Made by a program: the position numbers and the translations under genes
The notes under the pieces: generated by a model
What the model was told of the DNA's origin: nothing
What the model saw: the letters and a program-made list of their open reading frames with translations, nothing else
Databases searched by the model: none
NCBI RefSeq assembly: GCF_030684315.1
Contig: NC_081355.1
Location: forward strand, 54,049,909 to 54,113,908
Source of the DNA: Stegostoma tigrinum
Taxonomy: Eukaryota
Reading direction: 5' to 3'
DNA length: 64,000 nucleotides
In this document: piece by piece, positions 1 to 64,000 of the stretch
Position numbering within the stretch: position 1 is the stretch's first letter
How the letters are laid out: the number at the start of each line of letters is the position of its first letter

Positions 1-1166
1 TAAAAAAGCCAGTCATCCAGAAGCAGTTTGGTCGCCCTTCAAAAATCCAGGAATGAAACTGACAATTTCGTTCCAATAGTTCAGTAAACCAAAATCCAAG
101 TGTGCTTGATTCCCAGGATGTCTGGAGAACAAGACAAAATTTTCATTACAAATTAAAATAATACTCACTCTCATTTGAAATAAGCGGATGTCATTAACTT
201 GCCTACTGATGTAAATTGTATTATCTTAAGTGGAGACGATAAAAAAAATTATGCATTGTTGCTACCCTACAAATACGGGTTCAGAATAAAATCATCATTG
301 TGTTTGTACAATCAGCTAAACACTTCCTTATTTGGACACTCTGTTCACCTTTATTCCCATTTTATAATGACCTGTAGACAATGGATTACAGAGAAAAACG
401 AAAGTGTTGGTTCTGGCACCCTCTGTGGTCTAAGCAGTATTCGTCTTTTCACTTTCATTGCCAAACCTCCAGGTTAAAAGCTAAAAATGGGATTAATATG
501 GTCAGGTCTTTGTTGATCAGCATAGAATAATGAATGGAATAACCTCTTTCTGTAGTGTAAATGTCTTTTGAGTATATAAGGATTGCCTTTTGAGCTACTG
601 CGTCCTTAATGCTGTCTTTGATACTCTGAAGCTTTGTTCCAATTGTTTGCTTAGACATTAGGCCCTCTGGCCCTCATACTGTCCTATCCCAACAACCAGT
701 CTCCATGTTGTCACATAACAACCTTTGCTAATCCACACAACACCATCCACCCCCAAAGGCTCTTCATATTCGCCATTTAAATCTCTGCTCTACCACCCAT
801 CCCCACTACCCCTTACAGCCAACTTATCCAGAGCCACCATAGGTAGACTGCATGAACCATGTTATGATTAAATAAAATAAAGTTTTAAACATCTATTACA
901 GAGTTCACTGTACAAAGAAGTTCTACTCACAGGAGCCCATTCAATTTAGTTGCAGTCCCTCAAGTACTCAAACAAACATTGCATTCATAGTCCCACATTC
1001 TTTCCTTCCTTTTTGGGCAGTTAATCAAACTGAGAACTTACAGGCAGTAATTCCCACCCAACCACTGAGATAAAAATTGGTTATGGACAGCAGCCAATCT
1101 TTGAAAATGATAATACTTAGGGTTATGTCAATAAACTGCCATTAAAGCAACTACAACAAATCTTTG

Positions 1167-1259
1167 ATAACAAAGTGTGGAGCTGGAGGGACACAGCAGG
1201 CCAAGCAGCATTAGAGGAACAGGAAAGCTGATGTTTCAGGTTGGGAAACTTCTTCAGAA
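1167..1259 (-). mobile_element. PLE terminal-repeat fragment
   Basis: Matches the PLE 3' repeat including a degenerate HHR motif; flanked by AAATCTTTG at 1158-1166 and 1260-1268. Confidence 0.75.
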
Positions 1260-1514
1260 AAATCTTTGTCAACTTTCAGGCATAAGCAAACAGTTTTACT
1301 CAATTTTTGAAGAGTTGGCCTTTTAAAGAACGTGACAATCATAAATAACTTTTCCACACTTCACTAGAACTTATAACCAGTTGAATGATTCATAGCTCCC
1401 TTAATGTGGGATAAGGCCTTTCCTATGACTAAAATGGATCTATTTGAACTTCGCATTGAGGACTGTTCCAATAATTGAATATTCCATGACAACTAGTCAT
1501 CGCTTTATAATTAC

Positions 1515-1727
1515 CCTTTTCCACTGAGCTGGAATTCTTGCATCATACATGCAGTCCAAGGCATCTCTGAGGGTTTCACTCATAATGATAGTTCCATCAA
1601 TTGCAAGCTTAAGATCTATAAGTGTGTTTCGCACCAGAGTAATTATTCTTTGCATTCTGTCAATTTCTTGACGAAGAAAGATGTTCATTGGCTGCAGTGA
1701 TCCCATCTTCTGCAGTTTTTCTTTTAC
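1515..1727 (-). CDS. DNAH5: Dynein axonemal heavy chain exon (last in window; C-terminal domain), [26 protein letters not shown]...[10 protein letters not shown]
   Basis: tag|GTA acceptor at 1728/1727, AGG|gtaat donor at 1515/1514; 213 nt, phase 0-0. [25 protein letters not shown] and DALDCM fit my recollection of DNAH5 better than DNAH8. Confidence 0.9.
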
Positions 1728-1897
1728 CTAGCAAATAATTCAATGTGTTAACTTAAAATCTCTTGTCTACAGTAAAAAAAAAGCAATGGATACTAACTCT
1801 AACAGGTATGTACACTCTACAGAGTATGATTGGGATTTAGTTAAGCACTTCTCATAAAAAGGATCAAAAAGGCAGGTAACTGGTAATACTACCTGAT

Positions 1898-2542
1898 TGT
1901 AACATGTGGTATAGACCAGACCAAACTCCCACAAACTATATTAAGAAGATAGCCTAGACCCTAACTTCTTATTTTAAAGGTAAGTGTAAGACGCTGCATT
2001 CCAGATGCAATTCAATTGGTCAAACTATTGACTTTAAGCAAAATACACTTTATTTTTACACTATATTTAAAATGCAGACAAAATAAAAACAAAACAAAAG
2101 GACTCACTTAAATGTAACTCTATCGAAATGCTGAACAAAACAATGTGCGTATATAAACAACTATGAATTAACCATTCCAATATAGTAGCATCCCATAAGC
2201 ACACCCTTGGCAAAGGCAAAGTCAGTAAAATTGATTGTCTCACATGCAATTCTAGTAGAAGGAAGACAACCCCAGCTTTTAGCTGTAACAGAGAGAGGAG
2301 AAAGAGCTTCCACATCCAGCTTCAAGATCCCAGAAACAGCTGAAAGCTAAAACTAAAAATTCTGGCTCTGTGGGAGTTTGACACCAGCAACTCAGGCTGC
2401 TTCTATTGCTCCAAATTTAAAAGTAAAACAAATGCGTCACAAGCTGTTGACTTTGAACAGACTGCTTATCTTCTCTCTCTCAATCTTTCTCCATAAAAAA
2501 GGAAATAAAATATATACTTCTTAAATCCATAGCATTGTCACA
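1898..2542. mobile_element. Possible solo LTR
   Basis: TGTAACA...TGTCACA termini about 645 bp apart; no convincing TSD. Confidence 0.35.
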
Positions 2543-2881
2543 CATGGCATATCAAAATATCAGCAACTTAAAAAAAATCAAAACAATCAGTTCTATGATA
2601 AAATCTCTACAAATTTTGCGAGCACATGGTCTCAAATATTTACAGTATAGCTCTTTGAGAAAACATCAAGGCCATTTATAGCTTATCTTCTGAGTGAGGG
2701 TCTGTTGATGTATAGGCCCTGATTCTATTGTTCAATAATACATTTCCCTCTCTATGGAAGGACTCTGAACTGATCTCAAGTCTTAGTCATCCAGGTCTTT
2801 CTGACAATCACCAAAACTGCTTAAAGTTCTTTAGACACTTTTAGCACAACTAAAGTCAACTGAATTTTTTAAATTGTTTAT

Positions 2882-3107
2882 CACAGAATCCCTACAGTGC
2901 AGCAACAGGCCCTTCAGCCCAACAAATCCACACCAAACCTCTGATGAACATCCTACCCAGACCCATGCCCCTACCCCTTTTCCCTGTAACCCATCTAATG
3001 TACACATCCCTGAATGCTATTGGCAATTTAGCATGGCCAATCCAACTAACCTGCATGTCTTTGGGCTGTGGGAGGAAACTCGAGCACCCGACGGAAAACC
3101 ACACAGA
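2882..3107 (-). mobile_element. HE1-like V-SINE, 5'-truncated
   Basis: V-domain and CR1-like tail shared with the other copies. Confidence 0.8.
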
Positions 3108-5793
3108 ACCCATACCCACTAGAAGGACTTTACGCCACTTCTCAAAAATGTATGAGAATGAGGCTTTTGTGACGACAAAAGCTGGGAGGTGGTGTTAGAT
3201 TTGAGACTGTATTATTAAGTATTGCCTAGAAGGGCAGAAGCATGGGGAAGAGATATATTTTTCTGGAGATCAAGCTAAGAACATGAAAATATGGTGAGAC
3301 TATAAGAAACTGAAACTCTAGCAGACCATTTAGCCCTTGGGGCTTGCTCCACCATTGAACGTGATCATGGCTCTATCTTTTACCTGAATTACACCTTCCA
3401 CAAGTATATTTATATCACTTAATATTCAAAAATCTATTGACTTCTGGAACATTCGCAGACAAAAGCCAATCTTCTTGGGCAATAAGGCAACAATAGCTCA
3501 GCATCAAGAGATGGGCACCTCTCCTGCAGCAGAATTCCTGATCAGGGTCTGGAAAATAGTCACCCCCAGCTACAGCTCCCTTCTGTCATGAATGGGAGCT
3601 GCTGACCAAGAATACACAACTCCAAAGTTCCACTTCAAATGGCTGGTAGAGGACAAGGCTCTGGTTGAAAAGGTAATTGGAATCAGGGGTCTGCTGAATG
3701 GCAGGGGAGTGGGCTAGATGTCACTGGGTAGTTTACATGACAAAGTCCTTGTATGTACTCGGCTCATGGCTAATGCAACCAAGAATCCTAAAGTGGCACT
3801 TTGCCTAAATAACGCTTGAGATGTCAAGGTGGTTCAAGTCTCCCAGTTGACCGCCAAATGTACAGAATTTCTCATCATTGCCAAGCTCCAAAAACTACCT
3901 CAGGCACTTCTCTCCCCACAAGTTGTGTTATCTCTTGCAAATTCCCTCTATTATTCCACTCTTTTCTAATGTAGTAGATATTGTTGTGATCATTTGAAAT
4001 TTGGCATCATTGCATTTGTTCTCATGAATGCAGCATGAAAACTTCTGGCTACATCACTTTTTTTGTGGTGATATTCAAGTACTGCTTTTGGTTTCAGTAG
4101 AGCAGTGGTGCCTCTTCTTAGAAGAGGCAGTTAGTTCCTTGTTATTTACGACCTTCTGACTGAATCAAAACAAATATAATAGATACTTTTACATTTTACA
4201 TAGTGTGGAAATGTTTGCTTGTAATCTATAATTGTGAGAGCGAATATTCATGAACATGTATATAATTGACTCCAGACACATCCGTTGCCAAGTGGCTTTC
4301 AGGAGCATCACAATAGATGGGACAGAATATGGAGTTATGCTAACCACTTATTCTTGCTTTCTTTTCCATTTTGCGGTTCATCTACAATTAACAAAGATAT
4401 ATATTGAAGCACCTGACTATGGCACTCTTTCTTACTGCATCACTCTTTCTACTAGAGGCTGTATATGAACACCATTCCAATGTTTCTTCTTTTACTCCTC
4501 TATGTTCATCAGAAAAATGAAATTTGAGTAAGATGCCAGTGACATTCGACTATTAATATTCAAGGAACCTGCAATTGTTTTTTAGTGATATACTTGTTCT
4601 GCATTTTAAGGCTGTGAAAATGTTAATATATCATCACTAATTTACAATTTTATCCATATGTAAAATCTATAATAACAATTTTAAAGGACTTGACAAACTA
4701 AAACTTCTACGATTTTCTGTATGTCTACTTGTTAGCACAACCCTATTTAGTGATAAACACATAGTGGGAAGAATTTCCACCTTTGATTAGGCACATAAAT
4801 TGGGTGGGAGTGCACTGGCCACTGTTTTAACACCGTATCCATTTTTTTCTGCGTACGTATCCATGCCTACCTGTTTTACAGCCTGCTCAAACTGAAAATT
4901 CTGTCCACCAGAAACTGCATTTATAAAACAGCTATAGTGTTAGACAAAGGAAATCCCACATAGCACCAACATGAGATTTACAAGTATGTGGAAAGATTAA
5001 GTGATAGTTCCTAGAAACACAAACGTGCATCATTTTAATCCCATAAGCAATGTAAATCTAATGTCAAAGCTACTTTGTAAATTACTCAGGTTATATGTTG
5101 CATTTTCAACCTAGATTATAAACCTACATAATCTCAATTTAAATATTTAGTTGGCAGGAGGTGCTTGTACCTTGTTTCTAAACATTTACATTTCTAGCTG
5201 TTGGGAGACATCATTAGTGATGACTCATAAAAGTATATTCATTCCATTTTGTGCACAATCATTAGAACTCCAGCCAGGAGGAGCTAAATAACATAACAGA
5301 GGCCCAACTAAATGAAACCTTTAGCACTCCTGTAGAAATATTATATGCAACATACATGATTCATTGAAACCATTACTTCTCCTTGCACAAGTCCAGTTCA
5401 ACTAAAATGGTCAGAGGACATCTGTTCAAACATCAAGTCAACAAAAGCATCAAGTTTAGACATGTGGTATTTGTAATTTTAAAAACCAATGTGACTAATT
5501 TTGTGAATCTGGTGCATCTATTAAACTACTTGAGCAACTCAACTGATGCCAGAAATGTGCAGGCGTAATCTTTTGGATATCCACAATAAAACTTATTTTT
5601 ATTGCAGGAAAGTTTAACATTGACCATGAAGGTACTCAACTAGTCTGACAGCATAGTTAGTCAACTTCAAACTTAATATTTATTGTATTAAATCATCAAA
5701 TTATCTAATTAGATATTCACCATAATTTGTTGGGAAGTAACAATCCAGTAGAAACTAAATTAATCTGACTTCTTCACCTGGTTTATTACTTAC

Positions 5794-6009
5794 CTCAAAT
5801 GGTATATAGTCAACAGGCAACTTATCTAACATGTCATCAGCCAACCTTGCTACTATAACTTCTCTTGTTTCACCTCCTCCATTGGAGCTGTCCTTGGGCT
5901 GAATGCTAAGTATAGTGTCTAAGACACCCTTGGCAAGCTTGCTCTGGTAAGTGATATCAGCATTAGTGTGCAGACCAAACGCTTCTGGAGTGTCATATGT
6001 AGGAAGACT
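5794..6009 (-). CDS. DNAH5: Dynein heavy chain exon, [22 protein letters not shown]...LPVDYIPFE
   Basis: cag|AGT acceptor, GAG|gtaagt donor; 216 nt, phase 0-0; conserved FGLHxNADITYQ motif. Confidence 0.92.
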
Positions 6010-6488
6010 CTGAAACATAAAGAATTTAAGAACTATTGAGCATACATAAAATATGATAATATTTAAGAGAACATGTGACATGATAATAGTATAAGTACAG
6101 AAAAAGTGGAAATAATCTACGAGCAAACACAATATGATCACAGTGTAAAAAGACAGGTACTTAATTGCAGTGTATGAATAAATAACTAATTACAGAATAA
6201 GTTAAAGGAAATGGATAATAGGTCAGGTTTCCTTTTACAAATATATATCAGGTAATTCCATGCTTTGATAAAAATTCATTGTAGAATATTCACACATCTC
6301 GTACTCTAAACAAAAATGCTTAAAACTCAGTGAACAATAGTAATAAAGGAAGATGCAGCGTTTGAATGGGAACACATTCAAGTAATGAATTAGGAAATTT
6401 CAGGAACAGTTTTATTTGCTTTGTGAACACTATTTTCACAACTAACTATTGCTGGATGTGCTGAAAATTGATTAAACTGTTTACTAAC

Positions 6489-6692
6489 CTGAATGTATGT
6501 TAAGTACTGATCCACTGAATTGCACTTAGGAATGCCATAACCCTTGTAGAAACAGAAGTCTGAAGCAAACATATTTTCACTGAACCAGACTCTAGCAAAT
6601 GTGTTAAGCAATCGTTTGTCATAATCATCTGTGACTCTGCCACCATATTGAATCTCACCAATCATGTATCTCACAGTAGTCCAAGAAACACC
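6489..6692 (-). CDS. DNAH5: Dynein heavy chain exon, [29 protein letters not shown]...YLTYIQ
   Basis: aag|GGT acceptor, CAG|gttagt donor; 204 nt; [12 protein letters not shown] motif of the AAA6 lid. Confidence 0.92.
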
Positions 6693-7677
6693 CTTGAGGC
6701 AGAAAAAGTGCAATTCAACATCATCACATATTGCTTCTAAAAGATTAAAGAACTTCGAGATTGATTTTAATAACAATGGAGAAAATGACTGTAGTAAATT
6801 ACAGGAATTATAATTAGCTATATATTATTGTTAAGATTTTGCATTGCTCTATCAGTTCTTTGTCCCTCTTACATAAAGTTGTAATCAGAGCAAAAATGAT
6901 TTGTGTCACATATCCACACAAATATTTTGGCATTTGTTATACTACGACTCTCCATTCTGAATTTAAAATTGTCTCAGATGTTCCTCAAACTCTTTCTGCA
7001 TAGGTGCACTTTTTGTCATCATGACCTATTTTCTAGTAATCAATTCCTCAACATTCAATTACCACTCATATGTGAGCTGAGATGAATGCTTCGATGAATG
7101 CAAAACATAGGCTCTGAATTTCTGTCAGGAGTTACTAATGTCCCGTTATAACTTAATAAGATTATTGTCTGATGCCCTGGAAATCTGATCCAAATGACTA
7201 ATTTTTTGTCAGTTATGCCATTCCTGTGAGGGTTCTGCTTATCTCCTACTGTAGAACTGTGGAAATTCCAGGATTCTTCAGCAAACTTCATTAATTTCTG
7301 GTCCATTTTAATTGGTCCATTCTTTGAAAATACTGGGACCAATTTGAGGGTCTGAGGTCTTTTAAGGTCATAACATTTTAGTTCAATTGCTATATCCATC
7401 ATCCCTTGTACAAACATGTTGGTGCAAATGTGATTACCCTGCTATAAGAAAAACCTCCACAAAGAAAGTGTCACAACTTGCAATGTTCAAAAAGACCGCT
7501 ACACTACAATTTAGGTACATTTTAATTACATTGGCAACATTATATACTATCTGAAATCAACTTGCCTGTTGAATGTTTGAGAATAGCTAAAGTTTCTACC
7601 ATTAATTATTAAACAATTCAGCACCAAGAAACAGTATTGTCACAGCAGAATTAAGAACCAAAAATAGCGAACAGTAC

Positions 7678-7883
7678 CTTCTTGATATCCATATCATCTA
7701 GGTGGTTTTGTACAAATTGCACAGTCGCATTCAAGTCAGCTTGGTTAAATTCATATGGAATATTCCAACCAAGAGGTCCATACTTGCGACGTTCTTGCAC
7801 TGTTGAATGTAAAAAGGCCACTGCATAGAGCAGAGGCTTCCACTGAGGCATGTTACTAACATCCAAGAGATCCTGACTGATTC
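7678..7883 (-). CDS. DNAH5: Dynein heavy chain exon, (G)[46 protein letters not shown]...DIKK
   Basis: cag|GA acceptor (phase 1), AAG|gtactg donor; 206 nt; [18 protein letters not shown] motif. Confidence 0.92.
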
Positions 7884-9802
7884 CTGTTGATAAAAGTAAA
7901 TGTCTTAAAGGAAGTTAGGATAAAAGACTGCTGTAGAGTTTTCACATTGAGGAATCTTCTAACTGAGTGATTCAAACATTTACCTATGTGCTTACTGTAC
8001 AACTGTAAAAATACTATGCTTGAAACCCTACATTTATGTATTCAATTATTTGTAGAAGGTTAATGGTGTACATATATGCTGGAAGCAGTTCAGAGAAGGG
8101 TTACAAGACTAATATTTGGATTGCCTTATATGGAAAGTCTACACGGGCTAGGCTCTATCCTCTGGAGTTTGAAGGAGCTTAATTGACTTAATTGTGGATT
8201 GTGGATGTCAAAAACATAATTCCTCTTGTGAGAGAATCTAGAAAGCGGGGTCGTAGTTTAAAAATAAAGGGCACCCATTTAAAACAGATATTCTTTCCCT
8301 TATATGAGTAGAAAATGTTAAAAGATGGTCATGTTTTAAATTGTGGTGGCGCTGGAGATTCCAAATAAAGCGGACATCACTTTTTGCCACAATTTTTTCT
8401 GTCTGTCATGTTCATGCACAGTGAATTAGCCTGTCCAAATCCCCACACTACCTCTCTGCATATACCTCATATTACAATTTCCACTTTGAGTCGTCAGCAA
8501 ACTTGGAGATATTACAATTGTGAATAATTGGGACACAGCACCAATTCTTGAGGTAGTCAGATTACCTATCCTTTTTCTTTGTCTTCTGTCCTTTAATCAG
8601 TTACCAAAGGCAGCAAGGCAAATACTGTTGGCTTTGGTGGGAGCTTCTCAGTAGGTGTCACATTATTAGATAGTCCAGGCATGAAAAGTAGGATTGTCCT
8701 CTGAAAGCCAGCCTGGCCCCAAATATTTGCAACACATAAGCTTTTCTGTAATTCTCAATCTGCAGACCCTATTCTACCCACACTGACCCTTTGTTCTTGA
8801 AGAGGCGGTCATTGTTTCCGGTAGTACTGACAAGCAATAAAATCTCATTGGTTTACGATCGGTTGGCAATTCATAGCGAACAGGGTCTTGCTGCCAGTTT
8901 TCTGAATCATGGGGGAGATCCAAGAGTGGTCAGTTAAGTGCCTTATAATTTGGATTAGCTAATAGAACATGGAAACCTTGTCCAATGAATTTTCCCTTAG
9001 GCTTACATGAGGGGATTGATTCCTAGAAGCCTGGGTCAATATTCCAAATTGGGTCAATCTGATGGACTAAATGAAGTTGGATAGGATATGAGGGCATCCC
9101 TGCCCAATTACCTGGTCATGTTCTAAATCAAGGGGATAGAATTACTTGTATTAACTGGGTGAAGCTGGTTTACTAGAGAGTGCTAATTGTCACCCGAGGG
9201 GCCAAAGATTGAAAGGGATTAAACTCTTTTAAAGCTAAGCAGTTTACTAATAATTGTCAAACTTTTTGAGCCTTTTTATTGGTTTAATCAGACCAGGTGA
9301 GCACCCAGACTTGCAAGGGCACAATTTTTGAGAAATCCAAGGGACACACATCTTGCCCCAGAATTAAACTCTTGATAATGGAGGAGAGGTAGAAAACCCG
9401 TTGGTGGCCTCATTTCCTTGAAAATTCCTCTGCGAAATCTGAAGTTGAAACCTGGAGGAAATGGAATGTGGCGGGGGTGGGGGAGCGGAAGCATTTCTTA
9501 GTTTTGTTCTGGAGATCTGCTATGATTTTGCCTTAACCTCAATGAGAATTCTGGAACTGTGGAATTTTAAAATCACATCTTAAGGCCAATTTCATCTTTG
9601 TACCTGTTCTAATTTTTGGCATGAGCTAACTATTGGATCTCATTTACCTGATACTTCCCCATAATTAGCAAAGCAATATGCGAGTACCATCACCTGAAAA
9701 ATGACAGCTGCCATGTAGCCAGTTTCAGTCTCAGTATATTCACATTTTTATTCAAAAAGTGTTGAATGTATCCGTGCACACCGACCAATATTATTGGCTT
9801 AC

Positions 9803-10022
9803 CACAGTAGGTCCTTCTTAAACCTGCCCGCAGGCCTTGTGGAGGCTCATTGGTGAACTTGACTGACATTTGGAGAAGTGCAATAGGGAAAAGCTTATGG
9901 ACCTCAGTCGTCATCCACAGGCGGAAACTTTCATGGATACTTTCTGTTTCTGTAATGATGTCCATTAATTCATCTAAGAAATCAAGACCTAAGTGACAAT
10001 TCTGAAGCAAAGCCCAACTACC
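9803..10022 (-). CDS. DNAH5: Dynein heavy chain exon (AAA6), [11 protein letters not shown]...FRLWMTTE...[17 protein letters not shown]
   Basis: tag|GGT acceptor, G|gtaagc donor (phase 1); 220 nt; LQNCHL, FRLW and TNEPPxG motifs. Confidence 0.92.
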
Positions 10023-10123
10023 CTAAGAAAGAGAGAATAAATGATTGAGTGTATGCTCTCAGGAAAAAAAAGTATACAAAGTATCAAAGTAAACATTCAG
10101 TCCCATGAACAGTTAAAAACAAC

Positions 10124-10222
10124 TTCTGATGAAGGGTCTAGGCCCGAAACATCAGCTTTTGTGCTCCTAAGATGCTGCTTGGCCTGCTGTGTTCATCCAG
10201 CTCCACAATTTGTTATCTTAGG
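10124..10222 (+). mobile_element. PLE terminal-repeat fragment with HHR-like motif
   Basis: TTCTGATGAAGGGTCTAGGCCCGAAACATCAGC...TGTTATCTT; about 100 bp from a DNAH5 acceptor. Confidence 0.8.
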
Positions 10223-11251
10223 CTTTTAATAGGTCACTTGAAGGTCTGATGTAAAAGAAAATTGAGGAAAGCTATAGCTGCAATAAGAGAAGACAATTCT
10301 GATTACATTAAATGAAGGGACACTCAAATCTTGTTTCAGATTAGATTTGTAGCTCGGGTTGTGGATGTTGTGATTGGTTTGCTCACCGAGTTGGTTTGTT
10401 GTTCAGAAGCGAACCAACAAAACACAACACGCAAATCTTGTGTTGGACTACTGGAAAACGTCCAAAGGGAGATTAGGAAAAACTTTCAAGGCACAGGAAG
10501 ATACTAAATGAATACTTTGCATTGGTTTATTCTGAATGACCATGGTCAATTGACAACATTATGACCCTATTATCAACAACATTTTTAACATTAAATTAGT
10601 AGAGGATATCTTTGAAGAAAGAAAGAACAAAGAACCTTAAAAGAGATTGAACAGCTGGCAGAAATGGTAGCCACTCATAGGTCATTTAGAAATTGGGACA
10701 GATACTATGTGATCACTTTACCCTTAACAGCTAGATACAATTAAAGGTTTTTCTTCAAAACAAAGGAATATAGGACATGGGTGTCACTGGGCCAGTTAAC
10801 AGTCAGCTACATTACTAAGTGTCTGGAATCATACATAAACCAGACCAAGTAAAGATGAAGGCTTCCTTTTCTAAAGATAATGAATGAACAAGATTAGTTT
10901 TAACAATGGTCTGGTAGGCATATGGCCACTGAATGCAATATTTCTTTAAAATATTTTGATGAATATTCCTCAAATTAACTAAATTTAAATGATAGCATTT
11001 GAGATCCTGTCTCCAGGTAGTTAGTCCCGGTCTCTGGATTCCAAATAATAAATATGCTACCAATTCCTCTGATGAAACAACGTTACCACCGCTTTGGACT
11101 GGAAGCAGGCAATAGAAGTTCCAAAATTAAAACCTGGGAATAAGGCAAAATCAATCCACAGGTCCATTGGATTGTTGTCAGTAATAAATGAGGAATGTGA
11201 CAGAAGCATTAGACTGTATTTTGGAACCATTTACATAGACAAGCCCATATA

Positions 11252-11800
11252 GGGGAGGCAATGGCCTAGTAGTATTCTCGCTGGACTATTAATCCAGATA
11301 ATGTTCTAGGGAGAGATAGTAGAAACTGCAGATGCTGGAGAATCTGAGACAACAAGGTGTACAGCTGGATGAACACGGCAGGCCAAGTAGCATCATAGGA
11401 GCAGGAAAGCTGACGTTTCGGCTTTCTGCAGAAGGGTCTAGGCCTGAAACATCAGTTTTCCTGTTCCTATGATGCTGCTTGGCCTGCTGTGTTCATCCAA
11501 CTCTACACCTTGTTATCTCAATGTTCTGGGGGTCCAGGTTCAAATTCGGCCAATGCAGATGATGGAATCTGAATTGAGAAGAAAAAATCTTGAATTAAGA
11601 GTCTACCAATGACCATGAGTCCATTGGTGATTGTTGGAAAACCCATTCGGATTCATTACTGCCCTTTAAGGAAGGAACTTCCATCCTTACCTGGTCTGGC
11701 CTACATGTGACAAGTTGACTCTTATCTGCCCTCTTGCCAATTAGGAATGGGCAATAAATGCTGGTCTAGCCAGCGATGCCCCCATCCATGAAGAATATTA
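11252..11800 (+). mobile_element. tRNA-derived DeuSINE-like (SacSINE1-like) element, interrupted by the mini-PLE
   Basis: tRNA-like head TGGCCTAGT...GGTTCAAATTC, central CCTTACCTGGTCTGGCCTACATGTGAC and GGGCAATAAATGCTGG tail. Confidence 0.6.
11312..11520. mobile_element. Miniature PLE fold-back (two inverted terminal-repeat fragments) inside a SINE
   Basis: Minus arm 11312-11422, plus arm 11423-11520; TSD AATGTTCT(A/G)GGG at 11300-11311 and 11520-11531. Confidence 0.85.
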
Positions 11801-13120
11801 AAAAGAAAACCCAATGTAATTTCCCGAAAAGAAGGCTGTGTTTCATCAATTTGAATCGTGGCCACTGGAGGAGTGTGATTCAGTTGATATGCTCTACCTG
11901 GACTGTCAAAAGCTTTTAATAAATATCACACAAGATGCTTCTCTACAAGAGAGAATTTTGTGGAATTGAAAGTAAAATTTTTGGATTGAGAATGTGTGAA
12001 AGGCATGGACTTCAAAAAATTATCAATGAATTTGGATCTGCTCAAAGGCTGGTTATCAGTGGTGATCTGTAAGGACCTCTGCTAATTGCTTTTTTCATCG
12101 ATGATCCATATTGAAGGTGTTGAGGAATTTATTGCCCTTCTATAGTTTGCCTTGAGAAGGTGGTGGCGAGCTGCCTTCTTAAACTGCTGCAGCTCATATG
12201 CTGAAGGTAGGTCCACAATGGCCTAAGGGAGGGAATTCCCAAGTTAACAGACATTATCGAGTCACATATGCAAGTTAGAACTTGAGGATGCTGAACTACT
12301 ACACACAGATTTTAATTTTCAAGGGTTGATGGCAAATCATGGTTATTTTGGAAAAATGCAGTGTTAGACATGGAGGTAGTCAAATATTAAATGAAACCGG
12401 GGTCACAATCTGAAGATATCAGGCAATCCATCTAGGACTGAGGTAAGGAGAAAAATCTTCACCCAAAGAGTGGTGAGCCAGTGGAATTCATTACCAAAAA
12501 CAACAGTCAAGGCCAAAACATTATATGATTTCAGGAAGGAGTTGGATATGGCACTTGGGGCTATTCAGATCAAAGGACATGGGCTATTGAGTTGGATGAT
12601 CAGCGATGATGATAATGAATGGTGGAGCATGTTCAAAGGGCTGAATCACCTAGTCCTACTCCTATCTTCTATGTTTCTACATTTACACATTAAAGGGAAA
12701 TATAAATAAAGCCAATGGTGAAAGAAATAGGTTAGGGCGAATTAGTGCATTAAACAGGAACGGTTTCTAACCAATACTAACTCAAACAACTAAGATTCTT
12801 GGATGGTTTTACAGAACAATGTATTATAGAACCTTACAAATTATTTTGTCCATATATGAGATTTTGTATTGACTTCTGTAGAAAACAATCTCTGGTTTTG
12901 GCCCCTGACATGACGCTGAATATTAAGATTTTTGAAACTTTACTTATCCTGGTTGGCTCTATGAGCAAAGTCTTTGTAATTCTAGAAATTATAGAAGAGG
13001 TGGTGCTGGAGGATTTAATAAACATAAAGGTGGATCAGTCTCTGGGACTTGATCAAGTGTATCTCAGGATGTTGTTGGAAGTTAGGGAAGAAATTGTGGG
13101 GCCCCAGCAGAGATCATTTT

Positions 13121-13437
13121 CATAGATCCCCTACAGTGTGGGAACAGGTCCTTCAGCCCAACCAGTCCACACCAACCCTTGGAACATCCCACCCAGACCC
13201 ATACCCCTATAATGCAGCTAATCTATATATCCCTGAGCACTGTAGGCAATTCAGCATAGCCAATCCACCTAACCTGCACGTCTTTGAACTGTGGGAGGAA
13301 ACCAGAGCACCCGGAGGAGGGGGAACCACATAGACATGGGGAGAACGTGCAGACTCCACACAGATAGTTGCCTGAGGCTGGGACTGAACCCAGGTCCCTG
13401 GTACTGTGAGGCAGCAGTGTTAATCACTGTGCTACCC
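13121..13437 (-). mobile_element. HE1-like tRNA-derived V-SINE inserted in a CR1
   Basis: tRNA-like head with A/B boxes, V-domain and CR1-like tail. Confidence 0.8.
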
Positions 13438-14256
13438 TGAATTGTACCATCTACAGCCACAGGTGAGGTGCTGGAGGACTGGATGGTGGCTAATGTTGTG
13501 CTTTTATCTAGGAAAGGTTGAAAGGAGAATCCTAGGAATTATAAAACTGTCAGCCTCACATCAGTGGTGGGTAGGTTGTTGGAGGGGATTCTGAGAGATA
13601 GGATTTACATTTATTGGAGAGGCAAGGAGTGATTAGGGATAGTCAGTATGGCTTTGTGAGTGGGAACTCATGTCTCACAAACTTGAATGAGTTTTTTGAA
13701 GATGTAACAAAAAACAGGATACTGGTTGTGGATGATCAGCCATGATCATAATGAATGGTGGTGCTGGCTCGAAGTGCCGAAGGGCCTACTCCTGCACCTA
13801 TTGTCTATTGATTGATGAGGGCAGAGCAGTAGACATTGTCTAAATGGACTTTCGTAAAGCCTTGACAAGGTTCTGCATGGTAGGCTGATTCGTAAAGTTA
13901 GATCAGGGATTCAGGGAGAGCTTGCCAATTGGATACAAAATTGGCTTGATGATAGGAGACACAGGGTGATAGTGGAGGGTTGGTTTTCAGACTGGAAGCC
14001 TGTGACCAGCGGAATTCTGCAGGGTTTTGTGCTGAATCCACTGTTGATTTATTATAAACAATTTGGATGAGAATTTAGGAAGCATCGTTAATAAGTTTGT
14101 GGATGACACCAAAATTGGTGATATAGTTGACAGTGCAGAAAGTATTCTAAAATTACAAAGGGATCTTATCAATTGGGTCAATGGGCTGAGGAGTGGCAGA
14201 TGAAGTTTAATTTGGGTAATTGCAAGGTATTGGATTTGGGTAATATGAACAAGGTT

Positions 14257-14972
14257 AGAGAGAAAGTAAGAACTGAAGATGCTGGAGAAGCTGAGATAAC
14301 AAGGTGTAGAGTTGGATGAACACAACAGGCCAAGCAGAATCAGAGGAGCCGGAAAGCTGATGTTTCGAAACTTCTTCCGAAATGGGGGAGGGGAAGAGAG
14401 TTCTGAAATAAGTAGGGAGAGAGGGGGAGGCAGATAGAAGATCGATAAAAGAGAACAAAGGTGGAGAGGAGACAGACAAGTTAAAGAGGCGGGGATGGAG
14501 CCAGTAAAGGTGAGTGTAGGTGGGGAGTTAGGGAGGGGAAAGGTCAGTCCAGGGGGTATCTACAGGGCAAGGAGGCAAGATGAGGCTAGTACCTGGGAGA
14601 TGATGGGGGTTGGACTTGAGGTGGGAGGAAGAACAGGTTAGGGAGGTGGGAACAAGCTTGGTTAGTTTTGGGATGCAGTGGGGGAAGGGGATGAACTGGG
14701 CTGGTTTTGGGATGCAGTGGGGGAAGGGGAGATTTTGAAGCTTGTGAAGTCCACGTTGATGCCATTGGGCTGCAGGGTTCCCAAGTGGAATATGAGTTGC
14801 TGTTCCTGCAACCTTCGGGTGACATCATTGTGGCACTGCAGGAGGCACAGGATGGACATGTCATCTGAGGAATGGGAGGGGTAGTTGAAATGGTTCGCGA
14901 TGGGGAGGTGCAGTTGTTTGTTGTGAACCAAGCGTAGGTGTTCTGCAAAGCGGTCCCCAAGTCTCCGCTTGG
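14257..14972 (-). mobile_element. PLE 3' fragment inserted in a CR1 LINE
   Basis: End of GIY-YIG (IANHFN...EQQLIFHLGTLQPNGINVDF) plus the 3' UTR shared with the other PLE copies. Confidence 0.85.
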
Positions 14973-16211
14973 TAGGGTAGGACTTGTATTGTTAAGGGTA
15001 GGGTCCTGAGTAATGTTGTCGAACAGAGAGACCTACGGTTTCAGGTAAATAGTTCTTTGAAAGTTGTGTTGCTGGTAGACAGGTGGCTCATCAGTCATTT
15101 AGCATGTTTGCTTCATTGCTTAGAAAATTGAGAATGGGATTTGGGGCGTCATGTTGAGGTTGTACAGGGCGCTGGCGAGGCCACTTTTGGAGAACTGTGT
15201 ACAGCTCTGGTTGTCCTCGTATAGAAGAGATAATATTACATTAGAGAGGGTTCGAAAAAGATTTGCCAGAATGCTGCCAGGACTGGAGGGTTTGAGTTAT
15301 AAGGAGAAGCTTGATAGGCTGGGACTCTTTTACACCGGAGCATAGGAGGTTGAAGGGTTATCTTAGAGGTTTATGAAATCATGAAGAGCATAAATAAAGT
15401 GAAAAGCAAAGGTCTTTACCCAAACTCAAAACTAGGGGACATATTTTTAAAGTGAGAGTAGGAAGATTTAAAAGGGACCTGAGGGACAATGTTTCACAGA
15501 GAGGTTTGCACGTGGAATCAACAGCCAGAGGAAATGGCAGATGCAGGTTAATTACAACATTTACAAGACATCTGGACAGATACAAGAAGATGAAGGGTTT
15601 ATACAGGGATATGGGCCAAATGCAGCAAGTGGGAGTAGTTTAGTTTGGGAAACTTGATCAACATAGATGAGTTGGACCGAACTTATATGACTCTGTAAAC
15701 GTAGTCATTTGAGAGTGATTTGACTGAAATTTATAAAATAAATTAGATTTTCTTTTTGTAGCCTAATGAATTTCAACTGGATAAGTCAGGAAAAACCAAT
15801 GTGCAATTTATAGCAGGATAGAATTAAACATTACGGGATTTCCTTTCTCAGAGGTCAGTTTGGAACAGGTTATAAGGTCATCCAAAGATTTCTAATTTGA
15901 TGTATTCCAATGAGAGCAGAAGCTGTTCCCAACTGCAACAAAGCTCAAGCCGTATAACAGGATATTGACCCTATAATATATCAAGGCCAATGTGATCTCC
16001 TGTTTGGTTACAATAACCTATGTGGGTCAGTGAGGAATTTTTCAATTTTTTTCCTAATACTAGGCTGAGACATTTATTGTTTTGTGGATTCTCCCATGTG
16101 GTTGCATGGCTTTAGGTAAGTGGAGTTTATTTATTGTGATACAAGAGGTATTTTAAATAAGACTGATCGTTTTTATATGACCACATTAATAGCACTGCAC
16201 TTTTGGGTGAA

Positions 16212-16825
16212 GAGGGTTGGAGTATGAAAGCAGTGATGTGCTTCTGAGACTTTATAAAGCTCTAGTTAGGTCCCGTTTAGAATAGTGTCCAATTTTGGGC
16301 AACACACCTCAGGAAGGACATACGGCACTGGAGCGTGTCCAGTGGAGATTCACACCTGGGATGGTAGGTTTAGCGTATGATGAACGGCTAAGGATCCTGG
16401 GATTGTATTCATTAGAGTTTAGAAGGTTGAGGGGAGATCTGATAGAAACTTACAAGATAATGTATGGCTTAGAAAGGGCGGACGCTGGGAAGTTGTTTCC
16501 GTTAGGCGGGGAGACGAGGACCCATGGGCACAGCCGTAGAATTAGAGGGGGTAAATTTAAAACGGAAGTGAGGAGACATTTCTTCAGCCAGAGAGTGGTG
16601 GGCTTGTGGAACTCATTGCCATGGAGTGCAGTGGAGGGCGGGACGTTAAATGTCTTCAAGGCAGAGATTGATAAATTCTTGATCTCACAATAAATCAAGG
16701 GCTACAGAGAGAGTGCACGGAAGTGGAGTTGAAATGCCCATCAGCCATGATTAAATGGCGGAGTGGGCTCGGTGGGCCAAATGGCCTTACTCCCACTCCT
16801 ATGTCTTATAGTCTTATGGTCTTAT
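16212..16825 (+). mobile_element. CR1 LINE 3' fragment
   Basis: ORF 16295-16693 (LYSLEFRRLRGDLIETYK...FSQRVVGLWNSLP) and a (TCTTATG)-like tail. Confidence 0.88.
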
Positions 16826-17880
16826 ATTGTTCCATTTGAGATCCATTCCATAAATACCAATGACAAAATTAGCAGAAGCTGATAAACAGCTTAAAGAAAC
16901 TGGCAATCAATATGCAATGGTATATGAAAATAAGTAAGAAGCTGAAATTCCATGAGGGCAAGGGACTGATGGTGCCCTGTATCCTGAGTGTTGCTATCTT
17001 CCACCATAACTGCAATTCCCTGTTGAAATTCTAAAGTAGTGGCAAAGATAGTTTATACAGTTTCTCAGGGGTTTCATCCCTTTGGTTAAATGATCAGTTA
17101 CTTCCATTGAATAAAACAATTGTTTTGAAGGCTTGAATATTAAAACAAACGAAGAGAAGGTACTATGAGAGCTTGAGTTTATGAGCTGTAACTTCTGCAA
17201 GGAAAATTCATTGAGATTGTGTGTTTAATCATATTTATGTTCGTACTTACGAGTTGCATCATCAGTGTTACATTGCTTTTCGTGCATAAACACACAGAAA
17301 TATATACATAACGCTGATAAAAGAAGTTTCGCATAATACTGTAAATAGGAATTCCAATTTGGTAATGGTGGAATATAGAGTAGTAATCACAATTTTAAAA
17401 ATCCATTTGCTCTTCTGATTCCCATCACGTCTTCCTAACATTTTTCAGTACTCTAAATACTCTATTGTCACGAAAGCAATTGAAGATGCACTATAATAGT
17501 CACTACCAAACTGACATGTAGCTGAATGCTGGCATGATGTGGGTCCCAGATCACAATCTACCATGAAAAAGTGAGAAGCAAAACATAAGCAGAAAGTTAA
17601 CCTGTTTTGTTAGTCAGAAAACTGACAGTATTTTGATGTAGTATTTTGATTTCACTCCCACAAAGTCAATGGAGGATAAAATAAAATCAGTTACAGTGTA
17701 AAACCTGCAGATGACCCAAACATTTCAGCTTCCTGCCAGAGTATGGTGGTTAAAATTAACCCTATAGGATCTGGTTCACATAGTACTCTAGTATGAAACC
17801 ATTGAATTAAAATAGCTTTGGAGATGCATTGATGTGTTCTTGAAAAGAATATTTAAACAAAGACAACAGCTCTCAAACTC

Positions 17881-20800
17881 AGAGACAATAGGAAGTGCAG
17901 ATGCTAGAGAATCCAAGATAACAGGGTGTGGAGCTGGATGAACACAGCAGGCCAAGCAGCATCAGAGGAGCAGGAAAGCTGATGCTTCGGGCCTAGACCA
18001 TTCATCAGAAATGGGGGAGGGGAAGAGGGTTCTGAAGTAAATGGGGAGACAGGGGGAGGCGGATTGAAGATGGATAGAGGAGAAGATAGTTGGACAAGAG
18101 AGAGACAAGTTAAAGAGACAGGGATGGAGCCAGTAAAGGTGAGTGTAGGTGGGGAGGTCGGGAGGGGATAGTTCAGTCCAGGGAGGATGGACAGGTCAAG
18201 GGGGCAGGATAAGGTTAGTAGGAAGGAAATGGGGGTGTGGCTTGAGGAGGGAGGAGGGGATAGGTGGGAGGAAGAACAGGTTAGGGAGGCAGGGATGAGT
18301 TTATCTGGTTTTGGGATGCAGTAGGGGGAGGGGAGATTTTGAAGCTTGTGAAATCCACATTGATACCATTGGACTGCAGGGTTCCCAAGCAGAATATTAG
18401 TTGCTGTTCCTGCAACCTTCGGGTGGCATCGTTGCGGCACTGCAGTTGGCCCAGGATGGACTTGTCGTCTGAAGAATGGGAGGGGGGAGTTGAAATGATT
18501 CGCAACCAGGAGATGCAGCTGTTTATTGCGAACCGAGCGGAGGTGTTCTGCAAAGCAGACCCCAAGCCTCTGCTTGGTTTCCCTGATGTAGAGGAGGCCA
18601 CAAGGGGTACAGTGGATGCAGTATACCACATTAGCAGATGTGCAAGTGAACATCTGCTTGATGTGGAACGTCTTCTTGGGACCTGGGATGGGGATGAGGC
18701 AGGAGGTGTGGGGGTAGGTGTAGCACTTCCTGCGGTTGCAGGGAAAAGTGCCGGGTGTGGTGGGACCGGAGGGGAGTGTGAAGCGAACAAGGGAGTCACG
18801 GAGAGAGCGATCCCTCCAGAAAGCAGACAAGGGTGGGGAGGGAAAAATGTCTTTGGTGGTGGGGTTGGATTGCAGATGGCAGAAGTGTCGGAGGATGATG
18901 TGTTGTATCCGGAGGTTGGTGGGGTGGTAAGTGAGGATGAGGGTGATTCTCTTTTGGTTGTTATTGCGGGAACCGGCTGTGAGGGATGAGTTGCGGGAAA
19001 TGCGGGAGACACGGTTGAGGGCGTTCTTGACCACTGCGGGGGGGATGTTGCGGTCCTTGAAAAATGAGGACATCTGAGATGTGTAGTAGTGGAATGCTTC
19101 ATCCTGGGAGCAGATGCGGTGGAGGCGAAGGAATTGGGAATAGGGGATGGCATTTTTACAGGAAGGTGGGTGTGAGGAGGTATATTCTAGGTAGCTGTTG
19201 GAGTCGGTGGGCTTGAAATGGATATCAGTTTCTAGGTGGTTGCCCGAGTTGGAGACAGAGAGGTCCAGGAAAGTGAAGGAGGTGCTAGGGATAGTTCAGG
19301 TGAACTTAAGGTTGGGGTGGAAGGTGTTGTTGAAGTGGATGACCTGTTCGAGCTCCTCGTGAGAGCACGTGGCGGTGCCAATACAGTTGTCAATGTAATG
19401 GAGGAAGAGGTGAGGTTTTGGGCCGGTGTAGGACCCGCATAGGCCTGGGCTATGCCTGCCTCTTTGTAGGTTATGTGGAACAATCCCTCTTCCGCACCTA
19501 CACTGGCGCTAAACCAACTCTTCCTCTGTTACATTGATCACTGTATCAGCGCAGGCTCGTGCTCCCACAAGGAGCTCGAACAGTTCATCCACTTCACCAA
19601 CATCTTTCACCCCAACCTTAAGTTCACCTGGGCTATCTCTAACACCTCCCTCACCTTCCTGGACCTCTCTGTCTCCATCTTGGGCATCACCTAGAAACTG
19701 ATATCCATTTCAAGCGCACTGACTCCCACAGCTACCTAGAATACACCTCCTCCCACCCACCTTCCTACAAAAATGCCATCCCCTATTCCTAATGCCTTCG
19801 CTTCTGCCGCATCTGCTCCCAGGATGAGGCATTCCACTACCGTACATCTCAGATGTCCTCGTTTTTCAAGGACCATAACTTGCCCCCTGCAGCGGTTGAG
19901 AACGCCCTCAACCGTGTCTGCCACATTTCCTGCAACTCATCCCTTACACCCCGTCCCTGCAATAACAACCAAAAGAGAATCCCCCTCATCCTCACATACC
20001 ACTCCACCAACCTCTGGATACAACGCATCAGCCTCCGACGTTTCCGCCATCTGCAATTCGACATCACCACCAAAGACATTTTTCCCTCCCCACCCTTGTC
20101 TGCTTTCTGGAGGCACCACTGTCTCCATGACTCTCTTGTCCGCTCCACACTCCCCTCCAGCCCCACCACACCCGGCACTTTTCCCTGCAACCGCAGGAAT
20201 TGCTACCTCTGCCCCCACACCTCCTCCCTCACCCCCATCCCAGGCCCCAAGAAGACTTTCCACATCAAGCAGATGTTCACCTGCACAACTGCTAATGTGG
20301 TATACTGCATCCGCTGTACCCGTTGTGGCCTCCTCGACATCAGGGATACCAAGTGGAGGCTTGGGGTCCACTTTACAGAACACCTACGTTCGGTTCACAA
20401 TAAACAGTTGCACGTCCGGGTCGCAAATCATTTCAACTCCCCCTCTCATTCCTCAAACGACATGTCCATCCTGGGCCTCCTGCAGTGCCACAATGATGCC
20501 ACTTGAAGGTTGCAGGAACAGAAACTCAAATTCTGCTTGGAAACCGTGCAGCCCAATGGCATCAATGTGGATTTCACAAGCTTCAAAATCTCCCCTCCCC
20601 GTACTGCATCCCAAAACCAGCAGAAGTTGTACGCACCTCCCTAACCTGTTCTTCCTCTCACCTATCCCCTCCTCCCACATCAAGCCGCACCACATTTCCT
20701 ACCTACTAACCTCATCCCGTCCCCTTGACCAGTCCGTCCTCGCTGGGTTGACCAATCTCCTCCCGACCTCCCCACCTGCACTTACCTTTACTGGCTTCAT

Positions 20801-20949
20801 CCCTGCCTCTTTAACTTGTCTGTCTCTTCTCCACCTATCTTCTCCTCTATCCATCTTCAATCAGCCTCCCCCTCTCTCCCTATTTATTTCAGAACCCTCT
20901 TCCCCCTCCCCCATTTCTGATGAAGGGTCTAGGCCCGAAACATCAGCTC
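17881..20949. mobile_element. Older Penelope-like element, inverted/fold-back insertion
   Basis: Minus arm 17881-19432 and plus arm 19433-20949 with frameshifted RT/GIY-YIG; flanking repeat CAGCTCTC(A/T)AACTCAGA at 17867-17883 and 20944-20960. Confidence 0.9.
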
Positions 20950-20989
20950 TCTAACTCAGACAGATTATTTTGTGCATGTTTCCTCTTAC

Positions 20990-21235
20990 ATTGGTCATGG
21001 TCTGCTGGAGAAGCTTACGAGCATGGACCTCCTGTCCTTGACCCATAGACACACAGCGAGTTTCTATCTTGACTTTTTTACCCAAAGCTATGATGGAATC
21101 TGTGGGATCAGAACCCATCGACAGAAAACAAATAAGAGGAGTATGTTTATCTGATTCCTCCCAAGTCATTTCCAAGTCCAGGACGAGTCCTTCTGCATAT
21201 TTTTCTCCCATTGCATCGATAATATATTTACGAGC
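20990..21235 (-). CDS. DNAH5: Dynein heavy chain exon, [13 protein letters not shown]...[12 protein letters not shown]...[12 protein letters not shown]...TMTN
   Basis: tag|GCT acceptor, AAT|gtaaga donor; 246 nt; LSMGSDP and SMGQGQ AAA6 motifs. Confidence 0.92.
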
Positions 21236-21426
21236 CTAAATAACAAAGGTGAAAGTTAAAAAATTGTTTGGTAAAGGGTCCTACTGCTAATCAGCTTCCA
21301 CCTAGCATTACACAAGGTTAGAATATTGTCTTTGTATATAAATGAAATTGAATAAAATATTCAGCTATTAAATCACCTCCCCTTCAATAACAATAAGTAC
21401 TCTTCACTTTCATGATGTGCAAATTA

Positions 21427-21741
21427 GGGCGATATGGTGGCTCAGTGGTCAGCACTGTTACCTCACAGTGCCTAGGACCTGGGTTCAATTCCAGCCTTGG
21501 GTGACAGTGTGTATGGAGTCTGCATATTCTCTTTGTTTCTCCTGGGGGGTTCTGGTTTCCTCCCACAGTCTAAAGATGTGCAAGTTAGGTGGACTGGCCA
21601 TACCAAATTACCAATAGCGTTTAGAGATGTGTAGGTTAGGTGCACTAACCATGGCAGATGGGTCTGGGTGGGAGGATCTTCAGAGGGTTGGTTTGGACTT
21701 GTTTGGCCAAATGGCCTGTTTCCACACTGTGGGGATTCTAT
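21427..21741 (+). mobile_element. HE1-like tRNA-derived V-SINE
   Basis: GGTGGCTCAGTGG A-box, GGTTCAATTCC B-box, V-domain and tail. Confidence 0.8.
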
Positions 21742-22974
21742 TTGAAAAAAAAACTGTTTTCCCTTGCATATTTTCAGTTCTTCAATGAATAACAATTATT
21801 ACTCAATTGATTGATTTAAATGTGTTAATGGAATGACCCACATGAAACCTGTCTCAATAAAAATAACAATGGGCAGGTAGAGATGCATTTGTGTATTTGT
21901 GATTTGCACAGCCTCTGACCCTTTTCTATCTGCCTGTTACTGGCTTAATCAAGACCTGAGCATCCCTCAGACTGTCTACTGACAGATAAAGTACTGAAAA
22001 TAAATTGATAAAGAATCATGGATTCTGCTTTTTGGAGATTTCAAAACACTCATTTGCCAACCAGGTAAATTACTTGATTGAGTTTTTAAAACTCCCACTA
22101 CCTGGCAGAAACCAAATCAATAGCTCTTTTTCCTGCTCTAATACGGCCAACAATGACTTTAACCCCAGGAAATGTGAGGCTTCTGCCTTGGTCAGGATCT
22201 TGCTCAGGAAGGTTTATATGGGTCACAGGGAACCACTGGATTTTGCACTTCCCTGATCAGTGAGCTGCTTCAAGCACAGGTAACTCAACAATGAATACTG
22301 TTCTAGGCCGTCAACCATTTCAATCATGCTGGCGACAGGCTTGCTCTGCTCCATCACCATGTGAAGGAAATAGCCACTTTGAATTGATTCTGTGATTTAT
22401 GTATACGTTACTCAGCCATATAAAGTGTGCGTCTCGGAGGAAAAGTCAAATGAATGTCATGGATGAACTATGGCACCACTGTCCTATTTCATCAAAATCT
22501 CAATTTTATTTGTTATTGAATTGAACTAAAACATCAGTGGATTTTCTTGTCTTTCTTGCAGAAATGTATTCTAATTTATAGAATTTTTACTTTCTATCAG
22601 ATGCATAACAATTTTTTATTTGTTCACCTTGTTGCACATTTTTGATAGCAACGTTTTTTTAAGCTGGGGAATGCAGTGAAGAAAGTCATCCTTTTTACAG
22701 ATGTAACCACGTAATAACTTTCCATTAATACCACTAATTATGAAATATACTGCTAATTGAAATTCACTTTCAACATCAGTGCACATAAGCTAAAAATTAA
22801 CTTAATTGTTTAAGCAGCATGGAATCTAGCATACAGCCTAATGAAGATTTATATCCTTGATAAATGATAATTAAGGCAGTAATGTCTTTTTTTAAAAATG
22901 TAGAATGGTTATGTCTTTAAACCTCAAAGATGTATAATTTACAAAATCCTGCAGTCCTTTGCATTCTAATGTAC

Positions 22975-23124
22975 CTGTGCAATGGTTCTATCAGGACACC
23001 AAGATCTGATCAGGAGAAGACGTCGGAAACAGTCCAAGGATTGGTCATAAGCATTTGGCAGAATCTCTTCCTCAGGAGCTTCTTTATCAAACCAGTTTTT
23101 CCAGAGTTTCTCATTTCTCCCAAT
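22975..23124 (-). CDS. DNAH5: Dynein heavy chain exon, [20 protein letters not shown]...[15 protein letters not shown] (not shown in-frame by the ORF track)
   Basis: Manual translation of the minus strand; tag|ATT acceptor, CAG|gtac donor; 150 nt, phase 0-0. Confidence 0.9.
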
Positions 23125-24132
23125 CTATTGAAATAACATTGTTGTATGATTGTGTAAACAGTGCAAAAATAAACAAAGTGGAGTAGAGATCCTTCAGCCC
23201 AGCAACAAAAGTCCAAATCACACTGTAACTGTTTCCAATGAATGGACCTAGTGCCAACTGTTGTGTCAATCGCATATTGCCTTTCCCAGGGATGGCCAGT
23301 TTGCATTTTGCAGCTGGTTTCCAGTCTTGTGACATGTTGGGAGTCTGATCAATTGTCTTGACATATTAAAGTTCTTTCCCAGTTTCTTACAGTTTTCTCC
23401 AAACAGGTATTCCTCTGAATCTGGAAACGCTCTGAAGGTGGCTTTGATAGCCTGCCTATCAGAAACGTGTTTCTGTACCAATCAAGGGCTTATCCACTCA
23501 AAAATATTAACTTTTCTTGGTGGCTTGTTTCTGAATTGAATTCCAACACTCTGGGAAAATCCTCCACAGCAAGTGGTGGAATTTAAAGTCACTTAATAAA
23601 TCTGGAATATAAACCTCGTCTCAGTAATGACTCTCATGACCCCTCCAGCTCACTAATTGCTTTGAGGGAAAGAAATCTCACCCCTACCCAGTTTCACCTC
23701 CATATGACTCCAGAACCCCATCAAGACAGCTGACACACTGGAAATAGTGTACCAAGCCACTTGATTCAAGTTCCATCAGGGATGGGCAACAAATGTTGAC
23801 CTGGCTCACAGTGCCCCACTAAAAAAATAAAGAAATAGTTTGAAAAACTACTCCCATGAACCACGTGAAATGATCACTCAGGTCGCAGAGTCAGGACTTC
23901 CCAGAACCTAGTGCCACATTCCACTTGCTGCAAATATCTGCATGGATACAGGCTGTCCAGCTGTTTAAGTCAGTTAATTTGAGGAGGCAGCACTCAGTGA
24001 ATCACGGTACATGTGAGCAAGATCAATGAGGAATTAGTGTTGGAGAACAATTGTAATAAAGTGTTGTCTATTCATACTTCAAATCAATTGTATCACATAA
24101 AAATTGTATACTTTTATCAATTCTAAACATAC

Positions 24133-24254
24133 TTGATCCAAGATATCTGCAAACTGCCCGAGTTTCCGTAGTTCCACCAGGTTTAGCCAGGTCATATCCA
24201 AGATCCACTTTGCGGGTTTTGGAGGACAAGCCTTAAGGTCCAATGAAGCACCAC
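24133..24254 (-). CDS. DNAH5: Dynein heavy chain exon, (G)[28 protein letters not shown]...ILDQ
   Basis: cag|GT acceptor (phase 1), CAA|gtatg donor; 122 nt. Confidence 0.9.
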
Positions 24255-24899
24255 CTGTAGAATGTAAAAGGATGCAATGTTTTATTTTACTTAAGATCAT
24301 TTATATCCTTCACATATGAAAATAATTTTCTATTTAATGAGAACATTTAAGAAAGTGTGGAGACTTGTCAACACCACAACCTATAGGAAACAGGACAATG
24401 GATTTAAAGAGTGCAGGGAGGAGACTATTCTGCCTAGAAATCAGTAAACAAAATTATGGCTAACTAGATATGGCTTTAACTCCACACTCCCTGCCTGAAA
24501 TTGATCCATTTATCCCAGGTGAATGTTTTCTGCAAGTTAGCTAGTGCTCTATCCATACTAACACATTACACCCAACACCACAAACTCCAAAGTTATGGCT
24601 CCCTTTAAGCTGTGTGGCTGCGGTTCTGGAAGTCAATGTCGCACACAGCCCTCAGGGGCCTGTGCAGTTGGTGAAATAATTAAAGCAATGATGGTAGTAA
24701 TGTTTTATATAATTATTATTCTTGACTAAATGATCCTTCACTATGAAATTCTAAAAAAACTAAAATTTATCTGCCAATAAATACAGAATGTAAGGGACAG
24801 AATTAGGAAAAAATCTAAAATGGTGTCAACACAAAGATGTGCAACTAATTCTGGCAAGGTTTAGCAGTAGACCTCAAACACAGGCATAGCAATATACCT

Positions 24900-26940
24900 T
24901 AAGCCCATCAAATGCATATTCCGCACCATGCAGGAAATCCAGGACACACCTCATATCCTGGACAATCATGTGCAGGAACAGTCGTTGGCTGAAGGGTTAG
25001 AGTTCTTGGTTATAGAGATTAAACAGCTTATGAATAGCATGTTTCTGAAAGTCGTCAACTCACAACTTAAGAGAGTAAATAAGCATTGCTAAGAAATAGT
25101 AGAAATTGCAGTTGATGGAGTCAGAGATAACACAGTGTGGAAATAGAGGAGGCCAGCAGGCCAGGCAGCATCAGAGGAGCAGGAAAGTTGATATTTTGGG
25201 TCAGGACTTCAGAAATGGGAGGAGGGGTAAGGGAGCTGGGAAATAAATAGAGGAGAGGTGGGGCTGGGGAAGGTAGGTGGGATGGTGATAGGTGAGTGCA
25301 GGTAGGGAGTGGTGGAGATTGGTCGGTGAGGTGGGAGAGGTGGATACCTGGGAGAGAAGATGGACAGATTGTGTCCGTTCAAGGAGATGGGGATGAGAGG
25401 GAGGGTTAATCATGGGATGAGGCCGAGGGTGGGGAGATTTTGAAACTGGTAAAATCCATGTTTAGACCATTGGGTTATAGGCTCCCAAGTTGGAATAGGA
25501 GGTGCTGCTCCTCCAGTTTGTGGGTGGCATCAGTGTGACAGTGGAGGAGGCCCAGGATGGACATGTCACCCAGGGAGTGGGAGGGGGAGTTGAAATGGTT
25601 CGCATCCGGAAGGTGTTAACGTTTGTCGCAAACAGAGGACAGGTGCTGTATAAAATGGTCTCCGAGCCTCCGCTTGGTCTCTCCAATGTAGAGAATGCCA
25701 CATCAGGAGCAGTGGATGCAATAGACCACATTGACTGGTGTGCAGGTAAACTTCTGTGTAATGTGGAACGTTTGGTTTGGCCTTGAATGGAGGTGAGGGG
25801 TGTAGGTGTAGGGCAGATGTAGCACTTCTTGTGGTTGCAGGGAAAGGTGCCAGGGGTGGTGGGGCTAGTGGGGGGTGTGGAGTAGATGAGAGAGTCATGG
25901 AGAGAGTGGTCCATACAGAAGGCGTGTAAATGTGGGAGGGAAATATATCTTTTGTTATGGGGTCAGGTTGTAGGTGGCTGAAGTGGCGGAGATTGACACA
26001 TTAGATATGGAGATTGGTGGGGTGATACATGAGAAAAAGGGGGATTCTGTCTTTGTTTTTGTTGGTGGGAGGGGATGTGAGGGCAGAGGTGCAGGAAACG
26101 CAAGAGATGTGGTTGAGAGAATTTTCAATCACCAAAGGGATGAAGTTGCAGTCCTTGAAATAGGAGGACATCTGGAATGTGCAGGAGTGGAATGCCCCAT
26201 CTTGGGAGCAGACATGGCAGAGGCAGAGGAATTGGGAGTACAGGATTGCATTCCTGCAGTCAGGTGGTTGAGAGGTGGTATAGTCTAGGTAGCTGTGGGA
26301 GTTGGTGGGCTTGAAATAGATGCTGGTTTCGAGGCAGTCACCACAGATGGAGACAGAGGGGTTCAGGAATGAGAGGGAGGTATCAGGGATGGTCCAGGTG
26401 AACTTGAGGTTGGAGTGAGAAGTGTTAGTAAAGTTGGTGAACTGTTCAAGTTCCTCGTAAGAGTACAAGGCAGCGCCTATACAGTTATTGATATAGCAGA
26501 GGAAGAGGTGGAGAATAGTGCCAGTGTAACAGTGGAAGAGGTTCTGTTCCACATAATAAGTATTTCTAAACAAGAAAGGAGGTCAAGGCAGATAAAGCAG
26601 GAGTCACGTGAGTGCATCTCACTCTCCAATCAGTATTCAGTTCAGAACATTAGTGCAGATGATGATTTCTCTGAAGAACACAGCTATAGAAAAGTACAAA
26701 GTAATGTAGGTGGCTCAGCTCTATTGGGGGTAAATGAAGGAAGAAGTTCAGGAAAGCAATAGTGATAGGGAATTCTATAATTTGAGGAACAGGTAAACAT
26801 TTTTTGAATTCATTCTTTGGGTGTGGGCATGGTTGACATGGCCAACATCATTGCTCTTGACTCTGGGATGGCATGCTGCCTTCCAGTTCTCAGAACTAGA
26901 GGCATCAGTGAGCTGTGCAAAACATTTTGTAGAGGGTATT
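24900..26940 (+). mobile_element. CR1 ORF1 (esterase-type) remnant split by a PLE
   Basis: AIVIGNSI-like and CCLP-like motifs at about 26757-26885; upstream half at about 24900-25075. Confidence 0.5.
25092..26556 (-). mobile_element. Diverged PLE (RT C-terminus + GIY-YIG + 3' end) inserted in a CR1 ORF1 remnant
   Basis: ORFs 26001-26573 and 25462-25914 are homologous to the PLE ORF; degenerate TSD AATAAG(C/T)ATT(G/T)CTAA at 25078-25092 and 26555-26569. Confidence 0.85.
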
Positions 26941-27039
26941 TTCAAGAATGGAGAATTCTAGAAATGAGTAAGAATTTGATGTGTTGAGGTTATTCCCTGT
27001 TGAATACCAGATGCTGAGGAGTGGTTTAATTGAGTTTCT

Positions 27040-27399
27040 TTTGTTTTATTTGTTCATGGGATGAGGGCATCACTGACCAGGCAGCATTTATTGCCCATCT
27101 CTAATTGCCCAGAGGGCAGTTAAGAGTCAACCACATTGCTGTGGGTCTAGAGTCACATGTAGGCCATGTGGGGTAAGGATGGCAGTTTCTTTCCCTAAAG
27201 GATATTATTGAACCAGGCGGGTTTTTCCTGACAATTGACAATGGGTTCATGGCCATCATTAGATCCTTAATTCCAGATGTTTTACTAGATTCAAATTCCA
27301 CCATCTGCCGTGGCGAGATGTGAATATAGGTCCCTAGAAAGTTATCTGGGTCTCTGGATTGATAGTCCATATATAATTCCACAAGGCCATCGCCTCCCC
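27040..27399 (-). mobile_element. tRNA-derived DeuSINE-like element
   Basis: Reverse complement of the 11252-11800 family. Confidence 0.6.
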
Positions 27400-27876
27400 G
27401 AAAAATATAAAATTACCAGAAGCCTAAATAGATTGTATTAGAAAGACCTAATTTCCTTACCTGAGAGATCAATAACTAAGGGCAAAAATTTAAAGTAACT
27501 GGCAGAAGAATTAGAGAGACTTGAGAAGAAATATTTTCACAAAGATTGCAGTGATGGTGATTCTGGAACAATTCTCATTACATTTAAAAAGGATATGCAC
27601 TTGAAGTGACATAACCTGCAGAGCTACAGATTAAGAACTTGAATGAGGCAGAATAGTTTTTTGTAAGTTTTTTTGTAGTTGCAATTATATGCAGCCTTAG
27701 TGAAACTATGCCTGGAATATTGTGCACTGTTCCAGTTACTTTAGTTGAGCATATATTTTCCTGTAGAGAAGGTTTAACAGTTAGCAGGAACATACTGCAA
27801 GGAGAAATTGAGGACACCTTGTCTGTATTGGAACAGTACAGCACAGGAACAGGCCCTTTAACCCCCCAATGAACAT

Positions 27877-27991
27877 CCTACTGCACATGGTATGCCCAGG
27901 CAGTCTCTCATCTAAGTACTAGCCAGGCCTGAATATGCTTAACTTCTGAGATCAGACAAGTTCCAATGTTTTCAGACTAGTACAGTGAAGA
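27877..27991 (-). pseudogene. 5S rRNA-derived sequence (pseudogene or SINE3-like head)
   Basis: Minus strand ...CTTGTCTGATCTCAGAAGTTAAGCATATTCAGGCCTGGCTAGTACTTAGATGAGAGACTGCCTGGGCATACCATGTGCAGTAGG aligns to vertebrate 5S rRNA with many substitutions. Confidence 0.85.
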
Positions 27992-29855
27992 ACAAAATGT
28001 GATCTCCTTGAAGCATACAAGGTTCGTACTGAGCTTAACAGGTAGATATTGGAAGAATGTATTCTCTGGTTTCAGTGCTTAGAACCCAGTGCTCACAGTA
28101 TGAGAATAAGAGTTAAGCCATTTAGGACTGAGTTGCAGATGAGTTTCATCACTAGGCGGTTATGAAACATTGAAATTCTCTATACCCTAAAGGGCTGTGG
28201 AGGCTCAGTCATTGAGTATGTTCAAGATGGAGATCATTACATTTCTGAATAGTACAGACATCAAGCGTCATGGGGATAGTGGCACGGAGGTACTTCCCAG
28301 CAATGATCCATTTGAATGGTCCAGCAGGCTAAAGGGCTGAATTGCCTACTCCTGCTGCTATTTCATACGTTCTTATGAATGGATATGATCAGTCGATAGG
28401 CTCTTCTTCTGTGCTAAACCTTCTGCTTCCTACGTTTCTAAGTATAGTGGCTACATCGTTGAACGAGTAGCTTACAGGGATTTTTGAGGTAGTGAGTCAA
28501 TTAAACAAGTGGATTTAAATTCAGTTAATTAAATAAACATGGAATTAAAAGCCTGTATCAGTAAAGACAATCTGAAACTACAAGATCATTGTCATCTACA
28601 TCATTTCTTTTAATAGAAGAAAACATGCTGTCCTAGCCCAGGCTACATATGTCTCTAGTTCAAGGGAAGTGTTGTTGGCTCTTAACCACTCAATGTTAAT
28701 TTCAAAGAAAGCCACACTGATTTATGCTGCACCCCTTTGACAAAAACATTACTTGCTTTCACCATGTAGTCGATTCTATTATTCTTTAATGTTGATTCCT
28801 ACTATTGAGCTGCAGTGATATAATCAAGCCAAAATTCTTATGTATAGCTAGGCAGAACATGAAATTTACTTCTTAAATATTTTACATTAAATTGCATTTT
28901 TGGAGATGTACATGAGGTGAAGTTAGAAGCCAAAAGGTATGAAAATCTTGTACAAAAACACAAACTACAGTTGCAAGACAGGCAACAACACTCCACAATT
29001 ATAACTTTATTTTTCCAAGGTCAATTTTGTTATCCAGCAGAGTTGCTACTCTCAAATTCAAGTTAAGATCCCTGTTGCACTTGATTGAAATAATCATTTC
29101 TAGTAAAAAGATGGGGCTGAAAAAGAGACATTATCACTGGATTTTACTTGGTGAGGTGGTGGTAGAATGGGAGGGAGGTGGTTTCACACTTCTGCCTGTG
29201 ATACAGCAATAAATGGCAGATTGCAACTTCAGGGTTTCTGCATTATTATGCACTTGAATTAAATCCTGAGATTGCAATCAGTTTCAGCATTGTAATGTCT
29301 TGCTGTTTAATTTCCCCAAAAAATCCAGTCCTCTGTGTTTTCAGATGCCATCAACAAAGGTCAGCATGTAGATGAGAATTTTCTGCTCTTTTCAGAATCA
29401 TGACATTATCTTTTACATCACCCAAGCAGGCAATGGGCCTCAGTTTGATTTTATCTAAGATTCCTTAGTAATGTAGCTTTCTTTTTATGCTGCACTGAAG
29501 TGCTAGCTATGTTATATGCTCAATTCCTAGAGCAGAACACAAACCCAAAACCTCCAGACTCAGATCCTCAAATGTTACTACTGAGTGCAGCTAACATTTG
29601 AGTCATTTTTTGTTTTGCCTATTTCTGAAATATGTAATTTTACCGCATATGAATACGTGATCATGAATTATTGTTACTTTATCACGTAATACTCAAAAGC
29701 CAATGAAGACCACAGCAAAATCAGTTGAAACAATCTCGAATTACATGATATAAATTAGTTTAAATATTTACCTTGTAGGCAGTTTACCAAATAAATATTT
29801 TAAATTAATAAATAAATATTTCTGCTGTGAAGCAATGCAAGTTTAATATTCTCAC

Positions 29856-30046
29856 CTTTAATAAGAGTGATGAACTCTTCATGTTTCAGTCTGTGGCGCT
29901 GCATGTCAATCTTCAATGTAAGCAGTAATGTGAATAGAAACTTATGTTCCTCATACAGGCCCCGGGCTGCGTACTTATGTACTTCATATGTCATATGCTC
30001 TATAATAGTTGCTATTCTCTTACTGGTAATGGGGCTCTTGATGGAT
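29856..30046 (-). CDS. DNAH5: Dynein heavy chain exon, [20 protein letters not shown]...[11 protein letters not shown]...LIK
   Basis: cag|A acceptor (phase 2), G|gtgag donor (phase 1); 191 nt; RGLYEEHK motif. Confidence 0.9.
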
Positions 30047-31887
30047 CTGCAAGGTGAGATGTGCATTCAATACAGATTCAGATTAAAAAAAAACTTCCTG
30101 CTTTGTTATCCACTCATGAGCATGTTGGAAATTCTGCGTATAAGACCAATAAAGTAGCAAGATACAAAGTTCTATATAATTTCCAGAACTCAAACAGGCA
30201 ACTGGATGGAGTTGTAATATATTTTTGCATTACAAGTGAGGGGGGAAAAAACTGCAGCAGATTGGAAAACTACAAATGTAACAGTGCTACAAAAGGAAGA
30301 AGGGAGACAAAATGCTGAAAACTATAGGACAGTGAGCCTCAAGTGTCATAGGGAAAAGGCTGACTTCCATTATTAAGGAAGAAATGGAAGAACACTTAGA
30401 AAATTATAATGCAATTAAGCAGAATCAACACAGTTTTATGAAAGGTAAATCTTATTTGGCAAATTTATCAGAGTTCTTCAGCATGTAATATGCTAGATGG
30501 ATAGAGAGGAACTATTCAATAAAGTGTGAGATTAAAAGGTTATAAAAATAAAACTCATGATGATTCAGGGAACATTAGAGTTGGGATAAAACTGTCATCT
30601 TAAAGTAAGCAAACTGTAACTAGTGGGGTATTGCAGGGATCAGTACTGTAGCCTCAACTTCTGATAATCTGGACTAATAACTTTAATGAAAGGGCCTTGA
30701 ATATTGGAGCCACATTTGCTAACCATATGCAAGGCTAGGTCGGAAAACAAGTTGCGGGGAGGACACGTGGGCAGATTCTTACGATTACCCCAGACTGCAG
30801 TGGAGTTTGGGGAGTCACCATATGAAAGGGTAAGAAGGTGAGTCTGAAGTTCCTTAAACGATGATCGGAGTTGGCATGCTGATTGCAGCATTGAATTTTA
30901 GTTCCGAAAACCACTTCCATGCAGCTGGGAAGAAAATTAGAGGGAATATTGAAGGTTGAGTGTGTGATGCTGGGACATTGATATATCCTGCTAATTAGGG
31001 ACTTAATTCCTTCAAGGCTCACAAAGATTCAGTCAATGGTGGTATTGCCAAGACCCAGGTCCCATGTGTCAGCATGGGTGGATGTAAAAGATCCTTGGTT
31101 ACTATTTTGATGAAGTGCCAAGGAGGTATTATTGGTGACCTGCCCAATTTTTGTCCCTCAATCAAGGCCATAAGAAAAAATCTGGTTATTTGTCACACTG
31201 ATCTTTGTGGGAATTTACTGTGTACATGTCTGTTTTTTTTTGTAATCACACCAGTATTGGTCTCCTTATCTAAAGTGGTATATACTTGCATCGAAGGCTG
31301 TCAGAAAAGGTTAATTAGTTTGATTTCTACGATGAGAGTTTGTCTTATTAGGAAAGAGTGAGCAGGTTTGGCAAATGGTCTTTGGAAACAAGAAGAAAGA
31401 TATTGTGATTCTTTTCAACCACATTATACTGAGCATACTTGATGGGGTAGATGTTGAAATGATATCTCCCTTCATGTAATGTTCTGAATTCCTGTGCAGA
31501 GGGAATGAAGATAAATGCCTTTATTAAAACAAGACAGAGAGGAAGTTAACTAAAATATTTTCTTGTTTGTGTGAAAACAGGACTCAGAGTAATTTCTATG
31601 TATGTTAGAATAAATTATAATCTTATTCTGCTATCTACAATTATTATTTAGATCAGGATTGCTTCTGACAGTTTCACAATTGATTATATTTTGACTAATG
31701 GGTGTACTATCAAGAGTAGTATTAATTTTTTTTTCTAAAAATAGAAGCTATTAACAAAACCATGAGTATTTTCTGCGTGTGAAATTGAACATATACACTA
31801 AAATGTTCAAAAGTCACTATTAACACATAACCTTTAATAAATGGATTTTCTTCAGTCTCACATGTAGAAGAAAATATACTAAAATAT

Positions 31888-32187
31888 AATTGCAGATGCT
31901 GGAAATCTAAAACAAAAACAAAAATTGCTGGAGAAACTTAGTAGGTCTGGCAGCATTTGTGGAGAAAAAGCAGAACTAATGTTTCAAGTCCAGTGACTTT
32001 TTCAGGACAGTACACTCTCCTCATTTTCTCTCCACAGGTGATGAGTTTCTCCAGCAATTTCCACTGTTGTGTATGACTGTTATTTTCTATAAGCAGCTGC
32101 CTCCGCGAACCACATGTCATTTTGAACCAGTCCCCCAGATGCTGCCACACTTACTGAGGTTCTCAGCAATTTCTGTTTTCATTTTAG
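31888..32187. mobile_element. Degenerate terminal-repeat fragments of a second PLE-like family in inverted arrangement
   Basis: TGCAGATGCTGGAAATCT...AAATTGCTGGAGAAACT...GGCAGCAT, then reverse-complement pieces at about 32020-32062 and 32135-32187. Confidence 0.55.
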
Positions 32188-32265
32188 AAGGAAGTATACC
32201 CTGATACAAAATAAAATTCAATACACTACAATCAAAAGAAATATGTTCATGTATTCTGTCACTAC

Positions 32266-32380
32266 CTGGCTAATGACAAGTCAAAAAGACCCAGGAACTG
32301 GCGTAGAGAGGTTTGGTACATAACATTCACCATGCTCATCTCAGTAATCAAAAAATATAGGATGCTTCCTCTGGTTGCCA
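32266..32380 (-). CDS. DNAH5: Dynein heavy chain exon, (V)[37 protein letters not shown](R) (absent from ORF track)
   Basis: Manual translation; tag|TG acceptor (phase 1), AG|gtagt donor (phase 2); 115 nt; phases match both neighbouring exons. Confidence 0.9.
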
Positions 32381-33049
32381 CTATGAAGAGAATAATAAAA
32401 TGAAGACAATTTATAAATGGTAGGCAAATATCCATGGCCTAACCAGTGCTGTCTTTGGTAACTACACAAGTTAGTTCTAGGCTACTACTGTATAAATGAA
32501 TGACTTTACGCAAGAAATCACTCCAAATACCTCGTAATGTATAGTGTTCAAAACTGGAAGCAATAGGAGGACTTTTCCTAATAATCCTTGCCAAGCAACA
32601 GGACAAACTGTTGATTGGGAGCCCAAATGGTGCAGGATTTGGCTTTGTTTCAGCATTAGTACCATGTCTCTGGGTACCTCGAACAATCAGAGTAGACGGA
32701 CAGACGAACATGTTGGATCTGTCAAAGGTTCTCTAATTAAAAGGGATCAAGACATGCATTACAAGACGCAGTGGAGAGGCTGCAGTAACCACTGGAAAGG
32801 AAAAGAGACCTTGGAAGGCCATTCTTACGAGTAGTGTCCTCCCCACCTTCAAATCTGCTTTTTCATCATCACTTCTCTCACCAGAAAAATGATTCCTGAT
32901 CTCTCAGTTTCTGTAATTACCCATTTCCAACCTCTCCTTTCCTTTCAAAGTTGTTGAACACACTGTCACTTTCAGATTCTCTACATATCCATATCTGAAC
33001 CCCTCCAACTTGGCTCGTATTTAAATGTCTGCTGTCCAAAATTACAGAG

Positions 33050-34240
33050 TTACAAAGTCATAGAGTCGTACAGCATGGAAACAGGCACTTCTGTCCAACT
33101 GGTACATGCAAACTAAGTTTCCTTAACTGAAGTAGTCCCATTTGCTTGTGTTTGGCCCATATCCCTTTCCTCTGCATGAACCTGTCCAAATGTCTTTTAA
33201 ATGTTGCAACTGTATCCATCTCTGCCACTTCCTCTGGCAGCTAGTTCCACATACACACCATTATCTGTATGAAAAAGTTGGCCCTCAGGCCCCTTCTAAA
33301 CCTTTCTCCTCTCACCCTAAACCTATGCCATCTGGTTTTGAACCCCTCTACCCTGGGAAAAAGACCTTGGCTATTCACCCTTTCTATGGGCCTCATTATT
33401 TTATAAACCTCTGTAAGGGCAGCCATTAGCCTCCTACACTCCAGGAAAAAAGTCCCAGCCATCCAGCCTATTCTTATAACTCAAACCATCCAGTCTCGGT
33501 AACATCTTGTAAATCTTACTTGCACCCTTTCCAGTTTAATAACATCCCTCCTATAACAGGGAGATCAGAACTGTATTCAGTACTCCAACAGTGGTCTCAC
33601 CAATGTCTTGTACAGGTATAATGTGACAAACCAACTCCAGTATTCCATGCTCTCTGACCAATGAAGGCAAGTGAGCCAAATGCTTCTTCAGCACCTTTTT
33701 ACCTGTGACACCACTCTCAAGGAACAATGTATTTGAACTCTTAGATCTCTCTGTTTGAAAACACTCCCCAGGGCCCTACCATTAACTGTGCAAGTCCTGC
33801 CCTGATTTGTATTACTAAAATGCAACCTCTCGCATTTACCTAAATTCAACCATATTTGTCACTGCTCAGCCCACTGGCCGACTTAATTGAGATCTCATTG
33901 TATACTTAGATAACCCTTTTCACTGTCCGCTGTTCCAAAAATTTTGGTATCATCCGCAAACTTACTAATCATGCCTCCCATATTTGCATCGAGATCATTT
34001 ATATAAATAACAAGTAACAGTGGACTCAGCACCAATTCTTGAGCACGCCACTGGTCACAGGCTTCCAGTCTGAATAACAATCCTCTATCACTAGCCTCTG
34101 TCTCCTACTGTCAAACCAATTTTTATCCAATTAGCTAGCTGTCCCTGTATGTGATCTAATCTTCCTAAGCAGTCTACCATGCAGAACTTTGTCGAAGGCC
34201 TTGCTAAAGTCCATGTAGACAATCTCTACTGCTCTGCCTT
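33050..34240 (-). mobile_element. CR1 LINE 3' fragment
   Basis: IYINDLD...SKFADDTK (ORF 33895-34080) and a CR1 C-terminus (ORF 33241-33462). Confidence 0.85.
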
Positions 34241-35710
34241 CAAACTATTTGTAACTATGACAAAGGTAGTTATCCCTTCTCAACTTATTTATACTGCTTG
34301 ACACAGTTAGCCATACCATTTTCCTTTATTACCTCTGCATTACCTAGTTACATTCCATTATCCATTGAAATGGAGCCAAAAGAATCCCATGCTTTTCTTC
34401 CCACTCTCACACTAATAACTCTGGTACTCCCCAATCATTCATTCTTGATATTAAATCAGAGTGACTCTTGGTATATCAGTTGTAGAATCAAAACTCAGCA
34501 ATTCCCCTAGCAACGGTCATCCCCCATCAGGGAATGTTCATTCACAATTTTCACTAATATTGGAATTATTTATTTCTAATCTCATAGAAATGCTGACTCC
34601 CTCACACCCCTTTTGGCAATGATCATGGTCTTCCTTCACCCGTGGATAATCCTCTACTCTCCTCCTTGCAGACAGTGCTGACCCCTCTACAACCCCCTTT
34701 CCTCACTCAGCTTCCAGAAACTAGGACCCCAATGCAGACTATGTCAGAAGAGTCAGTATTGACACCAAATGCATGGGGCAGGTGTTGGGGGCTGACGTTG
34801 AGCATTTTTGCGAGTTGAGGGTAAGGTCAACATTTTCAGGGCTCTGAACATTGGTGGGGTGAAGGGACAGTGAACATCACAAAGCTTGACGAAAATGTGA
34901 GTATTGTTGGGGGGGAGTCTGTTGTTGGGATCAGGGAGACAGGTATCATGCTTGGTTAAATAAGGTTTGCAATGTTGGGACTGACAACTCAATTTAAAAC
35001 AATGTAAGTCAATGAACTGAAGACAGACCTTAAGAGGGCTGAGTTCAGTTCATGATTAGAAAAAGGAGTTTCCATTCGCTACTCTGGCCTCCATATTGGA
35101 GCCGACATGGCAATGGAAATATTCTGTGCAAAATGGCAAATGCAGATGAAATCACTGCCAGCATCAAGGGCTCCTCCTCCAATGCTGACCAGAAGGTACG
35201 AGCCATTGTCTTTGCGTGCCCCACAATCGTTGGTTCCTGGAAAGCATTTCCATCATTGACAAACATGAACAAGACCATTCGTAATTTTAATTTTTAATTG
35301 GTGTCATGTTTGACCCCAAGTTGGGTTTCCACACATCTATCTTTACTATTGTCAAGACAGCATATTTCCATTTTCACAAGATCTCTAATTATGCCTCTGT
35401 TGCTGAAATTCGCCAACCATTTCACAAATTAATTGCAGGGATATGAGTTCACCAGCCAGTTTAACTCTTGTTGCCCATCATTAATTCATTTCATTCACTT
35501 GTGGGAAGTTATCCTTGAGAAGGTGGCAGTGAACTGCTGCAGTCCATGTGTTGAAGGTACACAAACAATGCTGTTAGGGAGGAAATTCCAGAAGCCTGAC
35601 TCAATGACACTGAGGAACAGCCATATATTTTCAAGTCAGGATGGTGAGTGGCTTGAAGATGGTGGTGTTCCCATATATCTACTGCCCTCGTCCTTCTAAA
35701 TGGTAGTGGT

Positions 35711-36050
35711 CGTGGCACAGTGGCTAGCATTGCTGCCTCACAGCACCAAGGCCTGGGTTCAATTCTACCCTCGGGCAACTGTCTGTTCAGTTTGCACGTT
35801 TTCCCCATGTCTGTGTGGGTTTTTGCCAGACACTCCGGTTTCCTCTCACAGTCCAAAGATGTACAAGTCAGGTGGAGTAGCAATACTGTTGATAGTGCTC
35901 AGGGACATGCAGGTTAGGTCTACTAGCAATGGGAAATGCAGGGATATGGGAAAGGGTAGGGGGATGGGTCAGGGTGGGATGATCTTCAGAGGGGTGGTGT
36001 GAACTTGTTGGGCAAATGGCCTGTTTCCATACTGTATGGATTCTATGATT
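35711..36050 (+). mobile_element. HE1-like V-SINE nested in an L2-like fragment
   Basis: Same family; interrupts an L2-like 3' region (about 35430-36270). Confidence 0.78.
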
Positions 36051-36843
36051 ATGTGTCTAGGAGGTACTATCTAAGCAGTCTTGGTGAATTTCTGCAATTC
36101 ATCTTGTAGACGGTCCACATTGCTGCCACTGAGCATCAGTAGTGGAGGGAGTGAATGTTTGCGAATGTGGTACCAAGCAAGCAGGCTGCTTTTTCCTGGA
36201 CAGTGTCAAACTTCTTGAGTGTTGTTGGAACTGCACTCATCCAGGCAAGCATGAAGTATTCCATCATACTTTCACTTTTATGCAAGTATAAATGGTAAAA
36301 ATGGGTTATTGTCACTGATAAAAATTTGTGCAACTATATAGAAGAGGCTGAGGCCAAGGTTACAAAGATGAATGAAAATCTTTTTTGTGACATTTCAGGT
36401 ATCAGAGTTAGATAGTTCAATATGACAAACTTCTGGACTTTAAGCCTGAAGTGCCAGCCAGTGAGGTTAATGGATTTGAAACTTCTGCATAAACATTTAT
36501 GGTATCTGTGGAAAAGGCAAGTAAGAAAAGCCTTTGGAGTCAATGGAAGAGGTGGGCAGCAGGGCAGAATGTTACTGGTTTGCATTTGAGGTACTTTAGA
36601 ATCCCAAAACACCAAATACCGGCTTTACAAACAATGTTGTAAAATCTTTAGCACATACTGAAAACTCCAGTAGGAACCCAGTTTTGAATACAGATAATCT
36701 GAGAACTTTGGTTAAGATTCTAAGAAAGCAAACATAAAGAAATTAAGAGATAATGGGAACTGCAGATGCTGGAGATTCCAAGATAATAAAATGTGAGGCT
36801 GGATGAACACAGCAGGCCAAGCAGCATCTCAGGAGCACAAAAG

Positions 36844-36873
36844 CTGACGTTTCGGGCCTAGACCCTTCATCAG
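36844..36873 (-). ncRNA. Minimal hammerhead ribozyme-like motif (mirror copy, sense to the DNAH5 pre-mRNA)
   Basis: Exact reverse complement of 39894-39923. Confidence 0.65.
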
Positions 36874-38135
36874 AGAGGGGGATGGGGGGAGGGAACTGGA
36901 ATAAATAGGGAGAGAGGGGGAGGCGGACCGAAGATGGAGAGTAAAGAAGATAGGTGGAGAGAGTGTAGGTGGGGAGGTAGGGAGGGGATAGGTCAGTCCA
37001 GGGAAGACGGACAGGTCAAGGAGGTGGGATGAGGTTAGTAGGTAGCGGGGGGTGCGGCTTGGGGTGGGAGGAAGGGATGGGTGAGAGGAAGAACCGGTTA
37101 GGGAGGCAGAGACCGGTTGGACTGGTTTTGGGATGCAGTGGGTGGGGGGGAAGAGCTGGGCTGGTTGTGTGGTGCAGTGGGGGGAGGGGACGAACTGGGC
37201 TGGTTGAGGGATGCAGTAGGGGAAGGGGAGATTTTGAAACTGGTGAAGTCCACATTGATACCATATGGCTGCAGGGTTCCCAGGCGGAATATGAGTTGCT
37301 GTTCCTGCAACCTTCGGGTGGCATCATTGTGGCAGAGCAGGAGGCCCATGATGGACATGTCATCAAGAGAATGGGAGGGGGAGTGGAAATGGTTTGCGAC
37401 TGGGAGGTGCAGTTGTTTTTTGCGAACTGAGCGGAGGTGTTCTGCAAAGCGGTCCCCAAGCCTCCGCTTGGTTTCCCCAATGTAGAGGAAGCCGCACCGG
37501 GTACAGTGGATGCAGTATACCACATTGGTAGATGTGCAGGTGAACCTCTGCTTGATGTGGAATGTCATCTTGGGGCCTGGGATGGGGGTGAGGGAGGAGG
37601 TGTGGGGACAAGTGTAGCATTTCCTGCGGTTGCAGGGGAAGGTGCCGGGTGTGGTGGGGTTGGAGGGCAGTGTGGAGCGAACAAGGGAGTCGCGGAGAGA
37701 GTGGTCTCTCCGGAAAGCAGACAGGGGAGGGGATGGAAAAATGTCTTGGGTGGTGGGGTCGGATTGTAAATGGCGGAAGTGTCGGAGGATAATGCGTTGT
37801 ATCCGGAGGTTGGTAGGGTGGTGTGTGAGAACGAGGGGGATCCTCTTGGGGCGGTTGTGGCGGGGGCGGGGTGTGAGGGATGTGTCGCGGGAAATGCGGG
37901 AGACGCGGTCAAGGGCGTTCTCGATCACCGTGGGGGGAAAGTTGCGGTCCTTAAAGAACTTGGACATCTGGGATGTGCGGGAGTGGAATGTCTTGTCGTG
38001 GGAGCAGATGCGGCGGAGGCGGAGGAATTGGGAATAGGGGATGGAATTTTTGCAGGAGGGTGGGTGGGAGGAGGTGTATTCTAGGTAGCTGTGGGAGTCG
38101 GTGGGCTTGAAGTGGACATCAGTTACAAGCTGGTT

Positions 38136-39669
38136 CCTCCAGGACTTCCAATTCCCTGGCCCCCAACACCTCATATTCACCATGGACGTCCAGTCCCTGT
38201 ACACCTGCATTCCGCATGGAGATGGCCTCAAGGCCCTCCGCTTCTTCCTGTCCCGCAGGCCCGACCAGTCCCCCTCCACCGACACTCTCATCCGCCTAGC
38301 TGAACTCGTCCTCACACTCAACAACTTCTCTTTTGACTCCTCCCACTTCCTACAGACTAAGGGGGTGGCCATGGGCACCCGCATGGGCCCCAGCTATGCC
38401 TGCCTCTTTGTAGGTTACGTGGAACAGTCCCTCTTCCGCACCTACACAGGCCCCAAACCCCACCTCTTCCTCCGGTACATTGATGACTGTATCGGCGCCG
38501 CCTCTTGCTCCCCAGAGGAGCTCGAACAGTTCATCCACTTCACCAACACCTTCCACCCCAACCTTCAGTTCACCTGGGCCATCTCCAGCACATCCCTCAC
38601 CTTCCTGGACCTCTCAGTCTCCATCTCAGGCAACCAGCTTGTAACTGATGTCCACTTCAAGCCCACCGACTCCCACAGCTACCTAGAATACACCTCCTCC
38701 CACCCACCCTCCTGCAAAAATTCCATCCCCTATTCCCAATTCCTCCGCCTCCGCCGCATCTGCTCCCACGACAAGACATTCCACTCCCGCACATCCCAGA
38801 TGTCCAAGTTCTTTAAGGACCGCAACTTTCCCCCCACGGTGATCGAGAACGCCCTTGACCGCGTCTCCCGCATTTCCCGCGACACATCCCTCACACCCCG
38901 CCCCCGCCACAACCGCCCCAAGAGGATCCCCCTCGTTCTCACACACCACCCTACCAACCTCCGGATACAACGCATTATCCTCCGACACTTCCGCCATTTA
39001 CAATCCGACCCCACCACCCAAGACATTTTTCCATCCCCTCCCCTGTCTGCTTTCCGGAGAGACCACTCTCTCCGCGACTCCCTTGTTCGCTCCACACTGC
39101 CCTCCAACCCCACCACACCCGGCACCTTCCCCTGCAACCGCAGGAAATGCTACACTTGTCCCCACACCTCCTCCCTCACCCCCATCCCAGGCCCCAAGAT
39201 GACATTCCACATCAAGCAGAGGTTCACCTGCACATCTACCAATGTGGTATACTGCATCCACTGTACCCGGTGCGGCTTCCTCTACATTGGGGAAACCAAG
39301 CGGAGGCTTGGGGACCGCTTTGCAGAACACCTCCGCTCAGTTCGCAAAAAACAACTGCACCTCCCAGTCGCAAACCATTTCCACTCCCCCTCCCATTCTC
39401 TTGATGACATGTCCATCATGGGCCTCCTGCACTGCCACAATGATGCCACCCGAAGGTTGCAGGAACAGCAACTCATATTCCGCCTGGGAACCCTGCAGCC
39501 ATATGGTATCAATGTGGACTTCACCAGTTTCAAAATCTCCCCTTCCCCTACTGCATCCCTCAACCAGCCCAGTTCGTCCCCTCCCCCCACTGCACCACAC
39601 AACCAGCCCAGCTCTTCCCCCCCACCCACTGCATCCCAAAACCAGTCCAACCGGTCTCTGCCTCCCTAA
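38136..39669 (+). CDS. 5'-truncated but uninterrupted PLE ORF: RT + Cys linker + GIY-YIG endonuclease
   Basis: TMDVQSLYT, GVAMGTRMGPSYA and RYIDD RT motifs; CNRRKCYTC linker; NVVYCIHC..C...YIGETKR...RFAEH...VANHF endonuclease. No native start: the first 11-12 aa of ORF 38101 come from the opposite arm. Confidence 0.85.
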
Positions 39670-39893
39670 CCGGTTCTTCCTCTCACCCATCCCTTCCTCC
39701 CACCCCAAGCCGCACCCCCCGCTACCTACTAACCTCATCCCACCTCCTTGACCTGTCCGTCTTCCCTGGACTGACCTATCCCCTCCCTACCTCCCCACCT
39801 ACACTCTCTCCACCTATCTTCTTTACTCTCCATCTTCGGTCCGCCTCCCCCTCTCTCCCTATTTATTCCAGTTCCCTCCCCCCATTCCCCTCT

Positions 39894-39923
39894 CTGATGA
39901 AGGGTCTAGGCCCGAAACGTCAG
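39894..39923 (+). ncRNA. Minimal hammerhead ribozyme-like motif in PLE terminal repeat
   Basis: CTGATGA-A-GGGT(CTAG)GCCC-GAAAC-GTC-AG: core boxes, stem II, palindromic ACGT and a GUC triplet; stem I is weak. Confidence 0.65.
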
Positions 39924-40676
39924 CTTTTGTGCTCCTGAGATGCTGCTTGGCCTGCTGTGTTCATCCATAAAGAAATTAACATTGCTTTCAAATGACAGGG
40001 TCAGATTTCACCACAGAGATAATTATGAGGCTGGAATGGTCACCATTATTTACGTGGAAATGAATGGAATATTACCTTTGGCAATATTCACAAGCAATGA
40101 GGTATAGGATTTCAGAAGCATCCGAAATGCAATGTGAGATGTGATAATAGCACCTTGCCAACTATACACTGAATGATTACGACTTGTCGTTACAGTGTAA
40201 TTACCTTTTTGAGGTCTGATAAGTCTTAATTATTGTCAAACGATTCTTTGTTTGTACAACTTAACTTTTACAATCTCATTCCTTCACATGTTAATATTGT
40301 TAGAGTTGTACAGAAACTTAAAGTTAAAACGAAGTATTTTTTATTTTGAAACCTTCTCTTAGTGGAATTTTCCTTTCTTCTCTTTTTGTCTTTTGTACCT
40401 AATTTAATATTGAATTAACATATTAATTGATGCTGCCTGCTTTGGATTCTGCAGTCCTAATGAATGACTCTTCCAACTTATTGTTTAAAACATATACCGT
40501 TGTCTTTCATACAGGTTCTCGGTGTTTCATAGAGGATGTTGTGCTTTTTGGAACCTCCACACAAAAGTCTACGTTCAAGGGGAAGTGTGACAAGTGGTTG
40601 CCACTGTTCATTTGCCAAATCAACAGACAGAAATGTGGCCCAATATTTCTTCCCATTTGTAACAATGCATCCTCAC

Positions 40677-40920
40677 CCGGTCTGTACTCCTCACGAGCAG
40701 CGTTAATCTGTATTTCTGTTTCAGCAGCTATGTGCAGTTTCTGTGTAACCTCCTCAGCTGTCTTTTTTGTATTGTTCAGAACAGTGATAAGGCTTTCATC
40801 GTCTACAAGGGAACCCTTTGTGCTTGTCAGACGATACAGTAGATTGTCTTCCAACTCTTTCATTTTCCTTTTATTTGATGTTACGTCTTCCATGAGATCT
40901 GTTCTCTCTTTTTCCAGTTC
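40677..40920 (-). CDS. DNAH5: Dynein heavy chain exon (strut/buttress coiled coil), [13 protein letters not shown]...LEDNLLYRL...REEYRP
   Basis: tag|GAA acceptor, G|gtgagg donor (phase 1); 244 nt. Confidence 0.92.
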
Positions 40921-41029
40921 CTATTTCCAAAAAGCATATACCTTTACGTGAATATTTTCCATGGGCATTGGCTAAGTACAGTATATTAATAAACTAAGAT
41001 TCACTGTATCATCTTACAGAATGCAATTG

Positions 41030-42340
41030 GGTTAGATACCATCCACAAGATGCACTGCAGCAGCTCATCAGGATTCTGCTGACAGCACCTTCCAACCTGT
41101 GACCTGTACCACCTGGGAGAACAAGTGCCTCAAATGCATGGAGACATCATCACTTGCAAATTACCTCCAGGTCACATACCAACCAGACTTGGAACTACAT
41201 TGCTATTCTTTCACTGTCACCGGGTCATTACTTCGGAACTGTGGATGATCAGCCATGATCATAATGAATAGTGGTGCTGGCTTGAAGGGCCAAATGGCTT
41301 ACTCCAGCACCTATTGTCTATTGTCTATAACTCCCTTCCTCCCAGCACCAAGCACACCACATGAACTGTAGAAATTCAAGGCGGCAGGTTACTGCCACCT
41401 TCTCAAGGGCAATTAGCCAGAGGCAGTCATATCCCAAGAGTGAATAAAAACCAAGATCAAGTTTGGAAGCTGTTAAAGGAGCTTGGGTGAGCTTCATGCA
41501 GTGCTTTCAAAAGCAAACACATACTGCTGCCATTGTTCATTGGTGGTGGAGGGTGGGAAATGATATTGCATGGGGTACTGATCAAGCAGCTGCTTGGTCC
41601 TAAATGGCGCTGAGCTTCTTTAGAGTTGTTGGGGCTGCATTTATTTAGCCATTCCTGATTTGTATGTTCCAAATGTCAGCAGGTCTTAAGGAGTCAGGGG
41701 TTACATTACTCACCATAACATTCCCAGCGATAGTAGGAACTGCCGATGCTGGAGAATCTGAGATAACACGGTATGAAGCTGGATGAACTCAGCAAGCCAA
41801 GCAGCATCACACCATGTTATAAAATTCCCAGCCTCTGCTCTGTTTTTGTATACATACATTTACACAGCAAGGGCTAGTTACATTTCTGGTCAAAGGGAAC
41901 ACCAAGCTACTGATTTTGGGAATTTCAGCAAGAGTAATGCCATTTAATGTCAAGGGAAAATGAATTTCTTTTTCACTTTGCAGGTGGTGTTATGCTTACA
42001 ACCTACACTATTGAACACATAAGGAAAGTGTGCATTTCACTTTCAAAATGGCAGCATCAAATATGAACATTTTGCCTGGACCCAAGATGTAATTCAGGCT
42101 GTAGTCAGGAAACTTGTAAGTCTTGTACTGACACATGGACAGACATGCCTCAGCACATCTCTGGGAATTTACTTACAGTGCCAAGTACCAACCCTAGGTG
42201 TTGAGGATCATCTAACTCCACCTCAATTGAAGAGACTGGTCTAGTGTGGGTAGAATTTATTAAACTGGCCAGGAATACATTGGAATCATCACGTCTGGTG
42301 ATAACAAATGAAAGACGATTCCAGGACCTAATGACCTTAG
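41030..42340. mobile_element. L2-like LINE 3' fragments in both orientations with small nested insertions
   Basis: CCACCTTCTCAAGGGCAATTAG tail shared with the DeuSINE-like tail; similar to 35430-36270. Confidence 0.45.
41729..41820 (-). mobile_element. PLE 3'-end fragment with a 14-nt inverted tail
   Basis: TSD ATAA(C/A)ATTCCCAGC at 41715-41728 and 41819-41832. Confidence 0.75.
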
Positions 42341-42611
42341 GTACAGACAACATTTTTTTTTGGACGCTAGCAGTTTCCCATCTATAATCTCAATTAATAT
42401 ACTTGTTTTTTAAAAGGGAAGTTTGAAAGCAATTTACATGAGCCCTTTATAATTTTCAGGGTCATGAATTCATATCTTGAGCAACTCCCAGGACTATATA
42501 TGCCTTTAATATTAAACACATCCAACAATTTTAGTTTATACATGTTCTAACAATGAAGCAAGTACTGAGATGCCACAAAACAGGATTACAACTTGAAAGG
42601 AACAAAAATAC

Positions 42612-42794
42612 CTGTTTTTCAGTTAGAATGACTCTACCAAGTAACTGGTCCTCCAGACCTTTCATGGTAACAGTAAAATCAATGATGGAAGTTCGAGCAC
42701 TGATCTCAGGTGTATACGCAGGGTTGGGAAGCTTAGTAGTGATGTAGAGTCTGAATCCATTCATGATATCAATCTCTTTATCACCCACTTTCAC
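42612..42794 (-). CDS. DNAH5: Dynein heavy chain exon (AAA5), VKVGDKE...[17 protein letters not shown]...[16 protein letters not shown]
   Basis: cag|GTG acceptor, CAG|gtatt donor; 183 nt; [12 protein letters not shown] and GLEDQLL motifs. Confidence 0.92.
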
Positions 42795-44020
42795 CTGTTG
42801 AAATAACCTTTGTAAATAGATAAATTTGCATATGTAGTCCTTATTTACAAAATGAGCAAAATTTTTGGCCTTCATTCGAGTTGTCAACAGTATATTTTTC
42901 CTTTCCTTGAAAATAAGAAATGTGACACTAATTCTTTCATGTTGGAATTAGAATCCCTTAAAAACTGAATTTTTCTGTATGTCTTGTGTAGCATGAAATC
43001 TTGTTTAACTGCAGTAAGTGCTTTCTCTGAACATAAACAACTTCTAATAAGAAAAAAGAAAGATGACAATAAATTCCATTGTCCACACTATTCCATAAGC
43101 TGATGTCAAAGAACTATATGACTCCATAGGTACCTTATTAGCAATAGAATGTTTAGGAAGGTAGAAGCTTCGCTTTCCCAAAGCAAATAAAAGCAGACTT
43201 TCAGGTGAAGGTGGGCAAATGGGGAATGGTTTTCCCAATGTCATGAACAGCTGTCCTGTGTTCATTGGCTTCAGGGAGTCAAATGGGTGATTGACACAGC
43301 ACAAATTCCCAGAAATAGGGCTTATCAGCCAGTCTCAGGATCAGAGGGCAGTCCTAGTCAGGCAGCCCTTATAGGGGGTAGCTGTTGTCAGGGACTCGTC
43401 TTCTTCAGATGGAAGATGGACCACAAGTGATTGAAAGAAAATCGAGGGAAGAGCTTCCTTCACAAATTTAATGAGAGTGACACGCTCTGTGTCAACTGCC
43501 TATGAGTCCTCTGAAATCAGTAAACTATCCTGAGTTGGCTGTATATGTTTTTGTCTAATTAGCTGATGCAATATATTTAAATTGCTGCTGCCTAACAAAC
43601 GTAATAAACTATCCGAAAATTCCTTACAAACGGCTGACTGCCTATATAATTGTAGTTATGAATGCCCAAAGTCTATTGAACACATAAGGAAAGTATGCAT
43701 TTCACTTTCAAAATGCAAGGTTTCAAACCTGCTATCAAGAATCCCAAAGACTTTCTGATTTGCAGAAGTCTTGGGAAAGCCCTTCAGGGCAGCATTCACA
43801 ATAGGTATCCCTCTAATGTAATGCCCAATGCTTGAAATGCAGTGAGAATGAGGTGCTGAATTTCCCTCTCACTGCCCATACAGAAGTTTCTCCTTCCTCA
43901 CCAAACTCATCCAAGAGACCAGTCCATCATTTTTCCACCAAATTACTACTGTTTTGAGACAGTCAGGTTGTATATGACCTGGTAGTTGCACAAGTGGCTG
44001 TGAGCAGATGAAAGGACACT

Positions 44021-44349
44021 GGGGCAGCAGCACGGTGGCTCAGTTGTTAGCATTGCTGCCTAACAGCACCAGCGACCCAGGTTTGCTTCTACCCTTGGGA
44101 AACTGTTCGTGTGGAGTTTGCACATTCTCACTGTCTCTGCATAGGTTTCCTCCTCTGGATGCTCCAGTTTCCTCCTACAGCCCAAATTTGTGCAGGCTAG
44201 GTGGTTTGGCCATGCTAAATTGCCCATTGTGTTCAGGGATGTGTAGATTAGGTGGGTTATGGGGGATGGGTCTGAGTGGGATGCTCTGAGAGTTGGTGTG
44301 GACTTGTTGGGTTGAAGAGCCTGTTTCCACACTATAGGATTCTATGATC
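44021..44349 (+). mobile_element. HE1-like V-SINE
   Basis: Same family, full length. Confidence 0.8.
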
Positions 44350-46774
44350 TAAGTCTTCACTCTCTCCATTTTACCACAATAGTTTGTGTAATGAAGGCTT
44401 TTGACATGGCCAAGGCGTCTGATAGATAATTCAAACTAAACTTCTGGACTATGTAACTCTTTAAATGTTTTTCTGAAGTCTATGGAAATGGGTGCAATTT
44501 AGCAGCGCCTTCACCCTTCCAGGGACATTGCAAGATCACATTTGCTGATGGAAATACTGCAAACAGGTAGCCAGAGGTTTAAAAAAAATTGCCATCAGCC
44601 AGGACCGGAAGTAGGGCCATGCCAGGGTTAAGGTGATGGGTGGAAACTCCCTTTGTATGAATGAGGGAAAATTAGCATTATATATTTAAAAATTCTTGTT
44701 TTATTATTAAAAGCTATGTAGTATGATAACAATAAGCTGTACCAAATAAAAATTCAGTATGCCGAGTTGACAATGGATCTTTGATCCCAGCTGGATTGCA
44801 ACATAAGCTCTGACATGTCAGTAACAGGAACAGAAATGCTTTAAAAATGAGTTGACGGAAACCATATACAGGACAATCAGACTAGAATTGTAAAGGAAGT
44901 GGTAGCTGTAATGTCCTTTCCCTTCACTGGGGATTTGGATTCTATTGTCACTTTTCCTAGACTGGTCCTTGGAAGCAGTGGTAAGCAAAATAGAGGAGAA
45001 AGAATTCACTTAGTAACGACAGCATGACTTCTCTGATTATATTACTTGTCACAGATGAGGAAGGAATTGTCCATTGAGGCTCTGCGAAGACTGGAACCGG
45101 AGTGTGTGTCATTGGGGCAGTGATATCAAGGAAGGTGAAAAGGGAAAAAGGGTCAGTATAGGTTTTCAGGTAATCACAAGATGTGAGTATGTTATGATAT
45201 GATTGGATAATATAATCATGTATGCTCATTTAATTATGATTGGATGACATAGTTATGTGCACTAACCTGCAATGCAGATGACATGAACACTATTGGATAG
45301 GGATACGGGTGAGTAAATTTGTAAGGTTTTGATTGGAAATTATCTGAAGGAGAAGCTGATTAGAACCTTTTATTGGCAGAAATAGCAATGAAACCTTAGC
45401 TTGTGTAATAAAGTTTGAAATGTACGTCATCCTTTGAAAAGTATGCCTCCCATGCATGCACGAATAAACATTTCAACAAAGAAACCTCAGTCTCGCCTGG
45501 TCTAGGAAGGAATAAACGGTTAAGAAGACACTTTAAGAAGGTCTCCCTACTTATTTTTTCCCCACTATTTGCAGCAATTGCAAATAAAATTTTTTGCTAT
45601 CATATTTGAAACAATTAGATGTGGTCCTAAGTAAATAATATTAGTTCAGTGAGCAAGTATAACTGTTGTCATGAGATCGTTACTCATATGGGATAAATAA
45701 TTAGGGCAGCTTTGCAGACAAATTTTGTTTCGATTTATTTTTGCTTAAAACCTGTACAATTTTGAAAACTTGATAAACAGAAACAAGTGACCCTGTAGCA
45801 AATAACTTTCTATTCTAGAGAATGGATGTGCTATCTATCATGTGTTGAAGACACTTTGCTCCATAGCTATGCAGTAAAATCTTTAGTGATTAAAATAATG
45901 CAAATTACATGTTAATGTTAACAAAGTCACATTTGTTCACATTTTAATTCAAAGCGCTAAAGAAAAAGTATAGGGTTTAGAGAGTAAGTACCCAAGTCAC
46001 TAAAAAATAAATTACTTCATGACAAATGTGACAATTTAATACAAGACATTTTTACAAACATTTGTTGTACAGCAATAGATTTTTAAGCTCTCCATTTATG
46101 CCTGTAACAGCCAAAACAACCTAGCCAATGCAACATTTTTAAATCTTGAGATTCTCACTTAGATCACTGCTCTTTCAGAATTTTCTAATTTTAGATACAT
46201 CATGAACTCGGAAATGCATACAACTGAAATTCATGGTTTCAGATATGCCACATCATACTTCCCTAACTTCATCTAATTGTTATCATTAAATACTCTCCTA
46301 TGAAGGAATACTAACAGAAATGTTATTAAAAATCAGTTACTGAGTGGTTGTACCTTTGGGCTTTACACTTCATTTAACTCTAGAGGAAGAACAGCTTTTA
46401 TTTACTTCTTAATAACTTCTATTATTGAATCAGCTAAAACCTACCTTTCTACATGAATGCTAAAGAAGTACATGATATTACAATATTGGGAATAAATTGA
46501 TTTCTGTATTTTATTTATCCACCAGCACTGTCTTTGATTACAAGGCTGAGGCGGAGACTCTCAGTGACAAATGTGACCTGCATTGCTTTTTATAATATTG
46601 GGACCCATAAGTGTGAAATACACCATACGATGATGCAATCACACCTGGAGTGGGTGGAATCAGTTTTTTTTTTGGTCTGAGCACATGGGCTCTACTAGTG
46701 AGTATGTGAGGCCCTTCAGAGGGCACTTTCACAGTCAACGTTGAAGTCATCAGTCATCATATCACCGTGTGTAT

Positions 46775-46863
46775 TCCTGAGATGCTGCTTGGCCTGCTGT
46801 GTTCATCCAGCCTCACATTTTATTATCTTGGAATCTCCAGCATCTGCAGTTCCCATTATCTCT
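46775..46863 (+). mobile_element. PLE 3'-end fragment of the young subfamily
   Basis: Matches the reverse complement of about 36746-36834; ends CCCATTATCTCT. Confidence 0.85.
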
Positions 46864-47149
46864 AGTGTACAACTGTGTAGGGTGCAAATGATGGTCACTT
46901 GCAATCTTGATCACGTAAGTGCTGATTGCTCATAATACTAAGGATTTGATCTGTTCCTTACATTCCCCATTGGAATGGGAGGAGTGGAAGCATGACCAAT
47001 GGATCCAGCCATGGCTGGAGTTTTTGTCTTTCTGTTGTGGCACAACAATGGTGCAGAGAAATGGAGGAAGAACAGATGCACCAGCAAGTCCAGTGCCACC
47101 AGCAATCTCTACTGAACCCTTAACAGCTTCCACATGAAGAGGCACAACT

Positions 47150-48220
47150 GAAGGTCTCCTCAGGGTGCGCAGGAGCTTCAGGAGTCCCAAAGTCTATCAG
47201 CAATGCCATTTTCTCCAGATGAGCAAGGAACATTGGTGCCACAGACTGCTGATGTCCCAGGACTTCATTACAGAAGAATAGCAACCACCAGAGTAGGACT
47301 TCTGTCTTGAAAGAATAGGTAACCATCCTACTCTGGTGATTATCAAGGTGACCACTGCACTGGACTTTTGTGCGAAAGTAAGAATCACTGGGAGCCAATG
47401 TGAGATGTCACAAGTCTCAACACAAATGAATGAAGGCAGTGACCAATGCAATTTGTGCCAGATCACACACGGTTTCACCTCATTGCCTGAGCCCATGATG
47501 AAGTCAGTTCTGCAGTCCAAACAGTAGGCTTTGACAAGAATGCTGGCTTTCCCCAGGAACTGGACACCTTAGAGAGTTATACACATTGCACTGAAAATGT
47601 TGTATCATAATGCAGTTTGCTTTATCAATGGAAATGGCTTCAAGTCATCAATGTGAAACTCATCTATAAGCACAAGTTACCAAACTTGGGAATTCTGCAC
47701 CGGGTACCCTGGGAACTGCCATGATGCCTATTTCCCTAAGAAATCTCATGCTCTTGCTTCATTTTAAGGCTCAGATCCTTCCAAGGATGGTGACTGAGAA
47801 GCAAAACCTACCCTCTGGAGCCTCAGCTGACAGCTCTATTGCGTAACCCATTATCCGAAGATGACCACAAATAAAATGCAGCCCACTGTTCCACCAGGGC
47901 CATGGTGGAGCAGCCGATAGGTCTGTTGAAGATGAAGTTATGATGTTTGGTTCAGTCTGGAGTTGGAGGATTTGAAGAGGAGCGGGATGTATGTGCCTTG
48001 CATGACACCCTAGTCAGAGTCAGCAGTATAATCCTAGCATGCTGTGTTCTGCACAACTGAAATGGGAAAAGAAAGGGGATATGATGGATTTTGAAGAGCT
48101 GGAAAGCAGCTGCAGCCTTCCAAGGAAAAAGATGAGGAGACAGAGTAGGAGGAAAATCACCTTCTGTATGATAGAGCGCAGCAGTGTCAAATACAACAAG
48201 CCAGAACCTGTCTGTATCAA
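47150..48220 (+). mobile_element. PIF/Harbinger (HARBI1-like) DDE transposase fossil
   Basis: Fragmentary motifs in the expected order: KVTTALDF, AGFP, THIAL, YPGNCHDAYF, NAAHCSTRAMVEQPIGLLKM, RVSSIILACCVLHN. Confidence 0.75.
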
Positions 48221-48667
48221 GAGACAAATGTAGCTTCTGTTTGTTTTTTTATTTGATTTTGCTATGCTGAATAAAGGCAAATGTACTGAAATGTTTGAAG
48301 CTTTCAAGTACATAATGGTACCACATTGAACAATGGCGACAATGGGCATTGTTAGAAAAGTAGCACTCCCTCAGACAGATGGGATGAGGTTAAGTACAGG
48401 AAAGCTTATGCCTTGGTTCTTAAATGCTGTAAGTATAAGATTGTATGGGCAATGAATTGTCAGCTATGCAACTTACATGCCCTGAGAAGTGTTGGCTTGT
48501 GATTACCGGGTAACTATGACTACAGTGAAAGCAACTCCACACGGCTGGGCTTCAAAGATGATGCTGGCACCAGGAATCCCAGGACATCCCAGCACTGCTA
48601 AGTACATCTGCAAGTTGCATCTACAAGTTGACGAATGTAATGAGCAGGGTGCCACAGGGCTCAGCGT

Positions 48668-48986
48668 ATAGAATCCCTACAGTGTGGAAACAGGCCCTTT
48701 GGCCCAACAAGTCCTCACCAAACCTCGGTGCATCCCACCCAGACCCATTCCCCCATTCACCCACCTAAGTGACACATCCTGAACACTACAGGCAATTTAG
48801 CATGGCCAATCCACCTCACCTGCACATCTTTGGACTACAGGAGGAAACCAGAGCATCCAGAGGAAACCCACGCAGACAAGGAGAGAATGTGCAACCTCCA
48901 CACAGGCAGACACCCAAGGCCAGAATCGAACCTGGGTCCCTGGTGCTGTGAGGCAACAGTGCTAACCACTGTGCCACCGTGCCGCC
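48668..48986 (-). mobile_element. HE1-like V-SINE
   Basis: Same family, full length and well preserved. Confidence 0.82.
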
Positions 48987-49876
48987 AGGTAATGAGATGA
49001 GTATGGGAATTTATTTCTCTTAGAAGGAAACCATCCACGAACGTTGTCAAAATTAACACTTAGTGAATTCCTTATAAAAGTTAGCTTAATGCTTTTGTTA
49101 TCAAAAGTATTTTTTACAAATACACAGGAACAGAAAAAGTGGAAAATCAAACCATACACAATCAAATTTGGAAACCTCCTACAATGCTGTTAGTCACTCA
49201 CATGCCTTTAACTCTTTGTAATTTCAGTTTGGATAACTAAGATATATACATAGAAATCAAATAATTTAGCCACATTACAAAGTATTGAGTATCAATTTAG
49301 TTAATATTCCAAATGATAGACATAAGCGGATTGCATTGTAAGACTGACATCTTTCTCCTAGCCCTCAGGATCCTAGCACAAAGATGGTGTTATTTTCCTA
49401 AGACTGTAGACGTCTTGTTTTGTGGGCCATACACTGCGCAACTTTGTAAGAACACTGCAACCCAGGCTATCCACCTGATGAGGTATTGTGCATGGAACAG
49501 AAGAATGACAACATAACCTACCTTTAAAATTATTACTGCTAGTCTCTGAATTATTTTGGATTCTCCCACAGCATCTATGGATTTATATATGCAAGCAGTA
49601 TTTTGGGCCATGGATAGTGGTATGGGAGGAATTAAATGTGCAGGTATTGCATCTCCTATAGTTACATGTGAAAGTGCATGAAAAGAGTACATGAAAGTAG
49701 AGGATGTGGAATAATGCACAAGAACATAGATATTCTTAGCTACATGTCACAACAATCCAAATTTTACTCCAGATAACAATGTTGACTTGAATGAGAAACT
49801 CCATCTGACTATACATTTTTGCTGTTTAGGTCTACATAAATCTTGGCATTGAAATCCAAGATTAATATCAGTTTAC

Positions 49877-50032
49877 CTTGTACATGGAACCAGTTTTGAT
49901 GAAATTTTTCTCCAAAACATTATCCAGTGCTGGATCCAGCTCCTCTCCTACATCTTCAATAAGCAATGGTCTGCCAAGAGACAGGCTATCCTCGAGGTGG
50001 TTTCTGAAGTACTTGTGATTTAAGGATGTAAT
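49877..50032 (-). CDS. DNAH5: Dynein heavy chain exon (AAA5), [52 protein letters not shown] (absent from ORF track)
   Basis: Manual translation; tag|ATT acceptor, AAG|gtaaac donor; 156 nt. Confidence 0.92.
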
Positions 50033-50269
50033 CTAGAAATATAACATCAAAACTGTATTAAACCCACATTGCATGTATTTTGAATTTAGTTTTCTTCTAT
50101 TTTACTTCACTAACGTCCCATACATTCTAAAAAAATTCTGTGCATTCCCTGTTGAACTACACCTCGGTTGTGAATACATGAATATTTGCATGCAAAATAT
50201 TAACTCATCAGGCACATTCACAGGGCTTTGCTACAATCATGCATGATATGATTTTGCCTCCTATGATGT

Positions 50270-51950
50270 ATTTTATCTGATCTCATATTTATACACATTA
50301 TGCTGCATCTGCCATGCATTTGCCCATTCACTCAACTTATTCAAATCACACTGAAGTATCTCTGCATCCTTCACAGATCACCCTCTTACCCACCTTTGTG
50401 TCATCAGCACATTTGGAGACATTGCATTTAGTTCCCTCATCTAAATCATTAATACATATTGTGAATAGCTGGGGACCTAGCGTTGAACTCTGCAGTACCC
50501 CACTAGTTACTGGCTACCATTCAGAAAAAGGCCAGTTTATTCATACTGTATGTTTCCTGTCTGTCAACCAGTTTTCTATCTATTTCAATAAACCACTGCC
50601 AATCCCACACACTCTAAAAATACACACTATTCTCTCCCATGGGACTTGTCAAAAGCCTTCTGATAATTCAAATAAAGCAGATCAACTGGCTCTCCTCATC
50701 AACTCCATTTGTTCCATCTTCAAAAGAATTCCAATCAAGCATGATTTACCTTTCATAAATCCATTCTGACTCTGTCCAATCCTGTCACTGTTTTCCAAAT
50801 GCTGAGCTATTAAATCTTTCACAATGGACTCTAGTATTCCCCACTACTGACGTCAGATTCACTGTCCCACAATTCTCGGCTTTCTCTCTGCCTCCCTTCT
50901 TAAACAGTGGGAATACATCAGCTACTATACAATCTGTAGCAACTGTTCCTTTGTCTACAGAATCTTGGAAGATGTGTTCACCATTTCTGGGGTCACTTCC
51001 TTAAATAGGTGGGGATATAGATTATCAGTGCCTGGGAATTTATCGGCCTTCAATCCCAATAATTTCCCCAACACCATTTCCCTACTAATACGGTTTCCTT
51101 TAGTTCCTTCCTCTCACTAAGCTCGGTGCTTCCCAACATTTCTGGTATGTTTTAAGACTTTCTTTGCGAACATTAAACTGAAGTATGTCTTTAGTTCAGT
51201 AGCCACTTCTTTGTTCCCCATTATAAATCCCCCGTTTCTGTAAGGGACCTATATTTCTCTTCACCAATCTTTTTCTCTTCACATATCTATAGGAACTTGT
51301 ACAGTCAGTTTTGATGTCATCTGTAAGCTTCCTCTCATACTCTATTTTCCTTTCCTTAACCAATCCCTTTGTCCTCCTTGCTGAAGTCTACTTTTCCTTC
51401 CGCTCCTCAGGTTTGTTGTTTCTTCTGGCCAATTTGTATGTCTCTTCATTGAATCTGGTACTACATTTCACATTTAGCCACATTTCTTCATTTACTTTTG
51501 CACCAGACAGAAATGAACAATTGTTACAGTTCATCCAAGCACTCCTTTAATGTTTATCATTGCCATTTCACCTTCATTCCTTTAATTTACATTTCCCAAG
51601 CTATCATAACTTGAAAGTACATGATAAAGTAGGGCTGCCAGCACAGCTTCATCAAGAGGAGGTCATATTGCGCCTCATACCATTGTAGTTTCTTCCATTT
51701 AAATTCAAGAACCTAGGCTCAGAATCAAATATTTCACTCTGTATCATATTACAGTCACTCATCCCAAAAGGGGCTTTGCATAACTAGATTGCCAATTATT
51801 TCTTTTGTATTACACAATATCCAAGCTAGGATAGCCTGTCCTCCAGTTGGTTCCTCAACATATTGATCCAGAAATTCATCCCATGGATTCTCCAAGAATG
51901 ACTCCTCAACAGCGTTGTTACTAATTTGATTTGCTTAATCTATATGCAGA
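50270..51950 (-). mobile_element. CR1 LINE ORF2 remnant
   Basis: Minus-strand RT-like sequence (INDLDEG...[10 protein letters not shown] near 50390-50460). Confidence 0.7.
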
Positions 51951-51954
51951 TTTC

Positions 51955-53310
51955 AAGTTTAAGAAGGGAAGCAAAAATAGGAAATTATAGGCTGGTTAAC
52001 CTAACTTCAGTCGTTGGTAAGATTTTAGAGTGCATTATTAAGGATGAGAATGCAGAGTACTTGAAAGTGTATGATAAAGTAGGGCTGCTAGCACAGCTTC
52101 ACCAAGAGGAGGTCATGGCTGCCAAATCTTTTTGAATTCTTTGAGGAGGTAACAAGCAAGTTAAACAAAGGACAGCCAGTGCACATGATCTATTTCAATT
52201 TCCAGAAGGCCTTTCACAAAGTGTTGCATATAGCAGGCTGTGAAATAACATAAGAGCCCATGGAATTTAGGGCAAAGTACTAACACTGACAGAGGTTTAG
52301 CTGCCTGGCAGAAGGCAGAGAATGTGGATAAAGGAGTCTTTTTCAGGATGGCAGCTGGTGACTAGTACAGTTCCTGAGGGATCAGTGTTAGGACAACAAC
52401 TATTCACGTTATACATTAATAATCTGGCCAAAGGAAGTGAGGGCATTGTCGTTACATTTGAAGATGTCACAATGATAGGTGGAGGGACACGTAGTGTTGA
52501 GGAATCAGGGAGGCTGCAGAAGGACTTAGATAGGCTAAAGACTGGGTAAAGATGTAGCAGATGGTGGGCAAGTGTGAGGTTGTGCACTCTGGGGAAAGGC
52601 TTCAGAAATATGAAGCACAAAGGGTCTTAGGAGTCCTAGTTCAGGATTCTCTTAAGGTTAGTAGGCAGGTTCAGTCAGCAGTTCAGAAGGCAAATGCAAT
52701 GCTCGCATTCATTTTGTGAGGGTTAGCATATAACAGCAAGAATGTACTGCTAAGGCTAAAGCCTCTGGTCAGACCGCATTTGGATATGAGCAGTTTTAGG
52801 TCCCATTTATAAGGAAGGATGTGCTGGCCTTGAAGGCTATTCAGTGAACGTTTACCAAGGATAATCTCGGGGATGAAGGGCTTGTCATTAGAGGAACAGC
52901 TGAGAATTCTGGGTCTGTACTTGATGGAGTTTAGAAGGATGATGGGGGTTTCTGGTTAAAATTTACAAAATACTGACAGGCATGGATAGAATGTAATGGT
53001 AGGAGAGACTAGGACTCTAGGGCACAGCTTCAGAATAAAGGGACAACCCTTTAGAAAAGAGATGGGGAGAAATTTCTCCAGAGGATGGTGAATCTGTGGA
53101 ATTCATTGCCACAGAGGGCTATGGAGGCCATGTCATTGAATGTATTTAAGATAGAGATGGATAAGTTTTCAATTAGGAAGGGGGTCAAAGGTTATGGGGA
53201 GAAGGCAGGGGAGTGGTGACGAGAAACATATCAGCCATCTAATGCAGATCAGGCATGATGGGTCGACTGGCCTAAATCTGCTCCTATTTTTCATGGTCTT
53301 ATAATTAGAC
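51955..53310 (+). mobile_element. CR1 LINE ORF2 3' remnant
   Basis: GNYRLVNLTSVVGKILE and VPEGSVLGQQLFTLYINNL peptides followed by a CR1 3' end. Confidence 0.85.
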
Positions 53311-53680
53311 ATTCCTTTACTAATTGTGTTGCTACTCCACTCCTTTGTATTCCAGCCCCTTTGAGTTAAAAAATAATATTCCACTAGCATTTTGAATTAA
53401 TTTTAGCGATAAATATACCAAAAAGTGCATAATCAATGTGACCTTGAAATCTTGATAAAAAATATAGCAGGATTACTTTATGAAGAATTGGCTTTTTGCA
53501 ACATGGTCAATTATGGGCAATTTTCAGTTGATTGCTTTTGTGAATTTGCCATGTAAGTAAAAATAACATGCTTCACACACATTACACATGCAACAGTCAT
53601 AAACATTTCAATGATATAGACAGATAAATCATATGGTAAATGAATTGTTCACAGACAAAAAAGAAAGAACATTATAATAC

Positions 53681-53997
53681 CTGAAGTTCATTCTTAACTT
53701 CTTTATTCTTTATCCACATCTTGCCCTGATTTTGTGGATCAACCAGCAATGGGTAACGAGCTGCTTTGGTAACAATAATTCCATTTTGGATAGACAACTC
53801 ATCATTTGGTAAACCTTCTAGACTCCATTCACCAATTGTAGGAATGTCAATTAGCATTTCTGTAAGGTTCAAGTTGCTGGCAAAGGGAATCTTTCGAGAT
53901 TTCATTTCTTTCTCCCAATCTCTCAAAAGCAAATTACGGAACTCTTGATTAAATGGGCCTGAATATGACAAAAAGGCAGTTGCCAACAATACATCAC
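53681..53997 (-). CDS. DNAH5: Dynein heavy chain exon (first in window; end of stalk into AAA5), (G)[20 protein letters not shown]...[12 protein letters not shown]...[11 protein letters not shown]...ELQ
   Basis: cag|GT acceptor (phase 1), CAG|gtatt donor; 317 nt. No further upstream exon was seen before 64000, so this intron is >10 kb and holds the ERV. Confidence 0.92.
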
Positions 53998-54230
53998 CTG
54001 GAACAACAAATCAAAAACAGGAAAACATTAGCAGTTCAGGCTCTTTGCTTAATATCTCAAAACCACATTAATAACTTCAGAGCTCTTTTGCACTTCCGAC
54101 TCAGGGCAGCAACAGAGTGTGTAAATACTTCAGTAGAGGGAAGAAGGCTTATAGATGAGAAGCGAACATCAGCAACAAGGTAATTTTAAAAAAAAATGCA
54201 TCTTTCACTACTTTAGGGATTAATTCAGGG

Positions 54231-54548
54231 AAGCACAACGGCTCAGTGGTTAGCACTGCTGCCTCACAGCACCCTTCCGGGTGGAATCAACCCAGGTTCG
54301 ATGCCACTCCTTGGGTGACTGTGTTCTCCCCATGTCTGCGTGGGTTTCCCCCAGGTGCTCTGGTTTCCTCCCACAGTCCAAAGATGTGCAAACTAGGTGA
54401 ATTGGCTTTACTAAATTGCCTGTAGTGTTCAGGGATGTGTAAGTTGGGTGTTTATAGGGGGATAGGTCTGGGTGGGATGCTCTGAGAGGGTCAGTATACA
54501 CTTGTTGGGGCAAAGGGCCTGTTTCCACAGTGTAGAGATTCTATGATC
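54231..54548 (+). mobile_element. HE1-like V-SINE
   Basis: Same family, with small internal deletions. Confidence 0.78.
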
Positions 54549-54559
54549 TAAGGGATATG

Positions 54560-55035
54560 AGTTCAAAAGACAATTACTAGAATTATACCAGGTATGAAGG
54601 ATTTTGGATGAAAGGAAAAATTAGGCTTATTCTCTTTAGAGCAGAGAACATTAAGAGGTGACCTTAGTGAGGTGTCCAAAATTATGAACCATTTTTACAG
54701 GATAAATAAGGATATTCTTTTTCACGAGTTGGTGTGTCAGTAACTGAGGGTCACAATTTCAAGACAGTCAGCAAAAGATTTAGGAGAGAGATGAGGAGAA
54801 ACTTCTTTACTCAGAGAGAATTGTTAGAATTTGGAATGCGTTGCCTGGGAGACAGGTGGAGGTGGATTCCATGGGAGGTTTGAGAAGTGAACAGGATGTA
54901 TATTTGAAAGTGTTGAAGTTAGAGGGTAATTGAGATAGGGTTGGAGAGCGGGGCAAGCTGGGGAACACTTTCAGGAGCTGGTACAGACATGATGGGTCAA
55001 ATGGTCTCTTTTTGTGCTGTAAAATTCTATGATTT
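54560..55035 (+). mobile_element. CR1 LINE 3' fragment
   Basis: Typical CR1 C-terminal DNA (FTQRIVRIWNALP) and tail. Confidence 0.7.
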
Positions 55036-55134
55036 GATGATAAACCAGTGATGACACCTGTGCGCTTCACCAAAATAGTGAAATGAGGACTTTTATGTTC
55101 ATTTGAGGCAATGGGGAGGCTTTGGTTTAATGTC

Positions 55135-55662
55135 TGTGAGAGATGAGGATGATTAAACTGCAGTGAAAAGAATTACTCAGCTTTGAACAAAAAGACATCT
55201 AGTACTGAGTCGAGTGATAAGAAAAGGAGGTGAGGGCCAAGTGGTTAGAAACCAGAATGAACTGGTCCAAAACTACTAGCAGACACCCAGAGGGTGAAAA
55301 GGTTAAACTTTGCACAATAGACATAGTTGAAGCGCATGCCTAATGAGAGAATGCATATTAACTTTTACGCCCATGCTTGCGAAGTTGCTTAATTAGCATA
55401 ACATACGATGTATGAAGGGGGTAGGACAAGGGAAGTAACGGAAAGATTGTGCACCTTGGAGCTCAGATTGGACGGAGCTAAAAGGGGAGGATCTAGCCGG
55501 ATAAATGATGTATAAAAAGGGGAAGTTCCCTGGCCTGTGTGTGCCTCAGGCAACGGGGGGGCACCTGATTCTGCAGACTCATAATAGAGCTTAGGTTACG
55601 TGTTTCCAAGACTTTGCCTCCACTGACTCTGTGATTGTGAGCACGTGAATCTATGTCTCACA
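55135..55662 (+). repeat. ERV 5' LTR (528 bp)
   Basis: Direct repeat of 61558-62084 with about 24 substitutions and 1 indel by manual count; TATAAA at about 55511. Confidence 0.95.
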
Positions 55663-55666
55663 AGCT

Positions 55667-55684
55667 TGGGGGCTCGTCCGGGAT
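55667..55684 (+). promoter_or_regulatory. Primer binding site, tRNA-Pro
   Basis: TGGGGGCTCGTCCGGGAT, the canonical 18-nt tRNA-Pro PBS (as in MLV), 4 nt after the LTR. Confidence 0.95.
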
Positions 55685-55957
55685 CCACACTCTGAGTTGT
55701 CCGGCGGTGGGTTCGGAAGAAGGGAAGGCGCGCCCCACTGAGTTCGGCGGTCCCAGACATCCTTGCATGCCATTGGGCGGCTCGAGCGAGAGGTATCCGG
55801 ATAGGAGACTCTGGAAACAAGTGGGTTTAGGTTAAGGGCCCTTGGAACGAAAATCGATCGAGCAATTCTTGTGCACAAGACCCGGGTAAGAAAATTGACT
55901 ATTACGTATTATCTGGGCAATCGGGGGTAATCTGTCGAGGGAAAATATTTGACAGGG

Positions 55958-56602
55958 ATGGGAGATCAGCGCGTGAAAGCTGAAAGACCCTGGGAAGAGG
56001 AGAAGGGGCCAGGAAAAAGGGGTCCTGAGATTCCGCCCGATAGTCCGTTGGGGTGGATGTTAGAAAACTGGAAGGGAGGAAGGACTAGGAGTAAGAATAA
56101 AAAGAATACAGTTAAATATTGTTACTAAGGATGAAGCCCCGACAGCTTTTTTATAGAGGTTGCGGAGAAATATGAAGCAAGTTTCGGACATCGATCCAAA
56201 TTCAGAATTTGGGCAACAACTTCTGAGGACAAATTTTGTAATCAAATCCTAGACCGATATTGAGTGGAAATTAGAAAAGATGAATGATTCGAATAAAAAG
56301 CCTCTAGACGAGTTATTGTCCGACGGGAAGACGAAAAACAAAAAGGGAAAGCAAAAATGATGATGCAGGCGGTAGAGCAAGTTGTTGAAAAGAAGTGGGA
56401 ATGTGAAGGACAGCGGGCGGCCCCGAGAAGAAGAGGAAGGGGCGTGGCGGGAGGCAAAAGAAGGGAAAGGGAAAGAGAACAAATATGGAAGACGGGACCC
56501 TTAAGATGTTATCACTGTAACGAGGAGGGACATTTCAAGTGGGAATGTCCTAAACTAAGGATGAAGGTCAGCTCCTATGCCTTGATGGAGGAGGAAGATT
56601 AG
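55958..56602 (+). pseudogene. gag: ERV gag, internally deleted and disrupted
   Basis: ATG at 55958 gives MGDQ...IPPDSPLGWMLENWK...VKYC, then an abrupt jump to MHR-like KDEAPTAFL*RLR; single CCHC knuckle CYHCNEEGHFKWEC; TAG at 56600-56602. Confidence 0.85.
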
Positions 56603-59600
56603 GGGGGTCGGGGGTTCCCTTCCTAGGGGTCAATGGGATATCAACAGGAACCCCTAGTAAACTTAAAAATTGGACCCCAAGGAGAAGAGTTGGTGTTTAT
56701 GGTGGACTCCGGAGCCGAAAGATCGAGGGTAGTACAAATTCCACAGGGTCTGACGGTGGGAAAGGAAAGTATAAAAATATTCGGAGTCGGGGGGAAGGGT
56801 GATGGAGATGTCGGTGATTGAAGGAGTATATGTAAGATATCAAGACCAGGAGACGGTAGAGGACCCGATTGTAGTACCGCAAGTCGGGGTAAACCTCATG
56901 GGATGGGATCTACAAATCCGTTTGGGGGTAGGGACTGCCCCCATGGAAGGACACATTGTGATCCAGCTATACCACCTAAGGGAGGGAGATGAAAAAGAGA
57001 TCGAGGACCGAGTCTGGTCTGGGAAAGGGAACAGAGGAGGCCTGCAGATACCACCGCTTCAGATAACCGTGAAGGAAGGATGTGGTCCGGTATGAGTTAG
57101 ACAATATCCCATATCAATAGAGGGACAGAAGGGGCTCCAATCGGTTATTGAAAATCTCTTGCGAGATGGACTGATAGAAGGATGCATGTCTCCCTGTAAC
57201 ACACCGGTCCTACCAGCACGGAAGGCCGATGGGACGTTCCGCCTCGTCCAAGACCTCAGAGAATTAAATAAAATTGTCCAGACTCGACATCCAGTTGTCC
57301 CAAATCCTGATACCATCCTCAATCGGATTCCTCCCAATCATGAGTGGTTCATGTGGTTGATCTGAAGGATGCTTTTTGAAGTTGCCCGCTCGCCGAAAGG
57401 TGTCGGGACCTGTTTGCCTTCGAATGGGAGGACCCCCAGACCGGGAGGAAGCAACAGTAGCGGTGGACAGTTCTTCCCCAAGGATTCACTGAATCCCCTA
57501 ACTTGTTTGGTCAAGTCTTAGAACAGGTATTAGAGGAATACCATGGGGCCCTGGGTACGCCACTGATACAATATGTGGATGATCTTCTAGTCTCAGGAGA
57601 AAGAGAGAGAGAAGTATGATATTCCACTATAACGTTATTAAACTTACTGGGAAGGAAGGGGTTGAGGGTGTCCAAGAACAAGTTGCAATTTGTCGAGCAG
57701 GAGGTGAAATACTTGGGTCATTTAATAAGTCAAGGGAAAAGAAGAATAGGTCCGGAAAGAATCGCTGGAATTACTAGTTTGCCCCTACCGAAGAGTCAGA
57801 CAGAAATTCGAAGGTTCCTAAGGCTCATTGGGTACTGTAGATTGTGGATCGACGAATATGCCCAATGAGTCAGGTTTTTGTATGACAAACTAGGAGGAGA
57901 AGATGAGAAGATAACATAGACTCCACAAGAGCAACAAAAGTACACTATTTTAAAAAAACAGCCTGGTAAACGCTCCGGTTCTGGCTCTACCCTCAGCCAA
58001 TCAACCCTTCCACTTGTTCGTGAATGCCGAGAACGGGGTAGCCTTGGGAGTGCTAACTCAGAAGCAAGGAGGTCAACGGCACCCCGTGGCTTTCCTCTTG
58101 AAGGTTCTGGATCCAGTATCCCGTGGCTGGCCGGTGTGCATTCAAGCGATTGCAGCCACAGCCATCCTGGTTGAGGAAAGTCGGAAACCCACTTTTGGAG
58201 GAAACCTGGTAGTATCTACCTCAGAACTGTCAGAATGATTCTGGCCCAGAAATCTCATCGATGGCTGACAGATTCCAGGATATTGAAGTATGAGGCTATT
58301 TTGATGGAAAAAGACGACTTAACCATCGTCACAGACAAGAGCTTAAATCCTTCCCGGTTCCTATATCCGCCTGAGGGAGGGGAAGAATCTGGGAACCCGG
58401 AGCATAATTGCAGTGAGGTAATAGAGCTACAGACAAAAAGCAGGGATGACCTGGAGGAGGAACCCCTTGCAGAGGGGTGTAGGTGGTTTATAGATGGGTC
58501 ATCCTGCTGCATTGATGGAAAAAGATACAGTGGATATGCCATCATCGACGGGACCATGGAAACTGAAGTAGAGTCTGGGAGACTGCCTGGAGGTTGGTCT
58601 GCCCAATCCTGTGAACTATATGCTCTGATGAGAGCGTTAGAATTATTGGAGAATCAAGAAGTTGCTATATATACTGACTCGAAATATGTGTTCGGGGTAG
58701 TACACACTTTTGGGAAGATCTGGAAGGAACGAGGAATGACTACAGCAAGAGGAAAAGAGCTAGCTCATGAACAACTTATTGAAAAGACCTTGGAAGCCCT
58801 ATTAAAACCTGAAAAGATTGCAGTGGTGCATGTCTCGGGACATCAGAAGGGACATTCGCCTGAGGCTAGGGGAAACAGATTGGCAGATAAGGTGGCGTGG
58901 CAAGCCGCCCAATCTGGGACTGTGCGGATGTCCCTTATTCCCCTGAGAGAAGGGGTAAAGAAGGTGCCGGTGTTCTCGGTGTTCGATGAAGTACGAACGG
59001 AGGACCTGGGAGCCAGGATGGCAAGAGATGGGAGGTGGTGGCTCCCTGATGGGAGACAGCTGTTGAACAAGGAGATCACCACAGAACTGTTGGGAGAATT
59101 GCACTCCCAGTCGCACTGGGGAGCCCAAGCATTATGTGATGCTCTCTTGCAGGTGTATGCCTGTAGGGGGATCTTCACCCTGGCAAAGCAAGCGGTCTCT
59201 CGATGTATAATTTGTCAGAAGATAAATAAGAAGGTGATGAGAGCCACGCCAGGAGGGGGGCAGCTGTTGGCAATCTGACCGTTCCAAAGAATACAAGTGG
59301 ATTTCACCGAGCTCCCCAGGGTCCAGAGATGGAAGTACCTGTTGGTGATAGTTGATCACTTTACCAGGTGGGTGGAAGCCTTTCCCGCTGTCAGTGCCAC
59401 ATCCCAAGTGGTGGCCAAGATTCTCTTGGAACATGTGATTCCCAGATATGGGATAATAGAGTCTCTAGACTCAGATTGTGGAACACATTTTGCTTCCAAG
59501 ACACATGAACTGATTTGTGACACTTTAGGGATGAAATGGAAGTTACATGCACCATGGCACCCACAGAGCTTGGGAATGGTCGAACGAATGAACGCCATTC

Positions 59601-60142
59601 TAAAGACTCAGATAACGAAATTGATGGAAGTAGACGAAGCTCCCCTGGACTAAATGTTTGCCGATAGCTCTGCTCAGGATACGCACCGCTCCCCGCAGAG
59701 ATATAGGGGAGTCCCCTTACGAGATGTTGTTCGGGCTCCTATACATGGGAAAGATAGAAGGGGTGCCCACTATTGAGGGTAATGATGTATTTCTAAGGAA
59801 CTATTTACAGGCATACACCCGCAAGAGAGCATCACTCGTTCCCTTACAGAGTTAAAGGCCAAAGGGCTGTTGGCGCAGAGTCCTCCTCTCAATTTTTCTA
59901 TCCACTCGGTCAAGGCAGGAGACTGGGTTTTGGTCAAGTCGTGGAGGGAAGAAAAACTCCAGCCGCAGTGGACTGGTCCATACCTGGTGCTGCTGACAAC
60001 AGAGACAGCAGTCCGAATGAAAGAAAAAGGGTGGATGCATGCGGCACGGATAAAGGGGCCAGTGGATCCGCCGGCTGAGGAAGAGTGGGAGGCACGGGAG
60101 GGGGATAACCCATTGACTTTAAAATTGAAGAAGATAATATGA
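56603..60142 (+). pseudogene. pol: ERV pro-pol (protease, RT, RNase H, integrase) with stops and frameshifts
   Basis: FMVDSGA protease site; FRLVQDLRELN, LPQGF and YVDD (about 57572); WFIDGSS and IYTDSKY RNase H; HHCC, DFTE, DSDCGTHF and WTGPY integrase. Confidence 0.92.
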
Positions 60143-61534
60143 AGGGTTTACACTGTACTGTTATTTTGTTGTCAATTGTAGCCTGGGGAGAGGGAAAGAA
60201 TCATTTTTACCACTTTATGTCAAAACTATGCTAGACAAACGGGGCGTACCAACTGCTGGGTGTGTGCTGCGATCCCACATCATGGGGAATCCAGAATTCC
60301 TCTTACTGTTGTACCTCTGATCAAAGAAGAAATAGGCGAGGTGCTGCAGTTTGACTCCACTTTAAATGATACATGGGAATCGGTCAGGGGTGCATAGAAT
60401 TCTAGTTACGGGAATTGGTGGCCGCGTTGGGGAAGGTGGAACGGGAGCAAGGGGAATTATAGTTTCAAGGAATGGTTTCCTCGGCCGGCCCCACAGACCC
60501 AAGGTGCAATTGACGGTCTCAGAGTTTCACCACCTGGGGGACAGGTTAACTCAACGTGTTTCTGTAACTGGAATGATAGAGCCCCGTTCCAATTGGGGAA
60601 TTTGTCTTGTAAATTAAACATTCTAGCCTCAGACACCACCCTACCCCGAGTTTTGAATGGGATGCGCTGGGTTTGCAATAAAAGGTGTATCCATATCTAT
60701 CCGGGGATATGCACCAACACCGAGGGGAGGAGGGGTCTGGGTGGGGGAGATCCTTGCCCCATGATCAAAAGGGATGGAGTGGCTGTTGTTACCTAGCCTA
60801 TTTGGTTCCACATATGAGACTCCTGGGGCGGACCCCTAAGCTAAACCAGAGGCAAGGAGGAGGGAGACGTAACCTCCAAAAAGTAACTGAGGGGGATCGT
60901 CTCCTCTGGACCCTGTTACCCATGTGTGGGACTGCCCGATCAGGGAGAGAGATACAGAAGCTGGCGGCCTCTCTGGAGGAGTTGGCCAATGACACTGCTG
61001 ATGTGTTAGCCGATACCCAATCCCACGTGGAGGCCATAATCACTGCGATGATTGCCACTAGGCTAACGGCTCTTCAAAATCAGATGGCTCTAGACATTGT
61101 TCTAGCCGAAAAGGGCGGTACCTGTGCCCTAATTAGGGTAGAATGTTGTACATACATACATACCGGACGCCTCCCCCAATATTACTGATATCTCCCAGCA
61201 CATGCGAGACCAGATTGCCAAAATAAGGGAAGCCGGTAACAGGTACCGGAATGAGAAAGGATGGGAATGGGGAAATTGGGGATTGACCGGTTGGGGAAGT
61301 TGGCTGCTCAATTTGGCCATTTATGGATTGTTGATACTGGTGGGTCTGGTGGTGGGGCTCAATGTCCTGAAATGTGTATTGATCCGATTGATGACATCCC
61401 TTGAAGGGGGGACCCAGGTTCACTGCCAAAGGCTTCTGCAATTGGAGGATAGTACGCAGCAGAGAGAGATTCAGAGGATGCTCTGGGGGTTCGAGGGACG
61501 GGATCCCAAGGTGCAGTTTAATCATAATGCGTAG
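60139..61534 (+). pseudogene. env: ERV env (gamma-type), frameshifted
   Basis: TNCWVC (CXXC) near 60250; ISD-like LQNQMALDIVLAEKGGT followed by CALIRVECC (CX6CC); hydrophobic TM in ORF 61202-61534. Start is approximate. Confidence 0.85.
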
Positions 61535-61535
61535 C

Positions 61536-61553
61536 AAAAAGAAAAAGGGTGGA
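61536..61553 (+). promoter_or_regulatory. Polypurine tract
   Basis: AAAAAGAAAAAGGGTGGA just upstream of the 3' LTR. Confidence 0.8.
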
Positions 61554-61557
61554 TAAT

Positions 61558-62084
61558 TGTGAGAGATAAGGATGATTAAACTGCAGTGAAAAGAATTACT
61601 CAGCTTTGAACAAAAAGACATCTAGTACTGAGCCGAGTGATAAGAAAAGGAGTTGAGGGCCAAATGGTTAGAAACCAGAATGAACCGGTCCAAAACTACT
61701 AGCAGACACCCAGAGGGTGAAAGGGTTAAACTTTGCACAATAGACATACTTGAAGCGCATGCCTAATAAGAGAATGCATATTAACTTTTACGCCCATGCT
61801 TGCAGAGCTGCTTAATTAGCTTAACATGCGATGTACGAAGGGGGTGGGACAAGGGAAGTAACGGAAAGATTGTGCACCTTGGAGCTCAGATTGGATGGAG
61901 CTAAAAGGGGAGGATCTAGCCGGATAAATGATGTATAAAAAGGGGAGGCTCCCTGGCCTGTGTGCGCCTCAGGCAACGGTGGGCACCCGATTCTGCAGAC
62001 TCGTAATAGAGCTTAGGTTACTTGTTTCCAAGACTTTGCCTCCACTGACTCTGTGATTGTGAGCACGTGAATCTATATCTCACA
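61558..62084 (+). repeat. ERV 3' LTR (527 bp)
   Basis: Copy of the 5' LTR, followed by TSD TGTC. Confidence 0.95.
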
Positions 62085-63790
62085 TGTCTGCTCTGACAAA
62101 AGATCTGTAGGTGCAGTTGGAGAGCAATGACAATGATCCAAACACAACAATCTGCAGGACACATTCTTAAAGTGAAAGAATTAATCCAAAATGTGTTTTA
62201 AAAATTGCAATAAAAGACATTTTCTGTAGGGTGCACTTTATGAATGGGATTTTCAGTTCAGAGGGAAAAAGAGCAATTACTTAATCTGTCTGGTCTGGAA
62301 TATCTTGCGTTGCCCCGAAGTTATGTATATGATGCACCTCTGGAGGGTTCAATTTAGGACTGGTGAAGAGAAGAAAGGGCTCATTCTTAAGCCTCCCACC
62401 TTAGTTCCCTCTGTCTATAATCAGTAGATGAAGGTGCTTAACCAGAGGGAAGACAAAAGAAGCTGGTTCTGGGGCTTATGTCAAGGTTTATGGGCAGATA
62501 TACAGTAAGAAGACAAAAGTTTCATGTTTCTTCAATATGTCTCTGCCCTCACCTGCAGCCAATCCCAGCCCAGAATACTCAGAATGATTCTTGAGATCTT
62601 TCCTCCAGATGCTACATGGCTGGTTGTGTTCTTCCAGCCTCCTGTTTGTCAACAACGCAACAACCCTTGTTTCCTTCATTTCTCTCTTTTACCCCAGTTC
62701 AAGAGACAATTTTTGATCAGCAGCTCCAGGCCGTAACTCAGGCCAGATAAATCAAGGGCATTCCCAACATCATCCTCCCCAACTGCCATCACCGCCCACA
62801 CTCCAGAACCATCCAATCACTATATGAAGAAAATCAGTTGTGCAAACTACTTTTTGATTCATATCTGCACAGCACACATTGTGTCAACACAGTCCTATTC
62901 TGGAATAACAGCCTGAGTTGATACTGGATTGAAGCTAGACAGACTCCAGAAAAAGGCAGTCTCACTTCACTTTGTTTTCAAGACAATTCAGGCCTTCATA
63001 CTTGATTTACATTCAAAAGTCTTAGCTCCAATGCAAAGCTGATTGAGCACTAAGCCTGCAATGAGAATGAACCATTAAGCTTATTACAGTGTGCTGGTCT
63101 TAAATTATATTCAAAACTTATGGTACAGCTGCTGTTGAAATAAAATCCATTGCATATTGATTAAAAATGCTGCTTTGATGTTTAATGTTGTTAGCTGCAG
63201 TGACAGTTTAGTATACCATATTGATCAATATTGCATAGTGTCCATTATCTAGAGCGGGCCCAATTTTAATGATTCCAAACAAATTTAGATTTCCTCCAGC
63301 AAAGTATTAATATTCACGTTATTGGTTTTACAATATTATGAATGATATTATTTAAACAATCATTTTTCAAGTTGTTTGACAATGCAGAACTTGAGAATTG
63401 TTGAACCAAGGCTCGTTTTTCCAAAGCTTTCCATTCTGCACTCATCTGGACAAATAATAAAAACATCACAGTAAAAGGCAAAATTCTTGATACTTTAAGA
63501 GAGTTGAGTGCTAGCTGGTTGGCAATTGTAGTCCAATTCAAAGACGGCGAAAAGTATGCTGCCTGTTTGTGCATAAATTTTAAACAGACAGTTTATGGTA
63601 AGAGTCAACCTGCTGAGTTTAAAATTTAAACAAGGCCTGACTATTACCCATCAATCATCAATAACTGCATTCTCCATGGCAAATACCTGCACCATGGTCT
63701 GTATGCCAACCAAACGTCAATTTTTTTTCCTTAAATTGGTGTCCTTTCGAATTGTCTTGATGAGTTCAAGACAAAAAGCTTTAATCAAAT

Positions 63791-63937
63791 GAGATAGTAG
63801 GAACTGCAGATGTTGGAGAATCTGAGATAACAAGGCGTAGAGCTGGATGAACACAGCAGGCCAAGCAGCATCAGGGGACCAGGAAAGCTGATGTTTCAGG
63901 CCTAGACCCTTCTTCAGAAAGTTATCTTTTGTTACCT
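63791..63937 (-). mobile_element. PLE terminal-repeat fragment with HHR-like motif
   Basis: Same 3' repeat; degenerate TSD AAGCTTTAAT..AA.GAG at 63776-63793 and 63938-63955. Confidence 0.8.
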
Positions 63938-64000
63938 AAGCTTTAATTGAACGAGTATTTTATCAGCAATACTCAAGATTTTCAAAAAATTCTGTCAAGA

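Follow-up and report, generated by a model that had tools for sequence, protein, structure and literature searches.

Palindromic insertions of a Penelope-like retrotransposon in Stegostoma tigrinum and a possible rule of arm polarity

We propose that each palindrome in a 64-kb window of the Stegostoma tigrinum genome (the whole stretch of DNA analysed, 64,000 nucleotides of contig NC_081355.1) records one insertion event of a Penelope-like retrotransposon, and that both of its arms are probably first-strand cDNAs, one for each nick of a staggered cut. The palindromic layout itself is already known for the Penelope-like class. What is possibly unreported is a rule of polarity between the arms. 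Nine large pairs could be resolved, three in the window and six in distant relatives, and in each of them the tail-less arm extends further into the element than the tail-bearing one (p 0.004). With tiny arms included, the rule holds in 9 of 12 pairs (p 0.15).

Judged from its sequence, the inserted element is Penelope-like, encoding a reverse transcriptase (RT) followed at the C terminus by a GIY-YIG endonuclease in a single frame. It is inserted between dynein heavy chain exons, and the nearest named proteins come from zebra shark and whale shark. Its coding and terminal features are as follows.

38134..39669, + strand: 5′-truncated open reading frame, 511 amino acids without a stop; RT (YIDD), CxxxxCxxC finger, GIY-YIG with CCHH
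39894..39921, + strand: putative hammerhead-type motif of the minimal kind, within the terminal repeat (pLTR), by comparison of sequence with the features in PMC4209133

Both domains were detected in the same frame, each under Pfam's cut-offs (RVT_1, E 5.9e-5; GIY-YIG, E 8.8e-4), and their motifs are kept in eight aligned relatives. The order of RT then GIY-YIG in one reading frame is that of EN+ Penelope-like elements, with the N-terminal part absent from the window. The CCHH motif within the GIY-YIG core, another EN+ trait (PMC8557442), is invariant among the aligned relatives (C377, C380, H399, H415). The C-x4-C-x2-C finger upstream of the nuclease fits the CX2-5CxxC finger that, in the same source, defines the Neptune and Nematis clades. 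We infer Neptune rather than Nematis, since Neptune has been reported in vertebrates. By eye, the putative hammerhead has the core, the extra base before stem II, the G-C closing pair and the palindromic 15.2-16.2 pair. An Rfam search of the terminal repeat gave no hammerhead match, and the folding stability of three terminal repeats was not unusual (z -0.7 to 0.5). The 23-nt terminal motif had no match in viral or metagenome contigs, nor did a profile of the protein in viral contigs. The window holds no full-length copy and no direct pLTR pair (partial tandem); contig joints from the 3′ end back into the element would fit tandems, with the intervening letters mostly unread. A DNA transposon or DIRS element with terminal inverted repeats, which would have inverted termini of fixed length and a transposase or tyrosine recombinase, was rejected on the varying arm lengths (12 to 1800 nt) and the RT-GIY-YIG protein.

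The clearest insertions are three head-to-head pairs, each inside one target-site duplication (TSD). Positions within the element are given as d, the number of nucleotides from its complete 3′ end. The 3.2-kb site (36747-39967) is laid out as follows.

36733..36746, + strand: left TSD, 14 bp, 14/14 match to 39966-39979
36747..38135, - strand: arm with complete 3′ end, d1-1389
38135..39967, + strand: tail-less arm, d1886-54; loose contig end at 38135
39966..39979, + strand: right TSD; a relative's contig aligns from exactly 39966

Its arms differ at 2 of 1336 nt (about 99.9% alike), overlapping by 1 nt at the inner junction, where there is no palindrome, and by 2 nt with the TSD. The arms of the 3.1-kb site (17882-20948) are 88.1% alike.

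17867..17883, + strand: left TSD, 15-17 bp, 16/17 match to 20944-20960
17882..19432, - strand: arm with complete 3′ end, reaching about d1580
19433..20948, + strand: tail-less arm, about d1644 to d93-96, with a 5-nt TSD overlap
20944..20960, + strand: right TSD, 16/17 match to the left TSD

The third pair spans 0.21 kb. A paralogous repeat at 27029-27399 carries a single copy of its target.

11300..11312, + strand: left TSD, 11/12-13 match, sitting in an older short repeat
11313..11421, - strand: arm with complete 3′ end, d1-109; the outer 33 nt (11313-11345) are the tail
11422..11520, + strand: tail-less arm, d131-34, stopping at the tail boundary
11520..11532, + strand: right TSD

The sequence-only reading of this DNA had described one fold-back layout at five sites. 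Three are such pairs, and at the other two the second arm amounts to just 12-17 nt.

41715-41832: TSD 41715-41728; minus arm 41729-41809; possible plus arm 41809-41820; TSD 41819-41832 (13/14)
63776-63952: TSD 63776-63790; minus arm 63791-63920; a pair of short sense pieces, 63921-63937; second TSD starting at 63938

The 12-nt second arm at 41729 matches the family at 11 of 12 positions (rough chance 3e-4 to 4e-3), and TSD slippage is another possible reading of it. At 63791 the first 10 nt of the TSD are identical (15/18 by eye), and the 17 nt between arm and TSD can be read as the two sense pieces, which end at the tail boundary. Tested against 2993 random flank pairs, the TSDs of all five sites score above the null (P <= 0.006); their length is 12-18 bp, as reported earlier. 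Five further copies, omitted from that reading, have no second arm.

1166..1260, - strand: lone tail-less terminal repeat, 9-bp TSD
10123..10220, + strand: lone tail-less terminal repeat
14259..14973, - strand: single arm with complete end, within an older long repeat
25092..26556, - strand: old single arm with complete end, 15-bp TSD (13/15)
46762..46862, + strand: lone short arm, its end complete, 95% similar to the 36747 copy

TSD searches found none at 10123 and 46762 and none of significance at 14259. Inverted forms consequently make up 3-5 of the 10 family loci in the window.

The same layout recurs in distant relatives from metagenome contigs. Among 80 such loci, 32 had enough flank to score, and eight of these carry an upstream inverted 3′ copy (L002, L007, L009, L020, L039, L046, L058 and L076). 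TSDs of 11-16 bp were found in five loci and a weak one in a sixth; the search at L058 was not significant (null 0.12). Six of the eight entered the polarity count, since L007 is cut by a contig end and L002 has equal ends. The two arms of L002 terminate together and lack a clear TSD, which counts against double priming. L077, which lacks a right end, was also excluded.

The 3′ end of the element recurs at two points separated by 33 nt. The intervening 33 nt form the tail, within the 30-40 nt published for a single end of such elements. Three arms of about 100 nt (ends at 1166, 10220 and 11520) and both tiny arms are truncated at the tail boundary, while other truncated ends lie beyond the tail, at d54 and about d93. 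Among the best-supported matches listed, assembled contigs from the same organism have loose ends that gather at the complete end (1231 and 1474 contigs) and also at the tail boundary (591 contigs). At the three large window sites only the left arm has the tail and only the right arm has the further 5′ reach. Each arm thus holds sequence absent from the other, and neither is a plain copy of its partner. Each site examined has an inner junction of its own (d1389/1886, 1580/1644, 109/131, plus six more); in large pairs these junctions show 1-5 nt of overlap in 5 of 9 and 4-9 extra letters in 2 of 9. The earlier claim that truncated arms usually end in microhomology with the TSD is weak and was not borne out as worded: the overlaps are 2, 5, 1, 2 and 0-1 nt, their summed significance (p 0.004-0.02) falls to 0.08-0.23 without the 5-nt case, and several truncated ends lie at the tail boundary.

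Priming from both nicks, as the sequence-only reading had inferred, is the likeliest cause of the inverted pairs. The GIY-YIG domain would nick the two strands 12-18 nt apart. One 3′-OH would prime reverse transcription at an outer site on the RNA, giving the tail-bearing arm, and the other would prime at an inner site, the tail boundary, or further in, sometimes aided by a few matching bases. Both cDNAs would stop early, their 3′ ends would join over an overlap of 0-5 nt, and filling in would yield TSD-[minus arm][plus arm]-TSD. Were the second nick to contribute little or nothing, the outcome would be a very short second arm or an ordinary copy with one arm. In vitro, a lizard Penelope protein that is a predicted dimer cleaves each of the two strands and extends it, starting from two sites on the RNA that delimit the tail (PMC11167929). 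It is possible, though doubtful, that the two polymerases of one dimer work in tandem on a single RNA, the leader from the inner site and the follower from the outer site. The follower would displace the leader's cDNA and could not overtake it, leaving the tail-bearing arm with the lesser reach, as in all nine pairs. If so, double priming by strand displacement would be the routine integration path of this telomerase-related class.

A single cDNA that uses a few matching bases to fold back and serve as its own template, the asymmetry then coming from endonuclease trimming of the tail and later loss of the centre, seems an unlikely origin. The published account of the tail does invoke endonuclease resolution (PMC8557442), inverted pLTRs have been read as self-priming on an antisense template (PMC3846280), and asymmetric deletion of the palindrome centre after insertion could mask such an origin. 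The arms of the youngest site are nearly identical, the 1-5 nt inner overlaps would fit, and the tiny arms at 41809, 63921 and L018 are nested in the long arm, that of L018 (at 496) turning at a palindromic centre. However, the long-reaching arm lacks the short arm's tail in all nine large pairs, so copying it in full could not have given the short arm, and in its simple form the snap-back that the sequence-only reading had offered misfits the three large sites. Extra letters stand in place of overlap at two inner junctions, and that of 36747, with its single shared nucleotide, is not palindromic. An antisense template, together with bidirectional promoter motifs (PMC3846280), would also suit a source RNA or DNA intermediate that was already an inverted-repeat unit, such as a palindromic master transcript copied in one pass, and palindromic copies are common enough to serve as sources. 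Such a master would repeat its inner junction, yet the junctions differ, making this origin improbable. For a circular RNA template, also raised earlier, no evidence was obtained.

That a second element inserted into a first is very improbable. Penelope proteins can nick their own terminal repeat (PMC11167929), and the 11312 arms, just 87% alike over 78 nt, are not clearly mutual closest copies, the right arm being nearer the 63791 copy (92%). Against this, 13 independent arms would give about 0.0015 abutting head-to-head pairs and 3 were observed. Each site has one TSD pair, with junctions at 5′ truncation points and arms of one subfamily, indicating one event per site. The arms of the two long sites are mutual closest matches in the window (99.9% and 88.1%, where no other match exceeds 85.4%; quartet sites 29 versus 19 versus 8), which largely refutes independent insertion there. 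An assembly or read fold-back artefact is scarcely credible. It would account for the 99.85% identity of the 36747 arms, whose inner junction is unspanned by contigs among the matches listed, but the flanks of that site are distinct and its 14-bp TSD is perfect. Starting at 39941, contigs from two samples cross its right junction (with 27 nt inside the element, short of the 31-nt bridging rule), the alignment of a relative's contig begins at the TSD's first base before diverging, and the arms of older sites have diverged.

The sequence-only reading could not say whether this mode of insertion had been described in sharks. That it is undescribed is not supported: the layout has been published for Penelope-like elements (PMC8557442; PMC3846280), in which an inverted 5′-truncated copy lies at the 5′ end and one end alone bears a 30-40-nt tail (PMC8557442, citing Arkhipova 2006). 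The window element, with such a copy at three clear sites among ten loci, shares its open reading frame, finger, CCHH, hammerhead motif, inverted copy and tail with Neptune- and Nematis-type elements, and does not differ from them in kind. In the literature searched, neither a polarity rule nor a description of inverted Penelope insertions from sharks came up; either may be stated in figures, supplements or subscription papers, the Penelope papers of 1997-2008 among them. TSDs of rotifer Penelope-like elements measure 8-10 bp (PMC3846280), compared with 12-18 bp here. PAc, a Poseidon element of the green anole, likewise has two start sites that define its tail and both strands nicked and extended; it belongs to another clade, and the accessible text of PMC11167929 neither reconstitutes nor explains inverted products. 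In L1 twin priming, too, both nicks prime and the arms lie head-to-head inside one TSD pair, and L1 also gives rare inverted inserts from two RNAs (PMC12016303; PMC11702581). L1 uses a different enzyme, and the median overlap between its arms is 12 bp (PMC12016303). The window arms have outward 3′ ends and overlap by 75-1450 nt, as both start near the 3′ end. This overlap and the lack of poly(A) led us to reject L1-type inversion, upholding the contrast with L1 drawn earlier.

An abundant family whose TSDs are long and clean and whose tail is fixed is a natural dataset for separating double priming from snap-back, and arm polarity provides a sharp, cheap test between them. A steady supply of near-perfect kilobase palindromes in shark introns is also implied, such as the 1336-bp stem that lies between dynein heavy chain exons in the window, with possible relevance to assembly errors, double-stranded RNA and local instability. 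In a sample judged too small, the complete or sole end lies on the minus strand at eight of the ten loci.

One repeat family was found by self-comparison at ten loci of the window, and at three of these its copies form clear head-to-head pairs of oriented copies, or arms. Positions within an arm, written d, count from the complete 3′ end of the element.

Paired arms and second-arm traces, with their target-site duplications (TSDs)
36747-39967: minus arm d1-1389 and plus arm d1886-54, differing at 2 of 1336 nt; TSD 14/14
17882-20948: minus arm reaching about d1580, plus arm d1644 to about d93; arms 88% alike; TSD 16/17
11313-11520: arms d1-109 and d131-34; TSD 11 of 12-13
41809-41820: 12-nt second-arm trace, with a TSD
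63921-63937: 17-nt second-arm trace, with a TSD

The sequence-only reading had described a TSD, a minus arm, a 3′-truncated plus arm and a second TSD, recurring at five scales. This layout is real and was rightly described, with three clear pairs and two TSD sites that carry second-arm traces. The TSDs at all five sites stand out against 2993 flank pairs drawn at random (P at most 0.006), and the 3 abutting pairs observed compare with about 0.0015 expected under independent insertion. The target of the 11312 site is present once in a paralogous repeat (27029-27399). Single arms occupy the other five of the ten loci, with a significant TSD in two (9 and 15 bp) and none significant in three. At 63921-63937, the tail-boundary sequence occurs twice in a row, as copies of 7 and 10 nt, as if copying had stuttered and begun again from the same start site; this is a single case.

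Judged by its coding and terminal sequences, the element is an endonuclease-containing Penelope-like element of the Neptune/Nematis type. The plus arm at 38134-39669 holds a 511-aa frame without interruption, with reverse transcriptase (RT) and GIY-YIG matches that both fall below Pfam's cut-offs; the RT motifs, a C-x4-C-x2-C finger and a CCHH motif are all visible in alignment with seven relatives. Among 829 matches of 7999 scored, named proteins of Stegostoma tigrinum (94%) and Rhincodon typus (89%) rank first, followed by those of bamboo shark and rays (64-75%) and then by those of coral, mollusc and urchin (near 50%). The terminal repeat contains a minimal hammerhead-type motif, which Rfam did not detect there; the motif's features agree with those listed for such elements in the accessible text of PMC4209133. 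Penelope elements also appear on a whale shark list (PMC8455134, accessible text). A scan of 66 of the 85 candidate frames places the copies between exon-like frames of a dynein heavy chain gene, one of which lies directly right of the TSD at the 17882 site.

Host gene
1500-54010, minus strand: dynein heavy chain exon-like frames (stalk, AAA_9, D6, lid and C-terminal domains, in order)

At 36747, the youngest site, the right junction is crossed by same-organism contigs from two samples, spanning 39941 to 41212, with an element side of 27 nt, slightly short of the bridging rule. In a related organism, one contig starts to align exactly at the TSD's opening base, 39966, and has 241 further letters that are not aligned to the element; a second starts exactly at 41819, where the TSD of the 41729 site begins. 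Both starts are compatible with empty sites in the relative, the 36747 site being compared without its left flank.

The most frequent truncation point lies 33 nt from the complete end, and the same short motif precedes both. This tail boundary is where both tiny arms and three arms of roughly 100 nt stop; two long arms end deeper, at d54 and about d93, with TSD overlaps of 2 and 5 nt. In same-organism run X1, among the best-supported rows, 1231 and 1474 contigs have a loose end at the complete end, 591 have one at the tail boundary and 802 at the 5′ edge of the terminal repeat. In 4 of 13 arms (1260, 10123, 11422 and 63920) the 5′ end falls at one point just upstream of the hammerhead core, where about 800 contigs in runs X1 and X2 also have loose ends (39893); this points to a genuine RNA 5′ end or a splice point more than to random truncation. 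Overlap between arm and TSD is 2, 5, 1, 2 and 0-1 nt at the five sites (p 0.004-0.02), but this signal leans on the 5-nt case and weakens to p 0.08-0.23 without it. Microhomology is therefore occasional, and not the usual ending previously claimed. Contigs also join a tail-less end tail-to-tail with a complete end, from 46825-46831 to 46863/46864 and to 41729. Such joints occur in many contigs (e.g. 50, 24 and 22 in X1) and could reflect repeated insertion into one target, paired nicks set far apart or copies that happen to be neighbours.

Two origins had been proposed for the pairs: priming at both target nicks, or snap-back of the first cDNA. At the three large sites each arm has sequence missing from its partner, so neither arm is simply the other folded back. 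Snap-back followed by trimming may still apply, and it suits three tiny nested arms (41809, 63921 and one at metagenome locus L018). Copying of a palindromic master would account for inverted pairs, but the inner junctions differ at every site. Priming of one cDNA from each nick fits the geometry, and is probably the better account of it. It also matches the lizard element described in the accessible text of PMC11167929, which nicks and extends both strands in vitro and has two RNA start sites that delimit the tail.

In all 9 of the resolved large pairs, the arm with the tail extends less deeply into the element than its tail-less partner (p 0.004), as it does in 8 of 8 without metagenome locus L058 (p 0.008); with the tiny arms included, the count is 9 of 12 (p 0.15). 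This polarity was spotted in three window sites and afterwards in six others, five of them from one related family; the count excludes L002, with equal ends, and L007, which is cut. Polarity would follow from two polymerases on one RNA if the follower were unable to pass the leader, and could also arise from post-insertion deletion or from unequal processivity on two RNAs. It is this rule that deserves a genome-wide count.

Relatives were drawn from 80 metagenome loci (41-62% identity), 32 of which had enough flank to score. An inverted 3′ copy lies upstream in 8 of these 32, and six of the eight were resolved, with TSDs of 11-16 bp in five and a weak one in the other. Their extension measures some 50-60 nt, and in one case the long arm is truncated much deeper. 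The same layout in these relatives means that it is not peculiar to sharks. Nor is the layout new to the literature. In the accessible text of the sources, an inverted 5′-truncated copy often adjoins the 5′ end of Penelope-like elements and a 30-40-bp tail is often at one end only (PMC8557442), such units are shown with 8-10-bp TSDs and self-priming on an antisense template is proposed for them (PMC3846280), and inverted terminal repeats (pLTRs) are a listed curation feature (PMC8969392). The feature is a known Penelope-like trait, here in a shark-type family; we found no shark-specific description in the accessible text of the literature searched. Copies in relatives also lie tail-to-tail, 120 nt (L048:5150-5500) and 2.3 kb (L043:2218-4495) apart.

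The window holds other repeats. A provirus-like element is bounded by direct repeats of 528 nt that are 95% alike and have TG...CA ends, with a probable TSD of 4 bp; another dispersed repeat, about 320 nt long and SINE-like in size, has seven copies 67-82% alike.

Other elements
55135-62084: provirus-like element
58175-59278: RNase H and integrase zinc-finger frame, within it
60682-61188: envelope-like frame, within it
2878-3107, 13117-13443, 21428-21748, 35712-36049, 44027-44353, 48668-48986, 54222-54552: second dispersed repeat
27875-27992, minus strand: decayed 5S rRNA-like sequence, 47 bits

Follow-up and report, generated by a model that had tools for sequence, protein, structure and literature searches.

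The palindrome described here consists of two 5′-truncated copies of a Penelope-like element, joined head to head with their 3′ ends pointing outward, in the genome of the zebra shark Stegostoma tigrinum. We consider it rather likely that both copies were laid down in one event, in which each of the two ends of the cut target served as a primer and reverse transcription began close to the 3′ terminus of the element RNA. The locus lies in a window of 64,000 nt, by which we mean the whole stretch of DNA that was analysed, and has the following parts:

36733..36746, no strand: target-site duplication, left copy; a relative's contig is aligned up to 36746 and then departs
36746..36799, minus strand: 54-nt 3′ extension ('tail'), on the left arm only; stops at the family's long 3′ end
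36800..38135, minus strand: left arm, inverted and more 5′-truncated, with RT thumb, Cys linker, GIY-YIG and 3′ UTR
38136..38631, plus strand: 496-nt spacer, RT core, in frame with the right arm
38632..39967, plus strand: right arm, the main-body copy, with its 3′ end 53–55 nt short of the long end
39966..39979, no strand: target-site duplication, right copy

Anatomy of the palindrome

Re-measurement of the arms returned exactly the coordinates, the length and the two mismatches given in the preliminary description of this locus: 36800–38135 and 38632–39967 are inverted relative to each other, are 1336 nt long each and surround a 496-nt single-copy spacer. One mismatch (39431/37336) gives LLHCHND versus LLLCHND, while the other (39886/36881) falls in the 3′ UTR. 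At 37336, the A is private to the left arm; T makes up 99% of the family depth. The left arm is longer by 53–54 nt, up to 36746/36747, and the right arm ends at a CA common to the flanking repeat, so that the earlier account of a right arm about 54 nt short, with the long 3′ end on the left arm, holds in both respects. At least six other copies in the window terminate 0–2 nt from 36746, where loose contig ends are also found, and the family has two preferred 3′ ends, 36746 and 36781, which lie 35 nt apart.

The flanking repeat CATAAAGAAATTAA occurs only twice in the 64 kb, at 36733–36746 and 39966–39979; a 14-mer would match at a given site by chance with a probability of ~1.5e-8. A direct repeat of 12–14 bp had been noted before. 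It stands as a 14-mer present exactly twice, but the true target duplication is probably 11–14 nt, because the CA is common to the right arm and the last A (36746) probably belongs to the family's long end as well.

Support for the insertion and its host intron

Contigs from four read sets were examined over the left flank, the left arm and the spacer; the right junction lies outside these stretches. For the window's species, two samples contain the left junction, in contigs that run 21 and 23 nt beyond the repeat into the element and show 0 and 1 differences from the window. Both crossings fall under our bridging threshold of 31 letters, and one of the two samples may be the window's own source. 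In a relative that differs from the window at 34 of 531 nt (~6.4%), a 1381-nt contig is aligned over 36522–36746 and then departs, leaving 1126 letters unplaced. From this comparison, which extends to 36746, we infer an empty site with a single copy of the repeat in the relative. An empty site there and a single duplication bracketing both copies agree with the one insertion event proposed earlier. Raw bisulfite reads have zero coverage in the unique flank (36318–36661) and hence carry no allele information. Further runs with only a small share of matching words (X1–X3, X5–X9) do not enter the evidence. The joint 38135/38631 on 'opposite strands' was rejected as proof of other inverted copies: it is the normal continuity from spacer to arm.

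Two exons flank the palindrome:

40678..40920, minus strand: DNAH5-like exon preceding the host intron; residues 3738–3818 of PDB chain 8j07_n0, DNAH5 being the best match
32265..32381, minus strand: the next DNAH5-like exon, following the host intron; residues 3819–3857 of PDB chain 8j07_n0

Judged by these matches, the two exons are consecutive and place the palindrome in an intron of a DNAH5-like gene on the minus strand, as had been proposed. The inversion junction (38135/38136) is bridged by none of the contigs listed, as would be the case if the palindrome were an assembly or chimeric-read artefact, such as a fold-back read. We regard this as very improbable: the DNAH5 exons on either side are collinear, the duplication is clean and the asymmetric ends fall at family-typical positions. 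In addition, the arms differ from each other at two positions, the left junction appears in two samples and the window holds aged copies of the same layout.

Coding content and class of the element

The plus-strand frame is open from 38089 to 39669, its element-derived portion beginning at ~38143. The element features are:

38143..39669, plus strand: 5′-truncated RT + GIY-YIG frame, 508 aa, corresponding to residues 341–801 of an 803-aa relative
39133..39159, plus strand: CX4CxxC linker of the Neptune/Nematis type, joining RT and endonuclease (CNRRKCYTC, residues 331–339)
36846..36873, minus strand: minimal hammerhead-like core, left arm, identified by eye
39894..39921, plus strand: minimal hammerhead-like core, right arm, identified by eye

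The frame is 56% identical to the 803-aa relative across 463 aa; among named proteins, those of Stegostoma tigrinum (94%) and Rhincodon typus (89%) are closest to it. Pfam places RVT_1 (E 5.9e-5) and then GIY-YIG (E 8.8e-4) in this one frame, each below the curated cut-off, and YIDD and YIG motifs are present. The CCHH residues of the endonuclease, aligned by eye to Fig. S2 of PMC8557442, are CIHCTRC at 371, EH at 395 and NH at 411. Based on domain order, we assign the element to the Penelope-like elements with a C-terminal endonuclease, and the Neptune-type Cys linker reported earlier is indeed there, with CNRRKCYTC between RT and GIY-YIG. Under the definitions in PMC8557442, which also supplies that of the CX2-5CxxC linker, the element is excluded from Penelope/Poseidon because this linker is present, and from Naiad/Chlamys because the endonuclease is C-terminal to the RT, not N-terminal. 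Neptune, which the same paper describes as paraphyletic, appears to fit better than Nematis, whose proteins have the linker too but a shorter spacer, the motifs being judged by eye. In the Fig. S2 rows, Neptune1_Nv resembles the shark element by eye in its CX2-5CxxC linker, its C-terminal CCHH endonuclease, the long spacer after CxxC and a similar C-terminal end. Four peptide motifs were sought in the supplement of PMC8557442; only YIGETKR was present, once, in Neptune1_Nv.

About 340 N-terminal residues are absent from the frame, so that the palindrome copy is not autonomous and cannot be the active source. The frame is uninterrupted, as first reported, but with these residues missing it tells little about activity.

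The core letters at 39894–39921 follow what we take to be the hammerhead core pattern and are conserved in invertebrate relatives. An Rfam hammerhead search of the element gave no match at the gathering score or at E≤10, and the 3′ module folds no better than shuffles (z-score 0.59). Minimal hammerhead motifs are usual in Penelope-like elements (PMC6155905).

Age of the insertion

Between the arms, divergence is 0.15% (2/1336), or 2.3% (CI 0.3–8.4%) of that separating the window from the relative. With the rate of 7e-10 mutations per generation given for the epaulette shark (PMC10587355), this amounts to ~1.1e6 generations (CI 1.3e5–3.9e6). Because the arm divergence is on the level of ordinary allelic diversity in a shark (0.002, PMC10587355), the insertion can be called young on the shark clock only. 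The earlier notion of a 'very recent' integration is not supported by this estimate of ~1e6 generations, and both samples carry the insertion.

The same layout in other copies

The window contains three head-to-head insertions in its 64 kb: besides the palindrome, these are 17882–20948 and 11312–11519, each with its own duplication. The first of the two is an aged twin, with arms that are 11.8% diverged. Inverted repeats had been put forward as a known feature of Penelope-like elements; they are described as such in PMC8557442 and PMC3846280, and the three cases in the window conform to this.

Our comparison set comprised 79 invertebrate-type loci of relatives, taken from metagenomes. An inverted repeat of at least 40 nt is present in 23 of the 79, including L012, which lies outside the head-to-head set. 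Six of the 79 (L001, L017, L024, L078, L054 and, weakly, L074) contain the element head to head, with its two ends visible and an 11–16-nt duplication, and in five invertebrate loci the spacers measure 769–1279 nt. The duplication of L074 is 11 nt long with 1 mismatch and has a score of 8, which is background: 8 of 150 random pairs scored at least 8. L054 additionally carries a small secondary insertion. An exact 29-nt search of the metagenome contigs with the shark end module gave 0 matches. Several candidates were dropped: L009 is head to head, with no tail and no duplication found; the contig terminates inside the repeat in L010, L048 and L076; the locus edge cuts the repeat in L007 and L058; and L043 and L021 have an inverted long-ended copy whose partner end is not seen. 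In L004, L008, L013, L014 and L072, and in second repeats of L021, L024 and L054, the arms are not from the element or the orientation is uncertain.

The recurrence of this layout in nine insertions bears on whether the two shark copies could have arrived separately, either as two independent insertions of a young subfamily at one spot or by an inverted duplication or gene conversion that made the arms alike afterwards. The family is certainly very abundant, with 284,289 matching records in run X10 (a count of records and not a copy number), and near-identical copies are common (41,447 records at ≥99%). Nevertheless, we hold separate arrival to be highly unlikely, since a single duplication brackets both copies, with none at the inner junction, and the layout is repeated in all nine insertions. 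Moreover, among the rows listed, a single base (37336) is nearly private; it belongs to one arm, and no such base is common to both arms or found in the spacer.

Two patterns run through the nine insertions. First, the long-tailed arm is the more 5′-truncated one in eight of nine (two-sided P=0.039): 3/3 in the window and 5/6 in the invertebrate relatives, where L054, with the opposite arm polarity, is the counter-example. Without L074, the count is 7/8 (P=0.07). Second, the short end and the target have bases in common, namely 2, 5, 1, 2, 2, 1, 4, 0 and 1 nt (sum 18; P 0.0005–0.006, two-sided null). The 2-nt match of L017 comes after 2 unaligned bases; a stricter count by eye, in which L017 is set to 0 and L054 is left out, sums to 15 in eight insertions (P=0.009). 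Both patterns come from a small sample, in which six of the nine cases represent one invertebrate lineage. They are possibly new: in the literature searched, to which older subscription papers and figures did not belong, no statement of the polarity rule was found. The same search yielded nothing on Penelope in the zebra shark, nothing on Penelope-like head-to-head copies with target-primed reverse transcription and GIY-YIG, and nothing relevant on twin priming of Penelope.

How the palindrome may have formed

Priming from both target ends, the reading we favour, builds on the anatomy, the duplication, the RT/GIY-YIG content, the relative's empty site and the layout of the two further window copies and the six invertebrate copies; nicking, dual priming and cDNA joining are the steps that we would add. 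The endonuclease would nick both strands 11–14 nt apart, creating two 3′ overhangs. The top-strand end would prime cDNA synthesis at the family's long start site, giving 1389 nt (left arm and tail), and the bottom-strand end would prime 54 nt further in, aided by a 2-nt match, giving 1832 nt (right arm and spacer). Both cDNAs would then halt early, their ends would be joined with a 1-nt overlap and the gaps filled in. The resulting copy, without the N-terminal third of the protein, was dead on arrival.

The biochemistry of a Poseidon protein provides a precedent for the first steps: once purified, it cuts one strand of the target and then the other, extends both, begins synthesis at two RNA positions that delimit the tail and is predicted to form a dimer (PMC11167929). 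However, the RNA positions at which it initiates lack homology to the cleaved DNA, a finding that counts against the short-end matches as priming (PMC11167929), and junction matches could also arise by end-joining after trimming. The later steps of the reaction are, according to the same paper, still unvalidated, and the words 'tail' and 'inverted' do not occur in the text of its supplements, figures excluded.

A single event could also have produced the inverted copy by self-priming, in which a cDNA folds back, maybe on an antisense template, and the endonuclease cuts the hairpin asymmetrically, with the tail lost on one arm, before it is joined to the target. In the literature, PMC3846280 ascribes head-to-head repeats to self-priming on the basis of palindromes at inverted junctions, and PMC8557442 credits the tails to endonuclease resolution of an intermediate. 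Self-priming would account for near-identical arms, and short matches are possible via end-joining. The shark inversion junction, when examined, differs from those in PMC3846280 in having no palindrome; instead, there is a 1-nt overlap (T at 38135), natural upstream sequence being visible in the loose contig ends at that position. This overlap, the 496-nt spacer and the long spacers of the five invertebrate loci argue against self-priming, and the tail would require an additional trimming step. Since each arm has sequence that is absent from the other, the tail on the left only and the spacer on the right only, a simple fold-back of one cDNA is disfavoured unless such trimming took place. On balance, we see self-priming as an unlikely origin, though one to be taken seriously.

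Priming from both target ends leads to a further proposal, tandem twin priming on one RNA, which we put forward only tentatively and consider doubtful: the RTs of a dimer would start at the two nicks, 35–95 nt apart on the same RNA, with no overtaking. If true, this would explain the one-sided tail, the near-identical arms and the polarity rule, because a trailing RT could not overtake the leading RT, leaving the long-tailed arm more truncated. The abundant shark copies would then turn the long-open question of inverted-repeat formation into one that can be counted genome-wide.

Comparison with known systems

In LINE-1 twin priming, both target nicks prime, the 5′ part is inverted and internal priming involves a short match; the two parts meet with hardly any overlap, and the enzyme class differs from that of Penelope-like elements. 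In contrast, both shark copies start near the 3′ end, so that 1.3 kb are duplicated.

The layout itself is not unusual and has already been described for Penelope-like elements: typical features are a tail of 30–40 bp at one end and, at the 5′ end, an inverted 5′-truncated copy (PMC8557442, Fig. 2 legend), an insert with a 9-bp duplication has been reported together with head-to-head as the most frequent arrangement (PMC3846280), and the layout is listed for curators in PMC8969392. Pen2a_Av (PMC3846280) is a close likeness in these respects, with an inverted 5′-truncated copy, head to head, a one-sided tail, a short duplication and RT followed by GIY-YIG. Compared with Pen2a_Av and the layout in PMC8557442, the shark arms are long (1336 nt, reaching into the RT), and there is neither a direct pLTR nor a full-length copy. 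The offset of 54 nt at the shark locus exceeds the published 30–40 nt; it is usually 35 nt in the family and 53–77 nt in the invertebrate relatives. Poseidon PAc of the green anole (PMC11167929) is reminiscent of the shark element in its two RT start sites bounding the tail, its A+T-rich targets and a hammerhead motif close to the 3′ module, the shark core being putative, but it belongs to another clade, lacks the Cys linker and is reported to initiate independently of homology.

Taken alone, the locus carries little weight: it is a dead copy in an intron, arranged as one would expect for its class. It is useful as a trace of the insertion reaction that is clean and has hardly mutated since, and the polarity and short-match patterns form a rule that is testable in one shark assembly rich in copies.

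One may also ask how genomes cope with numerous inverted repeats of kilobase size in their introns. From their sequence, it is plausible that both arms in the DNAH5 pre-mRNA could pair into a 1.3-kb RNA stem. The cruciform envisaged in the preliminary description is unlikely in duplex DNA because the 496-nt spacer separates the arms: for Alu repeats in yeast, break frequency is down by ~80% already at a 9-bp spacer (PMC8053094). Where long stretches of DNA are single-stranded, even repeats that lie far apart can have an effect (PMC10164571).

Further copies of the family in the window

The probably Neptune-type Penelope-like family that built the main palindrome (36733-39979) has left two further head-to-head insertions in the window, each consisting of two 5′-truncated copies with their 3′ ends outward, and seven further fragments in a single orientation, each of which ends near the long (36746) or the short (36781) 3′ end of the family:

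1166-1258, family fragment, single orientation
10125-10219, family fragment, single orientation
11300-11531, head-to-head mini insertion, roughly 208 nt long
14259-14973, family fragment, single orientation
17867-20958, older head-to-head insertion
17882-19432, left arm of the older insertion, carrying the long end
19433-20948, right arm of the older insertion
25093-26556, family fragment, single orientation
41726-41811, family fragment, single orientation
46762-46863, family fragment, single orientation
63791-63921, family fragment, single orientation

The arms of the older insertion have diverged by 11.8%. Its right arm falls 95-100 nt short of the long end and stops directly past the hammerhead-like core; the target duplication is 15 nt with one mismatch, and 5 nt are common to the element and the duplication. 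In the mini insertion, the left copy has the long end and the right copy the short end, offset by 33-34 nt, within a 12-nt duplication with one mismatch.

Opposite-strand joints between the long end (36746) and the short end (36778-36783) were found in 8-58 contigs per row; we tentatively interpret them as sites elsewhere in the genome where a long-ended and a short-ended copy meet tail to tail. Among the invertebrate-type relatives from metagenomes, locus L054 (1489-2682) is likewise head-to-head, with a 13-nt duplication; its polarity is reversed, the inverted copy bearing the short end, and its left arm holds a small hairpin-like insertion flanked by its own short duplication. The relative at L072 (2721-3707) is 5′-truncated, with a long end and an 11-nt duplication and without an inverted copy.

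Start point of short copies

Short copies begin upstream of the hammerhead-like ribozyme core rather than at its putative cut site. In two sequence runs compared with the left flank, left arm and spacer of the main palindrome, 655 (X10) and 713 (X11) family records diverge from the window sequence at 36874, the upstream edge of this core, and two copies in the window, at 10125 and 63921, likewise begin at about the equivalent point.

Other features in the window

A degenerate 5S rRNA-like sequence (27875-27992, minus strand, 47 bits) is probably a pseudogene or a 5S-derived repeat. Two copies of a separate repeat, unrelated to the Penelope-like element, lie at 55135-55434 and 61558-61857 and are 95% alike.
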